From an uncultured Chitinophagaceae bacterium (GTDB taxonomy: Bacteria > Bacteroidota > Bacteroidia > Chitinophagales > Chitinophagaceae), in NCBI GenBank assembly GCA_964236235.1, contig CAXSDW010000003.1, positions 22,100 through 86,099 on the forward strand: a DNA stretch of 64,000 nucleotides, in the 5' to 3' direction. How positions within the stretch are numbered: position 1 is the first letter of the stretch; the number at the start of each line of letters is the position of its first letter. This document shows, piece by piece, positions 1 through 64,000 of this stretch. Under the pieces are notes generated by a model. The model was not told where the DNA came from and did no database searches. It saw only the letters and a list, made by a program, of their open reading frames with translations. Made by a program: the position numbers and the translations under genes.

Positions 1-2
1 TT

Positions 3-983
3 CAAAGTAAGTCTGCTTATATTGTAATTAAACCACTGCCATTAATAAACCAACCTAAAAATTTCAAAGGCGCAGTAGGTACTTTTAGTATTGATGCAAA
101 ACTGCAAAAGAATACCATGACCACTGATGATGCAGGCAATCTTACCATCACAATTGCAGGCAGCGGAAATTTGCAAATGATAAATGCGCCTGATGTTTTG
201 TGGCCTGGCGGCATAGAATCATTTGAGCCTAAACTAACCGAACAAATTGATAAAACCTCGGTACCGCTTAAAGGGGAAAAGATTTTCAATTATGCTTTTA
301 CTGTTTCTAAATCTGCAACTTATACAATACCTGCCATTAGTTTTTCTTATTTTGATAACAATGCGCAGGCTTATAAAATCATTACAACAAAGCCGCTTAC
401 TATCAGTGTAACAAAAGGTAAGGGTATCAAAAAAATGCTTGCCAGCGCTTTAAATAATGTCAACAAACCTCCGTCTGAAAATATTATACATGCATTTCTT
501 AATCAGCTCTGGCTATGGCTTGTAACAGGTTTTGTTTTATCAGGATTAATAGTTTTTGTAATTATAAAATCAATTAGAAAAAAGACTGCTGCATCAAAAG
601 CTGAACCAGTTATAAAGAATAGAGAAGAACAAACGTTAACTACTAAAGAGAACATAAATGCGTATCAGCATCCTTTGCATGAAGCTAAGGAAGCGCTGCA
701 AAATGATGAAAATAATTTTTACAGGGTTATAAATAATTCGTTAAGAAAATACCTTTCACGCAAATTAAATTATCCTGAAACGGAACTTACAAAGAAGAAA
801 ATAAATGAGCTTTTGGATAAACATAATGCAGGCATAGGAACAACGCTGAAGCTTACATCATTACTGGAAAATATAGAGCTGAATTTATATGCACCACTTT
901 CATCATCGTACCAGATGCAGGAAATGTATGAAGAAGCAAGTGAAGTAATTTCGTTATTAGATAAGCAAGTTAATGCCCTGTAA
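3..983 (+). CDS. batD: BatD family protein, C-terminal part (5' end outside the window)
   Basis: Frame is open from position 3 (QSKSAYIVIKPLPLINQPKNFKGAVGTF), with the PLP..P..F.GAVG.F BatD repeat motif, then TIPAISFSYFD, a TM helix and a C-terminal helical domain. Confidence 0.8.
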   Translation, partial: QSKSAYIVIKPLPLINQPKNFKGAVGTFSIDAKLQKNTMTTDDAGNLTITIAGSGNLQMINAPDVLWPGGIESFEPKLTEQIDKTSVPLKGEKIFNYAFTVSKSATYTIPAISFSYFDNNAQAYKIITTKPLTISVTKGKGIKKMLASALNNVNKPPSENIIHAFLNQLWLWLVTGFVLSGLIVFVIIKSIRKKTAASKAEPVIKNREEQTLTTKENINAYQHPLHEAKEALQNDENNFYRVINNSLRKYLSRKLNYPETELTKKKINELLDKHNAGIGTTLKLTSLLENIELNLYAPLSSSYQMQEMYEEASEVISLLDKQVNAL

Positions 984-1677
984 ACTTGTAGCCTATTCCT
1001 CTTATTGAATGAAAATATATTGGATTACGTGAGTCGTCTTCAAAATATTTACGAAAGCTTAAAATAAAGTTATCTATTGTTCTTGTTGTTGGGTAAACAT
1101 TATAACCCCATACAGCCTGCAGAATTTTTTCTCTTGGTACCACTTCATTTTTATTTTGTATTAATAACTTCAGCAGCATCGTTTCTTTTTTAGTTAAGGT
1201 AATTGTTTCTCCGTCTTTTGTTGTGCATTGTAATGCTTTAAAATTCACACTGTTTTTCCCAAATTTATATTCATCATCAACCGGTTTTTTTTGTGCAATG
1301 CGATTACTTTTGTGTATAAGTTTATGTACTCTCAGTAAAAGTTCTTCCAGGTTAAATGGCTTGGTAAGATAATCATCAGCGCCTTTTTTTAATCCCAGCA
1401 CACGGTCGGCGCTGCTATTTTTTGCACTAAGAATTAATATAGGAATATCGTTGCCTTGCAACCGGATATTCTCGCAAACGCTTATCCCGTCCAGCTCCGG
1501 AAGCATTACATCAAGAATGATTAGATCAAAATGTTCGGCTTGTACAGCATTCAATGCTTCTGCGCCGTCACTTACGCCGCTTACTTCATAGCCTTCAAGC
1601 TCAAGGTTAAGCTTTAGCGCTTCTAAAAGATTTTCTTCATCTTCCACTATTAATATTGAATATTTTTTTTCAGTCAT
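970..1677 (-). CDS. OmpR/PhoB family response regulator
   Basis: Receiver (LIVEDE, LDVMLP, KPF) plus winged-helix domain (TRTIDNFI..RK, SIRGIGYKF). Confidence 0.92.
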   Translation of the reverse strand: MTEKKYSILIVEDEENLLEALKLNLELEGYEVSGVSDGAEALNAVQAEHFDLIILDVMLPELDGISVCENIRLQGNDIPILILSAKNSSADRVLGLKKGADDYLTKPFNLEELLLRVHKLIHKSNRIAQKKPVDDEYKFGKNSVNFKALQCTTKDGETITLTKKETMLLKLLIQNKNEVVPREKILQAVWGYNVYPTTRTIDNFILSFRKYFEDDSRNPIYFHSIRGIGYKFTGH

Positions 1678-1687
1678 TTAAGCATTC

Positions 1688-2677
1688 TTACTCATTTCCA
1701 AATTGTCTTAAACTTATTACAAAAATACTTCCTTGCGGTTGATTAGGTTGAACAGTTATAGTACCATCATGTTGTTCGATAATTTTTTTTGTAAGATATA
1801 ATCCAAGTCCTGTTCCTTTGGCTCCTTTGGTATGTACATTGCCAATGCGATAAAATTTTTGAAATATCTTTTCTTTTTCTTTCGCAGAAATGCCTTTTCC
1901 TTCATCTGCTATAAAGAGCTCTATTTTATTTTTTGTTGCATTTAATACTATCCTCACCTTGCTTTCACGCGGAGAATATTTTATAGCATTATCTAAAAGA
2001 TTATTTACCGCCATTTGAAGCAATAACCTGTCGCAGGCAACATAAATATCTTCCTGTATGTCTGATTCAAATTTCCTATCAGGAAATCTTATAATAAAAT
2101 CATGCGCACATTCTTTGGTTAAGCTCGTTAAATCAACCTGCTCCCTGGTTATTTTATATCCGCCGGCTTCAATCTGGCTGGCCAAAAGCATATTATTGCA
2201 CAGATCATTTAACCTGTTAGCTTCCTGTAATGTATTAGATAAAAGTTTTTGCTTTTGTTCATTTGTAAGCTGGTGTTTTTGCAGTGTTTCAAGATTTAGT
2301 TTAGTAACAGCAATTGGCGTTTTAAGTTCGTGTGTAAGTGCCATCATAAAATTTTGCTGCTGCTGCGATTGCCGGAATTGTCTTCTTACTACCCTAAAAA
2401 CGAATACTGCACCGGTTATTATCAGTAGTAAAAAAGTAATGCCTTCACTAAGGTATTGAACTGTCTTTCTTTTTTTTTCATTTTCAATTTTATATACCAG
2501 GTAAGCATAACCAGGCTGATCAGTCCTTAACTTTTGTAATTTATAGGTAACCATTTGGTTGTTCTGCATATTCAATAAAATAAACCAATAGATCAATGCA
2601 GCGATTATATAGGCTAATAAAAACCAGTAAACAAAGAAGATAGTACGCAGGCGTTTTACTTTAAAGATTCCGGGCAT
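1688..2677 (-). CDS. Membrane sensor histidine kinase paired with the OmpR regulator
   Basis: Two TM helices, H-box THELKTP, N-box NLLDNAIKYS, DEGKGI, GTGLGL. Confidence 0.92.
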   Translation of the reverse strand: MPGIFKVKRLRTIFFVYWFLLAYIIAALIYWFILLNMQNNQMVTYKLQKLRTDQPGYAYLVYKIENEKKRKTVQYLSEGITFLLLIITGAVFVFRVVRRQFRQSQQQQNFMMALTHELKTPIAVTKLNLETLQKHQLTNEQKQKLLSNTLQEANRLNDLCNNMLLASQIEAGGYKITREQVDLTSLTKECAHDFIIRFPDRKFESDIQEDIYVACDRLLLQMAVNNLLDNAIKYSPRESKVRIVLNATKNKIELFIADEGKGISAKEKEKIFQKFYRIGNVHTKGAKGTGLGLYLTKKIIEQHDGTITVQPNQPQGSIFVISLRQFGNE

Positions 2678-2737
2678 GTAATAAAGTAATTAGTTTGAAA
2701 GCCGGTTACAGCAGGAATAAATAAAAAGCAAGCCTTA

Positions 2738-3205
2738 TTATAAGCGTACTTTTTCTACCCTTATACCTACATTTAAAATATACTTAAGCGGATTTTCTCT
2801 CATGATGTGGGCAATGGTAAAAGTATAAGTTCCTTTCATTTTAAAAGCTACCGGGCCCGGTGTAAGAGTTTTTCTTACATCAAAGATATCATCCATGCCC
2901 ACGCCCTCCCACCCTTTAGCATCAGTGCCAAGTGTAAGATCAAGATTTTGAAAATGAAATGAATCACCCGGCGCCTTTGAACCAAGCCTAACCCACATAT
3001 TATTATATTCGTATGCATCGGTATGTCTTAACACAATAAAAATATTATAAGATATAGTTGTATCTGTAATATTAAATGAGAACTCAGGCTTATTATTATA
3101 AAACCACTTTTGGTCAGGTATCACAATTGTTTTTTCAAATACATCAAGATGTGTGCAGGCTGTAAGTGATATGCAAAGTATAATTATGAAACCTAAAATT
3201 TTCAA
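2738..3205 (-). CDS. gldH: Gliding motility lipoprotein GldH
   Basis: Lipobox LTAC; LRHTDAYEYNN.W, G.W.G.G..DI and MRENPL..ILNVG motifs. Confidence 0.85.
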   Translation of the reverse strand: MKILGFIIILCISLTACTHLDVFEKTIVIPDQKWFYNNKPEFSFNITDTTISYNIFIVLRHTDAYEYNNMWVRLGSKAPGDSFHFQNLDLTLGTDAKGWEGVGMDDIFDVRKTLTPGPVAFKMKGTYTFTIAHIMRENPLKYILNVGIRVEKVRL

Positions 3206-3294
3206 GATGAATATTTACAACAAAATAAATTGTTTTAAATGATACTTATACAAAGTAGCCGGAGCGTTTTCTACTTTAATGAAATAAAAATAAT

Positions 3295-4170
3295 TTATAA
3301 GACATTAAGAATTTGTTCTTTTGATTTTTCAAGCTCATCTTTCATGTATACAACACATTTTTGTATATCAGAGTCGTAAGCTTTTGATCCGGTGGTATTT
3401 ATTTCACGACCTATTTCCTGCAGCACAAATGAAAGTTTTTTCCCTTTCGCTTCTTCTTTATCATTGAGTATATTTTTAAAGTATTCACAGTGATTTTTAA
3501 GTCTTACCTGTTCTTCAGTAATATCTATCTTTTCAATATAATAAATAAGTTCCTGCTCCAGCCTGTTAGGGTCATAGTTTTCTTTACCCACATTTTCTTC
3601 TAATATTTTTACCAGTTCATCTTTCATTCTTTGTTTTCGCTGAGGCACTAATTTTAAAATTGCATCTTCCTGTGCAGCAATATTTTTCATACGCAGCAGC
3701 AATTCGGTCTCTATTGATTTACCTTCTTCACATCTGTGACTTTCTAATTCTTTCAAAGCTTCTTCAAGTACTTTTTTAAGCTCTTTCCAATCATCTTCAT
3801 CAAGTATTTCATTTGATGGAGTAACCACTTCGGGCAACCTTAAAAGAGCGCTTAGCACTGAGTTTGTATCAATGTTAAGCTCATTGGCAAGTACCTCAAT
3901 TTGCTTATAATAAGCTTTTATAAGGTCAGTGTTTATTACAACAGGTTTTGAAGAACCATTTTGCTTAATTGTAATAAAGCAATCAATGCTTCCTCTCACA
4001 AGCTTTTCCTGCAAAAGGTTTCTTACATCAAACTCATAAGATTTTAATAATGGTGGAATTTTTAAATTCATCTCTAACTGTTTTCCGTTTAAAGATTTTA
4101 TTTCTACCAAAAAAGTTTTCTCGTTTACTGTTTTTTCTGCACGTCCAAAACCCGTCATTGATTTTAGCAT
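3295..4170 (-). CDS. yicC: YicC/YloC family endoribonuclease
   Basis: MLKSMTGFGR N-terminus, EIKSLN, KIDITEE.VRL..H, GKKLSFVLQEIGREINTTGSK, EQILNVL. Confidence 0.92.
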   Translation of the reverse strand: MLKSMTGFGRAEKTVNEKTFLVEIKSLNGKQLEMNLKIPPLLKSYEFDVRNLLQEKLVRGSIDCFITIKQNGSSKPVVINTDLIKAYYKQIEVLANELNIDTNSVLSALLRLPEVVTPSNEILDEDDWKELKKVLEEALKELESHRCEEGKSIETELLLRMKNIAAQEDAILKLVPQRKQRMKDELVKILEENVGKENYDPNRLEQELIYYIEKIDITEEQVRLKNHCEYFKNILNDKEEAKGKKLSFVLQEIGREINTTGSKAYDSDIQKCVVYMKDELEKSKEQILNVL

Positions 4171-4751
4171 TTAGTATTTAGTTTAAGTTTTGAAGCAAGT
4201 GTCTTTAAAAAATGAAAAATAAAATCAACATAAATAGTTCCCAAAAATAATAAAGCCCGACTTTTTGTTGCCGGGCCTTGTTATATGGATGGGTTAGTAA
4301 GTACCGGGAAAAAATTTCCCTACACAATAATAAAAATAATTTTTTTTAACGTAAAATAATTTGCCTATTAATTTATCAACATTTTATTTTTTGTTGTGGA
4401 TAAGGACACTCGTTTTTAAAGTGCAATCATCCATTTATGTTATTAACATAAAATAAAAACGCTCACAGCATCCTTGTAATAAAAGTATGAGTATGCTGAA
4501 GCTCTCTATTCATAAGGGTTCCGGAGTTGCAGCAATATATTTAATCATTGCATTCATTTTTAATTGATGTAAATAAGATGTTGAAATGTTATCTCATTAA
4601 AGTAATCTTAAAATAAAAAATATTTTTTAACCTGTTATCAAAAGAAGGCGATCGATTTCTGATCTTACCAGTTTTTATTTTTTTAAGTTCAATGTTATCA
4701 TGGTTAACTATAATTATATTGGATGGTTACCTTTGATTCAAATACTTATTA
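4171..4751. other. Candidate replication origin (oriC)
   Basis: 580-bp AT-rich gap between divergent genes; perfect DnaA box TGTGGATAA 4395-4403; TTATCAACA 4373-4381; TTATTAACA 4440-4448; TTATCAAAA 4635-4643; GATC-containing T-rich tract ~4649-4685. Confidence 0.6.
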
Positions 4752-5714
4752 ATGAAACTATCTGCACCTGTACCTGTAAAATGGGTTGCCTCATTTATAA
4801 ATGCTGAACTTATCGGAAAAAGAGACGGCGATGTAACAGGCATAAATGAAATACATAATGTACTGCCCGGCGATCTCGTTTTTGTTGATCATCCAAAGTA
4901 TTATGCAAAATGTATTAACAGCAATGCTACTTTCATAATTATTAATATCAAAGCAGAAGTGCCTGCCGGCAAGACTTTGCTCGTAGTGACAGATCCGTTT
5001 GAGGCATACTTAAAACTGGTAAATTATTTTCGTCCCTTTATACCTTCATTGAAAATGATAAGCGATACGGCAGTAATTAAAGATGGAACTGTTATGATGC
5101 CAAATGTTTTTGTGGGCAATAATGTTCACATTGGCAAAAACTGTATTATTCATCCGGGTGTAATAATTTATGATGATTGTATTATCGGGGATAACGTGGT
5201 GATACATTCAGCAACGGTAATTGGCAGTGATGCATTTTATTTTAATACAAAAAAGACAAGAGATGTATGGTATAAAAAAATGCAGAGTTGTGGTCGTGTT
5301 GTAATTGAAGATGATGTGGAAATAGGTGCCGGCTGCACACTTGATCGCGGCGTAAGCGCTGATACAAAAATTGGTGCAGGAACAAAAATGGATAACATGA
5401 TACACATCGGTCATGATGTAGTAATAGGCAAGAATTGTTTAATTGCTGCGCAGGTTGGTATTGCTGGTTGTACGGTGATCGGTAATGGTGTTACCATCTG
5501 GGGGCAGGCCGGTATAAGTAAAACACTTACTGTGGGTGATAACGCTATAATTCTTGCCCAGAGCGGGCTTGGAGAAAATGTTGAAGCTGGTAAAGTTTAT
5601 TTTGGTACACCTGCTGCGCCGGCATTGCAAAAGCAAAAAGAATTAATCTGGATAAAACGTATTCCTGAAATTTGGGAGAAACTTTTTTCTACTCAGCCAC
5701 CTAAGGGTTTATAA
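4752..5714 (+). CDS. lpxD: UDP-3-O-acylglucosamine N-acyltransferase LpxD-like
   Basis: LpxD N-domain, hexapeptide repeats, IGSDAFYF, IGAGCTLDRG, DNMIHIGHDV.IG. Confidence 0.85.
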   Translation: MKLSAPVPVKWVASFINAELIGKRDGDVTGINEIHNVLPGDLVFVDHPKYYAKCINSNATFIIINIKAEVPAGKTLLVVTDPFEAYLKLVNYFRPFIPSLKMISDTAVIKDGTVMMPNVFVGNNVHIGKNCIIHPGVIIYDDCIIGDNVVIHSATVIGSDAFYFNTKKTRDVWYKKMQSCGRVVIEDDVEIGAGCTLDRGVSADTKIGAGTKMDNMIHIGHDVVIGKNCLIAAQVGIAGCTVIGNGVTIWGQAGISKTLTVGDNAIILAQSGLGENVEAGKVYFGTPAAPALQKQKELIWIKRIPEIWEKLFSTQPPKGL

Positions 5715-5738
5715 AGCGCTTATTGCTTAGTTAATTTT

Positions 5739-6848
5739 TTATCTCTGTTCTTCTTTTTTTAGTAGTGGCGTATAATCATACGGCAACATATCACCTACTT
5801 TTTTAAAGCCCCAGTAATCATTAGTAGTTATATCTTTTTGATCATAGAAATAGCCATTCTCTTCTATTACAATAGATTCACCCTGAGTGATAGTTAACGT
5901 AGAAACCTGGTAATCTTTTTTGTCTTTGGAATTATCTGTATAATAATCTTCTTCAGGTTTCGCTTTCTTATAAATAATAACCATATCAGGTTGGTTAGGT
6001 TTAAACTCAACCGTTTTAGTGCTGTCATCTTTTAAATAATTAAGAGCAGCATAAATGTTTTTTAATGGAATAGCATTTTCATTATCATTATTTTTTACCA
6101 GCAACTGAACTTCAAATTCATCTTCATTTAATGTTTTATTATAAAGGCTTCTCATAAAATGTAACTGCGAGCCGAGGTAAGCTTTCATTCTGTTTTGCTG
6201 CCACAACGCCTGCTTTTCCGGTGTTCCATGCATTTCTTCAAACAAAGGATAACCTGTAAACTGGTTCACATTATTTCCATACTCGTAGGTAAAAGAATCT
6301 ATTGCAAATTTTATTTGATAACCCAGGGCTTCATTAATTACCATTAAAGGTTCGTTGGCCATAACCTTTAAACGATTCCTTTTTTTGCTGAAATAAAATT
6401 TCAATACCTCAGGATTTTTAATAACACATTGTTTGCTTAATTGCGTTTTACCAATAAAGTTTTCAGTAAAAAATTGTCCATATTTTTCCCAGCCATCTTT
6501 TACTTCGTTAGATGCGATGATGGATACTTCTTCCATTGTTTTTTCTTTCTGGCTTACTTCAATTGTAAGGTCTTTGTCAGCTGTTGACGTGCTTATGCGA
6601 ATACTTTCTGTTTCATAGCCGGTAAATGTTATTATAAGATCGTAACCACCGTTGGGTAACTTTAAATTGAAATTTCCGGCCGTGTTTGTGGCAACACCAA
6701 AGGTTGTGTTTTGTGCAAATACAGATGCGCCGGCTAATGGTTGTTTGGAAGTTTTATCTATTACTTTACCGTTAATTACAAAGTGAGTGGATTGTGAAAA
6801 TGAGGAAGTAAAAAATATAATTGCGAACAGGCAGGTTATTAATTTCAT
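5739..6848 (-). CDS. Secreted protein with carboxypeptidase-like regulatory domain
   Basis: Signal peptide; GKVID..SKQPLAGASV...G..TN..G.F.L domain; NEALGYQIKF and AYLGSQLHFMRSLY family motifs. Confidence 0.75.
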   Translation of the reverse strand: MKLITCLFAIIFFTSSFSQSTHFVINGKVIDKTSKQPLAGASVFAQNTTFGVATNTAGNFNLKLPNGGYDLIITFTGYETESIRISTSTADKDLTIEVSQKEKTMEEVSIIASNEVKDGWEKYGQFFTENFIGKTQLSKQCVIKNPEVLKFYFSKKRNRLKVMANEPLMVINEALGYQIKFAIDSFTYEYGNNVNQFTGYPLFEEMHGTPEKQALWQQNRMKAYLGSQLHFMRSLYNKTLNEDEFEVQLLVKNNDNENAIPLKNIYAALNYLKDDSTKTVEFKPNQPDMVIIYKKAKPEEDYYTDNSKDKKDYQVSTLTITQGESIVIEENGYFYDQKDITTNDYWGFKKVGDMLPYDYTPLLKKEEQR

Positions 6849-6877
6849 TATATGATTTCTAAAATTGAGGTAATTAT

Positions 6878-7900
6878 TTAAAGATGGTTAAGCTCAAGTA
6901 AAGTTGCACAGGTATCGTTAATTGTTTGCTTTAACGGGATGAACGTAAAACCGGGCAGCGTTGTTTTAATTTTCGTGTTATCAAAATAAACTTTGGCCTG
7001 GGCAGTACGTGCGGTATCCTTGGTAAGTAAATGTTTTTTACCAGTAAGAAAAGTTTTTAATACCTCCGTTCTCCATACTAATTCTGCAAGTAACGGACTA
7101 ACCCTTTTATGTGGTGGCTTTTTACTAAAGCTTTCAGCAATCAAAGTAAACACATCTTTATAAGAAATATTTTCTGCATTCAATATAAAGCGCTCATTAA
7201 TTATTGTACTATCCATCAATAAGATCATCGCCTTAGCCACATCTCTTACATCTACAAAGCCTGTTACGCCTTCTGTGTACCATGGAAATTCGTTATACAC
7301 AGTTTTAAAAATGGCAGTGGATCCCTTATTCCAGTCGGTGCCTCCTAATATTAAAGATGGATTTACAATCACCGCCGGAAGCCCTTCTCCCATTGCTCTC
7401 CATACTTCCATCTCTGCTAAAAATTTAGATCTGCCGTAAAGATTATTACCTGGTTCATTTTTCCATATTAATTCTTCTGTGGTTTTTTTGCTGCTTATTG
7501 ATTTGTTCAATGCTGCTACGGAACTTACATGTACAAGCTTCTTTATACCGGTGGTGGTGGCGGCATTCACCACATTAGTTGTTCCTTCAACATTTATTTT
7601 TAAAACTTCATCCCTGTCTTTCGGGCTGAATGAAACAATGGCTGCACAATGAAAAACATGTGTAACATCTTCCATTACCTGTTGCAATGTGATTATATCA
7701 AGAATGTCACATTTAAAAGCAGTAATATTTTTATTGTTGAAAGCGGGAAGCGGCGTTTTGTTGTATGTCGCTTTTATTTTTCTACCCTGCCTAAGCAACT
7801 GCGTTATCAATTCAGTGCCCACTAATCCTGAGCCTCCCGTGACTAATATCATATTCCCTTTGGCTGAAGATGTATTATCACTATTTTCTTTTTGAATCAT
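6878..7900 (-). CDS. NAD-dependent epimerase/dehydratase (extended SDR)
   Basis: ILVTGGSGLVG, HCAAIVS, HVSSVAA, YGRSK, NPS.ILG. Confidence 0.88.
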   Translation of the reverse strand: MIQKENSDNTSSAKGNMILVTGGSGLVGTELITQLLRQGRKIKATYNKTPLPAFNNKNITAFKCDILDIITLQQVMEDVTHVFHCAAIVSFSPKDRDEVLKINVEGTTNVVNAATTTGIKKLVHVSSVAALNKSISSKKTTEELIWKNEPGNNLYGRSKFLAEMEVWRAMGEGLPAVIVNPSLILGGTDWNKGSTAIFKTVYNEFPWYTEGVTGFVDVRDVAKAMILLMDSTIINERFILNAENISYKDVFTLIAESFSKKPPHKRVSPLLAELVWRTEVLKTFLTGKKHLLTKDTARTAQAKVYFDNTKIKTTLPGFTFIPLKQTINDTCATLLELNHL

Positions 7901-8763
7901 ATTTTCTTAATCTCCTTTGAAGGATAAGAGTAAAATCCCTTTCCGGTTTTTCTGCCAAGTTCACCACTTTCTACTTTTTTAATTTGAATGAAAGATGGCT
8001 TAAAACGTTCGGTTTTATCAAATGCTTCATAAATACTTTGCGATACAGATAAATTAATATCTATCCCTATAAGGTCCATTAATTTAAATGGTCCCATTTT
8101 AAAACCTGTTGCTTCCATTACATCGTCTATGGTTTCAAAAGTTGCAATTCCCTGCTCCAATAACTTCAAGGCTTCTAAATAATAGTGTCGGGCAATGCGG
8201 TTAACAACGAAGCCTGGTGCGTCTTTGCAATGCACCGGGGTTTTATTCATTTGCAGGCAAAGTGTATAAACAGTTTGCGCAATCTGTTCATTTGTAAGGT
8301 CGCCTTTGACTATTTCCACCAGTTTCATTACCGTTGCAGGATTAAAGAAATGCATTCCTACAACTCTTTCAGGATGCAAAATACTTTTTTGGATTTCGGA
8401 AACTGAAAGTGAAGATGTGTTAGTTGCAAAAATTACTTCTGCACTATTTATACCTGCTAACTGATTAAACAAAGCCACTTTTGTTTCTAACTTTTCTATA
8501 ATCGCTTCAATAATCAAATCGGCCTTGCAATCATTTATATTATTTGAAAATTTTAAGCATTGAAAGATTTTTTCTTTTTGTTCTGAAGAAATTTTTTCTT
8601 TATCAGTGAGGGATTGAAGAGATTGGTCAATACTATTTTTTGCCTTCTCTAAAAATGTTTTATCAATATCAAAAAGAGTTGTTTCAAAGCCGCTCTTTGC
8701 ACACACCTGCGCTATTCCGCTTCCCATAGTTCCAGCTCCGCAGATACAAATTGTTTGGATCAT
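7897..8763 (-). CDS. 3-hydroxyacyl(butyryl)-CoA dehydrogenase
   Basis: GAGTMGSGIA, IIEAIIEK, FATNTSSLS, GMHFFNPA, GFVVNRI, MGPFKLMDLIG.D. Confidence 0.9.
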   Translation of the reverse strand: MIQTICICGAGTMGSGIAQVCAKSGFETTLFDIDKTFLEKAKNSIDQSLQSLTDKEKISSEQKEKIFQCLKFSNNINDCKADLIIEAIIEKLETKVALFNQLAGINSAEVIFATNTSSLSVSEIQKSILHPERVVGMHFFNPATVMKLVEIVKGDLTNEQIAQTVYTLCLQMNKTPVHCKDAPGFVVNRIARHYYLEALKLLEQGIATFETIDDVMEATGFKMGPFKLMDLIGIDINLSVSQSIYEAFDKTERFKPSFIQIKKVESGELGRKTGKGFYSYPSKEIKKI

Positions 8764-8802
8764 CTAAATGATAAGATTAATGATAAGATATTAACGTATA
8801 GA

Positions 8803-9834
8803 TTATACCGCACCAGTAAACTGCTTCAAAAATCTCAGGTCATTTTCGCTAAACAGCCGAAGATCTTTAATCTGGTATTTAAGCATTGTAATTCTTTCTA
8901 TTCCCATTCCAAAGGCAAAGCCAGAATATTTATTGCTGTCTATTCCGCAATTTTCCAACAGTTTTGGATGAGCCATACCGCAACCTAATATTTCTACCCA
9001 GCCGGTGTATTTACAAACGTTGCAACCTTTGCCACCACATATTAAACAGGTGATATCCATTTCGGCGCTGGGCTCGGTAAAAGGAAAATACGAAGGCCTG
9101 AACCTTATCTTCACTGTATCTCCAAACATCTCCTTTACAAAAAAATATAACGTTTGCTTAAGGTCTGCAAAAGAAACATTTTCCGCAATGTATAAACCTT
9201 CTACCTGGTGAAAAAAACAATGTGCCCTGGCGCTTACAGTTTCATTGCGATATACACGGCCAGGGCAAATAATTCTAATAGGTAATATGCCTTTTTCCAT
9301 TTCCCTCACCTGTACACTGCTTGTATGTGTACGAAGCATCCACGCCGGGTTTTGCGAAACATAAAAGGTATCCTGCATGTCTCTTGCCGGATGATTTTCA
9401 GGAAGATTTAGAGCGGTGAAATTATGCCAGTCATCTTCAATTTCGGGGCCTTCAGCAACAGCAAAGCCCAGGCGGTGAAAGATAGAAATAATTTTATTTT
9501 TTACAATGCTTACCGGATGCCGGCTTCCTATTGGTAAACTATCACCCGGAAGAGTAAGGTCTATTTCGCTGGAAGGTGACTGCCGGCCGTTCTCATTTAT
9601 TTTTTTTAATTCTTCAAATTTATTTTCAGTAAATAATTTAAAATCATTTACTATTTGTCCGAACGTTTTTTTATTCTCATTGGGCACATTTTTAATTTCT
9701 GCCATTACAGATTTTAATAAGCCCTTTGTGCCAAGATACTTTATGCGAAAGGCTTCCGCAGTATTATTGTCGTTTATTGCATAGTCATTAATTTGCTTTT
9801 TATAATCTTCTAACTTTTTAATTAATTCTTCCAT
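8803..9834 (-). CDS. pheS: Phenylalanine--tRNA ligase alpha subunit
   Basis: HPARDMQDTFY, LRTHTSSVQ, FRPSYFPFTEPS, GFAFGMGIER. Start moved to ATG 9834 because a TATTTTTG -7 element sits at 9840-9847. Confidence 0.97.
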   Translation of the reverse strand: MEELIKKLEDYKKQINDYAINDNNTAEAFRIKYLGTKGLLKSVMAEIKNVPNENKKTFGQIVNDFKLFTENKFEELKKINENGRQSPSSEIDLTLPGDSLPIGSRHPVSIVKNKIISIFHRLGFAVAEGPEIEDDWHNFTALNLPENHPARDMQDTFYVSQNPAWMLRTHTSSVQVREMEKGILPIRIICPGRVYRNETVSARAHCFFHQVEGLYIAENVSFADLKQTLYFFVKEMFGDTVKIRFRPSYFPFTEPSAEMDITCLICGGKGCNVCKYTGWVEILGCGMAHPKLLENCGIDSNKYSGFAFGMGIERITMLKYQIKDLRLFSENDLRFLKQFTGAV

Positions 9835-9839
9835 ACGTG

Positions 9840-9847
9840 CAAAAATA
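9840..9847 (-). promoter_or_regulatory. Bacteroidota -7 promoter element (TAnnTTTG) for pheS
   Basis: TATTTTTG ends 6 nt before the ATG. Confidence 0.55.
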
Positions 9848-9950
9848 AGCTTCAACCATGATTTTTTAGAGATAGAAACAAGCAGTATAAAAAAACCTAT
9901 CCGCTATTAGATTGTGTTTTATCTTTTAGGTTTGTAAAAAACATAAGACC

Positions 9951-11072
9951 ATGTATGATCTGCAGGATTTTCTTGAGCCCGTAAAAATTGATTTAATAAA
10001 CAACGATTGTGAATTTAACGATGCACAGTTTGCAAATAATATTTCAATTTACGAAAATGAGTTGCCTGATTTATCGGGTATTGATATAGTGATAGCAAGT
10101 GTTGATGAACAAAGGGGAGCAGGGATTACAGCAAAAGAAAAAGCTTGTTATGCTATCCGCAAACAATTGTATTCATTGCATTACTGGCATACTGATATTA
10201 AAGTTGCTGACCTTGGCAATATCAAAACGGGCGCTGCTTTGCAGGATACTTATGCTGCTGTGAAAACCGTGGTAACAGGAGTGCTTAAAATGCATAAAGC
10301 AATTATTATAATTGGCGGTTCTCATGATATTACATTAGCGCAATACTATGCGTTTAAAGGGCTTGATAAAATGATAGAAACTACTGTAATTGATTGTGCA
10401 ATTAATTTAAATGGCGCACACTCTTTACGAAGTCAGAATTTTTTAATGGAGATGCTTACTTCAGAGCCGAATTTTGTAAAGCACTATAACCATATTGGGT
10501 TTCAAAGTTATTTTGTTCATCCTCGAATGCTTGAAACAATGGATAAGCTTCATTTTGATTGTTACCGCTTAGGTGTTGTAAAAGAAAGTATAGAAGAAAT
10601 GGAACCTGTTTTACGCAACACAAACCTTCTTAGTTTTGATATAAATGCAATTAAATATAGTGATGCGCCTGTAAGCGGTTCGCCTAATGGTTTTACCGGT
10701 GAAGAAGCCTGTACGCTTGCCCGCTATGCCGGTATGAGCACGGCTTTGAATACATTTGGTATTTATGGATATAATTTTGACAATGATATAAAAGAGTTAA
10801 CTGCAAAGCAAATTGCCCAAATGATCTGGTATTATATTGATGGAAAAAACAAAAGTAAGCAAGAAGCTTTTTTTGAAGACAAACAGCATTTTAACGAATA
10901 TAACACCGCCTTTGCTGAAGTAAATACAACGTTTTTGCAAAGCAAGAAAACAGGCAGGTGGTGGATGGAATTACCAGATAAAAAAATGATTGCCTGCAGC
11001 TATAAAGATTATTTACAGGCAAGCAGCGACGAGATACCAGAGCGCTGGCTCAGGGCTCAGGAAAGAAGTTAA
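9951..11072 (+). CDS. Arginase/formimidoylglutamase-fold protein (Bacteroidota type, degenerate metal site)
   Basis: ADLGNI, IIGGSHD, HIGFQSY, LSFDINAI, PNGFTGEEAC motifs; C-terminal SKKTGRWWME extension. Confidence 0.75.
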   Translation: MYDLQDFLEPVKIDLINNDCEFNDAQFANNISIYENELPDLSGIDIVIASVDEQRGAGITAKEKACYAIRKQLYSLHYWHTDIKVADLGNIKTGAALQDTYAAVKTVVTGVLKMHKAIIIIGGSHDITLAQYYAFKGLDKMIETTVIDCAINLNGAHSLRSQNFLMEMLTSEPNFVKHYNHIGFQSYFVHPRMLETMDKLHFDCYRLGVVKESIEEMEPVLRNTNLLSFDINAIKYSDAPVSGSPNGFTGEEACTLARYAGMSTALNTFGIYGYNFDNDIKELTAKQIAQMIWYYIDGKNKSKQEAFFEDKQHFNEYNTAFAEVNTTFLQSKKTGRWWMELPDKKMIACSYKDYLQASSDEIPERWLRAQERS

Positions 11073-11081
11073 GATTACAAG

Positions 11082-12941
11082 TTACCGGCCAAACATTTTA
11101 TCTAATTCATCTTTTTTAAATTCAAGATAAACAGGTTTGCCGTTTGCGGTGGAGTTGGGTGTTTCACAATTAAAAAGATCATCAGCCAATGCCTTCATTT
11201 CTTTTTGTGATAAAGTGATGCCTGATTTAACAGATTGCTGGCAGGCCATTGAACGCAAAAGTTTTTCACGCTTACTAAATTTAAGATCATTGCTAAAATG
11301 TTTGTACTGTTCCAGCATCTTATCAATAGTAACTTTTTCATTTCCCTGCACTACATCAGCAGGGCTTCCCTGTATCACGAATGTATTGCTGCCAAAGGGT
11401 TCTATAACGTATCCTAATAACTGAAGATCATTTAACAGCTCATTTAATAACAGGCAATCACCTGGCGGCAGTTCAATACTTGAGGGAAACAAACTTCTTT
11501 GGGTAGCTATAGGTTTTCCCTTTAATGCATTTGAAAATCGTTCATATAAAATTCTTTCATGGGCATTTTGCTGATGAATCACAATGAATCCTTTTTTATT
11601 TTGTGCAATAATAAAAGCATTGTGTACCTGAATGAGATCATCACTTATGTTTTTATTATCAGCAGCATTAAAGAAACCGGTCGTATTATGAGCATCAATA
11701 CTTTTTATTTCATTGCCGTTTTTTAATGCAGGTTCGGGCAATGACCAACGATCAGTTAATTCAGTCTTTCGTTCATCCCAACTAAGCAGATCACTTTTGT
11801 TTTCAATAAAATGCGCCTGGTGTTTTTGTGTAAAAGTTTTGTATAAAGATGAAGCAGTTGCTGCTGATCTTTTGTCTTGAGTAAATGGCTGGCTTACGGC
11901 TTCTGTTTGTTGAATAGTTACATCAAGATCAAAATCCAAAGTAGGCGTTATGCTAAATTGTGCCAATGCGTGTTTAACAGCAGATTGCACAAATGCGTAA
12001 ATAAGTTTCTCATCTTCAAATTTTATCTCCTGCTTTGTTGGGTGCACATTTATATCGAGCCGTGACGGATCAACATCAATAAATAATGCATACATGGGGA
12101 AGCTGTCTTTAGCAATCACATCATTAAAAGCATTCATTACTGCATGATTTAAATAAGCGCTCTTAATAAACCTGTTGTTCACAAAAAAGTATTGGTCGCC
12201 ACGGGTTTTTTTAGCAGTTTCGGGTTTACCAACAAATCCATAAACATTCATGTAATCAGTATCTTCAGTAACATGCACTAATTTTGCAGAATAACTGCTG
12301 CCAAGTATTTGAACAATGCGCTGTTTTAAAGTACCTTTTTCAAGATAAAAAACCTGTTGCCCGTTTGACGTAAGTGAAAAAAAAATATCAGGGAAAGCCA
12401 TTGCCACTCTTATAAATTCATCTATAATATGTTTTAATTCTGATGCATTACTTTTTAAGAAATTTCTTCGTGCCGGAACATTAAAAAATAAATTCTTCAT
12501 CGTGATAACAGTTCCCTGCTGTGCCGCCACAGGCTGTTGTATTTGTACGATACTATTTTCAATTTCAATACATGTTCCTACAATATCTTCAGCTTTTTTT
12601 GTTTTTAATTCAACCTGGGCTACGCCGGCAATGCTAGCCAATGCTTCTCCTCTAAAGCCCATTGTTTTTATGTGAAATAAGTCGTCTATATTTTTTATTT
12701 TAGAAGTAGCATGTCTCTCAAAGCACATACGGGCATCAGTTTCGCTCATTCCGTGGCCATTATCTATTACCTGCACAAGGCTTTTGCCGGCATCATTTAC
12801 TATAAGTTTTATTTCAGTAGCACCGGCATCAACTGCATTTTCAAGAAGTTCTTTAACGGCGCTTGCGGGTCGCTGAATTACCTCCCCTGCCGCAATTTGG
12901 TTAGCTATATTTTCCGGTAAAAGTTGTACAATATCAGGCAC
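11082..12941 (-). CDS. mutL: DNA mismatch repair protein MutL
   Basis: IAAGEVIQRPASAVKELLENAVDAGA, GFRGEALASI, DINVHPTKQEI, MACQQSVK; GTG start. Confidence 0.97.
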   Translation of the reverse strand: MPDIVQLLPENIANQIAAGEVIQRPASAVKELLENAVDAGATEIKLIVNDAGKSLVQVIDNGHGMSETDARMCFERHATSKIKNIDDLFHIKTMGFRGEALASIAGVAQVELKTKKAEDIVGTCIEIENSIVQIQQPVAAQQGTVITMKNLFFNVPARRNFLKSNASELKHIIDEFIRVAMAFPDIFFSLTSNGQQVFYLEKGTLKQRIVQILGSSYSAKLVHVTEDTDYMNVYGFVGKPETAKKTRGDQYFFVNNRFIKSAYLNHAVMNAFNDVIAKDSFPMYALFIDVDPSRLDINVHPTKQEIKFEDEKLIYAFVQSAVKHALAQFSITPTLDFDLDVTIQQTEAVSQPFTQDKRSAATASSLYKTFTQKHQAHFIENKSDLLSWDERKTELTDRWSLPEPALKNGNEIKSIDAHNTTGFFNAADNKNISDDLIQVHNAFIIAQNKKGFIVIHQQNAHERILYERFSNALKGKPIATQRSLFPSSIELPPGDCLLLNELLNDLQLLGYVIEPFGSNTFVIQGSPADVVQGNEKVTIDKMLEQYKHFSNDLKFSKREKLLRSMACQQSVKSGITLSQKEMKALADDLFNCETPNSTANGKPVYLEFKKDELDKMFGR

Positions 12942-13076
12942 CTTAATAAATTCTTTTAAACAGCGAATTTAATATTATCTGCCGCAAAAATTTTTGAAAC
13001 TTGCAAAATGGCTTTTTAATTATATAGTTAGCTTATGAATGGGCTTAAATTAATAATTTGATCATTAATTGAAATC

Positions 13077-13613
13077 TTATTCCCAGGCCGATCCAAAGTT
13101 TACTGTAGCAAAACAATTCTCTTCAAAAATAAAGTCAAATGTTTGGGGATTTATTGAAGCAAGGCCGTAGCTCTTATCCTGTAATGTATAAACTTCAATT
13201 TTTTTAAACTGAGCATCAACAACAAGATAGTATTTTACTTTTTGTGATTGGTATAATTCCATTTTTTCGCCCGTGTCTTTAGATGCGGTGGCAGGAGATA
13301 AAACTTCAATAATAAGAACCGGCGGAAAATCGAGGTATTTTTTTTCTATTTTTTCACAAACTATTAATACATCAGGTTGTACAATAGTGTCATCAGAAAT
13401 TTTCCAGTCTAATGGCGGATATACTGTACATTTTTTGCAATTCTCCAAAGCCTCTTCAAATAAAATGGATAATTTTAGAGTAACTCTTTGATGTTCGGGC
13501 ACCGGCAAAGGGCTCATCGCATAAGGCATTCCTTCAATCAATTCCCAACGTCCTTCCCACTGGCAATAATCGGTGTAAGTATAATAAGGTCTGTATTTTT
13601 CTGCAATAGACAT
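13077..13613 (-). CDS. Uma2 family (PDDEXK-like) endonuclease
   Basis: WELIEG..YAMSP.P..EHQ, VQPDV.IVC, IIEVLSP.T..KD, K..LYQ. Confidence 0.88.
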   Translation of the reverse strand: MSIAEKYRPYYTYTDYCQWEGRWELIEGMPYAMSPLPVPEHQRVTLKLSILFEEALENCKKCTVYPPLDWKISDDTIVQPDVLIVCEKIEKKYLDFPPVLIIEVLSPATASKDTGEKMELYQSQKVKYYLVVDAQFKKIEVYTLQDKSYGLASINPQTFDFIFEENCFATVNFGSAWE

Positions 13614-13692
13614 AGCAGTAAAGTTAAAAAGAAATTTTCTTTAACCCGTCTGTTCTAAATCCTGTTAATTTGTATTTATCTTATATACTTCC

Positions 13693-16623
13693 ATGATAAA
13701 ATCATTACTTCTATTCATTATTGCAATATTCTATTTTCAGATTTCTTTCTCTCAACCTACAATGTCTGCAGATGCAAAAAACTGGGTTGATAGTGTCTTT
13801 AATACGCTGTCAGATACTGGAAAAATTGCACAGCTTATGGTGCTAAGGGTTAGTGAAAAAACTGCCAGTGGAGTGACGTTCTACGATCAAAAAATAGATT
13901 CAGCAATTAAGCAATATAATATAGGTGGCATTGTTTTGTTCCAGGGCGGCCCATTAAAACAGGCAGGGCTGGTGAATCATTTTCAAAGCATTTCTAAAAC
14001 ACCTTTGCTGGTTTGCATAGATGCTGAGTGGGGGCTGGGCATGCGTATGGATAGTATTATTCCGCTAAACCACCAGATAATGTTAGGCGCTCTGCCTGAT
14101 GCGTCAGTCATTTATCAATATGGAAGATTGGTAGGCGAACAATGTAAACGTGCAGGCATACAGGTAAATTTTGCGCCGGTAGTTGATATAAATAATAACC
14201 CAGCTAATCCCGTTATAGGCGACCGGTCTTTTGGTGAGGATAAATACAAAGTAGCGCTGTACGGGGTTCAATATATGAAAGGTTTGCAGGACGCCGGTGT
14301 GCTTGCATGCGCAAAACATTTTCCCGGGCATGGCGATGTAAGTGTGGATTCGCATTTTGATTTGCCAATAATAAATAAAACAAAAGATCAGTTGGATTCG
14401 CTTGAGCTTTATCCTTTTCGGGAGATGATTAAAGAAGGTACAGGAAGTGTGATGATAGCACATTTGTACATTCCTTCCATTGATGACAGGCTTAATCGTG
14501 CGACTTCAATTTCTAAAAATAATGTAACCGGTTTGTTACGCAACCAACTTGGCTTCCAAGGGTTAACTTTTACAGATGCACTTGACATGAAAGGCGTAGC
14601 TAAATTTTTTCCGGCCGGAGAGATTGCTGTTGAATCTTTAATTGCAGGTAATGACGTTCTTTGTCTTCCCGGCGATGTATCAGCAAGTATACAAAAAATA
14701 AAAGAAGCTATTAATGATAAAAGATTATCGTGGGATGATATTAATTTAAAATGTAAAAAAGTGCTGGCAGTAAAATATATGCATGGTCTTGGTAACCTAA
14801 AACCAATTAATACCAATCATCTTACTGAAGATATAAACACTAAAGTAAGTGGTATGAAAAAGCTTGTCGCCCAAAATGCGATTACTTTACTTAACAACCA
14901 GGATAAAACATTTTTTCCTTTAATGGTTAAATCCAGGGATAAAAATTTTGATTCTATTGCTTATGTTGGTGTTGGCCTTGCCGGGGATAACCAATTTGCT
15001 AAAAGAATGAAGACAGATTTCGGCGCAGATGTATTTTATTTTAATTATAAAGAAGATGCAGGCAGAATCCCTTCAATGGTGGAATTGATAAAAAAGCGCT
15101 ATACTTCGGTGGTAATAGGCATTCATAATTATACACGGTTTCCGGGCAACAATTTCGGAATAAGTAATTATGCTGTCAATCTGGCACATCAGCTTCAGCA
15201 GGAAACAAAAGCTATCACTTTTATTTTTGGAAATCCTTATGCAATTAAAAATTTTTGCGATGCTCGCAATCTTGTTGCCTGTTATGAAGATGATGACATA
15301 ACACAAAATGCAGCGATGGATTTTTTAGAAGGTAAAATATACCTCAAAGGGAAACTACCTGTAACGGTTTGTGATAGATATCATTTTGGAAGCGGGTTAA
15401 TTACAAGTGGTTTAAAGATTATAGCGCCGGAAGCTGCAGGGTTTAATGAGTCAAAACTTATGGTGATAGATTCCATCGCAAACGACGCTATTGCAAAACA
15501 AGCAACCGCTGGTTGTGTAGTGTTAGTTGCCAAAGATGGAAATATTGTTTATCAAAAAGCATTTGGTAAATATGATTATAATGCGCCTGACTCTGTAAAT
15601 ATTTCGGCTGTTTATGACATGGCTTCAGTTACTAAAATATGTGCAACCACTCTTGCTGTAATGAAATTATATGATGAGCATAAAATTGATCTTGGTAAAA
15701 AGTTAGGTGATTATCTTTTATGGGTAAAAGGCAGTAATAAACAAAATTTAGTTATAGAAGATATATTACTTCACCAGGCCGGTCTTAATCCTACAATATT
15801 TTTTTACAAGGAAACACTTGATAGCCTGAAAAAACCGCATAAAGGAATATATGCTTCACAGCAAAGTGATTCATTCAGTATTCGTGTGGCAGAAAATTTG
15901 TTTCTTAATAAAAGCTGGACGGATACTATGTATAAGCGTATGTTGCAAAGCAGCCTGGAGCCACCAGATAAATATGTGTACAGTGATAATGATTTTATCT
16001 TTTTAGGAAAGATTGTTGAAAGTATTACCGGTAAAACATTGGATGAATATGTGAAAGAACAATTTTATGATTCGCTGGGATTAACATCTACCGGGTTCAA
16101 TGCAAGATCAAGGTTTCCGCTTAATGAAATTGCGCCAACAGAGACAGATAATTATTTCCGGATGCAACATTTGCGTGGTGATGTGCACGACCAGGGAGCT
16201 GCAATGTTTGGTGGCGTTGCAGGCCACGCAGGATTATTTAGTAATGTAAATGATCTTGCTGTGATAATGCAAATGCTTTTAAACGGAGGAACTTATAACG
16301 GGCACAGGTATATTAATGAAGAAACGATAAAACTATTTACTTCATATAATACAAGCTTAAGCCGCCGTGGGCTTGGGTTTGATAAACCTGAAAAAGATAA
16401 CGCTACAAGAGCTGCGCCTTATCCATGCAGTTTATGTTCTCCGCTTACTTTCGGACATACAGGTTTTACGGGTACTTGTGTATGGGCTGATCCTAAATAT
16501 AACCTGGTATATATTTTTTTAAGTAACAGGGTAAATAATGTTGAACAGAATTGGGATAAGCTCTCAAAATTAAATGTACGAAGCAATATACAGGATGCTA
16601 TATATAGATCAATAGGATTGTAG
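13693..16623 (+). CDS. GH3 beta-N-acetylhexosaminidase fused to a beta-lactamase-like serine hydrolase
   Basis: GH3 DAEWGLGMR, KHFPGHGD, TDALDM; C-terminal SVTK (SxxK), YSDND, GHTGFTGT. Confidence 0.9.
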   Translation: MIKSLLLFIIAIFYFQISFSQPTMSADAKNWVDSVFNTLSDTGKIAQLMVLRVSEKTASGVTFYDQKIDSAIKQYNIGGIVLFQGGPLKQAGLVNHFQSISKTPLLVCIDAEWGLGMRMDSIIPLNHQIMLGALPDASVIYQYGRLVGEQCKRAGIQVNFAPVVDINNNPANPVIGDRSFGEDKYKVALYGVQYMKGLQDAGVLACAKHFPGHGDVSVDSHFDLPIINKTKDQLDSLELYPFREMIKEGTGSVMIAHLYIPSIDDRLNRATSISKNNVTGLLRNQLGFQGLTFTDALDMKGVAKFFPAGEIAVESLIAGNDVLCLPGDVSASIQKIKEAINDKRLSWDDINLKCKKVLAVKYMHGLGNLKPINTNHLTEDINTKVSGMKKLVAQNAITLLNNQDKTFFPLMVKSRDKNFDSIAYVGVGLAGDNQFAKRMKTDFGADVFYFNYKEDAGRIPSMVELIKKRYTSVVIGIHNYTRFPGNNFGISNYAVNLAHQLQQETKAITFIFGNPYAIKNFCDARNLVACYEDDDITQNAAMDFLEGKIYLKGKLPVTVCDRYHFGSGLITSGLKIIAPEAAGFNESKLMVIDSIANDAIAKQATAGCVVLVAKDGNIVYQKAFGKYDYNAPDSVNISAVYDMASVTKICATTLAVMKLYDEHKIDLGKKLGDYLLWVKGSNKQNLVIEDILLHQAGLNPTIFFYKETLDSLKKPHKGIYASQQSDSFSIRVAENLFLNKSWTDTMYKRMLQSSLEPPDKYVYSDNDFIFLGKIVESITGKTLDEYVKEQFYDSLGLTSTGFNARSRFPLNEIAPTETDNYFRMQHLRGDVHDQGAAMFGGVAGHAGLFSNVNDLAVIMQMLLNGGTYNGHRYINEETIKLFTSYNTSLSRRGLGFDKPEKDNATRAAPYPCSLCSPLTFGHTGFTGTCVWADPKYNLVYIFLSNRVNNVEQNWDKLSKLNVRSNIQDAIYRSIGL

Positions 16624-16735
16624 TTTTGCAAAAGAAATAGTAAATTTTGTTTTGAATACGTAGAAATTAATTTAATTAACTTAGAATAATAGGAACGCCG
16701 GTCTCTATAAATACCTATAATAAAAAGCTCGCTAT

Positions 16736-18673
16736 ATGTCTTATCCGTATCAAATAAAATCTTTAGATGAATACCACGAAGCTTATAATAAAAGCGTAAA
16801 AGATCCTGAAAATTTCTGGCAAAATATTGCTGAGTATTTTACCTGGAGAAAGAAGTGGGATAAAGTGCTTGAATGGAATTTTAAAGAGCCAGATGTAAAA
16901 TGGTTCATTAACGGAAAACTGAATATTACTGAAAACTGTATTGACCGTCATCTTGAAGAATTGGGAGATAAGCCGGCCATCATTTGGGAGCCAAATAATC
17001 CTGAAGAAAGAACAAGAGTAGTAACTTATTCAAGGCTGCATAAGAGAGTTTGCCAGTTTGCGCAGGTGCTTAAAAATAATGGTGTAAAAAAAGGCGATCG
17101 GGTTTGCATCTACATGGGAATGGTGCCTGAGCTTGCTTATGCTGTTTTAGGCTGCGCCAGGATAGGAGCAATTCACAGTGTTATATTTGGCGGTTTTTCT
17201 GCGCAAAGCATTGCTGACAGATTGTATGATGCACAGGCAGAATTTATTATTACCTGCGATGGTGCATATCGCGGTGGAAAAGATATTCCTTTAAAGTCTA
17301 TTATTGATGACGCATTGATAGGCAACAGAACGGTGAAAAAAGTAATCGTTTATACAAGAACCAGAACTCCAATCTCTATGTTAAAAGGAAGAGATGTGTG
17401 GTGGGAAGATGAGATGGAATATGCTGAAACACAAATAGAAAAAGACAACGTAATTACTATGCCGGCAACAGAGATGGATGCTGAAGATCCGCTCTTTATT
17501 TTATATACATCAGGTTCTACTGGTAAGCCAAAAGGTGTTGTGCACAGCAGTGCCGGTTACATGGTATGGACCAATTATACTTTTATAAACGTATTTCAAT
17601 ATAAACCCGGAGATGTATTTTTTTGTACAGCAGATGTAGGCTGGATAACAGGTCACAGCTACGTTTTGTATGGACCATTAAGTGCAGGCGCTACAAGTAT
17701 TATGTTTGAAGGCATCCCTACCTGGCCTGATGCAGGAAGATTTTGGGACATAGTAGATAAACATAAAGTGAATACAATCTATACTGCACCCACTGCTATA
17801 AGAAGTTTGATGAGTTATGGTTTGGAACCATTGAAAGGCAAAGATCTTTCATCGCTAAAAGTGTTAGGTACAGTTGGCGAACCTATAAATGAAGAAGCAT
17901 GGCATTGGTATAATGATAACATCGGCAAAGGCAAATGCCCGATAGTTGATACATGGTGGCAAACAGAAACCGGCGGAATTTTAATCTCAAATTTAGCAGG
18001 GATAACTCCTGCAAAACCAAGTTGGGCAACTTTGCCATTACCTGGTGTGCAACCGGTATTGGTTGATGACAGAGGCAAAGAGGTAACCGATGCTGATGAA
18101 GAAGGTATTCTTAAGGGAAATCTTTGCATAAAAGCTCCATGGCCGGCCATTTTAAGAACAACTTATGGAGACCACGAACGTTGCCGTACGAATTATTTTG
18201 CGACGTATGAGAATTTTTATTTTACCGGCGACGGAGCTTTGAAAAATAAAGATGGCTATTACAGGATCACCGGAAGAGTAGATGATGTACTAAATGTAAG
18301 CGGCCATCGCATTGGTACCGCTGAGGTAGAGAATGCGATCAATATGCATGCTGGTGTGATAGAAAGCGCTGTGGTCGGTTATCCGCATAGTATTAAAGGG
18401 CAGGGAATTTATGCGTTTGTTATTTATGAACACATGCATATTAATGAAGAACAAACACGAAAAGATATTAATCAAACCGTAAGCCGGGTGATTGGCGCTA
18501 TTGCAAAACCTGACAAAATTCAATTTGTAACCGGCTTGCCTAAAACACGAAGCGGAAAAATTATGCGAAGAATTCTTAGAAAGATCGCAGAAGGTGAGCA
18601 TGAAAATATCGGGGATACAACTACTTTACTTGATCCTGGTGTTGTTGATGAAATTTTGCAGAAAAAATTGTAA
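16736..18673 (+). CDS. acs: Acetate--CoA ligase
   Basis: YTSGSTGKPKGV, VDTWWQTETG, GRVDDVLNVSGHRIGTAEVE, LPKTRSGKIMRRILRK. Confidence 0.96.
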   Translation: MSYPYQIKSLDEYHEAYNKSVKDPENFWQNIAEYFTWRKKWDKVLEWNFKEPDVKWFINGKLNITENCIDRHLEELGDKPAIIWEPNNPEERTRVVTYSRLHKRVCQFAQVLKNNGVKKGDRVCIYMGMVPELAYAVLGCARIGAIHSVIFGGFSAQSIADRLYDAQAEFIITCDGAYRGGKDIPLKSIIDDALIGNRTVKKVIVYTRTRTPISMLKGRDVWWEDEMEYAETQIEKDNVITMPATEMDAEDPLFILYTSGSTGKPKGVVHSSAGYMVWTNYTFINVFQYKPGDVFFCTADVGWITGHSYVLYGPLSAGATSIMFEGIPTWPDAGRFWDIVDKHKVNTIYTAPTAIRSLMSYGLEPLKGKDLSSLKVLGTVGEPINEEAWHWYNDNIGKGKCPIVDTWWQTETGGILISNLAGITPAKPSWATLPLPGVQPVLVDDRGKEVTDADEEGILKGNLCIKAPWPAILRTTYGDHERCRTNYFATYENFYFTGDGALKNKDGYYRITGRVDDVLNVSGHRIGTAEVENAINMHAGVIESAVVGYPHSIKGQGIYAFVIYEHMHINEEQTRKDINQTVSRVIGAIAKPDKIQFVTGLPKTRSGKIMRRILRKIAEGEHENIGDTTTLLDPGVVDEILQKKL

Positions 18674-18721
18674 GAGTTCATGTCTAAATTTATTAAGATT
18701 AGTATGCCTCTTTAAATACTT

Positions 18722-19984
18722 ATGATTGATCCCGGGAAATTAGAAATTTCAAACTACAGCTATAATCTTCCGGAAGAAAAAATAGCATATTATCCTTTAG
18801 CAGAAAGAGATCAATCCAAATTACTTGTTTGGAAAAATGAAATTATAACAGAAGACATTTATAAGAACATAGCTGGTTATTTACCTGAAAAAAGTTTACT
18901 CATTTTTAATGATACCAAAGTTATTCATGCAAGAATTTTATTTTCAAAACCTTCAGGAGCTAAGATTGAATTGTTTTGTTTAGAGCCATTTCGACAAAAA
19001 GACTATGCACACATTATGAATGAAACAAGCCCTGTTCAATGGAAATGTATGATTGGCGGCGCATCTAAATGGAAGGAAGGTGTGCTTGAAAAACATCTAT
19101 CCATTAATAAAACTGAAGTGATATTAAAAGCGAAACTACAGCAAAAACTACCTGGTGCTTATGTTACAGAATTTACATGGCATCCTTCTCAATTCACTTT
19201 TGCACAAATAATAAATGAGGCCGGACAAACTCCTTTACCGCCATATATAAAAAGAAAAACCAATAAAGAAGATGAAGAAAGATACCATACTATTTATGCA
19301 AACAAAGACGGCTCAGTTGCAGCGCCTACAGCTGGTTTGCACTTCACTTCAAATATCTTTAACTCTTTACAAAAGAAAAATATAGCCCATGATTTTGTTA
19401 CACTGCATGTAGGTTCAGGTACTTTTAAACCAGTAAAATCCGCCTTAATTAGTGATCATGAAATGCATGCAGAATTGATGGAAGTCAGCGCTGCTGCTAT
19501 TGAAAATATTGTAAGAAATTTAAATGATAATATAGTTGCTGTAGGAACAACTTCTCTCAGAGTTTTAGAAAGCCTTTATTGGATGGGCGTTAAGGCTTAT
19601 CTGCAACCAAGCATTGATGAAGATTATCTTTTTATAAAACAATGGGAAGTTTATGAATTGCCTTTAGCAGAGTCAAAAATTGAGACCGGCCTTGCATTAC
19701 AAGCATTGTTAACATGGATGAAAATACATGGTATACAAAGGCTTTTAATTAAAACACAAATTATAATTGTTCCCGGGTACGGGTTTAAAATAGTGAAAGC
19801 TCTTGTTACAAATTTTCACCAGCCAAACTCAACTTTGTTATTATTAGTTGCAGCAATAGCGGGAGAGCGCTGGAAAAAAATTTATGAATACGCCTTGCAA
19901 AATGACTTTAGATTTTTAAGCTATGGAGATGGCTGTCTCATTTTTTTATCATCTCTAAACAATCACTTTATTTCTGAATTGTAA
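18722..19984 (+). CDS. queA: SAM:tRNA ribosyltransferase-isomerase QueA (long Bacteroidota type)
   Basis: FNDTKVIHAR, TPLPPYIKR, GSVAAPTAGLHF, TLHVG.GTF, TNFHQP.STL, FRFLSYGD. Confidence 0.9.
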   Translation: MIDPGKLEISNYSYNLPEEKIAYYPLAERDQSKLLVWKNEIITEDIYKNIAGYLPEKSLLIFNDTKVIHARILFSKPSGAKIELFCLEPFRQKDYAHIMNETSPVQWKCMIGGASKWKEGVLEKHLSINKTEVILKAKLQQKLPGAYVTEFTWHPSQFTFAQIINEAGQTPLPPYIKRKTNKEDEERYHTIYANKDGSVAAPTAGLHFTSNIFNSLQKKNIAHDFVTLHVGSGTFKPVKSALISDHEMHAELMEVSAAAIENIVRNLNDNIVAVGTTSLRVLESLYWMGVKAYLQPSIDEDYLFIKQWEVYELPLAESKIETGLALQALLTWMKIHGIQRLLIKTQIIIVPGYGFKIVKALVTNFHQPNSTLLLLVAAIAGERWKKIYEYALQNDFRFLSYGDGCLIFLSSLNNHFISEL

Positions 19985-20576
19985 CAGGTGTGCCGGCCGG
20001 TATATAACTGTAAAGATCTTTTGCTTCAGTATATTTTAAAGATATGCATCCATCGGTCCAGTTTTGATAATAATCAACCGTCCATTCTTCATCAGGCCTT
20101 GTTGCATGAACAGCAATGCCGTTACCGATACTGGCATTTTTTGGTATAAGCCCTTGATTTTTTCGCTCATTAAATTTTTTTATGCTTTCCTCATTAGGAA
20201 AATCCAGCAACAATTCCGGGCCCCATTTAGGATGAATTTTTTTAAGCAACACTTTAAAATTTCCTTCAGGAGTTCTTTTATCTCCGGCCATATATTTATC
20301 CTTTAAATCATTGCTGCCAAATACAACAGGATAAGTTGCATACCAGCCCTCATCATCATAAACCCTTAGTTCGTAATCAGATTTATCTATAATGATATAA
20401 TAAGGATTATTTTTTGGAACGGCAGCAACAGGTGTTTTGATGGCCGTTTTATTTACTTTATAAATGGATTTCTTTTTAGGTTTTTTTATTGTGAAACCTA
20501 CAAACGAAAGGGAAAATAAAAGTAAAATAAGAAAGCGCCATCCAGTGAGTTTCATTAAGAGCCGGTGTTTGTACAA
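19968..20576 (-). CDS. L,D-transpeptidase (YkuD/YafK-like) family protein
   Basis: GDKRTPEG.F; catalytic GIAVHA...NWTDGCISL (His and Cys present). Confidence 0.85.
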   Translation of the reverse strand: MYKHRLLMKLTGWRFLILLLFSLSFVGFTIKKPKKKSIYKVNKTAIKTPVAAVPKNNPYYIIIDKSDYELRVYDDEGWYATYPVVFGSNDLKDKYMAGDKRTPEGNFKVLLKKIHPKWGPELLLDFPNEESIKKFNERKNQGLIPKNASIGNGIAVHATRPDEEWTVDYYQNWTDGCISLKYTEAKDLYSYIPAGTPVTIQK

Positions 20577-20655
20577 ATATATTCAAACGTGATGCCCTAT
20601 GATAATATTTTACAAAAGATAAAACATCTTTAACTTTTGTGCATATAGCTGCGGG

Positions 20656-21537
20656 TTAATCCCATTCTTTTTCTTCCAACAATTGTTGCTTAGCCACCCT
20701 GGCACAAATAAAGATGGAAATTTCATATAAGAGTATTAACGGAATAGCTACAATAGTTTGACTGGTCCAATCTGGAGAAGGTGTAATAACGGCAGCGACT
20801 ATTAAAATTACTACATAAGCATATTTACGGTAAGTTCTTAAGAACTGCGGAGATATAATTCCTATTTTAGAAAGTATATAAGCCATCACAGGAAGCTCAA
20901 ATGCAATACCACAGCCAATTATAATATTCACCAGTGTATCAATATAATCTTCCAGGCTGGGCAAATATGTTTGAGCGCCTACTGTGCCTAATTTAAATGA
21001 GGCTAAAAAATTAAATGTAAAAGGCGCTAATAAGTAATACCCGAATGCCCCACCTGTAAAAAAACAAAGCGAAACCCAGCCAATACTGCCTCTTGCGTAC
21101 TTTAATTCTTTGGAAGATAATGCCGGCTTAACGAACCGCCATAATTCCCAAAATAGATAAGGAAATGCAATAATCAATCCGCCCATAAAACAAATATCAA
21201 TGGCAGAAGTGAAAGAGCCGCTAACAGTGTTTATCAGCAAAGAAATTTTAACGGGCGGCATGCAAAGTGTATCACCTAAATGAAGTGTATGCCCAAGGTT
21301 ACATAAAGCCCTGTAAGTTATAAAATCTTGCCGTGCCGGAGCATAAATTATGTGATCAAATATCCAATCTATAAATACAAATATTAATATTGCGGCAAGA
21401 ACCAGTGCAATTGCAGAGCGCACTATATGCCATCTTAAAACTTCAAGATGATCAATAAAGGACATCTCAGATTTCTCATCATCCCTTCCGCGGATCTTTT
21501 TAAAAAATGATTTTCGTTCTGCTGCTTCTACACTCAA
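20656..21537 (-). CDS. tatC: Twin-arginine translocase subunit TatC (start uncertain; TTG 21537 preferred over the track's 21612)
   Basis: MSFIDHLEVLRWHI, FWELWRFVKPAL, FELP, AAVITPSPD, PLILLYEISI. Confidence 0.93.
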   Translation of the reverse strand: MSVEAAERKSFFKKIRGRDDEKSEMSFIDHLEVLRWHIVRSAIALVLAAILIFVFIDWIFDHIIYAPARQDFITYRALCNLGHTLHLGDTLCMPPVKISLLINTVSGSFTSAIDICFMGGLIIAFPYLFWELWRFVKPALSSKELKYARGSIGWVSLCFFTGGAFGYYLLAPFTFNFLASFKLGTVGAQTYLPSLEDYIDTLVNIIIGCGIAFELPVMAYILSKIGIISPQFLRTYRKYAYVVILIVAAVITPSPDWTSQTIVAIPLILLYEISIFICARVAKQQLLEEKEWD

Positions 21538-21656
21538 GCTTTTAAAATTTTCGGTTATAAATACGTAAAGGTAATAATTAAGGTTTGATACATTAATCAA
21601 CTCAGTATTCAAATTATATTAATAGCGCTGAGTATGTAAAATACACAATCGTCCGC

Positions 21657-21687
21657 AAAAAGAAAGGCCCCTGTAGAAACAGGGGCC
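21657..21687 (-). terminator. Intrinsic terminator
   Basis: Perfect 9-bp GC-rich stem 21666-21674/21679-21687, 4-nt loop, U-tract on the minus strand. Confidence 0.85.
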
Positions 21688-21735
21688 GTTTACCAAAACT
21701 AACTGCTTATGAGAAAATTGACTTTTAAACTTATG
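21657..21735 (-). ncRNA. Candidate ~80-nt small RNA with sigma54-type promoter and intrinsic terminator
   Basis: TGGCATTTGTTTTGT at 21761-21747; core TTTTCTCATAAGCAGTTAGTTTTGG; hairpin GGCCCCTGT-ttct-ACAGGGGCC followed by TTTCTTTTT. Confidence 0.5.
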
Positions 21736-21746
21736 CTTTATACTTT

Positions 21747-21761
21747 ACAAAACAAATGCCA
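21747..21761 (-). promoter_or_regulatory. sigma54 -24/-12-like element
   Basis: TGGCA-TTTGTT-TTGT against consensus TGGCA-N6-TTGC. Confidence 0.55.
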
Positions 21762-21820
21762 AAAAATTGGCTCACACGTTAAGGAAAAATAAACAATTTT
21801 AAAGTGCTAAAGCATGTAAA

Positions 21821-22885
21821 TTAATTTTGAGCAGTTAGCTTTTCTGCATTTTCAGCAAATTGTAATGCATCAATAAATTCCTGTATATCTCCATTTAATA
21901 CATTGTTTAAATTGTAAAGAGTGAGCCCGATACGATGATCGGTAACACGTCCCTGCGGAAAGTTATAGGTTCTTATTTTTGCCGACCTGTCTCCTGTGCT
22001 TACAAGGCTTTTCCTGTGACGGGAGATTTCTTCTTCCTGTTTACGAACAGTTTCCTCATACAACTTCGTCCGCAGCATCTGCATTGCTTTTTCCCTGTTA
22101 CCAAGTTGTGAGCGCTCTGTCTGGCATACTACAACAATCCCGGTAGGTATATGAGTTAAAAAAACTTTAGTTTCTACCTTATTTACATTTTGACCACCGG
22201 CACCGCCGCTACGGGCAGTTTCCATTTTTACGTCGCTTTCCTTTACTTCTACATCTACCTCATCAGCTTCCGGCATCACAGCTATAGTGGCGGCGCTGGT
22301 ATGTACACGTCCGCTGCCTTCTGTATCCGGAACACGTTGTACACGATGAACGCCGCTTTCAAATTTTAATGTGCCATAAACATCCTCGCCTGATACTTCA
22401 ATTTGAACTTCTTTATAACCACCAACTGTACCTTCGCTCTCACTCAGCAGCGCAGTTTTCCATCCCCTGTTTTCACAATATTTTAAATACATACGCATAA
22501 GATCGCCGGCAAAAAGCGATGCTTCGTCGCCACCGGTACCTGCTCTTATTTCCAAGATACAATTTCTTTCATCCTGCGGATCTTTTGGTATCAGCATAGA
22601 CCTGAGCTTCCTTTCCAACTCTTCTTTTGACAGTTGCAACCCGGGCAATTCTTCTTTTGCCATCTCTCTCATTTCGTTATCATCACTATTTAAAACCTCT
22701 CTGTTAAAAGCTATATCATCCAGAATTTTAGCGTATTGATTCTTTACATTTACAATCTTTTCCAGGCTGCGGTATTCTTTACTTAATTGAGTATATTTTT
22801 TATTATCCGATACAATTTCAGGATTAGATAATGCAATACCTAACTCATCAAAGCGGGCGTTTATAGAATCCAGTTTATCTAACAT
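21821..22885 (-). CDS. prfA: Peptide chain release factor 1
   Basis: [23 protein letters not shown] (PxT), [23 protein letters not shown]. Confidence 0.97.
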
Positions 22886-22997
22886 ACCTTAATTTTATTT
22901 TTGCAGCTGCTATCTTTCCAAGAATTATAAGCATTGCGAGCTAATTATTACCTATTTTTTTGACAGTGTTTGCAAAATTAAATCAATAAAATTTCAG

Positions 22998-24176
22998 ATG
23001 AGTTACCGAAAATTTACAGCAGACTTTTTATTTACGGGCAATGATATACTTAATAATACTCACGTACTCATCACAAAAACAAATGGTGAAATACTTTCTG
23101 TTGTAAATAAAACTGAAGCTGGTAATGATGTTGAAGTATTTAAAGGAATTATTACACCCGGGTTTGTAAATGCTCATTGCCATTTAGAGCTAAGCCATAT
23201 GAAAGGGTTAATTCCGGAGAAAACCGGGCTTGTTGATTTTGTTTACAAGATTGTTACAGGACGGCATTTTTTTGAAGAAGAAATATTGTCAGCAATAAAT
23301 AAGGCAGAAGCGGACATGTTGCAAAACGGTATTGTGGCCGCAGGAGATATTTGTAATAATCTTTTAACAGCGCCGGTGAAACAGAAGGCTAACATTGCAT
23401 ACTATAACTTTATTGAGACGAGTGGCTGGCTGCCGGCTTTAGCAAAATCAAGATTTGAAAGAAGCAAAATTTTGTATGATGAGTTTATAAAAATATCTAA
23501 TGATACTTCTATTGTTCCACATGCGCCATATTCAGTTTCAGATGATCTCTGGCAAAATATTATTCCTTTTTTTGAAAACAAAACCGTTAGTATTCACAAC
23601 CAGGAAACTGCTCATGAAGATGAATTCTTTTTTAATGGAACCGGCGACCTTGTTAGAATGTATGAGATGATGAAGATTGATAATTCTTTTTTTGTTCCGG
23701 CAAAGAAAAGCAGTTTGCAATCCTGTTTTCAAAAGTTACAAAAAGCGGCTTCAATAATTTTTGTACATAATACATTTACAAACCAGGCGGATATTGAATT
23801 TGTGCTTAACAACAAAAAAGCTGATCAGCAAATATTTTTTTGTCTTTGCCCAAATGCTAACTTGTATATTGAAAATACATTGCCACCTGTTGAAATGCTG
23901 CTAAAGAATAATTGTAATATTATACTTGGCTCAGATAGTCTTGCAAGCAATCATCAACTTAATATTTTAGAAGAAATAAAAACACTTAATCAATATTTGC
24001 CTCATTTGTCTTTGAATGAAATGTTGCGATGGGCTACACTCAACGGAGCTAAGGCATTACAAATGGATAACATTCTTGGAAGTTTTGAAAGCGGAAAAAA
24101 ACCAGGCATTGTATTGATAGAAAACATTGATAAGTTGGAATTAAAAGCGGATTCTTTTTGCAGAAGAATTTTATAA
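22998..24176 (+). CDS. Metal-dependent amidohydrolase (deaminase-like)
   Basis: PGFVNAHCHLELS, VPHAPYS, IHNQE, LGSDSLASN. Confidence 0.85.
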   Translation: MSYRKFTADFLFTGNDILNNTHVLITKTNGEILSVVNKTEAGNDVEVFKGIITPGFVNAHCHLELSHMKGLIPEKTGLVDFVYKIVTGRHFFEEEILSAINKAEADMLQNGIVAAGDICNNLLTAPVKQKANIAYYNFIETSGWLPALAKSRFERSKILYDEFIKISNDTSIVPHAPYSVSDDLWQNIIPFFENKTVSIHNQETAHEDEFFFNGTGDLVRMYEMMKIDNSFFVPAKKSSLQSCFQKLQKAASIIFVHNTFTNQADIEFVLNNKKADQQIFFCLCPNANLYIENTLPPVEMLLKNNCNIILGSDSLASNHQLNILEEIKTLNQYLPHLSLNEMLRWATLNGAKALQMDNILGSFESGKKPGIVLIENIDKLELKADSFCRRIL

Positions 24177-24190
24177 TCGCTGCAATCATA

Positions 24191-24940
24191 TTATGACAAT
24201 ATCTCGTGTAATATCGGCAACGTTTTCATTGTTCCGAATTCCTGTATATGCAGCGCATAAAATGTTTGCAACACCAAAAGTATTTCACGCCTTGTGTTTT
24301 TATTAAGTTTTATTTCATCAAGTTCATCAGGATGCCTGGCCTTTAATAATTGTGAAATATCATAAGCAGAGTTACCTTCTAAAAAATATGAATGTTCGGG
24401 CGGAAGATTTGTATATAAACCTTCCTGCAGATCTAAAATTGTGTTTTTTTCTGAATAATTATTCTGTATGGCAAAGCCAAAAAAATGAATCAGTTGTAAT
24501 GAAAAATATAAGGGAAAATTCGCTGTAACGGCATCTCCTGCTAAGTCTAACCGCATCAAAGCATCTTCGCTAAATTGAAAAAGATCGGCATTACTTTCCG
24601 GCTGCTTTAAACATTTTTGTAAAAGTTCAATCATATAAACTCCTACAGCATTCCTGGTTATATCAGTTAAAACATTTTGATACATATAGCTCCATTTTAT
24701 TTCTTTGATCCGTTGTAAATTTTTTAATTGATTATGATAAACCTCCATTTCTACAATGGCAGATGGCTGAAATAAATTTCCTTTAGAAGATGTTTTGCCC
24801 GAAGTGCGAATCCCGTTTACTATGTATGATTGAATACCAAATAGCTCAGTAAAAATACTTACCACCAATGATGTTTCGCCATATTTAATAGCACGCAGAA
24901 CAATACCTTTTGTTTTATGAATCATATGTCCTGTGCCCAA
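24191..24940 (-). CDS. recO: DNA repair protein RecO
   Basis: KTKGIVLRAIKYGETSLVV..FTE.FG.QSYIV.G OB-fold; LDLQEG. Confidence 0.92.
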   Translation of the reverse strand: MGTGHMIHKTKGIVLRAIKYGETSLVVSIFTELFGIQSYIVNGIRTSGKTSSKGNLFQPSAIVEMEVYHNQLKNLQRIKEIKWSYMYQNVLTDITRNAVGVYMIELLQKCLKQPESNADLFQFSEDALMRLDLAGDAVTANFPLYFSLQLIHFFGFAIQNNYSEKNTILDLQEGLYTNLPPEHSYFLEGNSAYDISQLLKARHPDELDEIKLNKNTRREILLVLQTFYALHIQEFGTMKTLPILHEILS

Positions 24941-25079
24941 AAAAGGGATTTAAGTTCGCATTAAAGTTCGTTTAATAAGCTTAATTTATAATAGTAAAAG
25001 TCAACTGTTTAAAAGCATGGCTTTTTTGCTGAAAGCAATCTTTATTTAGTTTCTTTGTTATTGCATTAATACCGATATT

Positions 25080-27410
25080 ATGTGGCAACGGCTGGCAAAA
25101 TTTGTTTTACAATTCAGGCTGCCATTACTTATCATTTTATTTTGTATAACGTTGTTGATGGCTTACTTTGCCAGTAAAGTGCAATTGAGCTATGAATTTT
25201 CAAAGGCAATTCCTGTTGATAATCCAAAGTATAAAGAATACCTGTCTTTCAAGCAGAAGTTTGGTGATGATGGTAACATGTTGGTTATAGCAATTCAAAC
25301 AAACAAAATTTTCGGGCTTAATACTTTCAAAACCTTTTCCCAGCTTAATAACAACTTAAAAAAAGTGCCTCATGTAGAGAGTGTTTTAAGTATTACCTCT
25401 GCGATTAATCTTATAAAAAATGTTGAAACAGAAAAGCTGACTTCTACTCTTATTTTTCCGGTAGATATAAATACGCAGCAGCAGCTTGATAGCAGCAGAA
25501 AAGTTTTTTTTTCTCTTCCGTTTTACAAAACGCTTTTATATAATCCGGTAACAAACTCTTATTTAATCGGGGTTCGTATAAATAAGGATATGCTTAATTC
25601 TCCTGCAAGAACTGCCATTGTTAATGATATAATTAAGTTAACTGATGGGTTTTCAAAAGCCACAAATATTTCAACCTATATAAGCGGCCTTCCATTAATA
25701 AGAACACTTGTTGCAGAAAAAATTGCAAAAGAAATGCGCTTGTTTTTAATTGGTTCATTAATATTATACACAATCATTTTATTATTATTATTCCGGTCTG
25801 TAAGCACTACACTAATATCACTGACAGTTGTACTAACAGGTGTGGTGTGGAGCTTTGGAATCCTTTATTTATTTGGCTACAAAATAACTTTATTAAATGC
25901 TTTGATTCCGCCATTAGTAGTTGTTATTGGTATTCCAAACTGCATTTATTTTTTAAATAAATATCATTCAACTTATCGCATTAATAAAAATAAAAACCAG
26001 GCTTTGGTTGATATGGTAAGTAAGATGGGCATTGTCACCTTATTTTGCAATCTCACTGCTGCTATAGGTTTTGCAGTATTTGCTTTTACAAAAAGCGCCG
26101 TTTTAAAAGAGTTTGGAGCAGTGTCAGGAATAAGTATCATGATGATATTTTTCATATCATTCATCCTGTTACCTGCTGTATTAAGTTATCTTCCGGCGCC
26201 TTCACACACTCAAACTAAATATCTTGATAACAAATGGCTCACTAAATTGCTTTTACAATTAGAAAGCTGGGTGCTTAATTATAAGAAGTTTATTTATGCT
26301 ATCACATTGATTATTATTATTCTTTCTGTGATAGGAATTTTCCGCTTACAGAGTGAAGCGTTTATTGTAGATGATCTGCCTAAAACGGATAAAATTTATA
26401 CTGACCTGAAATTTTTTGAAAAGAATTTTAACGGGGTAATGCCACTTGAAATAGTTATAGATACTAAAAAGAAATACGGCCTTGCAGGTGCACGTGCATT
26501 ACCTGTTTTTGAAAAAATAGATTCGCTGTCGCAATACATTACAGCAGGTAAAGAAATGGCACGTCCGCTGTCAATTGCAGAAGGTTTAAAGTTTGCAAAG
26601 CAGGCTTTTTATGAAGGAGACACTGCAAATTATAGTTTGCCTAATTCATTTGACGGCGCTTTTGTTGGTGAATATTTAAAGCCTAAAAAAGATAGTAATG
26701 AGAAAGATGGCTTTACTAAATTACTTACATCATTTATGGATACTGAAAGGCAAAGCACAAGGATAAGTATGAATATGGTTGATGTAGGCACCAAAAAATT
26801 GCCGATCATTTTAAATAAAATCTCAGCACGGGCCAGCCAGTTATTTGACTCATCTAAATTTAATGTGAGGCTAACTGGCAGCAGCATTACCTTTTTAGAA
26901 GGCAGCCGTTTTATCATCAATGGCTTAAAGGAAAGTATTCTCTGGGCATTTTTACTGATCGCTTTATGCATGCTGTATCTATTTAAATCTGTTCAAATTC
27001 TTTTTTGTTCTCTTATTCCAAATGTGATTCCTCTAATTGTTACTGCCGGTATAATGGGCTGGGCTGGCATTAGGTTAAAACCTTCTACAGTACTGGTTTT
27101 CAGCGTGGCGTTAGGAATTGCAATTGATGTTACTATTCGCTTTTTGGTTAATTATAAGCAGGAATTTGCGAACAATAATAATAACGTTTTAAATACAGTA
27201 ACGCAAACAATAAAACACACTGGTCTTAGCATTTTATACACTTCAATGGTTTTAATAGTTGGATTTATTATTTTTTGTTTTAGTGAATTTGGCGGCACAC
27301 AAGCATTGGGTTGGCTTACTTCTGTTACGTTGTTTGTAGCAACTATTACAAATCTTATTTTGCTTCCGGCATTGCTTCTTTTAATAAACCAAAATACTTC
27401 TGGTAAATAA
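25080..27410 (+). CDS. MMPL/RND-like transporter
   Basis: Duplicated 6-TM halves, G.P...T, VVVIGIPN, ALGIAIDVTI. Confidence 0.85.
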   Translation: MWQRLAKFVLQFRLPLLIILFCITLLMAYFASKVQLSYEFSKAIPVDNPKYKEYLSFKQKFGDDGNMLVIAIQTNKIFGLNTFKTFSQLNNNLKKVPHVESVLSITSAINLIKNVETEKLTSTLIFPVDINTQQQLDSSRKVFFSLPFYKTLLYNPVTNSYLIGVRINKDMLNSPARTAIVNDIIKLTDGFSKATNISTYISGLPLIRTLVAEKIAKEMRLFLIGSLILYTIILLLLFRSVSTTLISLTVVLTGVVWSFGILYLFGYKITLLNALIPPLVVVIGIPNCIYFLNKYHSTYRINKNKNQALVDMVSKMGIVTLFCNLTAAIGFAVFAFTKSAVLKEFGAVSGISIMMIFFISFILLPAVLSYLPAPSHTQTKYLDNKWLTKLLLQLESWVLNYKKFIYAITLIIIILSVIGIFRLQSEAFIVDDLPKTDKIYTDLKFFEKNFNGVMPLEIVIDTKKKYGLAGARALPVFEKIDSLSQYITAGKEMARPLSIAEGLKFAKQAFYEGDTANYSLPNSFDGAFVGEYLKPKKDSNEKDGFTKLLTSFMDTERQSTRISMNMVDVGTKKLPIILNKISARASQLFDSSKFNVRLTGSSITFLEGSRFIINGLKESILWAFLLIALCMLYLFKSVQILFCSLIPNVIPLIVTAGIMGWAGIRLKPSTVLVFSVALGIAIDVTIRFLVNYKQEFANNNNNVLNTVTQTIKHTGLSILYTSMVLIVGFIIFCFSEFGGTQALGWLTSVTLFVATITNLILLPALLLLINQNTSGK

Positions 27411-27424
27411 TTGAGACGTTATTT

Positions 27425-27440
27425 GTAGAAATATTTCCAC
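27425..27440. promoter_or_regulatory. Palindromic candidate upstream activator site for the Ku promoter
   Basis: GTAGAAAT-ATTTCCAC near-perfect dyad ~60-75 bp upstream of the -24/-12 element. Confidence 0.45.
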
Positions 27441-27501
27441 GTAGTATTATTTTCTTATTTTTTCATATTTTTATTAATGCGCTATTAATAGTATAATAAA
27501 A

Positions 27502-27516
27502 AGGCATAATACTTTC
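27502..27516 (+). promoter_or_regulatory. sigma54 -24/-12-like element upstream of ku
   Basis: AGGCA-TAATAC-TTTC, 34 nt before the ATG. Confidence 0.5.
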
Positions 27517-27549
27517 TTATACAAATTATTAGATAATCAAACTCATTTT

Positions 27550-28326
27550 ATGCGACCGATTTGGACAGGCGCTATAGGTTTTGGACTGGTAAACATCCCG
27601 GTTAAATTATATAGTGCAACACAATCAAGTAATCTTGATCTTGATATGCTCGATAAAAAGGATCATTCAAACATAAGATTTATGCGGGTGAATGAAAAAA
27701 CAGGCAAAGAAGTTACCTGGGAAAATATTGTAAAAGGATACAAAACTGATAATGATTATGTGATACTTGAGCCAAAAGATTTTGAGGCAGCAAGCGCAAA
27801 AAAAACAAAGACCATAGAGATTTCTGATTTTGTGAAAGAAGAAGAAATAAGCAGCATTTATTATGAAACGCCTTATTACGTTGAGCCCGATAAATCGGGA
27901 ACAAGAGCTTATGAATTATTAAGACAGGCATTACAAAAAACGGGTAAAATTGGTATATCAACATTTGTAATGAGAAGCAAAGAAAGCCTGGCAGTACTAA
28001 GAGCTACAAAGGATTTAATTATTTTGAACAAGATAAGATTTGAAGAAGAAATCCGGGATTTTAAAGACCTCGCATTACCAGAAAAAACTGATGTAAAACC
28101 TGCAGAACTTACAATGGCTGTTTCTCTTATAAACCAACTCACAGGTAAATTTGATATTTCTCAATATAAGGATACATACAATGCGGAACTATTAAAATTG
28201 ATACAGGCAAAATCCAAAGGTGAGAAGATTATAGCTCCTGAAATGAAAGTGGTTCACAGTAAAACAAAAGACCTGATGGCTCAGCTTAAAGCAAGCCTTG
28301 ATGTAAAACGTAAAAAAGCTTCGTAA
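27550..28326 (+). CDS. ku: NHEJ DNA end-binding protein Ku
   Basis: MRPIWTGAIGFGLVNIPVKLYSA, IYYETPYYV.P, AYELLRQAL, DLMAQLKASL. Confidence 0.96.
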   Translation: MRPIWTGAIGFGLVNIPVKLYSATQSSNLDLDMLDKKDHSNIRFMRVNEKTGKEVTWENIVKGYKTDNDYVILEPKDFEAASAKKTKTIEISDFVKEEEISSIYYETPYYVEPDKSGTRAYELLRQALQKTGKIGISTFVMRSKESLAVLRATKDLIILNKIRFEEEIRDFKDLALPEKTDVKPAELTMAVSLINQLTGKFDISQYKDTYNAELLKLIQAKSKGEKIIAPEMKVVHSKTKDLMAQLKASLDVKRKKAS

Positions 28327-28327
28327 T

Positions 28328-28933
28328 ATGGCTCTGACACTTTATAATAAAAAAAGAAATTTTAACGATACACCTGAGCCTTCAGGAAAGTTAACAAAGT
28401 CTGCTTCCAAATTATCTTTTGTAGTGCAACGCCACAAAGCCTCCCGTTTACATTATGATTTTAGATTGGAAATGGAAGGTGTCTTAAAAAGCTGGGCCGT
28501 TCCAAAAGGTCCATCTCTTAATCCGAAAGATAAGCGTTTGGCAATGATGGTAGAAGATCATCCTTATGATTATAAAGATTTCAGTGGCATAATACCTGAA
28601 GGAAATTACGGTGCAGGAATAGTGGAAATTTGGGACGAAGGTTATTATTCTGATCTGGAGAATTCTGAAAAGCCTGTCGCAGAAAAGAACTTGCTGGCTG
28701 GCTTAAAATCCGGGAATCTTAAAGTAAGATTATTTGGTAAAAAGCTTAAAGGCGAATTTGCTTTAGTTAAGCTAAAAGGTAAAGAAGAAAATACATGGTT
28801 ACTTATAAAGCATAATGACGAATATGCAGTTCACGAAGATTACGATAGTGAAAATGATACTCCGGATAACTCTCCCATAAATAAATGGCTTAAAGAAAAT
28901 AAGCAACCCGTTAAAAAAAAACTTCCTTCATAA
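28328..28933 (+). CDS. ligD: LigD 3'-phosphoesterase domain (probable N-terminal part of a recoded LigD)
   Basis: FVVQRHKASRLHYDFRLE, LKSWAVPKGPS.P, EDHP.DY, GNYGAG.V.IWD; ends at an A9 run. Confidence 0.93.
   Translation: MALTLYNKKRNFNDTPEPSGKLTKSASKLSFVVQRHKASRLHYDFRLEMEGVLKSWAVPKGPSLNPKDKRLAMMVEDHPYDYKDFSGIIPEGNYGAGIVEIWDEGYYSDLENSEKPVAEKNLLAGLKSGNLKVRLFGKKLKGEFALVKLKGKEENTWLLIKHNDEYAVHEDYDSENDTPDNSPINKWLKENKQPVKKKLPS
28913..28921 (+). other. A9 slippery run linking the two ligD ORFs in the -1 frame
   Basis: GTT AAA AAA AAA CTT; the -1 frame is open from 28915 and reads KKTSFITSVKQSRQLTSFIKPMLA. Confidence 0.6.
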
Positions 28934-28977
28934 CATCAGTAAAACAGAGCAGGCAACTTACCAGTTTTATCAAGCCG

Positions 28978-30837
28978 ATGCTGGCAAAGGAAACCAAGGA
29001 AGTTTTTGATGACGATAAATGGCTGTTCGAAATTAAATGGGACGGTTACAGGGCTATTTCTGAAATTGAAAATGGTAACGTCAGGCTCTATTCACGCAAT
29101 GGAATTACGTTCGAAAACTCCTATCCTGTTGTTGCCAGAGAATTAAAAAATATAAAAGAGAATTGTGTGCTGGATGGTGAGATAGTTGTGCTTAATGATG
29201 AAGGCCATCCTGAATTTCAGCTTTTGCAGCATTATGAAGATAATACACACCGGCCCATCCAATACTGTGTATTTGACCTGTTATCACTTAATGGAAATGA
29301 TACCTGCTCTTTGGCTTTAGTAGAAAGAAAGGAATTGCTGAAAAGGATAATTGAAAAGAATGATGTAATAAAATATTCTGATCACATTTTTGGAACAGGA
29401 AAATCATTTTTTGAAGTAACAAAAGAGCAAGGCCTTGAAGGAATAATGGCAAAAAAAAGCGACAGCCAATATTACAAAGGAAGACGAACCAGTGAATGGC
29501 TGAAAATAAAACACAATCAAACACAGGAAGCCATCATAGCAGGATACACATCACCTGGCGGAGGCAGAAAATATTTTGGCGCTTTGGTGTTGGCTATAAA
29601 AGATGGAAATAAACTTAAGTATATTGGTCATACAGGCTCAGGTTTTAATAACAAATCATTAAAAGAAATGTATGAAACCTTGCAGCCATTGGTGCAGGAA
29701 GAATCTCCATTTGATGAGAAGGTAAAAACCAATATGCCGGTAACATGGGTGAAACCTAAGCTCGTTTGCGAAATCAAATTCACTGAAGTAACTAATGATG
29801 GCAAATTAAGACACCCAATATTTCTTCATTTAAGAGAAGACAAATCAGTTAAAGAAGTAACCATGGCAAATACAAAAGCAATCACAAAATCACAGTCAGA
29901 AAAAGAAAAAGGTGATGAAAAAAATGATAAATCAAAAGTTTACACATTTGGAAAAATAAAAGTTGCTACATCAAACCCAACTAAAATTTATTTTCCTGAT
30001 GATGGAGTTACTAAAGGCGATGTAATTGAATATTATATTTCTATGAGTGAGTATATCTTACCTTATTTAAAAGGCCGTCCGGAATCACTTTTAAGAAACC
30101 CGAATGGCATAAATGCCAAAGGTTTTTTTCATAAAGATGCAGGAGAAGAAGCGCCGTCTTTTGTAAAAAGTAAAAAGGTACATTCTGATTCCGGGAACAA
30201 AGACATTGACTATATACTTTGTGATAACCAGGCAACACTTACTTACCTTAATAACCTTGGTTGCATCGAGATTAATCCATGGCATTCAACTGTTGAAGCG
30301 CTTGATTATCCTGATTATCTCATTATTGATATTGATCCGTCTGACCAAAATACTTTTGAGCAGGTGATAGAAGCAGCCAATGTTGTTAAACAGGTTTTAG
30401 ATAAAGCCGGCGCTGCTGCTTATTGTAAAACCTCCGGAGCATCCGGCTTACACATATATGTACCTACTGCAAAAAAATATACGTATGACCAGGTGAAAGA
30501 TTTTGCTTACCTCGTGTGCATGCTGGCTAATGAGCAGCTTCCTGAGTTTACCACATTGGAAAGAAATTTACAGAAAAGAGGGAACCGGCATATATACATG
30601 GATTATCTGCAAAACAGGAGAGGTCAAACTATTGCTTCGGTTTATAGCCTTAGGCCAAAAGCAGGTGCAACGGTGTCTACCCCGCTATTATGGAAAGAAG
30701 TTAAGAGTGGGTTATCTCCTAAAAACTTTAATATAAAAAATACTTTAGAAAGGGTAAAAAAGACCGGAGATATGTTTAAAGATATTTTGGGAAAGGGAAT
30801 AGACCTTAATAAATGCCTTAAGAAACTTGATGGTTAA
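28978..30837 (+). CDS. ligD: LigD ATP-dependent ligase plus primase-polymerase domains
   Basis: WLFEIKWDGYRA (motif I), EGIMAKK, LRHP, IIDIDP, KTSGASGLHI, DYLQN, TPL.W.EV. Confidence 0.95.
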   Translation: MLAKETKEVFDDDKWLFEIKWDGYRAISEIENGNVRLYSRNGITFENSYPVVARELKNIKENCVLDGEIVVLNDEGHPEFQLLQHYEDNTHRPIQYCVFDLLSLNGNDTCSLALVERKELLKRIIEKNDVIKYSDHIFGTGKSFFEVTKEQGLEGIMAKKSDSQYYKGRRTSEWLKIKHNQTQEAIIAGYTSPGGGRKYFGALVLAIKDGNKLKYIGHTGSGFNNKSLKEMYETLQPLVQEESPFDEKVKTNMPVTWVKPKLVCEIKFTEVTNDGKLRHPIFLHLREDKSVKEVTMANTKAITKSQSEKEKGDEKNDKSKVYTFGKIKVATSNPTKIYFPDDGVTKGDVIEYYISMSEYILPYLKGRPESLLRNPNGINAKGFFHKDAGEEAPSFVKSKKVHSDSGNKDIDYILCDNQATLTYLNNLGCIEINPWHSTVEALDYPDYLIIDIDPSDQNTFEQVIEAANVVKQVLDKAGAAAYCKTSGASGLHIYVPTAKKYTYDQVKDFAYLVCMLANEQLPEFTTLERNLQKRGNRHIYMDYLQNRRGQTIASVYSLRPKAGATVSTPLLWKEVKSGLSPKNFNIKNTLERVKKTGDMFKDILGKGIDLNKCLKKLDG

Positions 30838-31234
30838 CACGGGAACGTGAAAATATTCGCTTAAGAATATTTCCTTTTTTAGGAGAGTTAGTGCTATTGG
30901 AGCCAGCTTTAGCAACCAATGAGGTAACGCCAAACTGTAAAGCAGTGCCTGCTAATCTTTTTAAAAGTCCGGCAGATCTTCCTATTACTAATTTTTGTGA
31001 CAAGTAACCTGCGCCTAAACCAAGAGCAACATTTAAAAGATTATGACGAAACTTTGGCGATGCGGAAACCTCGGTTAAAGTATTTTTTAAAAGATTTGCA
31101 GGTTTATAAGTTTCATAAGTTTCGTGAAACTCGTATTTCAGTGCAGCTTCTTCTATATCTTTCCTTTTTTCGAGATCAGCTATTGCATTTTTAAGATCTT
31201 CCGAATTGTGTATATTATGTAACTTTTTACTCAT
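30818..31234 (-). CDS. Hypothetical membrane-anchored protein, third gene of the YtxH/holin-like trio
   Basis: Coiled-coil N-terminus (LKNAIADLE) and GLGAGYL hydrophobic segment; co-oriented with its neighbours. Confidence 0.6.
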   Translation of the reverse strand: MSKKLHNIHNSEDLKNAIADLEKRKDIEEAALKYEFHETYETYKPANLLKNTLTEVSASPKFRHNLLNVALGLGAGYLSQKLVIGRSAGLLKRLAGTALQFGVTSLVAKAGSNSTNSPKKGNILKRIFSRSRVNHQVS

Positions 31235-31254
31235 TATTCAGGGTACTTAAAAAA

Positions 31255-31596
31255 CTAATCAATTAATTCTTTTACCATCATATTAATAACAGGTTTTTTC
31301 ACCCATTTTTCCCTGTTCTTCAACAAAATAAATCCGATAACAGCGTATAAAGCAGCTACGATAAAAAAACCATAATAAGATTTGCCTAACAGGTCGCCAA
31401 TCAAAAGTGCCAGTGCTACATTAAAAAGCATAAAAAAAAGCACAAATACTACGAACACTACCAGGTAGGTAATTAATACTGAAATAAAACCAGAGGATTT
31501 ATCAATAGCTTTTAACTTCAATAAATCAATCCTTGTTTCAATATAATTACGCGTTCTTTCTACCAATGATTCAATAGAACTTCTATTATTTTCCAT
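31255..31596 (-). CDS. Phage-holin-superfamily-III-like (YqjE-type) membrane protein
   Basis: YIETRIDLLKLKAIDK..., two TMs, GFFIVAALY; start MENN at 31596 preferred. Confidence 0.7.
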   Translation of the reverse strand: MENNRSSIESLVERTRNYIETRIDLLKLKAIDKSSGFISVLITYLVVFVVFVLFFMLFNVALALLIGDLLGKSYYGFFIVAALYAVIGFILLKNREKWVKKPVINMMVKELID

Positions 31597-31659
31597 TGGT
31601 ATAGTTTCTTTTATGTCCTGACTTTTATACGCTGCCACCGGAAGATTATTTAGTTGTAA

Positions 31660-31977
31660 CTAGGAGTTCATGTTATTTCTGATATCTGAATTCATGGTGT
31701 CTGCTTTCATCGCATTGCCTTTATCTTTGGCCTGGTTAAGCATATCCCGTCCTTCAGATGCTAATCCTGATATTTTTTCTTTAGCCGCGTCATATTTTTC
31801 AGAAATTACATCAGAATACTGATTGTATTTATCTTTTACTGAATCGGCAAGATCAGAACCTTTTTCAGATAATTTTCTCCTGGTTTCTGTGCCACGATCA
31901 GGGGCAAATAGTATCCCGAGGATTGCGCCTGCAGCGGCACCGGCTAAAACACTTGCTAATACTTTACCTGAGCTCAT
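31660..31977 (-). CDS. YtxH domain protein
   Basis: VLAGAAAGAILGILFAPDRG.ETRRKL signature. Confidence 0.9.
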   Translation of the reverse strand: MSSGKVLASVLAGAAAGAILGILFAPDRGTETRRKLSEKGSDLADSVKDKYNQYSDVISEKYDAAKEKISGLASEGRDMLNQAKDKGNAMKADTMNSDIRNNMNS

Positions 31978-32024
31978 AATTATAATTTTATTGATTTAAA
32001 ATAAGAATTGTTTCCAATAAGCAT

Positions 32025-32039
32025 ATAAATATTTTGCCA
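32025..32039 (-). promoter_or_regulatory. sigma54 -24/-12-like element upstream of ytxH
   Basis: TGGCA-AAATAT-TTAT, 48 nt before the ATG. Confidence 0.5.
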
Positions 32040-32208
32040 AAGTTTATTTGCTGTCGTTTTACTCTAAAAGCTAATAATTGAAGCAGTTATAAATGCCGGA
32101 CACATTTGCAATGAGTATTTTTTTTCCCACTCTGAGGAAGATATTTATGGTTTCTTTAATTAAGATTTTGTTTGGTGTAATAACGCTACATTATTATCAT
32201 AATTTTAT

Positions 32209-32223
32209 TGGCATAATCTTTTT
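32209..32223 (+). promoter_or_regulatory. sigma54 -24/-12-like element upstream of the yciF remnant
   Basis: TGGCA-TAATCT-TTTT, 41 nt before ATG 32264. Confidence 0.45.
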
Positions 32224-32263
32224 AAGGTAGAAATAAATCATTGATCATTTTAAATTAATTTTC

Positions 32264-32399
32264 ATGGAAAAACCAAAATCCAAAAGCAAATATTCTTCTT
32301 CAGCTAATAGATCAAACGCTTACAGAAGAAAAACAAACAGATGAATTATTGACAAGCAGTGCTGAAATTAATATCAATTTGAAGGCAGTTCAGGATTAA
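32264..32399 (+). pseudogene. Remnant of a YciE/YciF (DUF892) ferritin-like stress protein
   Basis: ATG start MEKPKSKSK; the +1 frame reads LLQLIDQTLTEEKQTDELLTSSAEININLKAVQD*, matching the DUF892 terminal helix TL.EEK.TD..LT..A...N.KA. Confidence 0.7.
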
Positions 32400-32445
32400 T
32401 TTGAGCTTATAGATTACTTAAATTTATATCATTAAAGTTAAATTA

Positions 32446-32479
32446 AAAAGCCAGGTAATAGTTAAGTTACCTGGCTTTT
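32446..32479. terminator. Bidirectional intrinsic terminator
   Basis: AAAAGCCAGGTAA-8 nt-TTACCTGGCTTTT, perfect 13-bp inverted repeat. Confidence 0.8.
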
Positions 32480-32500
32480 AAATATCTCTAAATTTTAAGG

Positions 32501-32785
32501 TTGGAAAAATTTTTAAATGGCAATGGTTTTATTCAGCTGATTGGATTAGTAGCCGGCATTTTAACTTCTTTATCTCTGATGCCTCAGTTAATAAAAACAT
32601 ATAAAACTAAAAAAGCTGAAGAAATTTCGTTTGTAATGCTTTTAACCTTACTTATAGGTGTTGGTCTTTGGATTTATTATGGCACATTGAGAAGTGATTT
32701 ACCGATAATTATTACCAATTCATTTTCATTTTTATTAAATGTTATTTTAATAGGCATGAGAATTAAATACCGGAAGAATAAGTAG
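32501..32785 (+). CDS. SemiSWEET / PQ-loop transporter
   Basis: IGLVAGILTS.SLMPQLIKT.KTK.A..IS, LWIYYG, PII.TN; 3 TMs. Confidence 0.88.
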   Translation: MEKFLNGNGFIQLIGLVAGILTSLSLMPQLIKTYKTKKAEEISFVMLLTLLIGVGLWIYYGTLRSDLPIIITNSFSFLLNVILIGMRIKYRKNK

Positions 32786-32869
32786 AATTTAATCACGATC
32801 ATTAAATAACGTTCATTAAAACATAATTGTAATTTTTTAAGTATGTACTTTCCCAAATAAAAAAACAAC

Positions 32870-33358
32870 ATGAAAAACAGATCAGATCTTGCCCCATTTT
32901 TTAATAAATTTTCAAATATTGTAACCAGGGCTACAGGCACACCTTTGGCTTTTATCCTGGCACTTTTGGTAATTATAATTTGGGGTGTTACAGGCCCGTT
33001 ATTTCATTTTTCTGATACCTGGCAATTAGTAATAAATACAGGTACAACGGTGATTACTTTTTTAATGGTATTTGTTATTCAACATTCTCAAAATAAAGAT
33101 ACAAAGGCAATACAATTAAAATTAAACGAACTAATAGCTGCCAATTGTGATGCAAGCAACCGGCTGGTGAATATTGAAGATCTTACAGATAAAGAACTGG
33201 AAGTAATTAAGAAATTTTACATTCATCTTTCTCAGAGCGCAAAAGCGGAGAGCGACGTGTTTGCAACCCATTCACTTGATGAAGCAACACAAAATAATGT
33301 AAATAAAAACAGGGGTAAACTTAAATCTAAAAATAAAAATAATCAACATGCAACGTAA
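32870..33358 (+). CDS. Low-affinity iron permease (Fet4-like) family protein
   Basis: W..TGP.F.FSDTWQLVINTGTT..TFLMVF.IQ..QN.D..AIQLKLNELI. Confidence 0.9.
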   Translation: MKNRSDLAPFFNKFSNIVTRATGTPLAFILALLVIIIWGVTGPLFHFSDTWQLVINTGTTVITFLMVFVIQHSQNKDTKAIQLKLNELIAANCDASNRLVNIEDLTDKELEVIKKFYIHLSQSAKAESDVFATHSLDEATQNNVNKNRGKLKSKNKNNQHAT

Positions 33359-33518
33359 CAAAACCTTACTTTATTCATTATTAGTAATTATTATTTTTGC
33401 AACAAGCAGCTGCCAGGCTATTGGCGATGTTTTTAAAACAGGAGTTTGGGCAGGTGTAATTTTAGTAGTAGTGGTTATTGCTTTAATTTTTTGGTTAATA
33501 AACCGGGCAAAAAAATAA
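33348..33518 (+). CDS. 56-aa lipoprotein-like membrane protein (not in the ORF track)
   Basis: MQRNKTLLYSLLVIIIFATSSCQAIGDVFKTGVWAGVILVVVVIALIFWLINRAKK; lipobox-like TSSC plus a TM helix; overlaps the Fet4 stop. Confidence 0.75.
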   Translation: MQRNKTLLYSLLVIIIFATSSCQAIGDVFKTGVWAGVILVVVVIALIFWLINRAKK

Positions 33519-33694
33519 AATTATAAAGCATAAGCAGTTAGTATTTTTGATTATATCTCTCCTTTAAGTTAGTCCACCTAAGCTGGTATTTATTTATGAT
33601 TTAACTTTTCAGCGTTACTTCATAAGATATTTTAGGCGTAACTATACATTAACCTGTTATGTGTGGCTTAATTGATTATTGATATAATTAAAGT

Positions 33695-35104
33695 ATGCTA
33701 ACTAATATAGTAGATAAAATTGCGGATAGAGTAAGGTGGAGATATCTTATTGCATTTATTCTTTTGCTTACTTCTTATGTACTTACTTTTTATACTACGC
33801 AAAGATTATTAGACCAGGCTAAATTAGTTAATCACACTAATAGTGTTTTAAATAATCTTGATTTACTGATCTCTACCGTAAAGGATGCTGACTTTTCCTT
33901 TGGAGAGTATGTTATTGCAAAAGATGAACGGTTTTTAGATGCTTATAAAAGCAGCGAATCAACCATAGATTCACTTTTTAAAGCGCTTGAAAACCTTGTA
34001 ACTGATAATAAGTTACAAGTTAAACGGCTTGATACTCTTCATCTCTTAATACAACAAAAATATGCCCTTGTATCAACAGCTCATTCGCTTTTTAGAGAGA
34101 ATAATTACCAGGTAACAGACGCATTAAAAATTACCAGTTATAGCAGCAAACATAAGATGGATGAAATACGCCATTTAATGTTGAAAATGCAAAATGAAGA
34201 AAATGTTTTGATGTTAAAAAGATCAGGCAGGCTTTCATCATTCTCTGATTTTATTAAAACAATTAATATTGCTTCTCTTATCGTTGCGATACTATTAACT
34301 TTTTATTCCATCATAACTTTTACCAAGGAAAACAGGGCAAAAAAAGAAGCCGATTATAACGCAAAAGAATTTAGAAGACAACTTGAATTACGCATTAAAG
34401 AATTAGATGCTTTAAATAAAGAATTATTAGAATTAAAAAGCATAGAAAAATTTGCCGTTACCGGAAGAATCTCCAGAACTATTGCTCATGAAGTAAGAAA
34501 TCCTTTAACCAATATAAGCCTTGCAGCTGAGCAAATTCGCTCAGAAGTGCCGCCTAATCCGGAAATAGATTTATTGTTAGATATGATTACACGAAACGGT
34601 AACAGGATTAATCAACTGATAAGCGATCTTTTAAATTCAACAAAAATTACACAACTAAATTTTTCAAAAGTTTCTTTAAATGATTTGTTGGATGCAAGCC
34701 TGGAATTTGCCCAGGACAGGATTGAATTAAAAGGAATTAAGGTAATTAAAAATTATACGCCTGATCTATGCGATATATTAGCTGATACTGAAAAATTAAA
34801 AATCGCTTTCTTAAATATCATCGTTAATGCAATTGAGGCAATGGAAGCTAATGATGGAATTCTTCTAATAAAAACTGCACATAAAGACGGACGCTGTGTT
34901 GCCGCCATCACTGATAACGGCAGGGGCATGAGTAAAGAACATCTTTCAAAACTATTTGAGCCCTATTTTACCACAAAAGAAAATGGAACCGGGCTTGGTC
35001 TTGCCCATACGCAAAATATTATTATTGGCCACAAAGCCAATATACAGGTTGAAAGTGAAATCAGCAAAGGCACCACTTTTACAATCACATTAAATTACGG
35101 GTAA
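33695..35104 (+). CDS. CHASE3-type NtrB-like sensor histidine kinase
   Basis: Two TMs around a V.HT..VL..L..L periplasmic domain; IAHEVRNPL, NIIVNAIEA, DNGRGM, FEPYFTTKE.GTGLGL. Confidence 0.9.
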   Translation: MLTNIVDKIADRVRWRYLIAFILLLTSYVLTFYTTQRLLDQAKLVNHTNSVLNNLDLLISTVKDADFSFGEYVIAKDERFLDAYKSSESTIDSLFKALENLVTDNKLQVKRLDTLHLLIQQKYALVSTAHSLFRENNYQVTDALKITSYSSKHKMDEIRHLMLKMQNEENVLMLKRSGRLSSFSDFIKTINIASLIVAILLTFYSIITFTKENRAKKEADYNAKEFRRQLELRIKELDALNKELLELKSIEKFAVTGRISRTIAHEVRNPLTNISLAAEQIRSEVPPNPEIDLLLDMITRNGNRINQLISDLLNSTKITQLNFSKVSLNDLLDASLEFAQDRIELKGIKVIKNYTPDLCDILADTEKLKIAFLNIIVNAIEAMEANDGILLIKTAHKDGRCVAAITDNGRGMSKEHLSKLFEPYFTTKENGTGLGLAHTQNIIIGHKANIQVESEISKGTTFTITLNYG

Positions 35105-35116
35105 CAAATAATTACT

Positions 35117-36250
35117 TTAATTAATAGTTGAACTATCCACTTTCTTGGTTTTTTTCAAATTTCTCAGCCGGCTGTATAATTTATATTTTTGTAAAGGTGT
35201 TATATCATCTCCCAACAACATTCCCCAGGGTTTTAAATCGTCTACCTGGTCACAAATAATTTTTATTAAAGCTACAGCCGGTACTGATAGAAACAGTCCT
35301 GATAAACCCGTTAAAGCGCCGCCAATAATTACTCCCAGGATGGATATTAATGCATTTATTCTCACTTTTGAACCTACAACTTTAGGCATCAGAATATTTA
35401 CATCAATTATATGAATGCCGTACATAACTATTATTATCCATGCAATAACATTAGTATTATTTGACGTGGTAAGTGAAATTAAAATAGTAAATAAAGTTGC
35501 CGTAAACATGCCGATGTATGGAATTACATTTAATATGGCCGCCAACACACCAAAGAAAATAGCATACTTAATTCCTATAAGAGCAAGACCAATTGAATTA
35601 GAAGCCGCTACTATGGCCATTTCTATAACAAGGCCAAGCATATAATTATGAATCATGAGCTTGGATTGTTTAATAACCAAAGATACTTTATCGCCCTGCT
35701 CTCTTGTGAAAACAGCAAACAGAAATCTTCTTATCAGGTCTCTGTAATATAATATAAGGAAGGTGTAAATTGGCAAAAGAATCAACAGCATTAAAGCTTC
35801 TGTGATAGAAAAAAAAGTGTTTCTTATATAACCTGTACCAGAGTCCCTCAATTTTTCAGCAGCATTATTTAAATATTCATTCTGCTCATTAAAAGAGATG
35901 TGAAGCTTTGATTTTATCCATCCCTGTAAGGCAATAAAATGATCGCTGAGGTGTTTTTTTATTGAAGGAATGTCATCAACAAAACTGGCAATTTGTGTAG
36001 ATAAAAAATATACAATTCCGGCTAAACAAACAACTGAAAAAAGGAGCGATAATGCAATTGAGAGAACTCTTGACAAACCTTTTTTTTCAAAAAAATTTGC
36101 TAACGGTAATAATAGTACAGCTAACAAGATTGCAAAGGCAAAAGGTATCAGAATGTTTTGTGATACATTAATAAAAAAGCAAATAAAAAATATTACCAGG
36201 AACTTAAAAGCAAGCTTTACATAAAAGGGTGAGTCATTGGTGATCAACAT
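35117..36250 (-). CDS. AI-2E (PerM/YhhT) family transporter
   Basis: ILIPFAFAILLA.LL.P, LNVIPYIG, N.LMPKVVGSKV.IN, GLFL.VP. Confidence 0.9.
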   Translation of the reverse strand: MLITNDSPFYVKLAFKFLVIFFICFFINVSQNILIPFAFAILLAVLLLPLANFFEKKGLSRVLSIALSLLFSVVCLAGIVYFLSTQIASFVDDIPSIKKHLSDHFIALQGWIKSKLHISFNEQNEYLNNAAEKLRDSGTGYIRNTFFSITEALMLLILLPIYTFLILYYRDLIRRFLFAVFTREQGDKVSLVIKQSKLMIHNYMLGLVIEMAIVAASNSIGLALIGIKYAIFFGVLAAILNVIPYIGMFTATLFTILISLTTSNNTNVIAWIIIVMYGIHIIDVNILMPKVVGSKVRINALISILGVIIGGALTGLSGLFLSVPAVALIKIICDQVDDLKPWGMLLGDDITPLQKYKLYSRLRNLKKTKKVDSSTIN

Positions 36251-36262
36251 ATATATAACATT

Positions 36263-36289
36263 AAAAAGCCCTCATGATATGAGGGCTTT
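36263..36289 (-). terminator. Intrinsic terminator
   Basis: AAAGCCCTCAT-GAT-ATGAGGGCTTT inverted repeat with a U5 tract on the minus strand. Confidence 0.75.
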
Positions 36290-36525
36290 AAAGCTAATTT
36301 AGAAAAGAAAAATTGTAAAATATAATATCAGTTATTTACCATTTTACAATTTCAGTTTTTGTAACAAGATTAATTTGCAATTGTCTTAATCATCATTTTT
36401 TTCCTATTCTTGCCTTAACTTGTAATCTAATAAATCATATTCTTTATTGCCTTCTTTTGCCTGAAAATCTATTTACATAGAATTCATAACTATAAAGACA
36501 ATTGATGAAGAGATATTTAAAAGCA

Positions 36526-36681
36526 TTAAACGTCGCTTCTTCTTATCACTTTCAACAATATTGCAATTATTGCAATTACCAAAAGAATATGAATTAATCC
36601 GCCCGTATAGTAACCTCCAAAAAAACTAATTGCCCAGATGATTACCAGTATTACTGCGATAAGATATAATATGTTTCCCAT
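36526..36681 (-). CDS. lmo0937-family (DUF5670) 51-aa membrane protein (not in the ORF track)
   Basis: MGNILYLIAVILVIIWAISFFGGYYTGGLIHILLVIAIIAILLKVIRRSDV; family pattern L..IAVIL.I.W...F......G.LIH.LLV.A.I. Confidence 0.88.
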   Translation of the reverse strand: MGNILYLIAVILVIIWAISFFGGYYTGGLIHILLVIAIIAILLKVIRRSDV

Positions 36682-36729
36682 GTTAAAAAAAGATTTAGGT
36701 TAAAAAAAAATTTATACGGTTTTAAATAT

Positions 36730-36744
36730 ATAAAAATATTGCCA
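36730..36744 (-). promoter_or_regulatory. sigma54 -24/-12-like element upstream of the lmo0937-family gene
   Basis: TGGCA-ATATTT-TTAT, 49 nt before the ATG. Confidence 0.5.
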
Positions 36745-36838
36745 GAAAATTAACAAGTGCTATCTTCTTTTATTTTATCAATAATGCATTTAAAAGTAAA
36801 ACCGTCGGGGAAATAACTCTACGAAATGTGGGCAAATC

Positions 36839-37237
36839 TTAGCTATGAATATTTTCAAGTAAGCTATTTAAGGTTTTAATGATACTGTCTTTATTAAAAG
36901 GCTTTCCAATAAAGCGATCAAGGCCCCTGTTAAATGCATTCATTTTATCCTCTTTAGTATCATGAGCACTAATCATTATAATTTTAGAAAGCGGATGATC
37001 TTGTTTTATCTGGCCGATAAAGTCAACTCCAAAGCCATCGGGTAAATGATTATCCAGAAAAATAATGTCGGGCTTTTTCTCAAATAATACTCTTGTTGCA
37101 GAAGCAAGCGTAGTAACATAAGAGGTTTTAAAGTTTAATTTCCTTAAAATACTGCTCAGTAAAAAGCAAATATCTAACTCATCATCTATTATTAAAACTT
37201 CAAAATTTTTTTCTGATTCCTGATGCATCACATACAA
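36839..37237 (-). CDS. Single-domain response regulator
   Basis: LIIDDE, FLDNHLPDGFG, MISAH, KPF; no output domain. Confidence 0.9.
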   Translation of the reverse strand: MYVMHQESEKNFEVLIIDDELDICFLLSSILRKLNFKTSYVTTLASATRVLFEKKPDIIFLDNHLPDGFGVDFIGQIKQDHPLSKIIMISAHDTKEDKMNAFNRGLDRFIGKPFNKDSIIKTLNSLLENIHS

Positions 37238-37251
37238 TCTTTTTATAATTT

Positions 37252-37268
37252 AGGCAATTAATTTGCCA
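37252..37268. promoter_or_regulatory. Overlapping divergent sigma54 -24/-12 elements
   Basis: Minus strand TGGCA-AATTAA-TTGC (37268-37254, full consensus); plus strand AGGCA-ATTAAT-TTGC (37252-37266). Confidence 0.65.
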
Positions 37269-37381
37269 GTTATAAATGTTTAGTTTGTTTTTAAACGGAT
37301 AATAAATCTCCAAACATGGAATAACATCATCTAACTTCGTAATGTAACAGACAGTATTTTTGTTTAAACGAAATGTAATAA

Positions 37382-38317
37382 ATGAAGAAAAAAATTATTA
37401 CCATTTTTACGTATCTTAAACAGGTATTTACCGAATTTTCTGAAGATAATATTCTAAAATATAGCGCATCTCTGGCTTATTACACTGTGTTTGCTTTGGC
37501 GCCCTTGCTTATTGTGATAATATCGCTTAGCAGTATATTTTATGCACCCGAAGCAATGCAGGGGCATATATTTTCTCAGATTAAAGATTTAGTTGGTCCG
37601 GCTGCGGCATTGCAAATTCAGGATACAATTAAAAATATACACATTTCAGGCAGAGGTTTTTTTGCAAGTGTAATTAGCATAATAGTATTAATAATCGGTG
37701 CCACAGGAATTTTTAGTGAGGTGCAGGATTCTTTAAATAAAATATGGGGTTTAAAAGTTCAAACAAAAAAAACGTGGTGGAAATTAATTCTTACACGCCT
37801 CTTATCTTTTTCTTTAATAGTAAGTATAGGATTTATAATGACGGTATCATTAATATTAAATGCTTTAATTTCTGCTTTTGGTACCTACCTTGGCAGGTAT
37901 CTTTCTGAGTTCAGTTTGTTATTTATTCAGATAACCGATAGTGTGCTAAGTTTTTTAGCTACAACTTTTTTGTTTGCATTGATGTTTAAAGTATTGCCGG
38001 ATGCAAAAATTAAATGGAAAGATGTATTAATAGGCGGGTTAATTACGTCAACATTTTTTACTTTGGGCAAACTGGGTATTGGTTATTATTTAGGCCAAAG
38101 TAATCTTACCACTTTGTATGGCGCCGCCGGGTCTATTATCATCATCATGGTGTGGGTGTATTACAGTGCAGTAATTCTATATTTAGGTGCTGAGTTTACA
38201 AAAGTATATGCAAAACTTCATGGCGGAAGAATACAACCTAATGAGTATGCAGTTTGGATAAAAACAGAAGAAGTAGAAGTTGGAAACCCTGTATTAAAAA
38301 AGAAAGTTTTAGAGTAG
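37382..38317 (+). CDS. YihY/BrkB family membrane protein
   Basis: SASLAYYTVFALAPLL, GATGIF.EVQDSLNKIW, LPDAKI.W, YGAAGSII..MVWVYYS. Confidence 0.92.
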   Translation: MKKKIITIFTYLKQVFTEFSEDNILKYSASLAYYTVFALAPLLIVIISLSSIFYAPEAMQGHIFSQIKDLVGPAAALQIQDTIKNIHISGRGFFASVISIIVLIIGATGIFSEVQDSLNKIWGLKVQTKKTWWKLILTRLLSFSLIVSIGFIMTVSLILNALISAFGTYLGRYLSEFSLLFIQITDSVLSFLATTFLFALMFKVLPDAKIKWKDVLIGGLITSTFFTLGKLGIGYYLGQSNLTTLYGAAGSIIIIMVWVYYSAVILYLGAEFTKVYAKLHGGRIQPNEYAVWIKTEEVEVGNPVLKKKVLE

Positions 38318-38347
38318 ATTTGCACTCCTTATTATCATAAATTAATT

Positions 38348-39757
38348 ATGAAAAAAAGAATTCTTATTATTGATGATGATCTTGACATGTGCCTTCTGCT
38401 TGGCAGGTTTCTTATAAAAAAAGGATACGAAGCTGATTCAGCGCATAGTGCAGCAAAAGGAATTGCTAAATTTTTTGAAGGAAATTATGATATTGTGTTG
38501 TGTGATTACCGTCTTGGCGATAAAGACGGCAGAGATGTATTACAAAAGATAAAAGAAATAAAGCCTCAAACGATAGTTATAATTATTACCGGATATTCCG
38601 ATATCAAAACTGCTGTGGATGTAATTAAGCTTGGCGCTTTTGATTATATAACCAAGCCGCTAATTCCGGATGAAGTGGTTAATGTAATTGAAAATGCGTT
38701 ATCAAAATCTTCAGATAATAAATTACCGGATATTCAAACACCTGAAATAAAAGTAAAAAAGCCTTATGTTGTTTCTGCCGACCAGGAATTTTTAGTAGGC
38801 CAGGATGGAGAAACAGCTCACTTATATAAGCAAATAGAAATTGTTGCTTCTACTAATTACAGTATAATATTATACGGTGAAAGCGGTACTGGTAAAGAAT
38901 TAATTGCCAAAACGATTCATGAATACAGCAACAGGAAAAACATGCCCTTTATTGCAATAGATTGTGGAACTCTTTCAAAGGAACTTGCGGGAAGTGAATT
39001 ATTTGGCCATGTAAAAGGAAGTTTTACAGGAGCAATAATTGATAAAGAGGGGCACTTTGAATTGGCTAACGGAGGTACACTTTTTTTAGATGAGGTTACT
39101 AATCTTTCTTACGAAATACAGGCAGCATTATTAAGAGTGATACAGGAAAGAAAATTTAAAAGAGTAGGCGGCACTAAAGAAATGGATGTAGATATAAGGA
39201 TCATTGTAGCATCTAATGAGAATCTGCAGGACGCTTACAGAAAAGGAAAATTTCGTGAAGATCTTTATCACAGGTTTAATGAATTTTCAATTAACCTGCC
39301 ACCTTTAAGAAACCGTAAAATAGACATTCCGTTATTTGCTGATTTCTTTCTTGATAAAACCAATAAAGAATTAGGTAAACATGTTGAAGGCTACGAGGAT
39401 AATGTGATGGAAATGTTTTTAAATTATAGCTGGCCGGGGAATCTCAGGGAATTCAGGAACGTGGTTCGCAGAGCCGTGCTGCTAACGCCTTCTGGTAAAA
39501 TAAGCGCTAAGGTATTGCCGTGGGAAATTGCTAATTCTTATCTTCATCAGCCTTATGTTGAAAATAATGTGCATCAGGAAAATAATGTTGTAATCCCCAA
39601 AGATCTGGATCTGAAAGATGCAGCTGCAAAAGCTGAATACGATACTATAATGAACGTTTTAAAAGACGTTAATTTTAATAAAACCAAAGCAGCCGAGATT
39701 CTTAAGATAGATAGAAAAACGTTGTATAATAAAATTAAAGTATATCAATCTTTGTAG
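38348..39757 (+). CDS. NtrC-family sigma54-dependent response regulator (bEBP)
   Basis: Receiver LCDYRL; Walker A GESGTGKE; GSFTGA; Walker B TLFLDE; FREDLYHR; WPGNLRE; Fis-type HTH NKTKAAEILKIDRKTLYNK. Confidence 0.95.
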   Translation: MKKRILIIDDDLDMCLLLGRFLIKKGYEADSAHSAAKGIAKFFEGNYDIVLCDYRLGDKDGRDVLQKIKEIKPQTIVIIITGYSDIKTAVDVIKLGAFDYITKPLIPDEVVNVIENALSKSSDNKLPDIQTPEIKVKKPYVVSADQEFLVGQDGETAHLYKQIEIVASTNYSIILYGESGTGKELIAKTIHEYSNRKNMPFIAIDCGTLSKELAGSELFGHVKGSFTGAIIDKEGHFELANGGTLFLDEVTNLSYEIQAALLRVIQERKFKRVGGTKEMDVDIRIIVASNENLQDAYRKGKFREDLYHRFNEFSINLPPLRNRKIDIPLFADFFLDKTNKELGKHVEGYEDNVMEMFLNYSWPGNLREFRNVVRRAVLLTPSGKISAKVLPWEIANSYLHQPYVENNVHQENNVVIPKDLDLKDAAAKAEYDTIMNVLKDVNFNKTKAAEILKIDRKTLYNKIKVYQSL

Positions 39758-39804
39758 TTTTTCTTTAAACAATTACGTAAATTATTAATTACGTTTGAGG
39801 TAAA

Positions 39805-39819
39805 GGGTACAAGATTTGT
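39805..39819 (+). promoter_or_regulatory. sigma54 -24/-12-like element
   Basis: GGGTA-CAAGAT-TTGT, 32 nt before ATG 39851. Confidence 0.45.
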
Positions 39820-39850
39820 CTTTGAGATTATTCACTTAAATAACATATTT

Positions 39851-40201
39851 ATGATAGAGCAAAAGCCAGGTGAAATGTCCACCTTAACCTCAGTATTAGA
39901 AAAATTAAGAATAAAAAAGCATGATAAAGAATTTAGAATGACTCCTGAAGGATTTTCTGCCGGAACGGGTAAAGTATATCAGCCGCAGGATCTTAAAATT
40001 ATACGTACTTACCGGTTTGAAGGCGAATCTGATCCTTCAGATAATACCATTGTTTATCTTATTGAAGCAAATAATGGATTAATAGGATATTCGATGGATG
40101 CTTATGGTGTTTACAGTGACCATGATGATGACGGCTATGATGATTTTATAAGAAAAATCCCGGTAGAAGAAAGAGATGAGCAACAAATTTTTCAGGATTA
40201 A
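39851..40201 (+). CDS. Conserved Bacteroidota hypothetical protein
   Basis: I...YRFEGESDPSDN.IVY.IE...G..G...DAYG.YS pattern; function unknown. Confidence 0.75.
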   Translation: MIEQKPGEMSTLTSVLEKLRIKKHDKEFRMTPEGFSAGTGKVYQPQDLKIIRTYRFEGESDPSDNTIVYLIEANNGLIGYSMDAYGVYSDHDDDGYDDFIRKIPVEERDEQQIFQD

Positions 40202-41992
40202 TTACCGGTAAAGCCTTTCTACAACATCGCTGTATTTCTGCATTACGATTTTGCGTCTGATGCTTAACTTAGGAGTCATTTCACCGGTTTCTACACTCCA
40301 GTCATATGGCAACAATTCAAATTTTTTTATTTGTTCCACATGACTGAAATGTTGGTTAAATCCATTAATAATTTCTTTATACATTTTCAAAACCTCTTTG
40401 TTCTTTATCATTTCCACATTGGTGCTATAATTTATTTGATGCCGGCTGCACCATTCCCTTAAATTAGAAAAAGAAGGAATTATGAGTGCAGCAGTATACT
40501 TTTTATCTTCCCCAACTATCAACACATTTTCTATATAAGAAGATTCTTTTAATTTATTTTCGATAGGCAATGGTGCAACATATTTTCCGCCGCTTGTTTT
40601 AAACATCTCCTTTTTTCTGTCTGTAATTTTTAAAAACTTATTGTTTATTAAGGTACCGATATCACCGGTTTTAAACCAGCCATCTTCAAATGTTTCAGCA
40701 GTAAGTGCAGGCTGCTTATAATAGCCCATCATAACATTAGGCCCTTTGCATAATATTTCACCGTCATGTGCAATTTTCACCTGTACACCATTTATTAAAG
40801 GCCCCACGGTACCAAGCATTCTTTCATCCACGTTATACCTGTTCACGCTTATTACAGGCGAGGTTTCGGTTAAACCGTATCCTTCCATAATAGGAATTCC
40901 TGCGGCAGTAAATATTTTTATCAGCCTTACCTGGCACGCTGCACCGCCCGAAACGATGCATTTTATGCGGCCACCCAATGCTTCTCTCCATTTTTTAAAG
41001 ATCAATTTATTGGCAATATATAATTGCAGGTTATAGGCAAAGCCCATGTTTTTATTTATTTCAAATTTTAACGCCAGCCCGTGAGCCCAAAAAAATAATC
41101 TTTTTTTTACGCCGGTAAGTTCAATGCCTTTGTCCATTATTTTATCGTAAACTTTTTCTAATAAACGGGGTACAGTAGTAAACAAATCAGGCTTTATTTC
41201 TTTAAGATTTTCACCAATGGCTTCTAAACTTTCAGCATAATAAATTGATGTACCATTAAATAAATATATGTAGCTGATCATTCTTTCAAAAATATGATTG
41301 AGCGGCAAAAAACTTAAAGCCTTCATATTTTTACCTGGCGGAAAACAAGGAAGAGAAGCCACTACATTACTTATCAGGTTTTTATGTGACAACATTACTC
41401 CTTTGGGTATGCCGGTGGTTCCTGATGTATAAATTATAGTTGCCAGGTCTTCGTACTTAATTTTTTCTGAGATTTTGGATGCTTCGGCTAACAATTCCGG
41501 TGTAGATAATAATAAAACCTCGCTCCAGTTTTTTACATCTTTTATTCGCTCAAAAGAATAAATTTCTTTTAAATAAGGCAAGTGACTTTCAATGGCTGAT
41601 AGTTTTGCAGCTACTTTTTCATCATCAATAAAGATCATTTTTACTTGTGCATCATTTAAAATATATTCAAGCTCGGTGGCAGCAATAGTGGGATACACAG
41701 GCGTAAGCACAGCGCCAATGTGTTGCACAGCCAAATCAAGTATCAGCCATTCAGGACGGTTCTTTGAGATAACGGCAATTTTGTCCCTGTTTTCAGCCGT
41801 CATATCTCCGCAGCTTATTCCCTTACTAAGAAGTCCTGCACTAAGCTCATTTATATTTTTCGCTACTTTTTCAGTGCTATATTTAATCCACACACCATTT
41901 TCTTTTGAAGCAAGCATATCTTCCAAAGGTGCATGTTGCAACAGATAGTCAACACAATCAAACAATCGTTTACAATCCGTTATTGATGTCAT
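40202..41992 (-). CDS. Long-chain fatty acid--CoA ligase (AMP-dependent synthetase)
   Basis: IIYTSGTTG.PKGVMLSH, EGYGLTETSP, GWFKTGDIG, ITDRKKEMFKTSGGKYVAP. Confidence 0.92.
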   Translation of the reverse strand: MTSITDCKRLFDCVDYLLQHAPLEDMLASKENGVWIKYSTEKVAKNINELSAGLLSKGISCGDMTAENRDKIAVISKNRPEWLILDLAVQHIGAVLTPVYPTIAATELEYILNDAQVKMIFIDDEKVAAKLSAIESHLPYLKEIYSFERIKDVKNWSEVLLLSTPELLAEASKISEKIKYEDLATIIYTSGTTGIPKGVMLSHKNLISNVVASLPCFPPGKNMKALSFLPLNHIFERMISYIYLFNGTSIYYAESLEAIGENLKEIKPDLFTTVPRLLEKVYDKIMDKGIELTGVKKRLFFWAHGLALKFEINKNMGFAYNLQLYIANKLIFKKWREALGGRIKCIVSGGAACQVRLIKIFTAAGIPIMEGYGLTETSPVISVNRYNVDERMLGTVGPLINGVQVKIAHDGEILCKGPNVMMGYYKQPALTAETFEDGWFKTGDIGTLINNKFLKITDRKKEMFKTSGGKYVAPLPIENKLKESSYIENVLIVGEDKKYTAALIIPSFSNLREWCSRHQINYSTNVEMIKNKEVLKMYKEIINGFNQHFSHVEQIKKFELLPYDWSVETGEMTPKLSIRRKIVMQKYSDVVERLYR

Positions 41993-42088
41993 TATAGTTT
42001 AAAAACTTGTTAGAAAATAAACTTTTGCTCGTGAATAGTGAATGACAAATCAGCGACATTGAATTGACCATTCATGAATTGCCACAGG

Positions 42089-43096
42089 TTATTTATGATA
42101 ATATTGCTGTGCAGGTATTTTAAAAACTCTTCCTTTTTGAAACCTTGAAAAAGTATCATACTCAGTCGCATGAGTACTTGTCCAGTTTTGATAAGCAACT
42201 AAATTTTGTGCTGATCCAAATATCCATTGATTATATGCATCAAACATACCTTCTCTAAGCAACTGTAAATGATAATCAAAAAGCCTGAATGGAAATTTTG
42301 AAGAATAACTATTGAACCAATCTAAAACAAAACGTGTTCTTATCATAGTAAGTGTTTCGGGATTGATACCTGATGCAGCAATATTATTCTGCTTATATAA
42401 TGTTTGCAGAAAAGCCTGTTCAAAATTATTCTTATCTTTTGTGTTTATAAAAATATCGTTATCAGCAAATAATTTTTTATAACTGTCAAGTAAGATGTTC
42501 TTTATTTCAGGAGTTCTGCTGGTTAATACTTCAATATTTAAAAATATTTCGCCATAAATAATACTCCAGATACGGTTAGAAGTAAGGTAATAATATTTGC
42601 ATGCATTATAATAATTGACGCTGTATCCCGGGTCCATTTCAATCCCTTTTTCCCATTGCTTAATTGCATTTGGATCCTGGGTTGCAAATAATAATTCACC
42701 ATACTCATTATACAAAGCGCCGCTTTGGGGAAACTTTTTTATGCCTTTTTTATACAGTTTTTCACATTCCTTTTCCTGCCCTAAAGCCTTGTATATGTTT
42801 CCTGTAATTTGATAACATTGATCATCTGCATCCTTGCGCTCAGTAATAGGTTTAGCAATTTCCAGCGCTTTTGAATAATCTTTTTGAAGAAAGTAATTAA
42901 ACGCAATATCTTTTAAGATTTCGATATTATCAGGCTCCTGCTGCAGAGCCCGGTTTAGCACAAGGGAAGCATTAGCCAAATCGCCCTGCCGCATAAAAGT
43001 TTTGCCAGTTTCATGAAGCTGTTTCGCATCCTGTGTTTGCGCTATTATTTGCACACAAAAAATAGCGAAAATTGAAAGTATAAAAAGTTTTTTCAT
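42089..43096 (-). CDS. Secreted tetratricopeptide repeat protein
   Basis: Signal peptide; TPR-like helices (YKKGIKKFP.SG.LYNEYG). Confidence 0.75.
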   Translation of the reverse strand: MKKLFILSIFAIFCVQIIAQTQDAKQLHETGKTFMRQGDLANASLVLNRALQQEPDNIEILKDIAFNYFLQKDYSKALEIAKPITERKDADDQCYQITGNIYKALGQEKECEKLYKKGIKKFPQSGALYNEYGELLFATQDPNAIKQWEKGIEMDPGYSVNYYNACKYYYLTSNRIWSIIYGEIFLNIEVLTSRTPEIKNILLDSYKKLFADNDIFINTKDKNNFEQAFLQTLYKQNNIAASGINPETLTMIRTRFVLDWFNSYSSKFPFRLFDYHLQLLREGMFDAYNQWIFGSAQNLVAYQNWTSTHATEYDTFSRFQKGRVFKIPAQQYYHK

Positions 43097-43143
43097 TCTT
43101 ATAAAGATAAAAAAATATGCCTGCTATAAGTGTAATGATATGC

Positions 43144-44370
43144 TTAGTTTATCATGTGTGTTAATAAACCATCTCTTAGTTTTGGTTCGAACCACGTACT
43201 TTTCGGAGGCATAATACTTCCACTTTCAGCAATGGTAAACAATTGTTCAATGCTTACAGGATATATGCTGAATGCTACAGCCATTTGTCCGCTATTAACG
43301 CAGTTCTCTAATTCGGACAAACCACGAATTCCACCTACAAAATCTATTCGCTTATCTGTTCTTTGATCTGATATTCCAAGAACAGGTTGCAACAATTTAT
43401 CCTGTAATATAGTTATATCTAAATCTTTTACCGGGTCATTTGCAGGCTGATAATCTTTAACACTAAGCGAATACCATTCACCTGCCAGGTACATCCCAAA
43501 TGTATGCGGTTCTAAAGGCAAAAACGCTTCATGTGATTTTTGCATGGAAAAATTCTCTTTTATTTTCTGGATAAATTCTTCTTTACTTAATCCGTTTAAA
43601 TCTTTAATTACACGATTATAATCCATTATTTTTAACTGGTTAGATGGAAATAATGTAGTTAAAAAATAATTTGCTGCAGTAGAATCCCCGCTTAAATAAG
43701 TGCGCACTTTTGCTGCAGAAGCAGCCCTGTGATGCCCATCTGCTATATATGTGGCCTGTATATGATCTTTAAAAAGTGCAGTAAGTTGTTTAATAACTTT
43801 CTCGTCATTTACTATCCATACAGTGTGGCGTACATTATCATTGGCTTCAAAATCATAAACTGAGCTTCTTTCTTCTTTCCAGTTTTCAATAATCTCATCA
43901 ATTGCCGGTAAATATTTATAAGCTAAAAAAACATTGCCCGTTTGTGCCTTTGTAGTTTTGATATGATTGATCCTGTCCAGTTCTTTATCAGGCCTTGTAA
44001 GCTCATGTTTTTTTATAAGATTATTTTCATAATCATCAAGTGAGCTGCAGCATACAAGACCAGTCTGGCTATTGCCGTTCATTACAAGCCGGTAAATATA
44101 ATAGCACGATTTATTCTCAGTAAATAATATATTCCGGCTAATAAAGGCATCAAGATTTTGCCTGGCTTTATCATATACTTTTTGTGAATGAGGATCAACA
44201 GCGGGAGGCAGGTCAATTTCACTTTTAGTAATATGCAAAAATGAATTTGGATTTCCCTGCGCTTCTATTTTAGCCTCGGCGCTCGTAAGTACATCATAAG
44301 GTTTTGAAGCAACTTGTTTTGCAAATGGAGCTTCAGGCCGCAATGCTTTAAATGGAATAATGGTCACCAT
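43144..44370 (-). CDS. DUF1015 family protein
   Basis: PYDV, IKKHELTRP.KE.DR, YIADGHHRAASA, IMPPKSTWFEPKLRDGL. Confidence 0.92.
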   Translation of the reverse strand: MVTIIPFKALRPEAPFAKQVASKPYDVLTSAEAKIEAQGNPNSFLHITKSEIDLPPAVDPHSQKVYDKARQNLDAFISRNILFTENKSCYYIYRLVMNGNSQTGLVCCSSLDDYENNLIKKHELTRPDKELDRINHIKTTKAQTGNVFLAYKYLPAIDEIIENWKEERSSVYDFEANDNVRHTVWIVNDEKVIKQLTALFKDHIQATYIADGHHRAASAAKVRTYLSGDSTAANYFLTTLFPSNQLKIMDYNRVIKDLNGLSKEEFIQKIKENFSMQKSHEAFLPLEPHTFGMYLAGEWYSLSVKDYQPANDPVKDLDITILQDKLLQPVLGISDQRTDKRIDFVGGIRGLSELENCVNSGQMAVAFSIYPVSIEQLFTIAESGSIMPPKSTWFEPKLRDGLLTHMIN

Positions 44371-44460
44371 GTTTTGGCAGGCTCATCGCTATGGCCGATG
44401 AGAATTTTAATGATTATGTTATCAAATATAATAAGTAATTGTAAAGAAGGCGCAGTGGAG

Positions 44461-45570
44461 TTAATTATACTTTAATGCAAAATCTTTCATAATATCAGCC
44501 AGCATTTTAACACTGCTTAAAGGCATTGCATTATATAAAGAAGCCCTGAAGCCGCCTGCAGTTCTATGACCTTTGATACCAACAATGCCTTGCTGTTTTG
44601 TAAATGATAAAAACTCATCTTCAAGCTCTTTATTAGTAATTACAAAGCATACATTCATTTTGCTCCTGTCATCTTTTGCTACGTTACCTTTAAACAAAGG
44701 GTTGGCATCTATTTCTTTATAAAGAAGTTCAGCTTTTTCATTGTTTAATTTTTCAATTGCACATACCCCGCCCTGTTTTTTTAACCAGCGTAATGTAAGC
44801 AGGCAAACATATACTGCAAAAACGGGAGGCGTGTTGAGCATGCTGCCTTCTTTTATGTGATTACGATAATCCATTATAGTAGGTATTGGGCGTTTTACAT
44901 TTCCCAAAATATTTTTATTTACAACCAAAAGATTTACTCCTGCCGCTCCTACATTTTTTTGTGCGCCTGCATATATTAAACCGAATAAATTAAAATCAAT
45001 TACCCGGCTTAACACATCACTGCTCATATCAGCAATTAGTGGAATGTTAGCAGAAGGAATTTTTTGCCATTGCGTTCCATGTATAGTATTGTTGGTGGTG
45101 AGATGAAAGTATGCAGCATCACCAGGCACTTTAAAATCTTTAGGTATGTAAGTAAAATTGGATTCTCTTGAACTGCATACAATATTTACATTGCCAAATA
45201 ACCTGGCTTCTTTGATAGCTTTGTCAGACCATATGCCCGTTTCTGCGTAAGCTGCTGTTTCATTTTCATTAAGCAAATTCATTGGCACCTGCATAAACTG
45301 CGTTGAGGCTCCGCCATGTAAAAAAAGAACCTCATGATCATTATCCAGATCCATAAGTTCTTTTACCAAATCTCTTGCCTCATCCATTACATCCTGAAAT
45401 AATGAAGTGCGGTGACCTAATTCTAAAATTGATAAACCGGTATTATTATAATTTAAAATAGCCTCAGCCGCTTGCTCAAAAACCTCTTTTGGTAATATTG
45501 ACGGGCCGGCGTTAAAATTATGTATGCCCACATTTGTTGCCGGCAAAGTAGCTGTATGCATGTAATTCAT
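44461..45570 (-). CDS. serC: Phosphoserine aminotransferase
   Basis: HNFNAGPSILP, FLHGGASTQF, DMSSD, YAGAQKNVG.AG, NTPP, KGHR..GGFRASLYNA. Confidence 0.96.
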   Translation of the reverse strand: MNYMHTATLPATNVGIHNFNAGPSILPKEVFEQAAEAILNYNNTGLSILELGHRTSLFQDVMDEARDLVKELMDLDNDHEVLFLHGGASTQFMQVPMNLLNENETAAYAETGIWSDKAIKEARLFGNVNIVCSSRESNFTYIPKDFKVPGDAAYFHLTTNNTIHGTQWQKIPSANIPLIADMSSDVLSRVIDFNLFGLIYAGAQKNVGAAGVNLLVVNKNILGNVKRPIPTIMDYRNHIKEGSMLNTPPVFAVYVCLLTLRWLKKQGGVCAIEKLNNEKAELLYKEIDANPLFKGNVAKDDRSKMNVCFVITNKELEDEFLSFTKQQGIVGIKGHRTAGGFRASLYNAMPLSSVKMLADIMKDFALKYN

Positions 45571-45626
45571 TTAGTGCAAATGTATAAAATAAAACAGCTC
45601 CTGATTTAGAACTGTACCTATGCTTG

Positions 45627-46592
45627 TTATTCATGTTCCCGGCCTTTAATTTTTGCGCTGTTCCATTGCTCATTTAAAGTTTCAAATTCTTTAAGATCGC
45701 TTTCTGAAAATGTTTGTTTAGCTAAATCAGTAAGATCCGGCTGGCCGGCATTTACCCACGCTGTGTACCAAAAAGATGCAACAGAAAAAATGGCCAGTCG
45801 CATACGGCGCTCAACCATTCCGTTTAATTTTTTATCATATGCTCTTGTAAAAGCTGATGAATATTGCCGTATTATAACATTATTTCTTGCTTCAAAAGCG
45901 TATTTCTTATCACTAGAGAATTGATTTGTGAGTGCCCGTTCAAACTTTAAAACTGAATCTGCTTCGATGCTGCTTTCTAAAACTCTTGCCCATACATATT
46001 CGGCGGGATTTTTTATATACTGCGCTTTACCAATAAAAAAATCAAATTCTTTGTCTGCAAGCAATTCCGGCACACGGCTTTCCCAAAAGCCATGAATACC
46101 TTTTTGATTTGTATATTGCCCGTTATGATTTGAATTGGCATGAAGCGGCACATGTGAATCAGCAATATAATGCCCTATCTCAGCACTGTTCTTCATAATT
46201 TTTGAAAAGTTCTTTTCTTTAAAAGCAGTAGTCAGGCGCTGCAACATTACTTGTATATGCCACGGAACAATGCCATATGCGTTTAACGAATCTTCGCCAA
46301 ATTTAGCAACGGCATCATTCCATTTTCTCGGCAAAGTATTATAGGGATATTCTCCATAATGATCAATATCTATATAATGCCTTGGGCCTTCCTGCGCAAC
46401 AGCGTATCTTCTTTTATCAGGATCAACAGCATGCTCACTTAAAAAATAAATATTAGGTTTATACAAAACCATCATTTGCGGAGGTAGCAAGAAAACTGCA
46501 TAATAATTTATTTTTTTATGGGCAAAAAATCCCCAGCAATAACTGCAAAAATGAGTAATTAATAATGTGAAAATCAGGATTGCTTTTTTCAA
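45627..46592 (-). CDS. Secreted zinc-dependent phospholipase C / S1-P1 nuclease family protein
   Basis: Signal peptide, then WGFFAH; HYIDID; GHYIADSHVPLH; H.FWE. Confidence 0.82.
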   Translation of the reverse strand: MKKAILIFTLLITHFCSYCWGFFAHKKINYYAVFLLPPQMMVLYKPNIYFLSEHAVDPDKRRYAVAQEGPRHYIDIDHYGEYPYNTLPRKWNDAVAKFGEDSLNAYGIVPWHIQVMLQRLTTAFKEKNFSKIMKNSAEIGHYIADSHVPLHANSNHNGQYTNQKGIHGFWESRVPELLADKEFDFFIGKAQYIKNPAEYVWARVLESSIEADSVLKFERALTNQFSSDKKYAFEARNNVIIRQYSSAFTRAYDKKLNGMVERRMRLAIFSVASFWYTAWVNAGQPDLTDLAKQTFSESDLKEFETLNEQWNSAKIKGREHE

Positions 46593-46637
46593 GATGTTCT
46601 GTTAAGACTTAAGTAAAAAATATATATTATAATTCAG

Positions 46638-47255
46638 TTAACGATGATATTCTTCTACTATATCAGTTACGCCGCCGCTCACCGCAAACTTCATGGTTTG
46701 TGTAGCGCTAATGTTTGTAATAGGCCTTATCCTTTCTTTAGGAATAATATACACATTGCCGGCCACGGAATACGCCATCGGGATATACACAGCAACAAAA
46801 TCTGCCATGGCAAACTTGCTCATATCTTCCTGCGTTAAAAACCCTACACGCCACACATCATTATTTTCAATATTTGCCAATACACCTTTGGTAAACTTCT
46901 TTTTATTTCCGGCAAAGGCTTCAAAAAAATCCCTGATAAATGAGTAGAATAATTTTATGCCGGGTGTTCTTTCCAGCAAGCTGTCAATGATTGAAATTAC
47001 CCTGCTTATTACAAAAGATGAACTTAAGTAACCAACGACTAAAACAAAGCAGATTATTATTATAAAGCCAATGCCGGGTATATTAATTACAGGACGCAGA
47101 ATGTTATCAATTTTATCAAACACAATATAAATGGTATAAAATGTAATGGCTACCGGGCCAATTATTAAAAGCCCCTGCAGAAAATATTGAATTAATTTTT
47201 GATAACGTATTGATCGGGACATGATGAAAAATTTATGATAATAAAGGTAGGCCAC
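46638..47255 (-). CDS. DUF502 family membrane protein
   Basis: FLQGLLI..P..IT, ERTP..K..Y, VYIP..Y...G, MKF.VSGG. Confidence 0.88.
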   Translation of the reverse strand: MAYLYYHKFFIMSRSIRYQKLIQYFLQGLLIIGPVAITFYTIYIVFDKIDNILRPVINIPGIGFIIIICFVLVVGYLSSSFVISRVISIIDSLLERTPGIKLFYSFIRDFFEAFAGNKKKFTKGVLANIENNDVWRVGFLTQEDMSKFAMADFVAVYIPMAYSVAGNVYIIPKERIRPITNISATQTMKFAVSGGVTDIVEEYHR

Positions 47256-47291
47256 TCATATTATAAATTACCGCTTATAAAAGTTATTACA

Positions 47292-47328
47292 GGAAACTTT
47301 GGTTTATAAAAAAGTTTCCATAGTTTTG
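47292..47328 (+). promoter_or_regulatory. Promoter and probable TetR operator of the efflux operon
   Basis: Inverted repeat GGAAACTTT-N10-AAAGTTTCC (47292-47319) abutting the TAGTTTTG -7 element (47321-47328). Confidence 0.65.
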
Positions 47329-47345
47329 CCGCCGAATTTGTTTTT

Positions 47346-47969
47346 ATGGATGTTAAGGAAAGGATCAAGCAAAAGTCGGATGAATTATTTAAACGTTACG
47401 GGATAAAATCTATAACGATGGATGAGATTGCTAATCAGTTAGGAATATCAAAGAAAACCATTTATCACACGTTCGCCGATAAAGATGAATTGGTTGATTC
47501 TGTGATTTCTGATCTGCTGGTACATAACAGGGAACAATGTGCCGGTAGCCGTGTTAAAGCAGATAATGCAATTCACGAGGTTTTTATGGTAATGGAAATG
47601 CTGCAGGAAATGTTTGAAAATATGAATCCTGCGATTTTGTATGACCTGGAAAGAAATCATCCGCAAACATTTAAAAAATTTCAGCAACATAAAAATTTTT
47701 ATCTCTTTGATAACATTAAACAAAATATAGAAAAAGGTAAAAGTGAAGGCTTGTACCGGGAAGATGTGAATACAGACGTTGCCGCAAAAGTGAGGCTTGA
47801 AACCGTTATGCTTCCATTTAACCAGGAAATTTTTCCAAAAAGTAAGTTTAACCTTGTTGATCTTGAAAAATTATTGGCGGAGTATTATTTGTTTGGTATA
47901 GCAAGTACCAGAGGTTATAAAGTTATTTTAAAGTATCAGCAGGAAAGACTAAAAAGTATTGTAAAATGA
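47346..47969 (+). CDS. TetR/AcrR family regulator
   Basis: GIKSITMDEIANQLGISKKTIYH.F.DK HTH. Confidence 0.93.
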   Translation: MDVKERIKQKSDELFKRYGIKSITMDEIANQLGISKKTIYHTFADKDELVDSVISDLLVHNREQCAGSRVKADNAIHEVFMVMEMLQEMFENMNPAILYDLERNHPQTFKKFQQHKNFYLFDNIKQNIEKGKSEGLYREDVNTDVAAKVRLETVMLPFNQEIFPKSKFNLVDLEKLLAEYYLFGIASTRGYKVILKYQQERLKSIVK

Positions 47970-49366
47970 AACAAACAATTGTGATGCGAAGTGTATTGAC
48001 ATTTTTAATTTTGGTGATAACATATTATATAGCTGATGCCCAGCAGGTAAATTCTTTTAGTGTACAGCAATCTGTAGAATATGCTTTAAAAAACTCTGAA
48101 CAGGTTAAAAATGCATTGCTCGACATACAACTTCAAAAGCAAACCAATAAAGAAATAACAGCAGCGGCGTATCCGCAATTAAGCGGCAGTGTAAATGCCA
48201 ATTATAATCCCAACGTTGCTGTACAAACTTTTCCCAATTTTATAGGTGCGGCAACTTATGGCGTATTAACGCAGGAAGGCGTAAAAAACGGGAATGGAAA
48301 TCCCATACAAGCTCCTTCAGACTTTGGATTTATTGAGGCGCAATTTGGCTCTAAATATACTGCCAGCGCAGGTGTTGACCTAAACCAACTACTTTTTGAC
48401 GGACAGGTTTTTGCAGGACTTTTGGCCCGCAAAACATCTATTACTTATGCAACTACAGTTGCTGAAGTTACCAGCGAGCAGATAAAAACCAATATTTATA
48501 AGATTTATTACCAGTTGGTTATTGGCAAAAAGCAAATTGCAAGTATTGATGCAAATATTAATCGTTTTGAAAAATTATTAAACGATACAAGGGAAATTTA
48601 TAAGAATGGATTTGCTGAAAAACTTGATGTTGATAAAGTAGAAGTGCAGTTAAATAATTTAAAAACGCAAAAGGTAAAAGCCCAAAATGATATTGATGCC
48701 GGCATTTCAGGCTTAAAATTTTTAATGAGTATGCCGCAAAAAGATCAGTTGATATTAACAGATACTTTATCAGAAGAAGAATTAAAGCAAAATATACTTG
48801 AACAGGATTATAAATATGCTGATCGTAAAGAATACCAGCAGTTAACCTTGCTTGAAAAGCTAAATGGTTACAATATAAAACGATACAGGCTAAGCAAAAT
48901 ACCTACGCTTGCGCTTTCAGGTAATTTAAGTAAAAATGCACAGCGCCAGCAATTTGATTTTTTTAAAGGGCAATATTTCACTTCTTCATTTATAGGATTG
49001 CATTTAAATGTTCCTTTATTTGATGGCGGCGCAAGAAATGCAAGAATAGCTTCAGCAAAACTTGATCTTCTAAAAACACAGAATAATATTGAGCAAATAA
49101 AACAGGCAATTGATAATGATGTGGCTCAATCGAGAATAAGAATGAAGAGCGCTGTTATAACAATGGATGATCAAAAAAGAAATATAGAGCTTGCAGAAAA
49201 AGTATACAACACCACTAAACTAAAATATGAACAAGGCCTGGGAAGCAACCAGGAAATATATACTGCGCAAACTGAATTGCAGGTAGCCCAAAATAATTAT
49301 TACAGTTCTCTTTACGATGCTGTAAATGCAAAGATTGATTACTTAAGGGCTGCCGGTAAATTATAA
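47966..49366 (+). CDS. TolC family outer membrane efflux protein
   Basis: Signal peptide; AAYPQLSGS, L.VPLFDG, KYEQGLGS, AQ.NY...LY. Confidence 0.9.
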   Translation: MKQTIVMRSVLTFLILVITYYIADAQQVNSFSVQQSVEYALKNSEQVKNALLDIQLQKQTNKEITAAAYPQLSGSVNANYNPNVAVQTFPNFIGAATYGVLTQEGVKNGNGNPIQAPSDFGFIEAQFGSKYTASAGVDLNQLLFDGQVFAGLLARKTSITYATTVAEVTSEQIKTNIYKIYYQLVIGKKQIASIDANINRFEKLLNDTREIYKNGFAEKLDVDKVEVQLNNLKTQKVKAQNDIDAGISGLKFLMSMPQKDQLILTDTLSEEELKQNILEQDYKYADRKEYQQLTLLEKLNGYNIKRYRLSKIPTLALSGNLSKNAQRQQFDFFKGQYFTSSFIGLHLNVPLFDGGARNARIASAKLDLLKTQNNIEQIKQAIDNDVAQSRIRMKSAVITMDDQKRNIELAEKVYNTTKLKYEQGLGSNQEIYTAQTELQVAQNNYYSSLYDAVNAKIDYLRAAGKL

Positions 49367-49397
49367 TTGAATAAACGAATATAAATAACGGATAATT

Positions 49398-50606
49398 ATG
49401 CAAAAGATTACAATCGTTTCACTGTTAACAGGCATGTTGCTTTTTGTTGCTTCTTGCGGCAATGGCAAAAAACAAAATGATGCTGCCATTACTGATAAAA
49501 AAGTGGAATTAGAAAAGCTTAAAGCACAAAAAAGTAAAACAGACGACCAGATAAAAAAACTTGAAGATGAGCTCAGCAAAATCGATCCAGGTACAGCGAA
49601 TGCGCAAAAAGCAAAGCTGGTAAGTATAGAAAAATTGCAACCAATAAAATTTAGTCATTACATTGAATTGCAGGGACGCATTGACGCTGAAAATAATAGT
49701 TATATTGCTCCAAGAGGCGCACCGGGCCTGGTTACTGCGATATATGTAAAGCAAGGAGATCGTGTACATAAAGGCCAGCTTTTGCTTAAGCTTGATGATG
49801 CTATAGCACGGCAAAATGTAGTGGCATTAAAACAAAGCATGGCTTCTGTAAGAACACAACTTGATTTGGCCCAGTCAGTTTACCAGCGGCAAAAAAATCT
49901 CTGGAATCAAAATATAGGAACCGAAGTTCAGTTGCTGCAGGCAAAATCTAATGCAGAAGGCCTGGATAATCAATTAAAAACTATGCAGGAAAACGTGAAA
50001 AGCGCCCAGGAGCAATCAAATCTTGCCAATATCTACAGCAATGTTAACGGAGTGGCCGATGAAGTAAATGTAAGAATTGGGGAAACCTTTTCTGGTGTTA
50101 CACCACAAGGCACTGCCCAAATTAAAATTGTAAATAATTCAGCGCTTAAAGTGGTTGGCAATATCCCTGAAAATTACCTTAATAGTGTAAAAATGGGGAC
50201 TGATGTAATTGTGCAGGTACCGGATATCAACCGTACTTTCAATACTAAATTAAGTTTTGTTGGTTCTTCAATTGATGTAAATAACCGCGGGTTTGTGGCA
50301 GAAGCAAAGCTGCCATCTGATGCAATGCTAAAGCCTAACCAGGTGGCATTAATAAAGATAAAAGATTATGAGTCAACGGCCGCCTTAGCCGTGCCTGTAG
50401 CCACTTTGCAGAATGACGAGAAAGGCAAATTTGTGATGGTAGCTACCACAGAAAACGGGAAGCTTTATGCCCGTAAAAGAATGGTAAATGTGGGATTGCT
50501 TAATAATGATAAGCTTGAAATAAAAACAGGTTTACAAAGCGGGGATGCCGTTATTACTGAAGGTTTTCAAAGCTTGTATGACGGGCAATTGATTACATTA
50601 GAATAA
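49398..50606 (+). CDS. RND efflux periplasmic adaptor (MFP)
   Basis: Lipobox VASC; IYVKQGDRVHKGQLL; IYSNVNGVAD; GLQSGD.VITEG. Confidence 0.92.
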   Translation: MQKITIVSLLTGMLLFVASCGNGKKQNDAAITDKKVELEKLKAQKSKTDDQIKKLEDELSKIDPGTANAQKAKLVSIEKLQPIKFSHYIELQGRIDAENNSYIAPRGAPGLVTAIYVKQGDRVHKGQLLLKLDDAIARQNVVALKQSMASVRTQLDLAQSVYQRQKNLWNQNIGTEVQLLQAKSNAEGLDNQLKTMQENVKSAQEQSNLANIYSNVNGVADEVNVRIGETFSGVTPQGTAQIKIVNNSALKVVGNIPENYLNSVKMGTDVIVQVPDINRTFNTKLSFVGSSIDVNNRGFVAEAKLPSDAMLKPNQVALIKIKDYESTAALAVPVATLQNDEKGKFVMVATTENGKLYARKRMVNVGLLNNDKLEIKTGLQSGDAVITEGFQSLYDGQLITLE

Positions 50607-50763
50607 GCTTGCAACTTCATGAAGAAAGACGTTAATGTTTCTTGTAAAAGATGCCCAAAGAACAGGAAGCACAAGTGAGTGACACAACGAAGATGACATG
50701 AAATACAGGTGCCGGAAAACAAAATAATTAAATAAACTAACGCAGGTTTTTCAAAAGAATTAT

Positions 50764-53700
50764 ATGAGTGCATTAGAAAATTTTACTGATAAATACAAGC
50801 AGTTTAAACCCACTACATGGGCGATAAAAAATAAGACATCAATCTATTTGCTGATGATTTTTTTTGCTGTCGCCGGAGTTGCCCAGTTTGTAACATTGCC
50901 TAAAGAACAATTTCCTGACATTGTTCTACCTACTATTTCTGTGCAAACAATTTATGTGGGAAACTCGCCAAAGGATATTGAAAACCTGGTAACAAAGCCA
51001 ATTGAAAAACAAATAAAAGGTATAACCGGTACAAAAATAAATAAGGTAACCAGTACATCTCAACAGGATTTTTCTTTGATAACAGTTGAATTTGAGACTG
51101 ATGTAAAGACTGATATTGCATTACAAAAAGTTAAAGATGCAGTTGATAAAGCTAAAAAGGATTTGCCTACAGACCTCACTGAAGAACCTACATCACTCGA
51201 AATTAACTTTAGTGATTTTCCTATAATGTATGTAAACATCAGCGGTGATTATGACCTGGTTCGCTTAAAAAAATATTCTGATGATCTTAAAGACAGGCTT
51301 GAAGAATTACCCCAGATAAACCGCGTTGACCTTGTTGGCGCACCGGAAAGAGAGTTCCAGATAAACGTAGATAATTACCGGATGCAAAGCGCCAATGTTA
51401 CCTTTGATGATATCAGCAATGCAGTTGCCCGGGAAAACCTTGATATCAGCGGAGGTTTGCTGGACGTGGGTTCTATGAAGCGTAACCTTCAATTAAAAGG
51501 ACAGTTTAAAACTGCTTTTGATATAGAACAGGTGCTGGTTCGCAACACAAGCGGCGCTCCGATTTATCTTAAGGACATTGCCACAATTAAAGACACCATT
51601 AAAACCAGGGAAAGCTATGCACGGCTTAATGGTAAAAATGTTATTACATTAAATATTATAAAACGTGCCGGAGAAAACCTGATTGAAACAAGTGATAAAG
51701 TAAAACAGGTGGTGGCTGAGTTAAAGCAAACTGAATTCCCTAAAAACCTTAATGTAGTTATCACCGGAGACCAAAGTAAACAAACACGCACTTCATTTAA
51801 TGATCTTGTAAATTCAATTGTAATTGGTTTTATACTGGTGTTGCTGATACTCATGTTTTTTATGGGCGTTACCAATGCATTTTTCGTGGCGCTCTCTGTT
51901 CCCTTGAGTATGTTTGTGGCATTTTTATTTTTGCCGGCGGCCGATCTTATTGTTGGTTCTCATGTCACGCTAAACTTTATTGTACTGTTCGCTTTACTTT
52001 TTGGCCTCGGTATAATTGTAGATGATGCCATTGTTGTTATTGAAAATACCCATAGAATATTTGCCGGCAGCAAAGGCCGGCTTACTTCTTCTACAAGCGC
52101 TATGATGGCTGCAGGAGAAGTTTTTGTTCCTGTGCTTGCAGGTACTTTAACTACACTTGCGCCATTTGTGCCATTGCTTTTCTGGCCGGGCATTATAGGC
52201 AAGTTCATGATCTACCTGCCAACAATGCTTATATTCACGCTCACTGCTTCTCTTATAGTTGCCTTTATAATGAACCCGGTTTTTGCGGTTGATTTTATGA
52301 ATCATGAAGAAGGAAAACCGGAGCCGAAGTCTGCCATTTTCCGTAAGCCGATATTTTGGGTATTACTTGGTGCAGGTATTTTATTTGATCTCATTGGCAT
52401 GTATACCAACAGCCATGCGCAGGTAATTGTAAGCGGGGATAACACAGTAAATGCCGGCAGCACATATTTTTTCTTTGGTAATCTTTTAATATTTTTTGCT
52501 TTAATGGTAATTGTGAACAGGTACTTATTAAAAGGATGGATTGATAATTTTCAACAAAGGGCTTTACCATGGATAATGACTCATTATGAAAGGTTATTAA
52601 GATGGGCATTAAACGGATGGAGGCCGGTTCAGTTGCTGGTAGGCACTTTTCTTTTGTTTATTTTTTCCCTTATATTTTTTAGTATGAGGAACGTGCCGGT
52701 TGTATTTTTTCCGCAGGGAGACCCAAATTATATTTATGTATACCTGAGATTACCTGTGGGCACTGCTGTGGAATATACCGATTCGGTTACACGATCTATT
52801 GAAGACAAAGTAAAAAAAGTAGTTGGCTTAGACAATGGAAAAACCAATCCTATTGTAGAAAGCATGATAACCAATGTGGCTGTTGGTGCTGGTGATCCTA
52901 CATCGGGCGACCAAAGTACAAAGCCGGAACTTGGCCGCATACAATTATCTTTTGTAGAATATGCTAAAAGAAATGGTGTGTCCACAGTGCCGTATCTTGA
53001 TTCCATCAGGAAAGCAGTAAAAGATATTCCGGGTGCCCAGCTTTCTGTTGACCAGGAGAAAGGCGGCCCGCCAACGGAACCCCCAATAAATATTGAAGTA
53101 GGAAGCGATGAGTTTGATGATATGATAAAGACTTCTGTTGCCTTAAAAAATTATCTCGATTCAATAAACATTCCCGGAGTTGAAGAATTAAAAATGGATG
53201 TAGACCTTACTAACCCTGAGATACTGTTAACTGTAAACAGGGAGAGGGCTTTGATTGCAGGCGTAAGCAGCGCCCAGATAGGCACAGAATTACGCACTGC
53301 ATTATTTGGTAAAGAGGTTTCCAAGATAAAAGAAGGTGAAGATGAATACAAAATCCAGCTGAGAAATGAAGAGTTGCAGCGCAAAAGTCTTTCCGATCTG
53401 TTGAATATGAATATCGTTTTTCGTGATAACGCAGATGGAGGTAAGTTAAAACGGGTTCCCATAAGTTCTTTGGTTACGTTTGATCTTACCAGCACTTTGG
53501 GAAGTGTAAAGCGTAAAAATGAAAAAAGAGTAATTACATTAACTTCCAACGTACTTTCAGGTTACACGCCTACGGCTGTAAACGCAGAGCTGGCAAGGGC
53601 TATCGCAGATTTTAAAAAGAAGCCAGACACAGTTACCATTAGGCAAACCGGTGAAGGAGAGCAACAGGCGGAAACAGGCGCTTTCCTGTTTAAAGCATTA

Positions 53701-54402
53701 ATTATAGCGCTTGCGCTGATCTTGTTTATTTTAGTATTACAGTTTAATTCGGTAAGTAAATCGGTGATCATTCTTACAGAAATTATATTCAGCGTAATAG
53801 GTGTTTTGCTTGGCTTTGGTATTACCGGCATGCAAATAAGTGTAGTAATGACGGGTATCGGAATTGTAGGCCTGGCGGGCATTGTGGTTAAAAATGGAAT
53901 TTTAGTGATTGAGTTTACAGATGAATTAAGAGCCCGTGGAATGAAGACTAAAGAAGCCGTTGTGCAGGCAGGTAAAACACGTATCATTCCTGTTTTGCTC
54001 ACTGCGCTTGCAGCAATACTTGCCCTTATTCCTTTGGCTACAGGTTTCAATATTAATTTTATAACCATGTTTTCTAACTTAAATCCGCATATCTTTTTTG
54101 GCGGAGACAATGCAACGTTCTGGAAGCCCTTAAGCTGGACGATCATCTTTGGGTTGGCCTTTGCATTTTTTATGACATTATTCATGGTACCGGCAATGTA
54201 TTTAATTGCAGAACGCTTACGCAGGCCAATGCGCCGCCAGTACGGAGGTAAATGGATAAGCATGCTGGGCATACCGCCGTTTACTTTATTGTTTATGCCA
54301 CTAATGGTAATAACAGCTTTTATACACAGAAGACAAGCAGCAAGAAGACAGCGGAAGCTTGGAAGTAAAGTGGATAAGAGATGGACTGGTAGCTGGTTTT
54401 AA
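50764..54402 (+). CDS. RND efflux permease (AcrB/AcrD/AcrF family)
   Basis: PKEQFPDI, GLGIIVDDAIVVIEN, GIVVKNGILVIEF, R.IPVLLT, PL...IIFGL. Confidence 0.93.
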   Translation: MSALENFTDKYKQFKPTTWAIKNKTSIYLLMIFFAVAGVAQFVTLPKEQFPDIVLPTISVQTIYVGNSPKDIENLVTKPIEKQIKGITGTKINKVTSTSQQDFSLITVEFETDVKTDIALQKVKDAVDKAKKDLPTDLTEEPTSLEINFSDFPIMYVNISGDYDLVRLKKYSDDLKDRLEELPQINRVDLVGAPEREFQINVDNYRMQSANVTFDDISNAVARENLDISGGLLDVGSMKRNLQLKGQFKTAFDIEQVLVRNTSGAPIYLKDIATIKDTIKTRESYARLNGKNVITLNIIKRAGENLIETSDKVKQVVAELKQTEFPKNLNVVITGDQSKQTRTSFNDLVNSIVIGFILVLLILMFFMGVTNAFFVALSVPLSMFVAFLFLPAADLIVGSHVTLNFIVLFALLFGLGIIVDDAIVVIENTHRIFAGSKGRLTSSTSAMMAAGEVFVPVLAGTLTTLAPFVPLLFWPGIIGKFMIYLPTMLIFTLTASLIVAFIMNPVFAVDFMNHEEGKPEPKSAIFRKPIFWVLLGAGILFDLIGMYTNSHAQVIVSGDNTVNAGSTYFFFGNLLIFFALMVIVNRYLLKGWIDNFQQRALPWIMTHYERLLRWALNGWRPVQLLVGTFLLFIFSLIFFSMRNVPVVFFPQGDPNYIYVYLRLPVGTAVEYTDSVTRSIEDKVKKVVGLDNGKTNPIVESMITNVAVGAGDPTSGDQSTKPELGRIQLSFVEYAKRNGVSTVPYLDSIRKAVKDIPGAQLSVDQEKGGPPTEPPINIEVGSDEFDDMIKTSVALKNYLDSINIPGVEELKMDVDLTNPEILLTVNRERALIAGVSSAQIGTELRTALFGKEVSKIKEGEDEYKIQLRNEELQRKSLSDLLNMNIVFRDNADGGKLKRVPISSLVTFDLTSTLGSVKRKNEKRVITLTSNVLSGYTPTAVNAELARAIADFKKKPDTVTIRQTGEGEQQAETGAFLFKALIIALALILFILVLQFNSVSKSVIILTEIIFSVIGVLLGFGITGMQISVVMTGIGIVGLAGIVVKNGILVIEFTDELRARGMKTKEAVVQAGKTRIIPVLLTALAAILALIPLATGFNINFITMFSNLNPHIFFGGDNATFWKPLSWTIIFGLAFAFFMTLFMVPAMYLIAERLRRPMRRQYGGKWISMLGIPPFTLLFMPLMVITAFIHRRQAARRQRKLGSKVDKRWTGSWF

Positions 54403-54664
54403 GTTACTGCCGTGTTTTGGTAATTCATTTACTTTATGAGGAATTAGGCCTGCAAATTTCTAAGATATGAATAACGGGTTTCGTTTTTATATGTATCTGT
54501 TTTATGAATATGTATGGGCAGGATACCTCCACTTTATATAAATGGAAGAATGCCGTAATAACGCAAAAACTTTCTTTTATTATTATTCTTGTACAAACCT
54601 TACTGAAAGTTTTAATCACTTTTTGTGTTTTAATTATTTTGCATTATTAATTTAAATAACATAT

Positions 54665-55170
54665 TTGCTAATTTCGAAGTCGAAAAATAATTACCGGAGG
54701 TATAAAAATCACATCAATAAGATGCATTCCCGATATAAAGTCTCAGGCTATAATATTACTACTAATCCTGAATTTCAAAATGAAAAAGATGGCATTACGC
54801 CTGCCTTAGCCCGGCTATTTGAAGAATTATATTATGAATCTCAAAACAGGACAAACAGAAAGATCATTACCAGGCTAACTGATTTAATTTTAAAATATCC
54901 GCAATCGCCACAGTTAAAAAAATTTTTATCTGCAGCTTATAACGTACAGGGCAATTATAAAAAAGCAACTGAAATAAATAAGTGGATACTTGCCGAGCAT
55001 CCGTAAATACCTGGGCAGGTTATACAGAAGATGAAGATGAATACCTTGACGATGATTATTTACAAAATCATCAACCATTTGTTTCCGTTAAGATAGGAAG
55101 GAATGAGCCGTGCCCATGTGGCAGTGGTAAAAAGTATAAGAGATGTTGTATAGATAAGTTGCCATTATAA
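54665..55170 (+). pseudogene. Internally deleted remnant of a TPR-like / SEC-C domain protein
   Basis: N-part ([36 protein letters not shown]) stops at 55004-55006; an acidic linker and SEC-C motif [20 protein letters not shown] follow in another frame. Confidence 0.6.
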
Positions 55171-55312
55171 TTTTTATTAATTGCCGGGAATAAAATTCAG
55201 CAACTATTTTACCTTTAGGTTTGCCATCAAATTGAATAATTAAGGTTATCGTGTTTATTTTTACTATTTTAAAACAGTTATCGTAAAACCTTACTATTCT
55301 TCTGCATTCATT

Positions 55313-55320
55313 TAAATTTG
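55313..55320 (+). promoter_or_regulatory. Bacteroidota -7 element for korA
   Basis: TAAATTTG, 18 nt before the ATG. Confidence 0.5.
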
Positions 55321-55337
55321 TAGCCTAATTTTTATAG

Positions 55338-57179
55338 ATGAATACTCAAGAAGTTTTACAGGATGTGGTGATAAAGTTTGCCGGCGACTCAGGTGATGGC
55401 ATGCAATTAACCGGCAGCCAGTTTACAAATAACTCCGCAATGCTTGGGCTGGACCTGGCGACATTTCCTGATTTTCCTGCGGAGATAAGAGCGCCCCAGG
55501 GAACATTGCCCGGCGTAAGTGGCTACCAGCTTAGGTTTTCAAGTGACCGAATTTTTACTCCCGGTGATACATGTGATGTATTAGTTGCAATGAATGCAGC
55601 AGCACTAAAGACAAATTTAAAAACCCTGAAAAAAAATGGAAAGATAATAGCCAATGTTGATGGTTTTGATGCAAAGAATCTTCGTCTTGCAAATTATCCT
55701 GATGGCATAAACCCTTTGGAGAATGGAAGTCTTGAGGGGTACGAAGTAATAAAGATGGATGTAACAAAAATGACAAGAGAAGCCCTGAAAGAATTTGAGA
55801 TGGGCACTAAAGAAAAAGACAGGGCGAAGAATATGTTTGTGCTTGGTTTTTTATATTGGATGTATAACAGGAGCATGGATAACACCATCCAATTTTTAAA
55901 AGAGAAGTTCGGTAAAAAAGAAGATATACTTAACAGCAATATAAAAGTATTACAAGCCGGTTACAATTTTGGCGACACTACAGAAACGTTTACTACAAGA
56001 TATAGTGTTGCAAAAGCAAAAATGCCTGCAGGAAATTATCGCAGCATAATGGGCAACCAGGCGCTGGCTTATGGTTTAATTGCTGCCTCGCAAAAAAGCG
56101 GGCTGCCACTATTTTTAGGTTCATATCCAATAACACCCGCAAGCGATATTTTGCATGAGCTTAGCCGCCATAAAGCATTTGGAATAAAAACATTTCAGGC
56201 CGAAGATGAAATAGCTGCAATTACATCAGCAATAGGCGCAGCATATGGAGGAAGCCTGGGAGTAACTGCAACAAGTGGCCCTGGCATGGCATTAAAAGCA
56301 GAAGCAATGGGGCTGGCAGTAATGCTTGAAATACCATTATTGATTTGTAATGTGCAGCGTGGCGGCCCTTCTACAGGCTTACCTACAAAAACAGAACAGA
56401 GTGATTTATTGCAGTCCTATTACGGCAGAAACGGCGAGTGCCCAATGCCTGTAATTTCAGCATCTACACCAAATGATTGCTTTACCGCAGTGTATGAAGC
56501 AGTGAGAATAGCTGTGCAACATATGACACCAGTTGTTTTTTTAAGTGATGGATACATTGCCAATGGTGCGGAGCCGTGGATGTTTCCAAAGAGTGATGAT
56601 CTGCCTTCGATAGACGTAAATTTTAAAACAGAACTTGGCCATCACGAAGAAGAATTTCAACCTTATTTACGTGATGAAAAATTAGTGCGCCCATGGGCAA
56701 TACCCGGCACAGCAGGCCTTGAGCACAGAGTGGGTGGTTTAGAAAAACAAAATATAACGGGTAATGTAAGCTATGATGCCGATAATCATCAATTGATGGT
56801 AAAGATCAGGCAACAAAAAATAGATAAGATTGCAGATTATATTCCTGAACAAAAGATAGATAATGGCTTTGAGAAAGGAAAAGTTTTGGTGCTTGGATGG
56901 GGAAGCACTTATGGAGCCATAAAAAGTGCAGTTATTGATTTATTAGTAAGCGGCCACCAGGTTTCACATGCACATCTGAGGTATATTCGGCCTTTTCCAA
57001 AAAATTTAAATGTCATACTTAAAAATTTCGAGCATGTTTTAATCCCTGAATTAAATAACGGGCAGCTTATAAAAATTATTCGTGATGAGTATTTAGTGGA
57101 TGCAAAAGGCTATAACAAAATTATGGGAATACCATTTACCAAAGCCGAGTTAATAGAAGAGATTAAAAAATGGTTGTAA
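55338..57179 (+). CDS. korA: 2-oxoacid:ferredoxin oxidoreductase alpha subunit (gamma-alpha fusion)
   Basis: FAGDSGDGMQLTG, AEIRAP, YPITPAS, QAEDE, TSGPGMALK, QRGGPSTGLPTK, GWGSTYG. Confidence 0.95.
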   Translation: MNTQEVLQDVVIKFAGDSGDGMQLTGSQFTNNSAMLGLDLATFPDFPAEIRAPQGTLPGVSGYQLRFSSDRIFTPGDTCDVLVAMNAAALKTNLKTLKKNGKIIANVDGFDAKNLRLANYPDGINPLENGSLEGYEVIKMDVTKMTREALKEFEMGTKEKDRAKNMFVLGFLYWMYNRSMDNTIQFLKEKFGKKEDILNSNIKVLQAGYNFGDTTETFTTRYSVAKAKMPAGNYRSIMGNQALAYGLIAASQKSGLPLFLGSYPITPASDILHELSRHKAFGIKTFQAEDEIAAITSAIGAAYGGSLGVTATSGPGMALKAEAMGLAVMLEIPLLICNVQRGGPSTGLPTKTEQSDLLQSYYGRNGECPMPVISASTPNDCFTAVYEAVRIAVQHMTPVVFLSDGYIANGAEPWMFPKSDDLPSIDVNFKTELGHHEEEFQPYLRDEKLVRPWAIPGTAGLEHRVGGLEKQNITGNVSYDADNHQLMVKIRQQKIDKIADYIPEQKIDNGFEKGKVLVLGWGSTYGAIKSAVIDLLVSGHQVSHAHLRYIRPFPKNLNVILKNFEHVLIPELNNGQLIKIIRDEYLVDAKGYNKIMGIPFTKAELIEEIKKWL

Positions 57180-57200
57180 TATCTAAAATGAAAACCGGTA

Positions 57201-58115
57201 TTATCTACTTTGCCTGTTAAAAATAAAGCTCATTTTAATATTAAGGTTAAAATAAGCATCGTTATTTTTTGGATTTCCCCTTATACCATCCGGATGTGCA
57301 GTTACAGCGCCGGGTAAGTGGCGATCGTTTAAAAGAAGTGCATCATTAAGTTTGTTGCCACTTAAATAAACAGGAAAATAACCAGGGTCAATATATTTAC
57401 TGCTCACATCGTCGAGATAGTCGGTCGTTAATAATCTCCAAACAAGTTCCATTCTGAGATTTAAAAAAGAAGTTGCTTCAAATTTTGCCCCAATACCTAT
57501 TGGAAAGTTTACCTGATTAAGAGAATATACTTTTCTGTCAGCGTATTCAGAAAAGCCTTGTCCTTCTGTATGCAAAGGCTGCAGATCAACCCAATTATTA
57601 TTAAATTTTGTTTGCGGATTAAAATGAAAATAACCTATTCCTCCTAAAATATAAGGCTGTATTGCCGATGGGTAATGGTCATCATTAAAATTGCTGAATA
57701 TCATCACCGGGTAAATTTCTGCAGCGAGAATAATTTCGGAAACAGGGCTTCTAAAGCTTAGATTTCTTTCATATCTGCCGTTTGTAGTTGATGCTACACT
57801 TTTAAGCGTGGCATCATCTCCTTTTACTTGCCCAAAAGTTCCTTCTAACCTTAGGCCTGCATAGTATTTATAAATAGCACCTATAAAAAGACTGCTGCTT
57901 ATAGTAGTATTTTTTATAGTAAAATCTTTTACACCGCTTTTCCCTTTTCCTTTTCTTCCCCCAAGATCAGTAAGGCTATTCATAGCGCCTGCCGAGCCGC
58001 CAAATTCCAGCACCAAATTATTATCATAATACCTGTCGTTATAAAAATAGTATTGGGAATGTGCCGAAAAACTTACACCAAACAGGCACAGAAATAAAAA
58101 TCCTTTAAATTTCAT
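57201..58115 (-). CDS. Outer-membrane beta-barrel protein (DUF6089/PorT-like)
   Basis: Signal peptide; TDLGG, RNLSFRS, W.DL.PL.TEGQ, TDYLDDVS, G.RGNP..ND.Y. Confidence 0.75.
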   Translation of the reverse strand: MKFKGFLFLCLFGVSFSAHSQYYFYNDRYYDNNLVLEFGGSAGAMNSLTDLGGRKGKGKSGVKDFTIKNTTISSSLFIGAIYKYYAGLRLEGTFGQVKGDDATLKSVASTTNGRYERNLSFRSPVSEIILAAEIYPVMIFSNFNDDHYPSAIQPYILGGIGYFHFNPQTKFNNNWVDLQPLHTEGQGFSEYADRKVYSLNQVNFPIGIGAKFEATSFLNLRMELVWRLLTTDYLDDVSSKYIDPGYFPVYLSGNKLNDALLLNDRHLPGAVTAHPDGIRGNPKNNDAYFNLNIKMSFIFNRQSR

Positions 58116-58171
58116 GATAAGTTTTAAATCTTTATTGCAGTTAGTTTTTTCGTTATTATTATAGCAAACGT

Positions 58172-58834
58172 TTATTTTCCAGGAAAATTTTGCTTACTCA
58201 CAACATTATTGTAATATTCACATACACTCTTCAATCCGCAAATGTCACATTTTGGTTTCCTGGCAATGCATATATACCGTCCATGCAGTATAAGCCAATG
58301 ATGCGCCTTATATACAATTTGCTTTGGCAAATATTGCGTAAGCTGTCGTTCTGCAGCCAAAGGTGTTTTAGCATTTTTAGTTAAGCCTAATCTTGCTGAA
58401 ACCCTGAATACATGCGTATCTACAGCCATATTTGGCTGGGTATCTATTACAGATGTAATCACATTTGCAGTTTTTCTGCCTACACCAGGTAAAAGAATCA
58501 ATTCATCAACTGTCATAGGTATTTTACCATTATATTTATCCATTACAATCTTAGCCATCCCTATCAGATGCCTGGTCTTGTTATTAGGGTAAGAAATACT
58601 TTTTATCAATTCTAATACGTCAGCAGCGTTAGCCTTACTTAAACTTTCAATACCAGGATATTTTTTAAAAAAAGCAGGAGTCGTTAAGTTTACACGTTTG
58701 TCAGTACATTGAGCGGATAGGATAACAGCTACCAATAATTGATAAGTGTTATCATAAATAAGTTCAGTTTCTGCATCCGGAGAATGTTGTTCAAAATAAT
58801 TGATTACGAATTTATAACGCTCCTCTATTGTCAT
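58172..58834 (-). CDS. nth: Endonuclease III
   Basis: LLVAVILSAQCTDKRVN, LPGVGRKTANV, VDTHV.RV, HGRY.C.ARKPKC..C......C. Confidence 0.97.
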   Translation of the reverse strand: MTIEERYKFVINYFEQHSPDAETELIYDNTYQLLVAVILSAQCTDKRVNLTTPAFFKKYPGIESLSKANAADVLELIKSISYPNNKTRHLIGMAKIVMDKYNGKIPMTVDELILLPGVGRKTANVITSVIDTQPNMAVDTHVFRVSARLGLTKNAKTPLAAERQLTQYLPKQIVYKAHHWLILHGRYICIARKPKCDICGLKSVCEYYNNVVSKQNFPGK

Positions 58835-58893
58835 AAAATAAAAACGTCCCCCCAGTTTGGCAGGACGAAAGTAATTTCAAGTTAAAATAATAT

Positions 58894-59130
58894 TTAATGC
58901 GGATGCAACTGATTCAGTTCTTTTTCTGCATAGGCAAGTATGCTTTTAAGTACCTCTTCCCTTGGCGATATGTTCAAATCCTCAAGTTGTTTTTGCCCCG
59001 TTACCAGTGTTTCAAAAGTTTCACGTAAAAACCAATCAGTTTCCAATGCAGCTTTAATAGCCGCTGTTTTGTTAGGAGAAGTCTCGTTATAGAGATATTG
59101 TAACAGGTCGTCAGAATTAAAAATAGTCAT
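58894..59130 (-). CDS. Conserved 78-aa hypothetical protein resembling an anti-sigma N-terminal helix bundle
   Basis: DLLQYLYNETS....AI..AL..D..L pattern. Confidence 0.55.
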   Translation of the reverse strand: MTIFNSDDLLQYLYNETSPNKTAAIKAALETDWFLRETFETLVTGQKQLEDLNISPREEVLKSILAYAEKELNQLHPH

Positions 59131-59221
59131 AATAAATGTGGTTGTTAAGAAAGTTATCCAAATAAATATCCAGTTCTTTTCAATAACGGCGTAATGTAAT
59201 CAGATATTGTATTAATACTTT

Positions 59222-59533
59222 CTATTGAGTATTTTTACTCGAATTATCTACAATATATAAATCTTCATTATCTTTTTTCATCATATACTTTTCCCTTGCA
59301 TATTTTTCCAAAGTAGAGGGATTTGTTCGTAAGAGTTCCAGTTCTTCTTTTGTATTCGATATCTGTTTATCCATGTCTTTCTCAGCCTGTTGCAATTGCT
59401 TTAATTCATTTATTCTTTTTAATTGTGAAGCAACATCATTGCGATCAAAAAACACCATCCATGCTACAAAAGCACAAGCAGTGATTAAATATTTACTTTT
59501 AAGAATCGAAGCCACTTTTTGTAAAAGTTTCAT
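59222..59533 (-). CDS. FtsB/DivIC septum formation initiator family protein
   Basis: KYL....F..WM.FFD.ND, coiled coil, LEKYAREKYMMKKDNEDLY. Confidence 0.88.
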   Translation of the reverse strand: MKLLQKVASILKSKYLITACAFVAWMVFFDRNDVASQLKRINELKQLQQAEKDMDKQISNTKEELELLRTNPSTLEKYAREKYMMKKDNEDLYIVDNSSKNTQ

Positions 59534-59556
59534 TGCCGAAAAATCTTTGCGTGAAA

Positions 59557-60855
<1,299 letters not shown>

Positions 60856-60875
60856 TTATTTAAGATTTATTTTAA

Positions 60876-61799
60876 TTATGCAGTCAAATCTCTAAACACA
60901 TTCTCAAGACTATAACTTTCATTTTGCAGAGATACGATATTAAGATTATTTTTTAGCGATAATTCCAACAGCTTTTTTCTCACTATTTCCGGATCAGAAG
61001 TTTGCAGCCTAAAAGTTTTTTGTAACACAGGTTCATCTTTCAAATAAATTTCTTCAACATGCCGAACACCTTCAATATTTTCAAATAATTTCTTATCAAT
61101 GTTATCTGCAAATTTTACAATTACCGATGCCTTGTTTTTATTTGTTTGCAGGTTGCTTAAGCTGTCGTCAGCAACAATATTTCCTTTATTAATTATAATA
61201 ACCCTGTTGCAAATAGCTTCTACTTCCTGTAGTATGTGAGATGAAAAGAGAACCGTTTTATTTTTGCCCAACCGTTTTATTAAAGCCCTTATTTCTACAA
61301 TTTGATTTGGATCAAGGCCGCTTGTAGGTTCATCCAGTATTAATACTTCCGGCTCATGAATCAAAGCAGCAGCCAGGCCCACACGTTGCCTGTAGCCTTT
61401 ACTTAACTGTCCTATTTTCTTTTTTGCTTCAGAAAGAAGACCTGTAATTTCAATAACATATTTAATTTTTGCCTGCTTATCTTCTATTTTATGAACACTG
61501 GCAATAAAGGCAAGATATTCCTTTACATACATTTCGGCGTATAAAGGATTCGCTTCAGGCAAGTAGCCGATCCTTTTTTTTGTATCAGTATTATTTATGT
61601 TTACCGGTAATTTATTTACAAATACTTCGCCTTTATCTGCGTCCATAAAGCCGGTAATAATTTTCATGGTAGTAGATTTTCCTGCGCCATTTGGGCCAAG
61701 GAAACCAACTATTTCGTTATCATTTATTGTGAATGAGATATTATCTATGGCTTTCTGTTCGCCATAAATTTTAGTAAGCCCATTAACTTCAATTGACAT
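60876..61799 (-). CDS. gldA: Gliding motility ABC transporter ATPase GldA
   Basis: GFLGPNGAGKSTTMK, LSKGYRQRVGLA, LDEPTSGLDPNQ.VEIR, SLENVFRDLT. Confidence 0.85.
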   Translation of the reverse strand: MSIEVNGLTKIYGEQKAIDNISFTINDNEIVGFLGPNGAGKSTTMKIITGFMDADKGEVFVNKLPVNINNTDTKKRIGYLPEANPLYAEMYVKEYLAFIASVHKIEDKQAKIKYVIEITGLLSEAKKKIGQLSKGYRQRVGLAAALIHEPEVLILDEPTSGLDPNQIVEIRALIKRLGKNKTVLFSSHILQEVEAICNRVIIINKGNIVADDSLSNLQTNKNKASVIVKFADNIDKKLFENIEGVRHVEEIYLKDEPVLQKTFRLQTSDPEIVRKKLLELSLKNNLNIVSLQNESYSLENVFRDLTA

Positions 61800-61876
61800 T
61801 TCACAAATTTAGGTGATTGTTGCCTTTACAAAGAATGGATATTTAGCACCTTCAAGTACATCATTGTTGCTTTACA

Positions 61877-63106
61877 CTAATTTTTCTTTCCTGTTTGAGG
61901 CGGACGGGAAGGCCTTGAAGGAGGTCTTTTTTCCTGTGAAGTTTTATTTTGTTGCGGACCTTTTTTGGGTTGCATTTTTTCCTTTTGATTTCTTTCCCTG
62001 GCTTTCCTTTTTTGTGTATTTTTTTCTAAGGAGCGCAAGCTTATCTGGCCAACAACATCAACAAATTCAGGCTCAACTTCCTTAGGCTTGCCACTTATTA
62101 CTTCTACAGTTTCCAAAGCTTCAGGTTTAATTCCTTCTTTATTTTGATTTTGAATTTTTATTACACCTTCTATTGAAAGCGGGTAATGCTTTGTACTATC
62201 AGGCATAGTATACCACATAAGGTTTCTAAAAATATCTTTCTTTATCAGGAAAGCCCTGCCTTTTGAAACTTCGAGTATATCTGCATTATCAGGAAAATAT
62301 TGCAAGGCGTCAAGGTAAGTATCTAATTCATAATTGAGGCAACATTTTAATCTGCCGCACTGGCCGCTAAGCTTTGTTTGATTGATACTTAAATTCTGGT
62401 ATCGTGCGGCATTTGTATTTACGCTTTTAAAATCTGTTAACCATGTGCTGCAACATAATTCCCTGCCACAGCTTCCTATGCCGCCAACCTTACCAGCTTC
62501 CTGGCGGGCACCTATCTGTTTCATTTCTACTTTAACTTTAAATTCCCGGGCATAAACTTTTATAAGTTCTCTAAAATCAACCCTGTCATCTGCAATGTAA
62601 AAAAATGTTGCTTTTCTGCCATCGGCCTGAATTTCAACTTCGGCCATTTTTAAATCAACTTTTAATTGCCTTGCCATTGCCCGGCTTCTTATCAATACAT
62701 CTTTCTCACGATCTTTATTTTCCTGCCATTTTACAATATCAGATTCAGCCGGGCGCCTTACTATCTTTTTAATATCAAGGCTATCTTCCTTAATTCCATG
62801 TTTTTTTAATTGTAATCTTACAAGTTCGCCTGTCAGGCTTATTGAGCCAATATCAAATCCGGCTACACCTTCTACAACCACCAGCTCTCCTTTCTCAAAA
62901 ATCTGTAATGTATTATTTCTGTAAAAATCTTTACGGCTGCCATGGTTAAACGAAACTTCTATAATCCTGCAACTACTTTCCGGATCACTAAAAGGCAAAT
63001 TTGCAAGCCAATCATGTACATTCAACCTGTTACATCCGCCGGTACTGCAACTTCCATTACTTTTACATCCTCCTGGTTTACCAGTGCCACAACTTCCACA
63101 ACTCAT
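61877..63106 (-). CDS. ricT: PSP1/RicT (YaaT) family protein
   Basis: N-terminal Cys cluster; FFY.ADDRVDFRELIK, GSCGRELCCSTW, LSGQCGRLKCCLNYE. Confidence 0.88.
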   Translation of the reverse strand: MSCGSCGTGKPGGCKSNGSCSTGGCNRLNVHDWLANLPFSDPESSCRIIEVSFNHGSRKDFYRNNTLQIFEKGELVVVEGVAGFDIGSISLTGELVRLQLKKHGIKEDSLDIKKIVRRPAESDIVKWQENKDREKDVLIRSRAMARQLKVDLKMAEVEIQADGRKATFFYIADDRVDFRELIKVYAREFKVKVEMKQIGARQEAGKVGGIGSCGRELCCSTWLTDFKSVNTNAARYQNLSINQTKLSGQCGRLKCCLNYELDTYLDALQYFPDNADILEVSKGRAFLIKKDIFRNLMWYTMPDSTKHYPLSIEGVIKIQNQNKEGIKPEALETVEVISGKPKEVEPEFVDVVGQISLRSLEKNTQKRKARERNQKEKMQPKKGPQQNKTSQEKRPPSRPSRPPQTGKKN

Positions 63107-63384
63107 ATCTGCGATAAATTAAACATTAAAAAAATATTTTACTGTTTTTGCTTAATAGCAAAACAAAAGGAAGGAAATTGTTAGCTGCGTTTAATTATTC
63201 TATAATTGAATAAAATAGATTTTACCACACTATTCAAAACCGAATTGTATGCAGGATAATGCAATTGCTGGTTTAGCAGCTTTATATGATAACTATTGCT
63301 CAATATTGATACAATAAATAGTAAGAAATGTTATTGATAAAAACGGTTTTTCAAAAAATAACGCTAACTCAATTTCTCCTTTCC

Positions 63385-63999
63385 TCAATTAACCAAAATT
63401 AGTGAATTATCCTTAATTATATAATAGAGCCTGATAGTCAATGCATGAAACAACATTTTTGCGTTGGCATTACGTTCAATATACCAGCTTGCTTTATCTA
63501 ACTCACTGATGATGGCTTGCTGTGCTTCAAGGTTACAAAGTTTATTTAAACGTATAGCAAAGTCAACGTCTTTCTCTATTATTTTTTGAGTAAGTTGAGC
63601 ATCATTTCTAATTGGGTTTTCTGTAACCCTTAACCTTACAGCCTGCTGAAGCAGGTGAATAAAATAATGTAAAAATTGTTTTTGCTTTTCACGGCCCAGT
63701 TTACTTGTATCCTCTATCCATTTTACCTGCGCCATGGGACCGGTTTTTACAATTGTATTAAGCCAATCCCTTATCATACTTTGCCAATCTTCTTCAGCAT
63801 CATTGGCAACCAGCAAAGCTTCACGGTAATTGCCTTCACATACAGCGCTTATTTGTTTTGCTTTAGATTCACTTATGCCATTTTTAGTAATTAGTTCCTG
63901 CTCAATTTCATTATTTGATAAACCCGGTATCTTAATAAGTTGGGTTCTGGAAAGAATGGTAGATAATATGGCGCCTTCATCCTGTGCAACAAAAATAAA
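63385..63999 (-). CDS. holB: DNA polymerase III delta' subunit, C-terminal part (5' end outside the window)
   Basis: Frame is open to the window edge: FIFVAQDEGAILSTILSRTQLIKI...; HIERNANAK-like C-terminus (YIERNANAKMLF). Confidence 0.85.
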   Translation of the reverse strand, partial: FIFVAQDEGAILSTILSRTQLIKIPGLSNNEIEQELITKNGISESKAKQISAVCEGNYREALLVANDAEEDWQSMIRDWLNTIVKTGPMAQVKWIEDTSKLGREKQKQFLHYFIHLLQQAVRLRVTENPIRNDAQLTQKIIEKDVDFAIRLNKLCNLEAQQAIISELDKASWYIERNANAKMLFHALTIRLYYIIKDNSLILVN

Positions 64000-64000
64000 T

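Follow-up and report, generated by a model that had tools for sequence, protein, structure and literature searches.

A candidate sigma54-dependent small RNA gene with an invariant core, conserved downstream of prfA in Chitinophagaceae

The spacer between the release factor gene prfA and the protein export gene tatC raises a simple question in the 64,000-nt stretch of DNA analysed here (64 kb, hereafter the window): does the hairpin that lies in it merely end the prfA transcript, or does it close an RNA gene with a promoter of its own? An earlier note on this DNA had described a promoter-like element, an unstructured stretch, a 9-bp hairpin and a U-tract on the minus strand with no open reading frame (ORF), and had proposed a sigma54-dependent small RNA (sRNA) that might block initiation regions in trans. 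To evaluate this proposal, the spacer was compared with its counterparts in related genomes, metagenomes and metatranscriptomes. The account that we favour, with a probability of roughly 55%, is an independent sRNA gene of about 78 nt, transcribed in this lineage by sigma54 RNA polymerase and acting by trans base pairing through an invariant segment. Its parts differ in strength and are graded separately below.

The four minus-strand features of the earlier note were all recovered where it had placed them, and Table 1 gives the full layout. An 80-nt RNA spanning positions 21735-21656 folds with -23.1 kcal/mol (z = -4.4), nearly all of this energy residing in the terminator hairpin; the core is predicted to be largely unpaired, in the minimum free energy as well as in the centroid fold. 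The claim that the strand lacks an ORF also stands, with no ORF of 30 aa or more on either strand of positions 21613-21820 and, as described below, no conserved ORF in relatives. A tRNA and tmRNA scan of the window found no gene. A weak covariance-model match elsewhere in the window, at 36251-36335 on the minus strand, turned out to be merely another terminator and was discarded.

Table 1. Positions of the candidate sRNA gene, its neighbours and a putative activator gene in the window
Feature	Position	Strand	Remarks
prfA (release factor 1)	21821-22885	minus	Upstream neighbour; TIGR00019, 508.7 bits
TTAACG box	21782-21777	minus	First base 21 nt ahead of the T in TGGCA; candidate binding site for an activator or co-regulator
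sigma54-type -24/-12 element, TGGCAT-N5-TTGT (TGGCATTTGTTTTGT)	21761-21747	minus	GG at 21760-21759; -12 base is T at 21747
Predicted transcription start	21733-21736	minus	A at 21734 is +13 from the -12 base; suggested by purine enrichment
Variable 5' segment of the RNA	21721-21734	minus	Alignment columns poorly conserved, length varies
AAAGUCAA	within 21721-21734	minus	Apparent remnant of the second AAGCAGUCAA module of Puia/Niastella-type homologues
Unpaired conserved stretch	21720-21688	minus	
TTTTCTCATAAGCAGTTAGTTTTGG	21717-21693	minus	Inside the A/U-rich stretch
Invariant 24-nt core TTCTCATAAGCAGTTAGTTTTGGT	21715-21692	minus	Predicted to be mostly unpaired; includes CAU, an anti-start codon
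Intrinsic terminator stem-loop, GGCCCCTGT-TTCT-ACAGGGGCC	21687-21666	minus	9 bp, 7 of them G-C; loop UUCU (terminator scan)
U-tract TTTCTTTTT	21665-21657	minus	Directly after the hairpin; predicted 3' end
tatC	20656-21465	minus	Downstream neighbour; TIGR00945, 160 bits
NtrC-type sigma54 activator	38348-39757		REC, Sigma54_activat (PF00158, 216 bits) and HTH_8 domains

The PrfA protein of the window finds its best matches, at 86-87% amino acid identity, in metagenome-assembled genomes labelled Chitinophagaceae, Hanamia and Ginsengibacter, and the organism is therefore taken to be a member of the Chitinophagaceae. A near-exact match to the DNA of the window was seen in one lichen metagenome run only, and no RNA run of the organism was encountered. 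Conservation was examined in a genome set of 80 Chitinophagaceae prfA loci together with the window. A fuzzy search located the core in 52 of the 80 loci, and a covariance model built from 51 copies recovered one strong copy each in 69 of them and in the window, with scores of 66-106 bits. The isolates that carry the element include Puia dinghuensis CGMCC 1.15448, Ferruginibacter paludis CECT 8366, Niastella sp. OAS944 and Terrimonas pollutisoli H1YJ31. The 24 contiguous alignment columns of the core are invariant across 51 sequences, and 69 of the 70 genome-set copies have the 24-mer unchanged, in a setting where the rest of the spacer downstream of prfA cannot be aligned and the PrfA proteins themselves are only 78-87% identical. 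A metagenome scan with the core returned at least 120 stretches. Two or three tandem copies (L139, L153, L162 and L176) or a second, distant copy (L087) occur in some genomes. The suggestion in the earlier note that this core recurs in related genomes was thus borne out by the 69 prfA loci and the metagenome copies. At the level of sequence, the element is real and is conserved across Chitinophagaceae of soil and water.

The hairpin is under a different kind of constraint from the core. Compensatory changes occur in six of its nine pairs, and 99.6% of the alignment cells are paired; none of 500 shuffles equalled the observed covariation and no slid register came close. The stem is found as CCCCTG/CAGGGG, CCCCGA/TCGGGG, CCTTTG/CAAAGG, ACCCTG/CAGGGT and in other variants, and the loop is kept as UUCU or UUCC although the stem varies. 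The 5' part of the RNA differs between lineages. For example, Puia/Niastella-type RNAs (L012, L016, L021, L031, L039 and others) carry a second 5' module, AAAGCAGUCAA, which is similar to UAAGCAGUUAG of the core, so that each RNA has two AAGCAGU(C/U)A modules, and one homologue (L100) has two near-identical UUCUCAUAAGCAGU modules.

Is the conserved unit a gene in its own right, or an appendage of its neighbours? In 68 of the 70 genome-set loci it lies downstream of prfA on the same strand. Promoter, core and terminator are inverted together relative to prfA at one locus of the genome set (L045) and one of the metagenome set (L165), and at four loci (L015, L041, L056 and L080) the upstream gene is set off from the promoter motif by a separate terminator hairpin. 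These inversions and upstream terminators indicate that the unit is an independent gene and more than a prfA terminator; as far as locus layout is concerned, they contradict the converse reading, raised in the earlier note, that the hairpin serves only to end prfA. Another gene separates prfA from the element in 17 loci, and tatC is the next gene downstream in only about ten, the place being taken elsewhere by an unrelated gene that is mostly convergent. Two loci (L020 and L047) have a prfA-tatC pair with a short spacer from which the element is absent. The discrete promoter-RNA-terminator architecture that had been proposed is hence independent of both prfA and tatC.

A cis-acting leader or attenuator of tatC, or a plain prfA terminator beside a chance promoter-like match, would agree with the same-strand tatC gene next downstream in the window and in about nine relatives, and with the fact that the -24/-12 match of the window, taken alone, is at chance level. 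Against this stand the two loci in which tatC directly follows prfA without the element, the unrelated and convergent next gene at most loci, and an invariant 24-nt core with a conserved promoter, a combination that cannot be due to chance. The tatC leader was accordingly rejected, the downstream gene being neither conserved nor usually in the same direction, and we give this pair of explanations a close to negligible probability. A coding gene was likewise rejected. The antisense ORF that begins at the ATG complementary to the CAU of the core varies from 3 to 138 aa (median 14) in the 70 copies, 62 of them have no sense-strand ORF spanning the core, and no ORF on either strand is conserved among the 70. 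Taken together, the inversions, the upstream terminators, the varying neighbours and the lack of a conserved ORF rule out a leader of tatC, a mere terminator of prfA and a gene for a small protein, and positions 21734-21657 of the minus strand very probably represent an independent sRNA gene of about 78 nt.

A more serious challenge to this assignment is that core and hairpin may act mainly as a 3'UTR element of the upstream gene, either processed or functioning in cis, with the -24/-12 motif secondary or inactive. The same-strand position downstream of prfA in nearly all genome-set loci is what such an element would display. Between prfA and the element of the window (21820-21762), the terminator scan yielded no strong separate terminator and only a 5-bp hairpin that overlaps the -24 element, so prfA transcription may read through into the sRNA terminator. 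Furthermore, eight metagenome loci have a conserved small basic ORF whose stop codon lies 7-23 nt ahead of the first base of the core, with no promoter between them, which is a 3'UTR arrangement. Neither this small ORF, which one metagenome lineage has ahead of the core, nor the genes flanking the element gave an informative Pfam or NCBIfam match.

The metatranscriptome assemblies bear on the same point. Sequence words of the core occur in at least 18 soil and rhizosphere assemblies, and words of one homologue (L057) in at least 18 aquatic, river, wastewater and other assemblies; overall, words from the invariant region were found in dozens of assemblies from soil, rhizosphere, ice, river, wastewater and hot springs. 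Contigs from 11 of 12 metatranscriptome runs align to the element, and most of them cross the promoter or pass the terminator, joining upstream sequence to the core. Because they extend across the promoter, read-through from upstream or carry-over of DNA is possible. Three contigs end within 2 nt of position 21657, in the U-tract, which hints weakly at the 3' end of the RNA and would suit a processed 3'UTR too, and some contigs break inside the hairpin. The element sequence is thus present in RNA-derived assemblies, in a form that agrees both with termination at the hairpin and with transcription running in from the upstream gene.

What weighs against a 3'UTR element are the inversions that carry the promoter along, the separate upstream terminators, and the fact that most metagenome core loci, among the matches listed, have no prfA on the sequenced stretch. 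It would also leave a -24/-12 element with exact spacing unexplained. It should be noted that the two modes can coexist, as in 3'UTR-derived sRNAs that have their own promoter. We consider a predominantly 3'UTR function distinctly unlikely and return to the independent gene, whose promoter can be judged by comparison.

In the window itself the promoter is inconspicuous. TGGCAY-N5-TTG occurs once, against 1.96 occurrences expected, and the version ending in TTGC is absent. The GG and the 10-bp spacing agree with the consensus, and the -12 base is T where the consensus has C. Since this match is at chance level, it is no evidence by itself and gains significance only through comparison with relatives. 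In a first pass, TGGCAY-N5-TTG was found 30-63 nt upstream of the core in 47 of 53 copies. Among the 70 genome-set copies, 65 have a -24/-12 element with at most three mismatches from TGGCAC-N5-TTGC, and the N5 spacing is kept without exception; 15 of these elements are perfect and 27 deviate at one position, and TTGC is present in 41. Elsewhere, TGGCAY-N5-TTGC was encountered once in 587 kb on both strands. The -24/-12 element proposed in the earlier note is therefore kept with exact spacing in most homologues. The promoter of the window can be regarded as a deviant member of this set, since its clade has A, T or G at -12.

An alignment of 102 distinct promoters (consensus ttTa.a..tt..tTaAca-N16-TGGCA) has its information peaks at TGGCA and TTTGC. 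A purine is found at +13 from the -12 base in 86 of the 102 and at +14 in 81, and this peak, where a sigma54 start is expected, suggests transcription from near A21734 and hence an RNA of about 78 nt. A sigma54 system appears to be present in this organism, because an NtrC-type activator is encoded in the window (Table 1). Together, these features strongly imply a sigma54-type promoter. Most likely, sigma54 RNA polymerase would transcribe positions 21734-21657 of the minus strand from TGGCAT-N5-TTGT; this would need an enhancer-binding activator, possibly along with a factor at the conserved TTAAC box, and would stop at the Rho-independent terminator.

In 50 of 65 genome-set homologues a distance of 20-22 nt separates the TTAAC box from TGGCA downstream of it, and in the wider set 84 of 107 copies among the matches listed have the box 31-33 nt upstream of TTG. 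This recurrence points to a conserved DNA-binding regulator as its putative ligand. The promoters themselves fall into more than one class. Among the matches listed, 178 copies have enough upstream sequence, and these comprise 107 with TGGCAN-N5-TTG, 16 with TAnnTTTG (the Bacteroidota sigmaA type, for example GGCGTAACTTTG), 9 with a weak element and 46 with none; a few TAnnTTTG copies fit both readings. The TTAAC(A) box is common to both promoter classes, and a second TTAnA/TTAAC copy is often seen 11 or 21 nt further upstream. Judging from these motifs, sigma54 control is not universal, some lineages having a sigmaA-like promoter and others the core behind a small ORF.

The presence of the TTAAC box in both classes keeps alive another interpretation, in which the RNA gene is real and its promoter is used by a sigma70-family factor that recognizes TTAAC (at about -33) and TTTG (at about -7), with TGGCA as a regulator site. 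The 31-33 nt between TTAAC and TTG, seen in the TGGCA and TAnnTTTG classes alike, equals the -33/-7 spacing of Bacteroidota sigmaA, the box is retained in lineages without a -24/-12 element, and copies such as CGGCAGTAAATTTGC can be read either way, with the TAnnTTTG example given above fitting sigmaA only. Set against these points, no part of the promoter is more conserved than TGGCA, and most copies lack the TA of TAnnTTTG. Also on this side are the perfect copies of the sigma54 consensus, the invariable spacing and the purine peak at +13/+14, which fits a sigma54 start. Such a sigma70-family promoter strikes us as unlikely, and sigma54 control of the RNA in the clade of the window as probable.

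How the RNA might act is the least secure part of the account. An unpaired U/A-rich segment with a terminator behind it is how pairing sRNAs are usually built, and Bacteroidota generally initiate translation without Shine-Dalgarno pairing. The RNA would expose an invariant, largely unpaired segment of 24 to 33 nt, CAAUUUUCUCAUAAGCAGUUAGUUUUGGU, and base pairing in trans through this segment is its most likely mode of action. The CAU and its flanking U-rich bases would pair with initiation regions of the AUG-AGA-AAA type, so that initiation is blocked. Pairing of UUUUCUCAU with AUGAGAAAA is chemically sound.

Several searches for such targets were made. A duplex scan of start regions in the 64-kb window reached -19.0 kcal/mol at best, against a shuffled-seed median of -18.7, and a k-mer-seeded target scan of the window gave nothing above the shuffled-seed background. 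In related loci, perfect complements of 10-13 nt (UUAUGAGAAAAUU) lie at the start codons of ORFs of 155-1015 aa with signal-peptide-like MRK starts, their number being about what is expected by chance. Three individual candidates were discarded: a 14-nt match at 33529-33542 has the same sense as the RNA (p of about 0.03) and is not a target, an apparent 18-nt target in L139 is a degenerate tandem copy of the sRNA, and an 11-nt complement inside prfA, over the LEKIV codons, is confined to a few loci and reflects codon chance. The suggestion that the sRNA blocks initiation regions found no target support in the window, where nothing rose above the shuffled-seed background; the conserved core with its CAU is predicted to be unpaired. 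Trans base pairing at start codons is inferred, and we adopt start-codon occlusion as a working hypothesis, one held tentatively and with some doubt.

The same features leave room for a protein-binding role, especially the AAGCAGUYA repeat and the conserved terminator loop. Instead of pairing with mRNAs, the RNA might bind a protein, serving as decoy, sponge or cofactor, with recognition through the core, the AAGCAGUYA module or the UUCU loop. An invariance of 24 nt across genera and metagenome copies exceeds that of most seeds. The duplicated modules of the Puia/Niastella-type RNAs and of L100, the loop that stays constant while its stem covaries, and the background-level target scans would all agree with such a role. 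Indeed, the invariance, the duplicated module and the conserved loop exceed the needs of a simple seed, and a protein-binding RNA would fit them equally well. On the other side, no candidate protein is known, and the target search covered only 64 kb of the genome, so its negative result is weak. About 30 invariant nucleotides can also serve as a multi-target pairing region, as in the Qrr sRNAs, and the order of unpaired segment and terminator remains that of a pairing sRNA. Protein binding instead of mRNA pairing is in our view not a probable function, and trans base pairing is retained as the preferred one.

A bolder idea takes the segment CUCAUAA as its starting point. This segment lies within the invariant region and is, we presume, identical to the anticodon loop of methionine tRNAs. 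In combination with the AAGCAGUYA repeat and the conserved loop of the terminator, it might make the RNA, rather than an ordinary multi-target repressor, a phylum-specific regulator of translation initiation itself, one that engages AUG start regions generically or a component of the machinery for Shine-Dalgarno-independent initiation, and whose input has been rewired by lineage between sigma54, sigmaA and 3'UTR processing. We would like to emphasize that this idea is highly speculative and that we think it improbable.

Does the element belong to any described family? No gathering-level match was found in the 64-kb window with Rfam 15, which includes Qrr, GlmY/Z, CrcZ, Pxr, Flavo-1 and Bacteroid-type motifs. 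A permissive scan of positions 21400-21900 gave best scores of 10-22 bits against thresholds of 41-100, mostly as alignments to the terminator only. The earlier note had allowed for a known cis element from Rfam, and none was matched. A literature search for the core sequence found no paper, and none of the 9-mers of the core occurs in the sRNA tables of Flavobacterium psychrophilum (PMC9723704). Since Rfam 15, the literature and the F. psychrophilum RNAs all fail to offer a similar sequence, membership of any described family can be set aside. The element is a new, previously undescribed family of candidate sRNAs, set apart by its breadth, its invariant core and an apparent switching of promoter class between lineages, and it merits a new Rfam family.

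To our knowledge, sRNA regulation in Bacteroidota outside the gut Bacteroides is almost unexplored, and no sRNA family would have been shown before this one to extend over an entire bacterial family, here one abundant in soil, rhizosphere and freshwater. The element stands out by an unusually long invariant core, a recognizable input (sigma54 and the TTAAC box) and the occurrence of its sequence in RNA assemblies from many environments. It could offer a handle for defining a sigma54 stress or adaptation regulon in Chitinophagaceae, for understanding how sRNAs block initiation where there is no ribosome-binding site, and for following the evolutionary switching of sigma-factor class at the promoter of a conserved RNA gene.

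Comparison with known systems places the element among RNAs that resemble it in control or in role, and none of these matches it in sequence. As an analogy for the proposed role only, the envelope-stress sRNAs RybB, MicA and MicL of enterobacteria link a stress sigma factor to a short RNA that blocks the translation of mRNAs of exported proteins; they depend on another sigma factor (sigmaE) and have no homology to the element. GibS and MasB of Bacteroides thetaiotaomicron are trans-acting sRNAs of Bacteroidota whose pairing sites are at or close to start codons and which do without Hfq, a protein that Bacteroidota generally lack. Unlike the element, they have sigmaA promoters and unrelated sequences and are confined to gut Bacteroides. 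GlmY/GlmZ, CrcZ/CrcY, NrsZ and Pxr (Myxococcus) are likewise non-coding RNAs with a sigma54 promoter and an NtrC-family activator; they have no homology to the element, given the negative Rfam scan, and none of them is known from Bacteroidota. CrcZ illustrates that sigma54-dependent RNAs can be protein sponges with repeated motifs.

Within the phylum, F. psychrophilum has -24/-12 promoters with mapped starts in front of genes for chaperones, envelope functions and gliding, and also in front of three putative sRNAs; its sigma54 regulon covers chaperones and envelope stress, and TAnnTTTG is cited as the Bacteroidota sigmaA consensus (PMC9723704). These three RNAs, Rfp1, Rfp36 and Rfp45, share with the element the phylum and a -24/-12 (SM4) promoter before a non-coding transcript, and exemplify sigma54-driven small RNAs in Bacteroidota; they differ in their length of 202-348 nt and unrelated sequence, are not reported to be conserved beyond the genus and are functionally uncharacterised (PMC9723704). 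By function, the closest systems are Qrr and the other sigma54-dependent sRNAs. The Qrr sRNAs of Vibrionaceae (RF00378; sigma54 with LuxO) differ from the element in phylum, without a match in sequence or structure, and have four stem-loops in place of a terminator hairpin and at most a weak stem. They resemble it in their sigma54-type promoter, their Rho-independent terminator and their size (about 80-110 nt); in both, a long unpaired region is invariant and a genome can have a single copy or several.

A TTAAC(A) box is conserved upstream of the sRNA promoter in the window and in the homologous loci compared (L001-L200), where it precedes the TGGCA (-24) element at a fixed distance of 20-22 nt. 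A second TTAnA/TTAAC copy is often present 11 or 21 nt farther upstream, forming direct repeats. Because the box is conserved, and is retained even in lineages with a sigmaA-like core promoter, it suggests that the sRNA gene has a conserved DNA-binding regulator.

The core promoter itself differs among loci. In metagenome loci L100, L102, L114, L116 and L168, the sRNA is preceded by GGCGTAnCTTTG, a TAnnTTTG sigmaA-type -7 box, in place of TGGCAY-N5-TTGC. A one-base change in spacing separates these motifs, so a switch of promoter class between lineages seems to have occurred. The window encodes an NtrC-type sigma54 enhancer-binding response regulator, which is a candidate activator of the sRNA promoter, one among others in the genome.

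Coordinates of features at the sRNA gene and elsewhere
Feature	Sequence	Position	Strand	Remarks
TTAAC(A) box	window	21777-21782	-	
Hairpin GCCAA-TTTT-TTGGC	window	21758-21771	-	weak, 5 bp; T-rich tail follows
sRNA terminator loop UUCU/UUCC	window	21675-21678	-	
Core-like match	window	33529-33542	+	14 nt
CHASE3 histidine kinase gene	window	33695-35104		
NtrC-type response regulator	window	38348-39757	+	REC, AAA+, HTH_8 domains
Tandem sRNA gene copies	L139	388-488, 704-800, 943-1037		

The 5-bp hairpin and its tail overlap the -24 element. This hairpin is not conserved in L001; it could be a feeble prfA terminator or have arisen by chance. The loop of the sRNA terminator may have a function beyond termination, because UUCU/UUCC is kept in the window and its homologues while the stem covaries. 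The core has a same-sense partial copy in the window, CATAAGCAGTTAGT, in the intergenic region that precedes a CHASE3 histidine kinase gene. This is probably a chance match: one as long arises in 9 of 300 shuffles, no hairpin is found there, and the covariance model of the sRNA scores only 17.6 bits.

The surroundings of the sRNA gene also vary. Among the matches listed, in L081, L104, L117, L131, L146, L150, L190 and L192 a small basic ORF of 51-77 aa, conserved and carrying the motif KEDFVITEQEEREGGYFG, precedes the core, which begins 7-23 nt past the ORF's stop codon; this is the same sRNA in a 3'UTR arrangement. The ORF has no match in Pfam or NCBIfam. Loci differ from one another at synonymous third positions within it, which suggests that it is a true coding sequence. 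In 17 genomes (L007, L009, L013, L023 and 13 other loci), an extra gene lies between prfA and the sRNA gene, encoding a Gly/Gln-rich protein of about 205-213 aa that starts MLEELFNLVKG and has no Pfam match for its first 70 residues. The sRNA gene is itself present in two or three tandem copies on some contigs (L139, L153, L162, L176), and L087 carries a second, diverged copy at a distance of 5.5 kb.

Follow-up and report, generated by a model that had tools for sequence, protein, structure and literature searches.

A probable sigma-54/enhancer-binding-protein regulon of general-stress-type genes in Ginsengibacter-like Chitinophagaceae

Introduction

Why should a membrane-bound sensor kinase and an NtrC-type activator be encoded amid ku-ligD and a series of small stress-type genes, and does sigma-54 drive them? 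The question was raised by a 64-kb stretch of DNA (the window), for which a preliminary description had proposed a self-contained, sigma54-driven stress island that includes NHEJ, judging from a GGYA-N6-TT element at seven presumed transcription starts. The host of the locus is a Chitinophagaceae bacterium from soil or lichen.

Gene content and conservation of the locus

The gene calls made earlier (Ku, LigD, YtxH, DUF5670, receiver, YihY/BrkB, NtrC-type activator, and CHASE3 kinase) are backed by Pfam (Table 1). LigD is divided by its Pfam domains between two ORFs, the phosphoesterase and the ligase plus primase-polymerase, and the NHEJ gene order is identical in loci L085-L093. The triad of YtxH, the holin-X-like protein, and the 138-aa hypothetical protein is kept in many related loci. 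What had been called a yciF remnant is real, as the 34 C-terminal residues of DUF892 are still encoded (56% identity to residues 167-200 of the L085 protein, E 1.4e-5, tblastn), and an intact DUF892 gene of 181-204 aa occupies the same spot in relatives. The csbD gene lies 3' of DUF5670 in relatives, as a DUF5670-csbD operon in L087, L089, L091, and L094, nested between the kinase and receiver genes, though tblastn found no csbD match anywhere in the window. The gene with the most constant linkage to the activator is hyp116 (80 metagenomic loci, 1299 homologues), for which no Pfam, NCBIfam, or PDB match was found, nor a Foldseek match to its AF2 model (pLDDT 64.7).

The kinase, the stand-alone receiver, and the NtrC-type enhancer-binding protein are encoded as proposed. 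The kinase is of the AtoS/ZraS/NtrB type, its best NCBIfam models being AtoS and ZraS, both with scores below the cut-offs; the best models for the activator (AtoC, NtrC, and ZraR) also score below theirs. The activator has a Walker A motif and an intact loop, GSFTGA here and GAFTGA in 36/44 orthologues.

The kinase/receiver/activator/hyp116 module is syntenic with stress genes across the ~90 related loci compared, whose protein identities range from 35% to 91%. Synteny of the flanks is also conserved, and therefore this is a chromosomal locus and not an island in the mobile sense. Nor is it self-contained, since no rpoN is encoded within the 64-kb window. Homologues of the ytxH operon (abundant), DUF5670/csbD, and hyp116 are represented among metatranscriptome contigs from soil, and none of these contigs covers homologues of the kinase or activator genes; they are from other species (88-95% identity) and are uninformative on regulation.

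Table 1. Coordinates of genes, putative promoters, and candidate upstream elements in the window.
Feature	Position	Strand	Sequence or remark
Candidate activator-binding element of ku	27424..27441	+	TGTAGAAATATTTCCACG; core GTAGA-N5-TTCC; 78 nt upstream of the ku promoter GG
ku-ligD promoter block (putative)	27502..27520	+	AGGCATAATACTTTCTTAT; -24-like GGCA, -12 region TTTC, no G at -13
NHEJ operon	27550..30837	+	Pfam Ku, LigD_N, DNA_ligase_A_M/C, LigD_Prim-Pol
Ku	27550-28326	+	
LigD phosphoesterase	28328-28933	+	
LigD ligase + primase-polymerase	28978-30837	+	
ytxH operon	30818..31977	-	Pfam YtxH, Phage_holin_3_6
138-aa hypothetical protein	30818-31234	-	
Holin-X-like membrane protein	31255-31638	-	
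YtxH	31660-31977	-	
ytxH promoter block (putative)	32021..32039	-	TGGCAAAATATTTATATGC; reads on the - strand
Element common to divergent ytxH/DUF892 promoters	32112..32140	.	TGAGTATTTTTTTTCCCACTCTGAGGAAG; TTCC-N8-GGAA core 32124-32139; conserved in L085-L091
DUF892/YciF promoter block (putative)	32209..32227	+	TGGCATAATCTTTTTAAGG; intact before decayed gene
DUF892/YciF pseudogene	32264..32396	+	26-aa N-terminal ORF 32264-32344; out-of-frame C-terminal remnant 32295-32396
CHASE3 sensor histidine kinase, NtrB/AtoS/ZraS-type transmitter	33695..35104	+	Pfam CHASE3, HisKA, HATPase_c
DUF5670 (lmo0937-type) small membrane protein	36526..36681	-	Pfam DUF5670
DUF5670 promoter block (putative)	36726..36744	-	TGGCAATATTTTTATATAT
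Candidate activator-binding element of DUF5670	36806..36824	-	TCGTAGAGTTATTTCCCCG; core GTAGA-N5-TTCC; 79 nt upstream of GG
Stand-alone receiver (CheY-like)	36839..37237	-	Pfam Response_reg; likely start ATG at 37228
Receiver promoter (putative)	37250..37268	-	TGGCAAATTAATTGCCTAA; canonical sigma-54 -24/-12, TGGCA-N6-TTGC
Putative sigma-A-type -7 box (Bacteroidota TAnnTTTG)	37355..37362	+	TATTTTTG; 20 nt before yihY ATG (-27)
yihY/brkB + activator span	37382..39757	+	
yihY/brkB	37382-38317	+	Pfam Virul_fac_BrkB
NtrC-type enhancer-binding protein	38348-39757	+	Pfam Response_reg, Sigma54_activat, AAA_lid_14, HTH_8
hyp116 promoter (putative)	39805..39823	+	GGGTACAAGATTTGTCTTT; GG-N10-GT here, GG-N10-GC in most orthologues
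hyp116, acidic 116-aa protein	39851..40201	+	Conserved family

Conservation of the putative promoter motif

All seven motif strings lie where, and on the strands on which, they had been placed, 16-48 nt before the start codon at six sites and 115 nt on the yihY side. As it was written, GGYA-N6-TT is by itself statistically meaningless, with 153 window matches against 99.9 +/- 10 in shuffles, i.e., one per 418 bp with both strands counted, ~34 of them inside the presumed island. A loose match upstream of a TPR gene (43121, - strand) has no conserved counterpart in relatives and serves as a negative control. Orthologous upstream regions uphold six of the seven sites as a shared element. Across the ~90 related loci, each of these six is a block of 17-20 nt that begins with (T)GGCA or GGTA and keeps its distance to the ATG while its flanks drift (1.0-1.6 bits per column in the block vs 0.4-0.85 in the flanks). 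A PWM built from the relatives' sites only gave its four top scores in the whole window to the sites of the receiver gene, the DUF892 remnant, ytxH, and ku, and over ~0.85 Mb of related loci it found the motif almost only before these families and before DUF6496 and DUF2383-like genes. Putative promoter blocks thus precede ku-ligD, ytxH-holinX-hyp138, DUF892/YciF (a pseudogene here), DUF5670 (with csbD in relatives), the receiver gene, and hyp116.

The seventh site (37252), as a yihY promoter, was rejected. Its sequence is that of the receiver promoter read on the opposite strand, within the palindrome 37252-37268; this palindrome is not conserved and is lost in some relatives because AA follows the -12 box there. 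The site travels with the receiver gene where yihY lies farther off, and it is absent from Ginsengibacter hankyongi, which lacks the receiver gene found in most loci and retains yihY and the activator gene. A conserved TGTAATTTG box stands before yihY in relatives at the position of the putative -7 box, and yihY and the activator gene are predicted to be read from this ordinary sigma-A-type promoter. Within 160 nt of the other six genes, no TAnnTTTG box conserved in relatives was found, the sole match (TACGTTTG, at -61 of hyp116) being not conserved.

Canonical and T-rich candidate promoters

Among the seven sites, a canonical TTGC at -12 occurs in the window only in the above palindrome. The receiver promoter, the top PWM match in the window, is kept as CTGGCAGATWAATTGCC in ~19 distinct loci, with 28-41 nt between it and the ATG of the receiver gene. 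Upstream of hyp116, GGTAYRGAWTTTGC(C), or TGGCAYGNATTTAGA in a more distant clade, has canonical sigma-54 spacing in 63/74 distinct upstream regions. By their sequence, these two sites are canonical sigma-54 promoters (TGGCA-N6-TTGC and GGTA-N6-TTTGY, with GG-N10-GC in orthologues).

The -12 GC is a defining feature of sigma-54 promoters in classical compilations, and 4/6 of the promoters here do without it. The ku, ytxH, DUF892, and DUF5670 sites keep TGGCA and the T-run. The ku block, amid flanks that diverge, is kept as AAAAAGGCAYAATACTTTC in 8/8 close ku loci, its distance to the ATG being 37-48 nt; TTGGCA and the T-run of ytxH are invariant in 16/16 distinct orthologous upstream regions, ~60-64 nt from the ATG, the block reading TGGCAGCATTTTAG in the L001/L058/L062 clade; the DUF892 block, the second-best PWM match in the window, is invariant as TTGGCATAATCTTT in 6/6 loci with an intact DUF892 gene; and TGGCAA-N3-TTTT of DUF5670 is kept in 17/19 distinct orthologous upstream regions, ~60 nt from the ATG. 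Orthologous promoters bridge the two classes, ranging from GGTACAGATTTTGCC to TGGCATGTATTTAGAA for hyp116 and from TGGCAAAATATTTTAT to TGGCAGCATTTTAGT for ytxH. In Flavobacterium psychrophilum, -24/-12-type promoters at mapped transcription start sites drive stress genes of the sigma-54 (SM4) regulon, and several promoters assigned to it are without the -12 GC, e.g., groES (TTGGCATAATTTCTGA) and remF (TTGGCACGATTTTAGT), an assignment that was based on motif similarity and promoter mutagenesis (remF tested) rather than on a mutant of rpoN (Guerin et al., 2021; PMC9723704). The four sites here are closely similar to these promoters; groES can be set beside the DUF892 block, and the ytxH form TGGCAGCATTTTAGT matches the remF promoter TGGCACGATTTTAGT at 12/15 positions (PMC9723704). 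Since the -12 GC is missing from the four sites, their dependence on sigma-54 is inferred.

Upstream elements and the choice of activator

GT[AG]GA-N5-TTCC has exactly two matches in the 64 kb, upstream of ku and DUF5670 (0.4 expected in shuffles). The ku element is kept in 7/8 ku loci, 69-82 nt from the GG, and it is retained together with the promoter where ku lies apart from the regulator genes (L088 and L093). The DUF5670 element is kept in 13 loci at 79-80, 89-90, or 102-105 nt, and the L001 copy forms a perfect palindrome, TGTAGA-N6-TCTACA. Across loci the distances to the GG fall into groups at 69, 77-82, 89-90, and 102-105 nt, roughly in helical steps, the groups deriving from related sequences and not being independent observations. 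The element common to the divergent ytxH/DUF892 promoters is 86-101 nt away from the GG of each and is tentatively regarded as akin to GTAGA-N5-TTCC.

In the window, neither of the two canonical promoters has a GTAGA-N5-TTCC match upstream, and therefore one activator may not serve both promoter classes. A different activator could control the T-rich class, e.g., an orthologue of that of the flavobacterial chaperone regulon, with GTAGA-N5-TTCC as its site, leaving only the receiver and hyp116 genes as sigma-54 targets of the local activator. We regard this division as unlikely, even though the T-rich class is most like the groES promoter and the co-expression clusters of the three F. psychrophilum activators differ (PMC9723704). 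In many genomes there is tight, recurrent linkage of the stress genes to the kinase/activator module, no second activator is encoded nearby, and GTAGAG and GGGGAA half-sites also occur upstream of the receiver promoter in some clades (L032, L044, L061, L058, and L062).

Less likely still, the four T-rich blocks may not belong to sigma-54 but to another sigma factor, or be operators of a repressor or activator over an unrecognised AT-rich promoter, their likeness to a -24 box being coincidental. The missing GC would fit this, as would the low information content of the motif, similar strings arising by chance in AT-rich DNA, and an unassigned promoter motif of stationary phase and oxidative stress, PM2, is known in Bacteroides thetaiotaomicron (PMC7366714). 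Against it, each block is a single contiguous unit with TGGCA and TT in the exact sigma-54 register, rather than a pair of boxes separated by 16-19 nt, and is strictly oriented at its fixed distance without dyad symmetry; its orthologues merge by degrees into sigma-54 forms that are canonical or backed by experiment, and between the ku block and the ATG there is no space or conserved box for a sigma-A promoter. That the element is a functionless chance pattern of AT-rich intergenic DNA, as the frequency of GGYA-N6-TT and the TPR-gene match might suggest, is very improbable, being already contradicted by six blocks kept across dozens of divergent loci and by the PWM ranking, with relatives far from near-identical strains.

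Comparison with known systems

One close parallel is the SM4 regulon of F. psychrophilum, a member of the same phylum with lookalike promoters and NtrC-family activators. Its targets differ (GroES/EL, DnaK, GrpE, HtpG, ClpB, Lon, Skp, and gliding genes) and exclude Ku/LigD, YtxH, DUF892, DUF5670/CsbD, and hyp116, the targets here; unlike here, neither a dedicated CHASE3 kinase module nor an upstream element was described. NtrBC, AtoSC, and ZraSR of Proteobacteria share a kinase with an AHE(V/I)(R/K)NPL-type H-box, an activator composed of receiver, AAA+ (GAFTGA), and Fis-type HTH domains, and upstream activator sites ~70-150 bp from a -24/-12 promoter. In contrast to them, neither the present kinase nor the activator reaches any NCBIfam equivalog cut-off, the sensor of the kinase is a CHASE3 domain, the kinase gene forms no operon with that of the activator, a stand-alone receiver is added, and the targets are stress and NHEJ genes, mostly behind promoters of the T-rich class.

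In gene content the locus overlaps the general stress regulons of SigB (Bacillus and Listeria), RpoS (E. coli yciEFG), and EcfG (Alphaproteobacteria), the genes in question being those of YtxH, CsbD, lmo0937/DUF5670, YciF/DUF892, and Dps as well as ku-ligD; in Sphingopyxis granuli, EcfG acts directly on csbD and ku-ligD (PMC7083833). Those regulons depend on sigma-70-family factors under partner switching or proteolysis, whereas here -24/-12-type promoters are combined with a kinase and an AAA+ activator. The PspF phage-shock system offers a further parallel as a sigma-54-dependent envelope-stress response that yields small membrane-associated proteins, but PspF has no receiver and is controlled by PspA, and its target genes are unrelated and include no NHEJ genes.

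Proposed regulon

We consider that the locus is probably a conserved chromosomal sigma-54/enhancer-binding-protein regulon of Ginsengibacter-like Chitinophagaceae that targets general-stress-type genes. The core of the regulon proposed in the preliminary description, NHEJ included, is thus supported by the comparative analysis, with two canonical promoters and four conserved blocks that resemble promoters assigned to sigma-54 in F. psychrophilum. Sigma-54 dependence and the tie of the promoters to the local activator are presumed in the following scheme. The CHASE3 kinase, with its AtoS/ZraS/NtrB-type transmitter, would perceive an extracytoplasmic stress signal at the membrane and phosphorylate the activator, which in turn would bind GTAGA-N5-TTCC(Y)C-type elements 69-105 bp upstream of the promoters and remodel the sigma-54 holoenzyme sitting on them, rpoN being presumably encoded elsewhere. 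The stand-alone receiver, under its own canonical promoter, probably feeds back as a phosphate sink or connector. A kinase and a sigma-54 activator are placed amid stress genes and ku-ligD with a common sigma-54-like promoter, and therefore sigma-54 may drive a general-stress-like programme in this bacterium.

Gene content and nature of the locus

Related loci were collected by a metagenome scan with hyp116 (the 116-aa hypothetical protein), which yielded 80 loci at 59-89% protein identity, by look-ups of Ku homologues (81-91% identity), which yielded nine loci (L085-L093), and by the look-up of one hyp116 homologue, which led to the cultured Ginsengibacter hankyongi (L094). These searches were productive, while a genome-collection scan with the kinase returned only two relatives. 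The closest named relatives of the window are Ginsengibacter and other Chitinophagaceae, and among public runs only one, of DNA from a lichen metagenome, contains it.

The gene calls of the preliminary description at 27.5-40.2 kb were borne out by Pfam and NCBIfam (see table). Ku and the phosphoesterase, ligase and primase-polymerase domains of LigD are all present according to Pfam, as expected of bacterial non-homologous end joining (NHEJ). The conserved gene order is MMPL - ku - ligD <- hyp - holinX - ytxH <-> DUF892 - SemiSWEET ... kinase - AI-2E <- csbD <- DUF5670 <- receiver <-> yihY - activator - hyp116 - AMP-ligase - TPR.

Features of the ku-ligD to hyp116 locus, with positions in the window and, for promoter blocks and upstream elements, occurrence and spacing
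Feature	Position	Strand	Match or sequence	Occurrence among relatives	Distance
Ku	27550-28326		Pfam Ku 8e-50
LigD phosphoesterase, separate ORF	28328-28933		Pfam LigD_N 4e-42
LigD ligase and primase-polymerase	28978-30837		Pfam DNA_ligase_A_M/C; LigD_Prim-Pol 4e-84
Convergent operon: YtxH, holin-X-like membrane protein, 138-aa hypothetical protein	31977-30818	minus
26-aa ORF, N-terminal piece of decayed yciF/DUF892 gene	within 32264-32396
SemiSWEET/PQ-loop protein; low-affinity iron permease	between DUF892 remnant and kinase gene (list order)
CHASE3-HisKA-HATPase kinase	33695-35104		Pfam CHASE3, HisKA, HATPase_c
AI-2E transporter	after kinase gene (list order)
DUF5670 protein (lmo0937-type)	36526-36681	minus
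Stand-alone receiver	36839-37237	minus
YihY/BrkB	37382-38317
NtrC-type activator	38348-39757
hyp116, 116-aa hypothetical protein	39851-40201
ku block			AAAAAGGCAYAATACTTTC	8/8 close loci	37-48 nt from ATG
ytxH block			TTGGCA(A/G)AATATTTTAT	16/16	~60 nt from ATG
DUF892 block			TTGGCATAATCTTT	6/6	~47-69 nt from ATG
DUF5670 block			TGGCAA-N3-TTTTT	17/19	~60 nt from ATG
Receiver block			CTGGCAGATWAATTGCC	~19 loci	28-41 nt from ATG
hyp116 block			GGTAYRGAWTTTGC(C); TGGCAYGNATTTAGA in more distant clade	63/74 distinct upstream regions	variable, median 53 nt from ATG
Upstream element of ku	27425	+			78 nt upstream of ku promoter GG
Upstream element of DUF5670	36822	minus			79 nt upstream of DUF5670 promoter GG

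A mobile genomic island was rejected, as the GC content of the locus (0.28-0.38) is similar to that of the remainder of the window (~35% for the whole), no integrase or transposase gene was found among its genes with Pfam, and the flanks, which consist of ordinary housekeeping genes, keep their synteny in relatives (MMPL/RecO on one side and AMP-ligase/TPR on the other). Judged from composition and synteny, the locus is a conserved chromosomal neighbourhood. It had also been described as self-contained, and this did not hold: rpoN was searched for in the 64-kb window and is absent, so that the unit would depend on a gene elsewhere.

The DUF892/YciF gene (32264-32396) has decayed by an internal deletion. 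Relatives have an intact gene of 181-204 aa at the same place, and 32295-32396 still encodes the last 34 DUF892 residues, out of frame (tblastn; 56% identity, E 1.4e-5). Decay has spared its promoter block (32209-32227), which retains perfect conservation, and a strong terminator-like hairpin lies downstream of the remnant (~32445-32478). In most relatives csbD lies downstream of DUF5670 in one operon; it is absent in the window, where the 270-nt gap at 36251-36525 contains a terminator hairpin (36265-36289, minus strand) and nothing else; 15 nt separate the end of the hairpin from the start codon annotated for AI-2E. A 56-aa ORF (33348-33518) directly after the iron permease gene, likewise called as a gene in four of the Ku-homologue loci (L086, L087, L089, and L091), probably encodes a real small membrane protein.

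Six conserved promoter blocks

Seven transcription starts had been proposed to carry a GGYA-N6-TT element, and all seven strings were found where they had been placed. As written, the definition proved too loose: it matches 153 times in the window (~34 inside the locus) versus 99.9 +/- 10 in dinucleotide shuffles, so that seven matches near gene starts prove nothing by themselves, and the motif is too common for its statistics to serve as stand-alone evidence. Canonical TTGC occurs among the seven strings only in the palindrome at 37252-37268. What stood was the conservation across relatives of the six sites before ku, ytxH, the DUF892 remnant, DUF5670, the receiver gene, and hyp116. In orthologous upstream regions the information content averages 1.0-1.6 bits per column in the blocks versus 0.4-0.85 in their flanks, and a position-weight matrix (PWM) built from relatives only, run over the 64-kb window in both orientations, gave its four highest scores to the sites of the receiver gene, the DUF892 remnant, ytxH, and ku. 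These alignments make it very likely that the six elements are real.

The fifth-ranked PWM match is ATAGGCAAATTATTTTACGTT (4347-4367, minus strand); the gene ~195 nt downstream of it (3295-4170, minus strand) encodes a YicC-like endoribonuclease. A loose-motif site at the TPR gene (43121, minus strand) served as a control; 11 relatives do not conserve it, and it was therefore rejected as a regulon member. Directly in front of the ATG of the same gene (43097-43125), 10 of the 11 keep a TTTTTTATCTTTA box, which is probably the -7 region of a sigma-A promoter whose mRNA would be nearly leaderless.

Known riboswitches or leaders do not account for the blocks, since at the gathering score the window has no match to a known RNA family, and within the locus no relevant one appears up to E = 1. 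Sigma-A promoters in Bacteroidota have TTTG at -33 and TAnnTTTG at -7. Within 160 nt upstream of ku, ytxH, the DUF892 remnant, DUF5670, and the receiver gene, no TAnnTTTG was found; hyp116 has one match at -61, which is not conserved in relatives. An E. coli-type sigma-70 scan gave 54 sites versus 61.7 expected, with a consensus that is uninformative for Bacteroidota.

The seventh site, on the yihY side (37252), was rejected as a separate promoter and is the mirror, i.e., the reverse complement, of the receiver promoter. Any sigma-54 consensus that ends in TTGCC(A) is by its nature almost a palindrome, which is why the receiver promoter also reads on the yihY side. The palindrome is lost in several relatives, where AA follows the -12 box of the receiver promoter and the mirror reading is gone, and the site follows the receiver gene: it stays beside that gene where yihY sits farther off, and it is missing together with the receiver gene in G. 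hankyongi, which keeps yihY and the activator gene. The yihY gene has a sigma-A-type box of its own, TATTTTTG at -27, 20 nt before the ATG, and relatives keep a TGTAATTTG box there.

Probable sigma-54 character of the blocks

In a sigma-54 promoter, ten bases separate the GG at -24 from the GC at -12 (TGGCAC-N5-TTGC). The receiver site, TGGCAAATTAATTGC, has the canonical GG-N10-GC, as do most hyp116 orthologues (GGTACAGATTTTGC); the window copy of the latter has GT. The ku, DUF892, ytxH, and DUF5670 blocks keep TGGCA and have T, A or C in place of the -12 GC (TTTC, TTTT, TTAT, and TTAT, respectively). GG, and TT at -15/-14, are in register at all six blocks. Moreover, orthologous promoters grade from GGTACAGATTTTGCC to TGGCATGTATTTAGAA at hyp116 and from TGGCAAAATATTTTAT to TGGCAGCATTTTAGT at ytxH, and this bridging of both forms argues that the GC-less blocks are the same type of promoter. 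So does their architecture, since each block is one contiguous, strictly oriented unit of 17-20 nt at a fixed distance from the ATG, with no dyad symmetry, and at ku there is no space downstream of the block for a conserved sigma-A box.

In Flavobacterium psychrophilum, a class of promoters with mapped starts, SM4, was assigned to sigma-54 by the authors (PMC9723704 and supplement). Its members include groES (TTGGCATAATTTCTGA), remF (TTGGCACGATTTTAGT), CGGCATATTGTTTGT, and TGGTCTAACTTTTGT (PMC9723704 supplement), and the conserved motif bases of remF were tested by mutagenesis (PMC9723704). The groES promoter nearly equals the DUF892 block, and the remF promoter is like the ytxH block of one related locus (L062) at 12 of 15 positions. 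A missing -12 GC is thus already seen among sigma-54-assigned promoters at mapped starts in the same phylum. An unassigned, "near-palindromic" promoter motif, PM2, has been tied to stationary-phase and oxidative-stress genes in Bacteroides thetaiotaomicron (PMC7366714). Chaperone genes, sought for a promoter comparison within the lineage, were not present in the fetched loci. On the register, the graded orthologues and the likeness to SM4, the six elements are probably sigma-54-type promoters, an assignment that we hold somewhat less firmly than their reality as conserved elements.

Regulators encoded in the locus

The activator consists of a receiver domain, an AAA+ sigma-54 interaction domain, a lid, and a helix-turn-helix (Pfam Response_reg, Sigma54_activat 2.6e-64, AAA_lid_14, and HTH_8), with the Walker A sequence GESGTGKE and LFLDEV. 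Its loop is ELFGHVKGSFTGA in the window (GSFTGA) and GAFTGA in 36 of the 44 orthologues. The locus therefore encodes an NtrC-family response-regulator activator, an AAA+ enhancer-binding protein with a GAFTGA-type loop. The best NCBIfam models, AtoC, NtrC, and ZraR, all scored below cut-off, which places it in none of these named orthologue groups.

AtoS and ZraS are kinases that pair with sigma-54 activators. They are also the best NCBIfam matches of the kinase of the locus (3e-55 and 2e-49, respectively, both below cut-off), which has the H-box IAHEVRNPL and HisKA and HATPase_c domains and is of the NtrB/AtoS/ZraS type. The locus of G. hankyongi (assembly GCA_008710285.1, VYQF01000001.1:2,188,813-2,209,160) keeps the whole module, but its DUF5670 and yihY genes have no stand-alone receiver gene between them (positions 7152-7462 of L094); because of this gene content, the receiver is taken to be dispensable for the predicted circuit.

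A candidate upstream activator element

A second conserved block, TGTAGAAAnnnTTCCTCA, lies upstream of ku. The derived pattern GT[AG]GA-N5-TTCC has exactly two matches in the window, where 0.4 are expected by shuffling, and both share their orientation relative to their own promoter (see table). The element is present in seven of the eight ku regions and in 13 DUF5670 regions, and in the locus of Chitinophagaceae bacterium UBA4407 (L001) it is a perfect palindrome, TGTAGA-N6-TCTACA. Across loci, its spacing to the promoter GG clusters at 69, 77-82, 89-90, and 102-105 nt, which is suggestive of helical phasing among sequences that are related to each other. A conserved TTTCCCA-N4-TGAGGAAG element (TTCC-N8-GGAA), perhaps related to GTAGA-N5-TTCC, occupies the space between the ytxH and DUF892 promoters, which are divergent; its distance to the GG of each is 86-101 nt. 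GTAGA-N5-TTCC was not found upstream of the two canonical promoters (receiver and hyp116) in the window; some clades have GTAGAG and GGGGAA half-sites upstream of the receiver promoter.

Upstream activator sequences of sigma-54 promoters lie roughly 70-150 bp from the promoter, and we infer that GTAGA-N5-TTCC is a candidate site of the activator encoded in the locus. In two Ku-homologue loci (L088 and L093) ku is unlinked from the regulator module and keeps both its promoter block and the upstream element, which fits trans-acting control. Whether the kinase and the activator control all six promoters through this element is, in our judgment, evenly balanced.

Extent of the proposed regulon and hyp116

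In a PWM scan of ~0.85 Mb of related loci, conserved matches stood almost only before the gene families of the locus, together with further general-stress-type genes for a DUF6496 protein, a DUF2383-like four-helix protein, and a 179-aa protein. The UBA4407 locus also has TGGCA-type sites at dps, at a small lipoprotein-like gene (TGGCAGGATATTTAT), and at csbD (7640-7720, 13030-13050, 11694-11750), which suggests a larger regulon in that organism. The ytxH operon, DUF5670/csbD, and hyp116 have homologues in assembled metatranscriptome contigs from soil and rhizosphere; the kinase, transporter, yihY, and activator genes of a related locus (L024) have almost no cover. These contigs come from other species, align only in conserved coding parts and carry no 5' ends.

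Of all the genes, hyp116 keeps the most constant link to the activator gene. Its product is an acidic protein of ~115 aa with 1299 homologues, mostly in soil and rhizosphere Chitinophagaceae, and it had no sequence match in Pfam, NCBIfam or PDB. An AF2 model (pLDDT 64.7; antiparallel sheet and two helices) found nothing below E = 0.5 in the PDB with Foldseek. One source names a homologue "Phosphoribosylpyrophosphate ...". In the more distant clade (L001, L050, L053, L058, L062, L068, L074, and L079-L081), the hyp116 promoter is preceded at 50-80 nt by a AAAATCATGCCAA box, which reads on the other strand as TTGGCATGATTTT, another promoter of the same type; in UBA4407 (15782-15958), TTGGCATGATTTT faces a divergent 188-aa gene (15215-15781, minus strand).

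Comparison with known stress systems and implications

To our knowledge, the organisation of the general stress or dormancy response of Bacteroidota is poorly known, classical stress sigma factors are absent from them, and their sigma-54 has so far been linked mainly to chaperones and gliding genes. The gene content of the locus parallels that of the SigB, RpoS, and EcfG general stress regulons; for example, EcfG of Sphingopyxis granuli directly controls csbD and ku-ligD (PMC7083833). The likeness ends with gene content, and a regulon of the SigB/RpoS/EcfG type was rejected. Those systems use a sigma-70-family sigma factor with partner switching or proteolysis, whereas the locus has probable -24/-12-type promoters and would use sigma-54 and an AAA+ activator, and no stress sigma, anti-sigma or PhyR-type gene was found among its genes with Pfam. 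Stress genes driven by sigma-54 are already known in Bacteroidota, namely the F. psychrophilum chaperones. In the literature we found no report of ku-ligD or the present gene set under sigma-54 control, and none on sigma-54 with Ku/LigD or YtxH/CsbD in Bacteroidota.

Of the sigma-54 general stress regulon including NHEJ that had been proposed, the six conserved, probably sigma-54-type blocks, the activator and the kinase stand, while the yihY site and the self-contained nature of the unit do not. We propose tentatively, with slightly less than even confidence, that soil Chitinophagaceae, and perhaps many Bacteroidota without SigB, RpoS or EcfG, rely on sigma-54 for their general stress or dormancy response, in which one CHASE3 kinase and an NtrC-type activator would switch on ku-ligD, YtxH, YciF/DUF892, DUF5670-CsbD, Dps-type proteins, and the hyp116 family, with a T-run replacing the -12 GC. 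The cultured carrier G. hankyongi makes tests feasible. If true, this would support that Bacteroidota sigma-54 promoters can do without the -12 GC, so that standard position-weight scans would systematically miss them, and it would single out hyp116, a widespread protein with >1,000 homologues, as one whose regulatory context is clear. It would also be, as far as we found in the literature, the first NHEJ under the control of sigma-54 and an enhancer-binding protein. Such a system would correspond in Bacteroidota to the SigB/EcfG general stress response, as a compact and testable circuit of kinase, activator, upstream element and promoter for desiccation and starvation protection genes in abundant soil and rhizosphere bacteria.

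Follow-up and report, generated by a model that had tools for sequence, protein, structure and literature searches.

A poly-A recoding site in ligD of Bacteroidota probably yields an end-cleaning enzyme and a full three-domain ligase from one gene

To our knowledge, few non-mobile bacterial genes depend on transcriptional slippage or ribosomal frameshifting, among them dnaX, prfB and some secretion or pilus genes. The systems closest to the one described here are Thermus thermophilus dnaX, in which slippage on nine A's underlies the tau and gamma products, and the two-ORF dnaX of Chlorobi, which carries an A10 run (PMC5009743; PMC3711429). In Thermus, dnaX mRNAs are found with one additional A or several, in diminishing proportion, and nine A/T residues support efficient slippage in vivo (PMC5009743). 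In Shigella, spa13 slips with an efficiency of ~25–30% (PMC5009743), and for poly(A) frameshifts in endosymbionts slippage has been reported to correct 12–50% of transcripts (cited in PMC5009743). Here we describe a comparable arrangement in ligD, the gene for the nonhomologous end joining (NHEJ) ligase LigD, found in a 64,000-nucleotide stretch of DNA from an uncultured Chitinophagaceae bacterium (contig CAXSDW010000003.1), hereafter the window.

The ku stop codon of the window lies one base before the start codon of the next ORF (TAA T ATG), indicating that ku and ligD form one operon-like unit (Table 1). This next ORF encodes the LigD 3′-phosphoesterase (PE) domain and terminates in GTT AAA AAA AAA CTT CCT TCA TAA. 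The ORF that follows, LIG-POL, contains the Pfam domains DNA_ligase_A_M, DNA_ligase_A_C and LigD_Prim-Pol (E = 3.9e-84), which correspond to the adenylation, OB and primase-polymerase domains. The adenylation domain harbors the KxDG motif, as KWDG, and LIG-POL aligns with the M. tuberculosis LigD ligase 1VS0 (E = 7e-52). The locus thus has the composition of a LigD locus, with PE, LIG (KxDG and OB) and Prim-Pol domains and an adjacent ku gene.

Table 1 Coordinates of the features of the ku–ligD region, in window positions
Feature	Position	Strand	Description
ku gene	27550..28326	+	258 aa; Pfam Ku E = 8e-50
PE ORF (LigD 3′-phosphoesterase domain, zero frame)	28328..28933	+	201 aa, ATG at 28328; Pfam LigD_N E = 3.6e-42 over 28328-28930
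TAA in the −1 (LIG) frame	28912..28914	+	overlaps the first two A's of the run
A9 run, candidate slip site	28913..28921	+	zero-frame AAA AAA AAA, Lys195-197
Trans-frame linker	28915..28977	+	21 LIG-frame codons before the Met; reads KKTSFITSVKQSRQLTSFIKP; no ATG/GTG/TTG
Zero-frame stop TAA	28931..28933	+	3 sense codons past the A9 run
LIG-POL ORF (ORF-finder call)	28978..30837	+	619 aa when started at the Met in PMLA, a conserved motif
Conceptual recoded ligD	28328..30837	+	836-aa PE-LIG-POL, continuous once an A is added to the run

A sequence-only reading of the window had proposed that the PE ORF ends on an A9 run, that the ligase-polymerase ORF lies in the −1 frame and is open back to 28915, and that one added A would create an 836-aa PE-LIG-POL protein. 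Direct reading of the DNA agreed with the first two proposals and insertion of an A in silico with the third; the junction peptide of the recoded product reads ...KQPVKKKTSFITSVK. At the PE/LIG junction the two frames overlap by 19 nt, with the A9 run inside the overlap. Because the −1-frame TAA closes the LIG frame upstream, a productive shift would be confined to positions 28915-28930. The trans-frame linker contains the conserved (K/R)(K)L..FIKP residues that form the N-terminus of the ligase domain.

We compared 90 related Bacteroidota loci in which PE adjoins LIG. In 48 of these the gene is split: LIG is in the −1 frame, and so requires one additional A, in 41 loci, is in the +1 frame in 6 and follows a same-frame stop in 1. 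The excess of the −1 over the +1 frame among split loci (41 versus 6) is significant (binomial p = 2e-7). An A9 (28 loci) or A10 (12 loci) run, and never a shorter one, is present in 40 of the 41 loci split in the −1 frame, where it falls within a frame overlap of 13–118 nt, and the zero-frame stop follows the run at a median of 5 codons across orthologues. Carriers include cultured strains of Chryseobacterium, Epilithonimonas and Flavobacterium, with C. aquaticum, C. formosense DSM 17452, C. shigense DSM 17126 and Epilithonimonas pallida DSM 18015 among them, and the site is found in at least the Chitinophagales and Flavobacteriales, among soil and water bacteria. The recurrence of the same −1 break at an A9/A10 run in orthologous loci from at least two orders supports the recoding site, working by either transcriptional slippage or a −1 frameshift, that had been proposed from the window.

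In an alignment of 7 relatives, the A9 run and the ATG region are the sole stretches with 100% conservation. The out-of-frame state, with its run intact, is fixed in an 11-species Chryseobacterium clade and in a 5-species sister clade; over the whole tree, split and fused states are interleaved in about ten blocks. The flanks of locus L010 (A11, fused) are homologous to those of L002 (A10, split), indicating that one additional A restores the frame. The +1-configuration variants include A12 and A14 runs (L045 and L095), and each of the three split loci that contain no run (L005, L022 and L023) has its own ATG upstream of the motif. A point that goes beyond the sequence-only reading is that the long A-run is also retained, in frame, by many orthologues without a break (A9–A11 in 26 of 42). 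In these fused genes the run may do something other than restore a frame, or may have arisen by mutation in a linker rich in Lys and biased toward AT.

The LIG-frame sequence upstream of the annotated ATG had been suggested to encode conserved ligase residues, and codon-position conservation in the 41 split loci agrees. All 41 have a CCN codon directly before the Met (third-base entropy 1.98), and upstream of this codon I/V, K, F, L and KK are conserved. Substitutions were analyzed in the all-split Chryseobacterium clade, over the 25 codons that separate the PE stop from the Met. The variable sites are distributed 8/7/23 by codon position, and the ratio of synonymous to non-synonymous codon differences is 128:108 in the LIG frame versus 11:206 and 27:190 in the other frames. 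Stop codons number 0 in the LIG frame compared to 8 and 20 in the other two. ATG, GTG or TTG codons occur in the linker of only 10 of the 41 split loci, at non-conserved positions. Hence, the linker evolves as LIG-frame coding sequence, usually without a start codon, which argues that it is translated by read-in from PE. The LIG frame, which has this coding signature and usually lacks its own initiation codon, appears to be translated as a continuation of PE, and internal initiation at the PMLA Met may be an additional source of LIG-POL. Comparison with orthologues, which could have been uninterrupted or devoid of the A-run, therefore favors recoding, with the linker under purifying selection in the LIG frame.

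Long A-runs are rare in these genomes. The long ORFs flanking related loci (297.5 kb) contain 7 runs of A9 or longer, and the chance expectation of such a run is ~0.006 per 250-nt linker, so that its presence in 40 of 41 split orthologues exceeds chance. Although AAA accounts for 77% of Lys codons, KKK is encoded as pure A9 in only 5 of 62 cases in flanking genes, versus 18 of 43 in fused linkers (Fisher p = 7e-5). At the K-rich C-termini of stand-alone PE genes, which have no LIG downstream, a run of A9 or longer was found in 0 of 11. Judged from these sequence comparisons, the run and the frame arrangement are conserved in orthologues beyond neutral drift. We also considered the run as a mere by-product of a Lys-rich linker, an idea that is weakened by the AAG-interrupted KKK codons of ordinary genes and stand-alone PE tails; for the in-frame cases, such an origin of the run may still apply.

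RNA and DNA run lengths were compared in assembled, low-depth contigs of a Chryseobacterium aquaticum-type locus, which belongs to a different species than the window; the RNA contigs were set against DNA runs that may come from other strains. Contigs from RNA runs showed A9 in 5 runs, A10 in 2 and A11 in 1, and in 2 runs the contig breaks at the tract; all length variants were insertions. In DNA runs, which comprise isolates and gut, wastewater, hot-spring and sludge metagenomes, the contigs showed A9 in 11 of 12 and A10 in 1 (X16, otherwise identical in sequence). The contrast gives a one-sided Fisher p = 0.15, and p = 0.04 only when contig breaks are counted. The run-length heterogeneity of the RNA assemblies is thus suggestive but not significant, and some of the RNA variants could stem from slippage of reverse transcriptase or PCR or from internal priming by oligo-dT. 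In the 2026 raw-read RNA runs X43-X45, which bear the same species label as the Chryseobacterium-locus runs, 0 reads mapped. A search of a junction-spanning peptide against a protein database returned mostly short fragments, and most close matches were on the LIG side only.

We consider it somewhat probable that ligD is one gene recoded by programmed transcriptional slippage to give a short PE and a full LigD. Standard transcription and translation would produce the 201-aa phosphoesterase, which terminates three codons past the A9 run. RNA polymerase would sometimes slip backwards on the nine A:T pairs and add one A; on the resulting A10 transcripts, a fraction of the total, ribosomes would continue from PE via a linker of 19 residues into the ligase and polymerase, resulting in the 836-aa LigD. 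Orthologues with in-frame runs could operate in the opposite mode, with full-length protein as the default and slippage leading to a truncated PE, as in Thermus dnaX. At the place where the frames must be joined there is a homopolymeric A/T run of at least about 9, as slippage demands. The absence of a conserved downstream RNA structure also speaks for slippage. That the run is never shorter than 9 fits the 9–10 bp RNA:DNA hybrid better than the 7-nt ribosomal heptamer, and the extra-A pattern of Thermus dnaX matches the preference for the configuration that needs one additional A at ligD. We infer that transcription is where the shift mostly takes place, that both products have a function and that their ratio is set by the site.

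Programmed −1 ribosomal frameshifting, in which a fraction of the ribosomes, their P and A sites occupied by tRNA-Lys, move back one base on A_AAA_AAA, would generate the same products from an mRNA that stays A9. It is the main rival, and we regard it as fairly unlikely. The comparative data fit the transcriptional and ribosomal routes alike, including the evidence for a trans-frame product: each of the three observed run phases offers a zero-frame A_AAA_AAA heptamer, the needed frame is −1 in 41 of 47 loci and the close zero-frame stop resembles that of many frameshift sites. However, the run is always at least 9 although 7 would do, the +1-configuration variants A12 and A14 are beyond rescue by a −1 shift, and the RNA assemblies include A10 and A11 forms. 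Moreover, no conserved stem-loop or pseudoknot was found downstream: RNAalifold on 7 relatives returned 3 pairs with no covariation 3′ of the run, and the single-sequence fold has z = -1.54. Bacteroidota make little use of Shine-Dalgarno pairing, and an SD-type stimulator is thus unlikely in this phylum. The sequence-only reading had named a homopolymer assembly error as the main alternative, with a true A10 genome and an ordinary uninterrupted ligD. The window does come from a metagenome assembly of modest depth (13x). However, the Logan contig of run X1, a lichen metagenome that is the only public run containing the window's sequence and was examined as an assembled contig, is an independent assembly and shows the same A9 at a word depth of 13. 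A9 and the frame are shared by the nearest relatives whose spacing is identical (L004, L012, L013, L014 and L021), and the configuration recurs in many isolate genomes. Error is excluded by the independent isolate genomes and by the 11 DNA runs with A9 in one species; it is rejected on comparative grounds, and we give it hardly any credence for the window itself.

The two remaining explanations accept the break as real. The poly-A tract of the Lys-rich linker could be a mutational hot spot where single-base deletions have split the gene again and again and are tolerated, with non-programmed polymerase infidelity providing partial rescue and neither a selected ratio nor a regulatory role, or PE and LIG-POL could work as separate proteins, with LIG-POL made from the PMLA Met; taken as one, these readings seem unlikely to us. 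In their favor, LigD domains are known to function in trans, and there are PE genes that stand alone. The interleaved split and fused states, run lengths that vary from A9 to A14 among relatives and the presence of the same run in fused orthologues all suit a tolerated mutation, for which endosymbionts provide a precedent of poly(A) rescue (PMC5009743). Such tolerance is harder to reconcile with free-living bacteria of large population size that otherwise purge A9 from their genes, with clades of 11 and 5 species in which the out-of-frame state is fixed and the run intact, and with run-less loci that acquired their own upstream ATG. A Met-initiated LIG-POL, in turn, would require neither the LIG-frame amino-acid selection on the linker nor its lack of a start codon. 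Alternatively, slipped-strand mispairing at the DNA level could switch the gene off and on, with A9 giving PE alone and A10 the full LigD, leading to heritable on/off variation of end joining in subpopulations. A homopolymer at the frame junction, the single A10 contig (X16) among the 12 C. aquaticum-type DNA runs and the tract-length difference between L010 and L002 are as phase variation would have them. But A9 was found in all other independent DNA runs, the same two clades are entirely out of frame where a switching tract should show both states, and A11, the in-frame length between A10 and A12, is absent from the Epilithonimonas-type clade. Both tract states are therefore not common among strains; the one A10 contig leaves room for switching at low frequency, and overall we judge phase variation quite improbable.

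If the gene is recoded as we propose, a conserved site in a core NHEJ enzyme across a phylum would add a repair pathway to the recoded genes. It suggests a deliberate excess of free 3′-phosphoesterase over ligase-polymerase, an idea that bears on how DNA ends are cleaned before joining. More tentatively, and with considerable doubt, the poly-A tract might serve as a tunable end-joining rheostat in Bacteroidota, one that evolution would have flipped repeatedly between "mostly PE" (out of frame) and "mostly full-length" (in frame). Since the frequency of slippage tracks NTP supply and the kinetics of elongation, slow-growing or stationary cells would be expected to have a larger share of full-length LigD. 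Such cells hold a single chromosome copy and have the greatest need of NHEJ. The gene-expression rules of Bacteroidota differ from those of E. coli, and the locus is a natural system in which RNA polymerase slippage could be measured for this phylum. There is also a consequence for annotation, as these loci are now called as two genes or risk a pseudogene label, and surveys of NHEJ architecture would misjudge them.

The literature that could be searched contained no paper joining LigD with transcriptional slippage. A 2020 survey of NHEJ makes no mention of recoding or frameshifts (PMC7719229), the accessible parts of the GeneTack survey text and supplements contain no LigD cluster, the word "ligase" is absent from a 2016 recoding review, and matches for slippage in Bacteroidetes concern endosymbionts.

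Relative to canonical PE-LIG-POL LigD of the Pseudomonas aeruginosa type, the recoded protein agrees in domain order and in having Ku as its partner, but the canonical form is encoded by one plain ORF; the PE-only product resembles the stand-alone LigD-like PE proteins of this phylum. The E. coli dnaX and IS3-family transposase sites, with −1 frameshifting on A_AAA_AAG or A_AAA_AAA, likewise use a lysine heptamer to join domains or ORFs and have a zero-frame stop just downstream. However, for these sites 7 nt suffice, and they are equipped with a downstream stem-loop or pseudoknot and often an upstream SD-like element, in contrast to the tract of at least 9 without conserved structure at LigD. 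Insect endosymbionts such as Buchnera and Blochmannia also have genes that are out of frame at long A runs (PMC5009743), but their genomes are degenerating under weak selection and contain many such tracts, whereas the LigD tract is exceptional and conserved across genera. In Shigella, slippage at A/T runs in spa13, spa33, mxiA and mxiE is likewise cellular and non-transposon and gives an extended or truncated product (PMC5009743); by contrast to ligD, these type III secretion genes are plasmid-borne, serve virulence and are confined to one genus.

The likeness is greatest to the Thermus and Chlorobi dnaX genes. Like them, ligD is chromosomal, belongs to the housekeeping or repair genes and has an A9–A10 run at a domain boundary, a short and a long product (for ligD as proposed here), nearby stops in other frames and no stimulatory RNA structure, and either system is arranged in frame in some taxa and out of frame in others. 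They differ in that LigD is an NHEJ ligase and dnaX encodes a clamp loader, whose tau/gamma stoichiometric rationale has as yet no LigD counterpart, and in that slippage at ligD is deduced from comparative data and assembled RNA contigs.

The ligD gene of the window is divided between an ORF for the 3′-phosphoesterase domain (PE) and a second ORF carrying the ligase (LIG) and primase-polymerase (POL) domains (Table). Direct reading confirmed this arrangement, described in the sequence-only reading with a proposal of slippage or -1 frameshifting at the A9 run, and in silico insertion upheld its predicted PE-LIG-POL product: conceptual translation with one A added to A9 gives an uninterrupted 836-aa protein. 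The LIG frame is open from 28915, and KKTSFITSVKQSRQLTSFIKP precedes the LIG-POL Met. The ku stop codon lies one base 5′ of the PE start (TAA T ATG, 28324-28330), a spacing that suggests translational coupling of ku and ligD within one operon. Four further A9/T9 runs occur in the 64-kb window.

Table. The ligD locus and further A9/T9 runs in the window
Feature	Position	Strand	Description
PE ORF	ATG 28328 to TAA 28931-28933	+	201 aa; Pfam LigD_N
A9 run	28913-28921	+	within PE 3′ end GTT AAA AAA AAA CTT CCT TCA TAA
LIG-POL ORF	ATG 28978 to 30837	+	619 aa, -1 frame; Pfam DNA_ligase_A_M, DNA_ligase_A_C, LigD_Prim-Pol
-1-frame TAA closing LIG frame	28912-28914	+	overlaps start of A9 run
Further run	2470-2478	-	A9 straight after ATG (ATG AAA AAA AAA GAA), opening a 333-codon open frame
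Further run	12377-12385		within a minus-strand open frame of 628 codons
Further run	25504-25512		in-frame T9 within membrane-protein ORF 25080-27410 (776 aa)
Further run	36702-36710		outside all long open frames

Two scans of one-genome-per-species collections, queried with PE proteins, identified 102 distinct loci in addition to the window; in 90 loci, window included, PE adjoins a ligase N-terminus. Classified by tblastn frames and stop-to-stop ORFs, these comprise 42 uninterrupted (fused) loci, 41 split loci with LIG in the -1 frame, which one added base restores, six split with LIG in +1, and one locus with a same-frame stop. The imbalance of -1 over +1 gives a binomial p of 2e-7, where locus counts are not phylogenetically independent events and MAG-derived loci may hold errors of their own (PE of L017, from a long-read MAG, contains an additional frameshift). 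The A-run and frame break are widely shared, bearing out the earlier proposal: of the 41 split(-1) loci, 28 hold an A9 and 12 an A10, 40 in all, within the 13-118 nt where both frames are open, and no run there falls below nine. Cultured, independently sequenced carriers of the split form include Chryseobacterium formosense, C. aquaticum, C. defluvii, C. rhizoplanae, C. herbae, C. gossypii, C. shigense, C. artocarpi, Chryseobacterium sp. Leaf394, Epilithonimonas pallida and Flavobacterium humi, joined by many Chitinophagaceae MAGs. In tree order, split and fused loci alternate in ~10 blocks, the position of the run in the linker varies from residue 189 to 266, and in two clades (11-species Chryseobacterium, 5-species Epilithonimonas-type) every member is out of frame and has kept an intact run. 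Homopolymer assembly error, the main alternative in the sequence-only reading, has a vanishingly small probability and can be ruled out, given the split A-run in cultured strains and an independently built contig, also A9 (word depth 13), from a lichen metagenome, the only public run containing the window's junction.

Several loci have peculiarities of their own. At the C. aquaticum locus (L031:4566-4597), the frame overlap holds one A9 run at 4566 and another at 4589; the latter is interrupted in several sister species. Runs of A12 (L045:1473-1484) and A14 (L095:3570-3583) accompany LIG in the +1 frame; the siblings of L045 have A10 with LIG in -1, and A11, the length that would be in frame, was not seen among them. 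Bacteroidota-type LigD (PE 63-70% identical) also appears in MAGs labelled Akkermansia, Methylobacter and Syntrophothermus (L019, L020, L027), likely through binning contamination.

Fused genes also retain the run, with A9-A11 in the PE-LIG region of 26 of the 42, although in one (L147) it falls in the PE domain rather than the linker. Since fused L010 (A11) and split L002 (A10) have homologous flanks, one extra A restores the frame. Stops follow in both other frames of fused genes at a median of 5 codons past the run, and slippage there would therefore yield a PE-only product; the fused arrangement would thus be the mirror image of the split one. The linker of fused L056 contains three A9 runs inside 35 nt (2667-2701; AKKKPAKKNAKKK).

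Such runs are rare elsewhere in these genomes. Long ORFs flanking loci L001-L080 (297.5 kb) use AAA for 77% of Lys codons but encode KKK as pure A9 in only 5 of 62 cases, against 46% expected from codon usage, indicating that these genomes avoid A9 runs. This avoidance is indirect evidence that A9 may be slip-prone in these bacteria. The flanking ORFs hold seven runs of A9 or longer, or ~0.006 expected per 250-nt linker, whereas 18 of the 43 KKK in fused linkers are pure A9 (Fisher p=7e-5). Likewise, such runs occur in 66 of 83 junction-bearing loci and in none of 11 Lys-rich tails of stand-alone PE genes without a downstream ligase (p=3e-7). Each of the three split loci without a run (L005, L022, L023) has an ATG of its own 5′ of the conserved ligase N-terminal motif.

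The substitution pattern of the linker is that of sequence translated in frame with the ligase. Across the 41 split loci, mean entropies by codon position are 1.11, 0.82 and 1.58; I/V -3, K -2, F -4, L -7 and KK -8/-9 are conserved, and the codon preceding Met is always CCN with a fully randomised third base (entropy 1.98). The motif recurs in fused orthologues and aligns with the adenylation-domain start of solved ligases, in Mtb LigD from KPMLA and in archaeal ligases from ~10 residues further upstream, in agreement with the earlier claim that conserved residues lie upstream of the annotated ATG. In the all-split Chryseobacterium clade, the 25 codons between PE stop and Met, intergenic under a two-gene model, have 8/7/23 variable sites by codon position, a synonymous:non-synonymous ratio of 128:108 in the LIG frame versus 11:206 and 27:190 in the others, and no stops versus 8 and 20; L032 and L033 encode the same 25-residue peptide with third bases differing at many sites. 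Between frame opening and Met, ATG, GTG or TTG occurs at non-conserved positions in 10 of 41 split loci and nowhere in the window. Given this coding signature and the lack of a conserved start, these residues can be made only via entry from the PE frame.

Run lengths in DNA and RNA were compared in assembled contigs, not reads, at the C. aquaticum-type locus (L031, run 4566-4574). Contigs of 11 independent DNA runs (isolate-associated and gut, wastewater, hot-spring and sludge metagenomes) span it as A9, and one low-depth groundwater metagenome has A10. Among RNA libraries, five have A9 (X31, X32, X33, X36, X38), X30 and X37 (random-primed metatranscriptome) have A10 and X41 has A11, while contigs of X28 and X29 end exactly at the run; X37 is identical in SNPs to its A9 sister sample X33. 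The contrast between RNA and DNA is a hint that falls short of significance (one-sided p=0.15, or p=0.04 when contig breaks are counted). All variants are insertions, the direction reported for RNA polymerase slippage on Thermus dnaX (PMC5009743). Oligo-dT internal priming, RT/PCR slippage or strain polymorphism are possible sources of the RNA variants. Contig depth also falls across the run (L031:4001-5400; X28 52 to 21, X29 45 to 16, X38 25 to 2.4). Oligo-dT internal priming there could account for the fall, as could polarity or decay affecting LIG-POL where unslipped transcripts leave it untranslated.

Together, the comparative data indicate that recoding of some kind probably occurs at the ligD A-run, and on balance we lean towards mainly transcriptional slippage, in which RNA polymerase would slip on the run and add one A, joining PE to the LIG frame; we infer the efficiency and function of the site. 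That ribosomes shifting -1 on A_AAA_AAA are mainly responsible is unlikely, since the run is always at least nine (the hybrid length) where seven suffice for ribosomes, its phase and flanking bases vary freely, and a search for conserved downstream RNA structure at the junction found none. Polymerase slippage is further favoured because the commonest split configuration needs one extra A, the A12/A14 +1 variants are rescued only by a change in run length, and A10 and A11 RNA contigs exist. Ribosomal -1 slippage may nevertheless contribute alongside.

Slightly less probable still is that the frameshift is merely tolerated or that PE and LIG-POL are separate genes; simple pseudogenisation or two independent genes are hard to square with the frame bias, run retention, linker coding signature and missing start codon. 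Phase variation of the run in DNA, for which the low-frequency A10 allele speaks, we consider quite improbable, as clades fixed out of frame and A9 in 11 of 12 DNA runs do not fit a rapid switch.

No report of recoding in LigD was found in the literature searched, and transcriptional slippage here would thus place a known mechanism in a new pathway, in a phylum without prior description. The closest analogue is dnaX, in which Thermus uses an in-frame A9 to make a short product by slippage and Chlorobi have two ORFs with A10 (PMC3711429, PMC5009743); the fused and split LigD loci mirror both arrangements.
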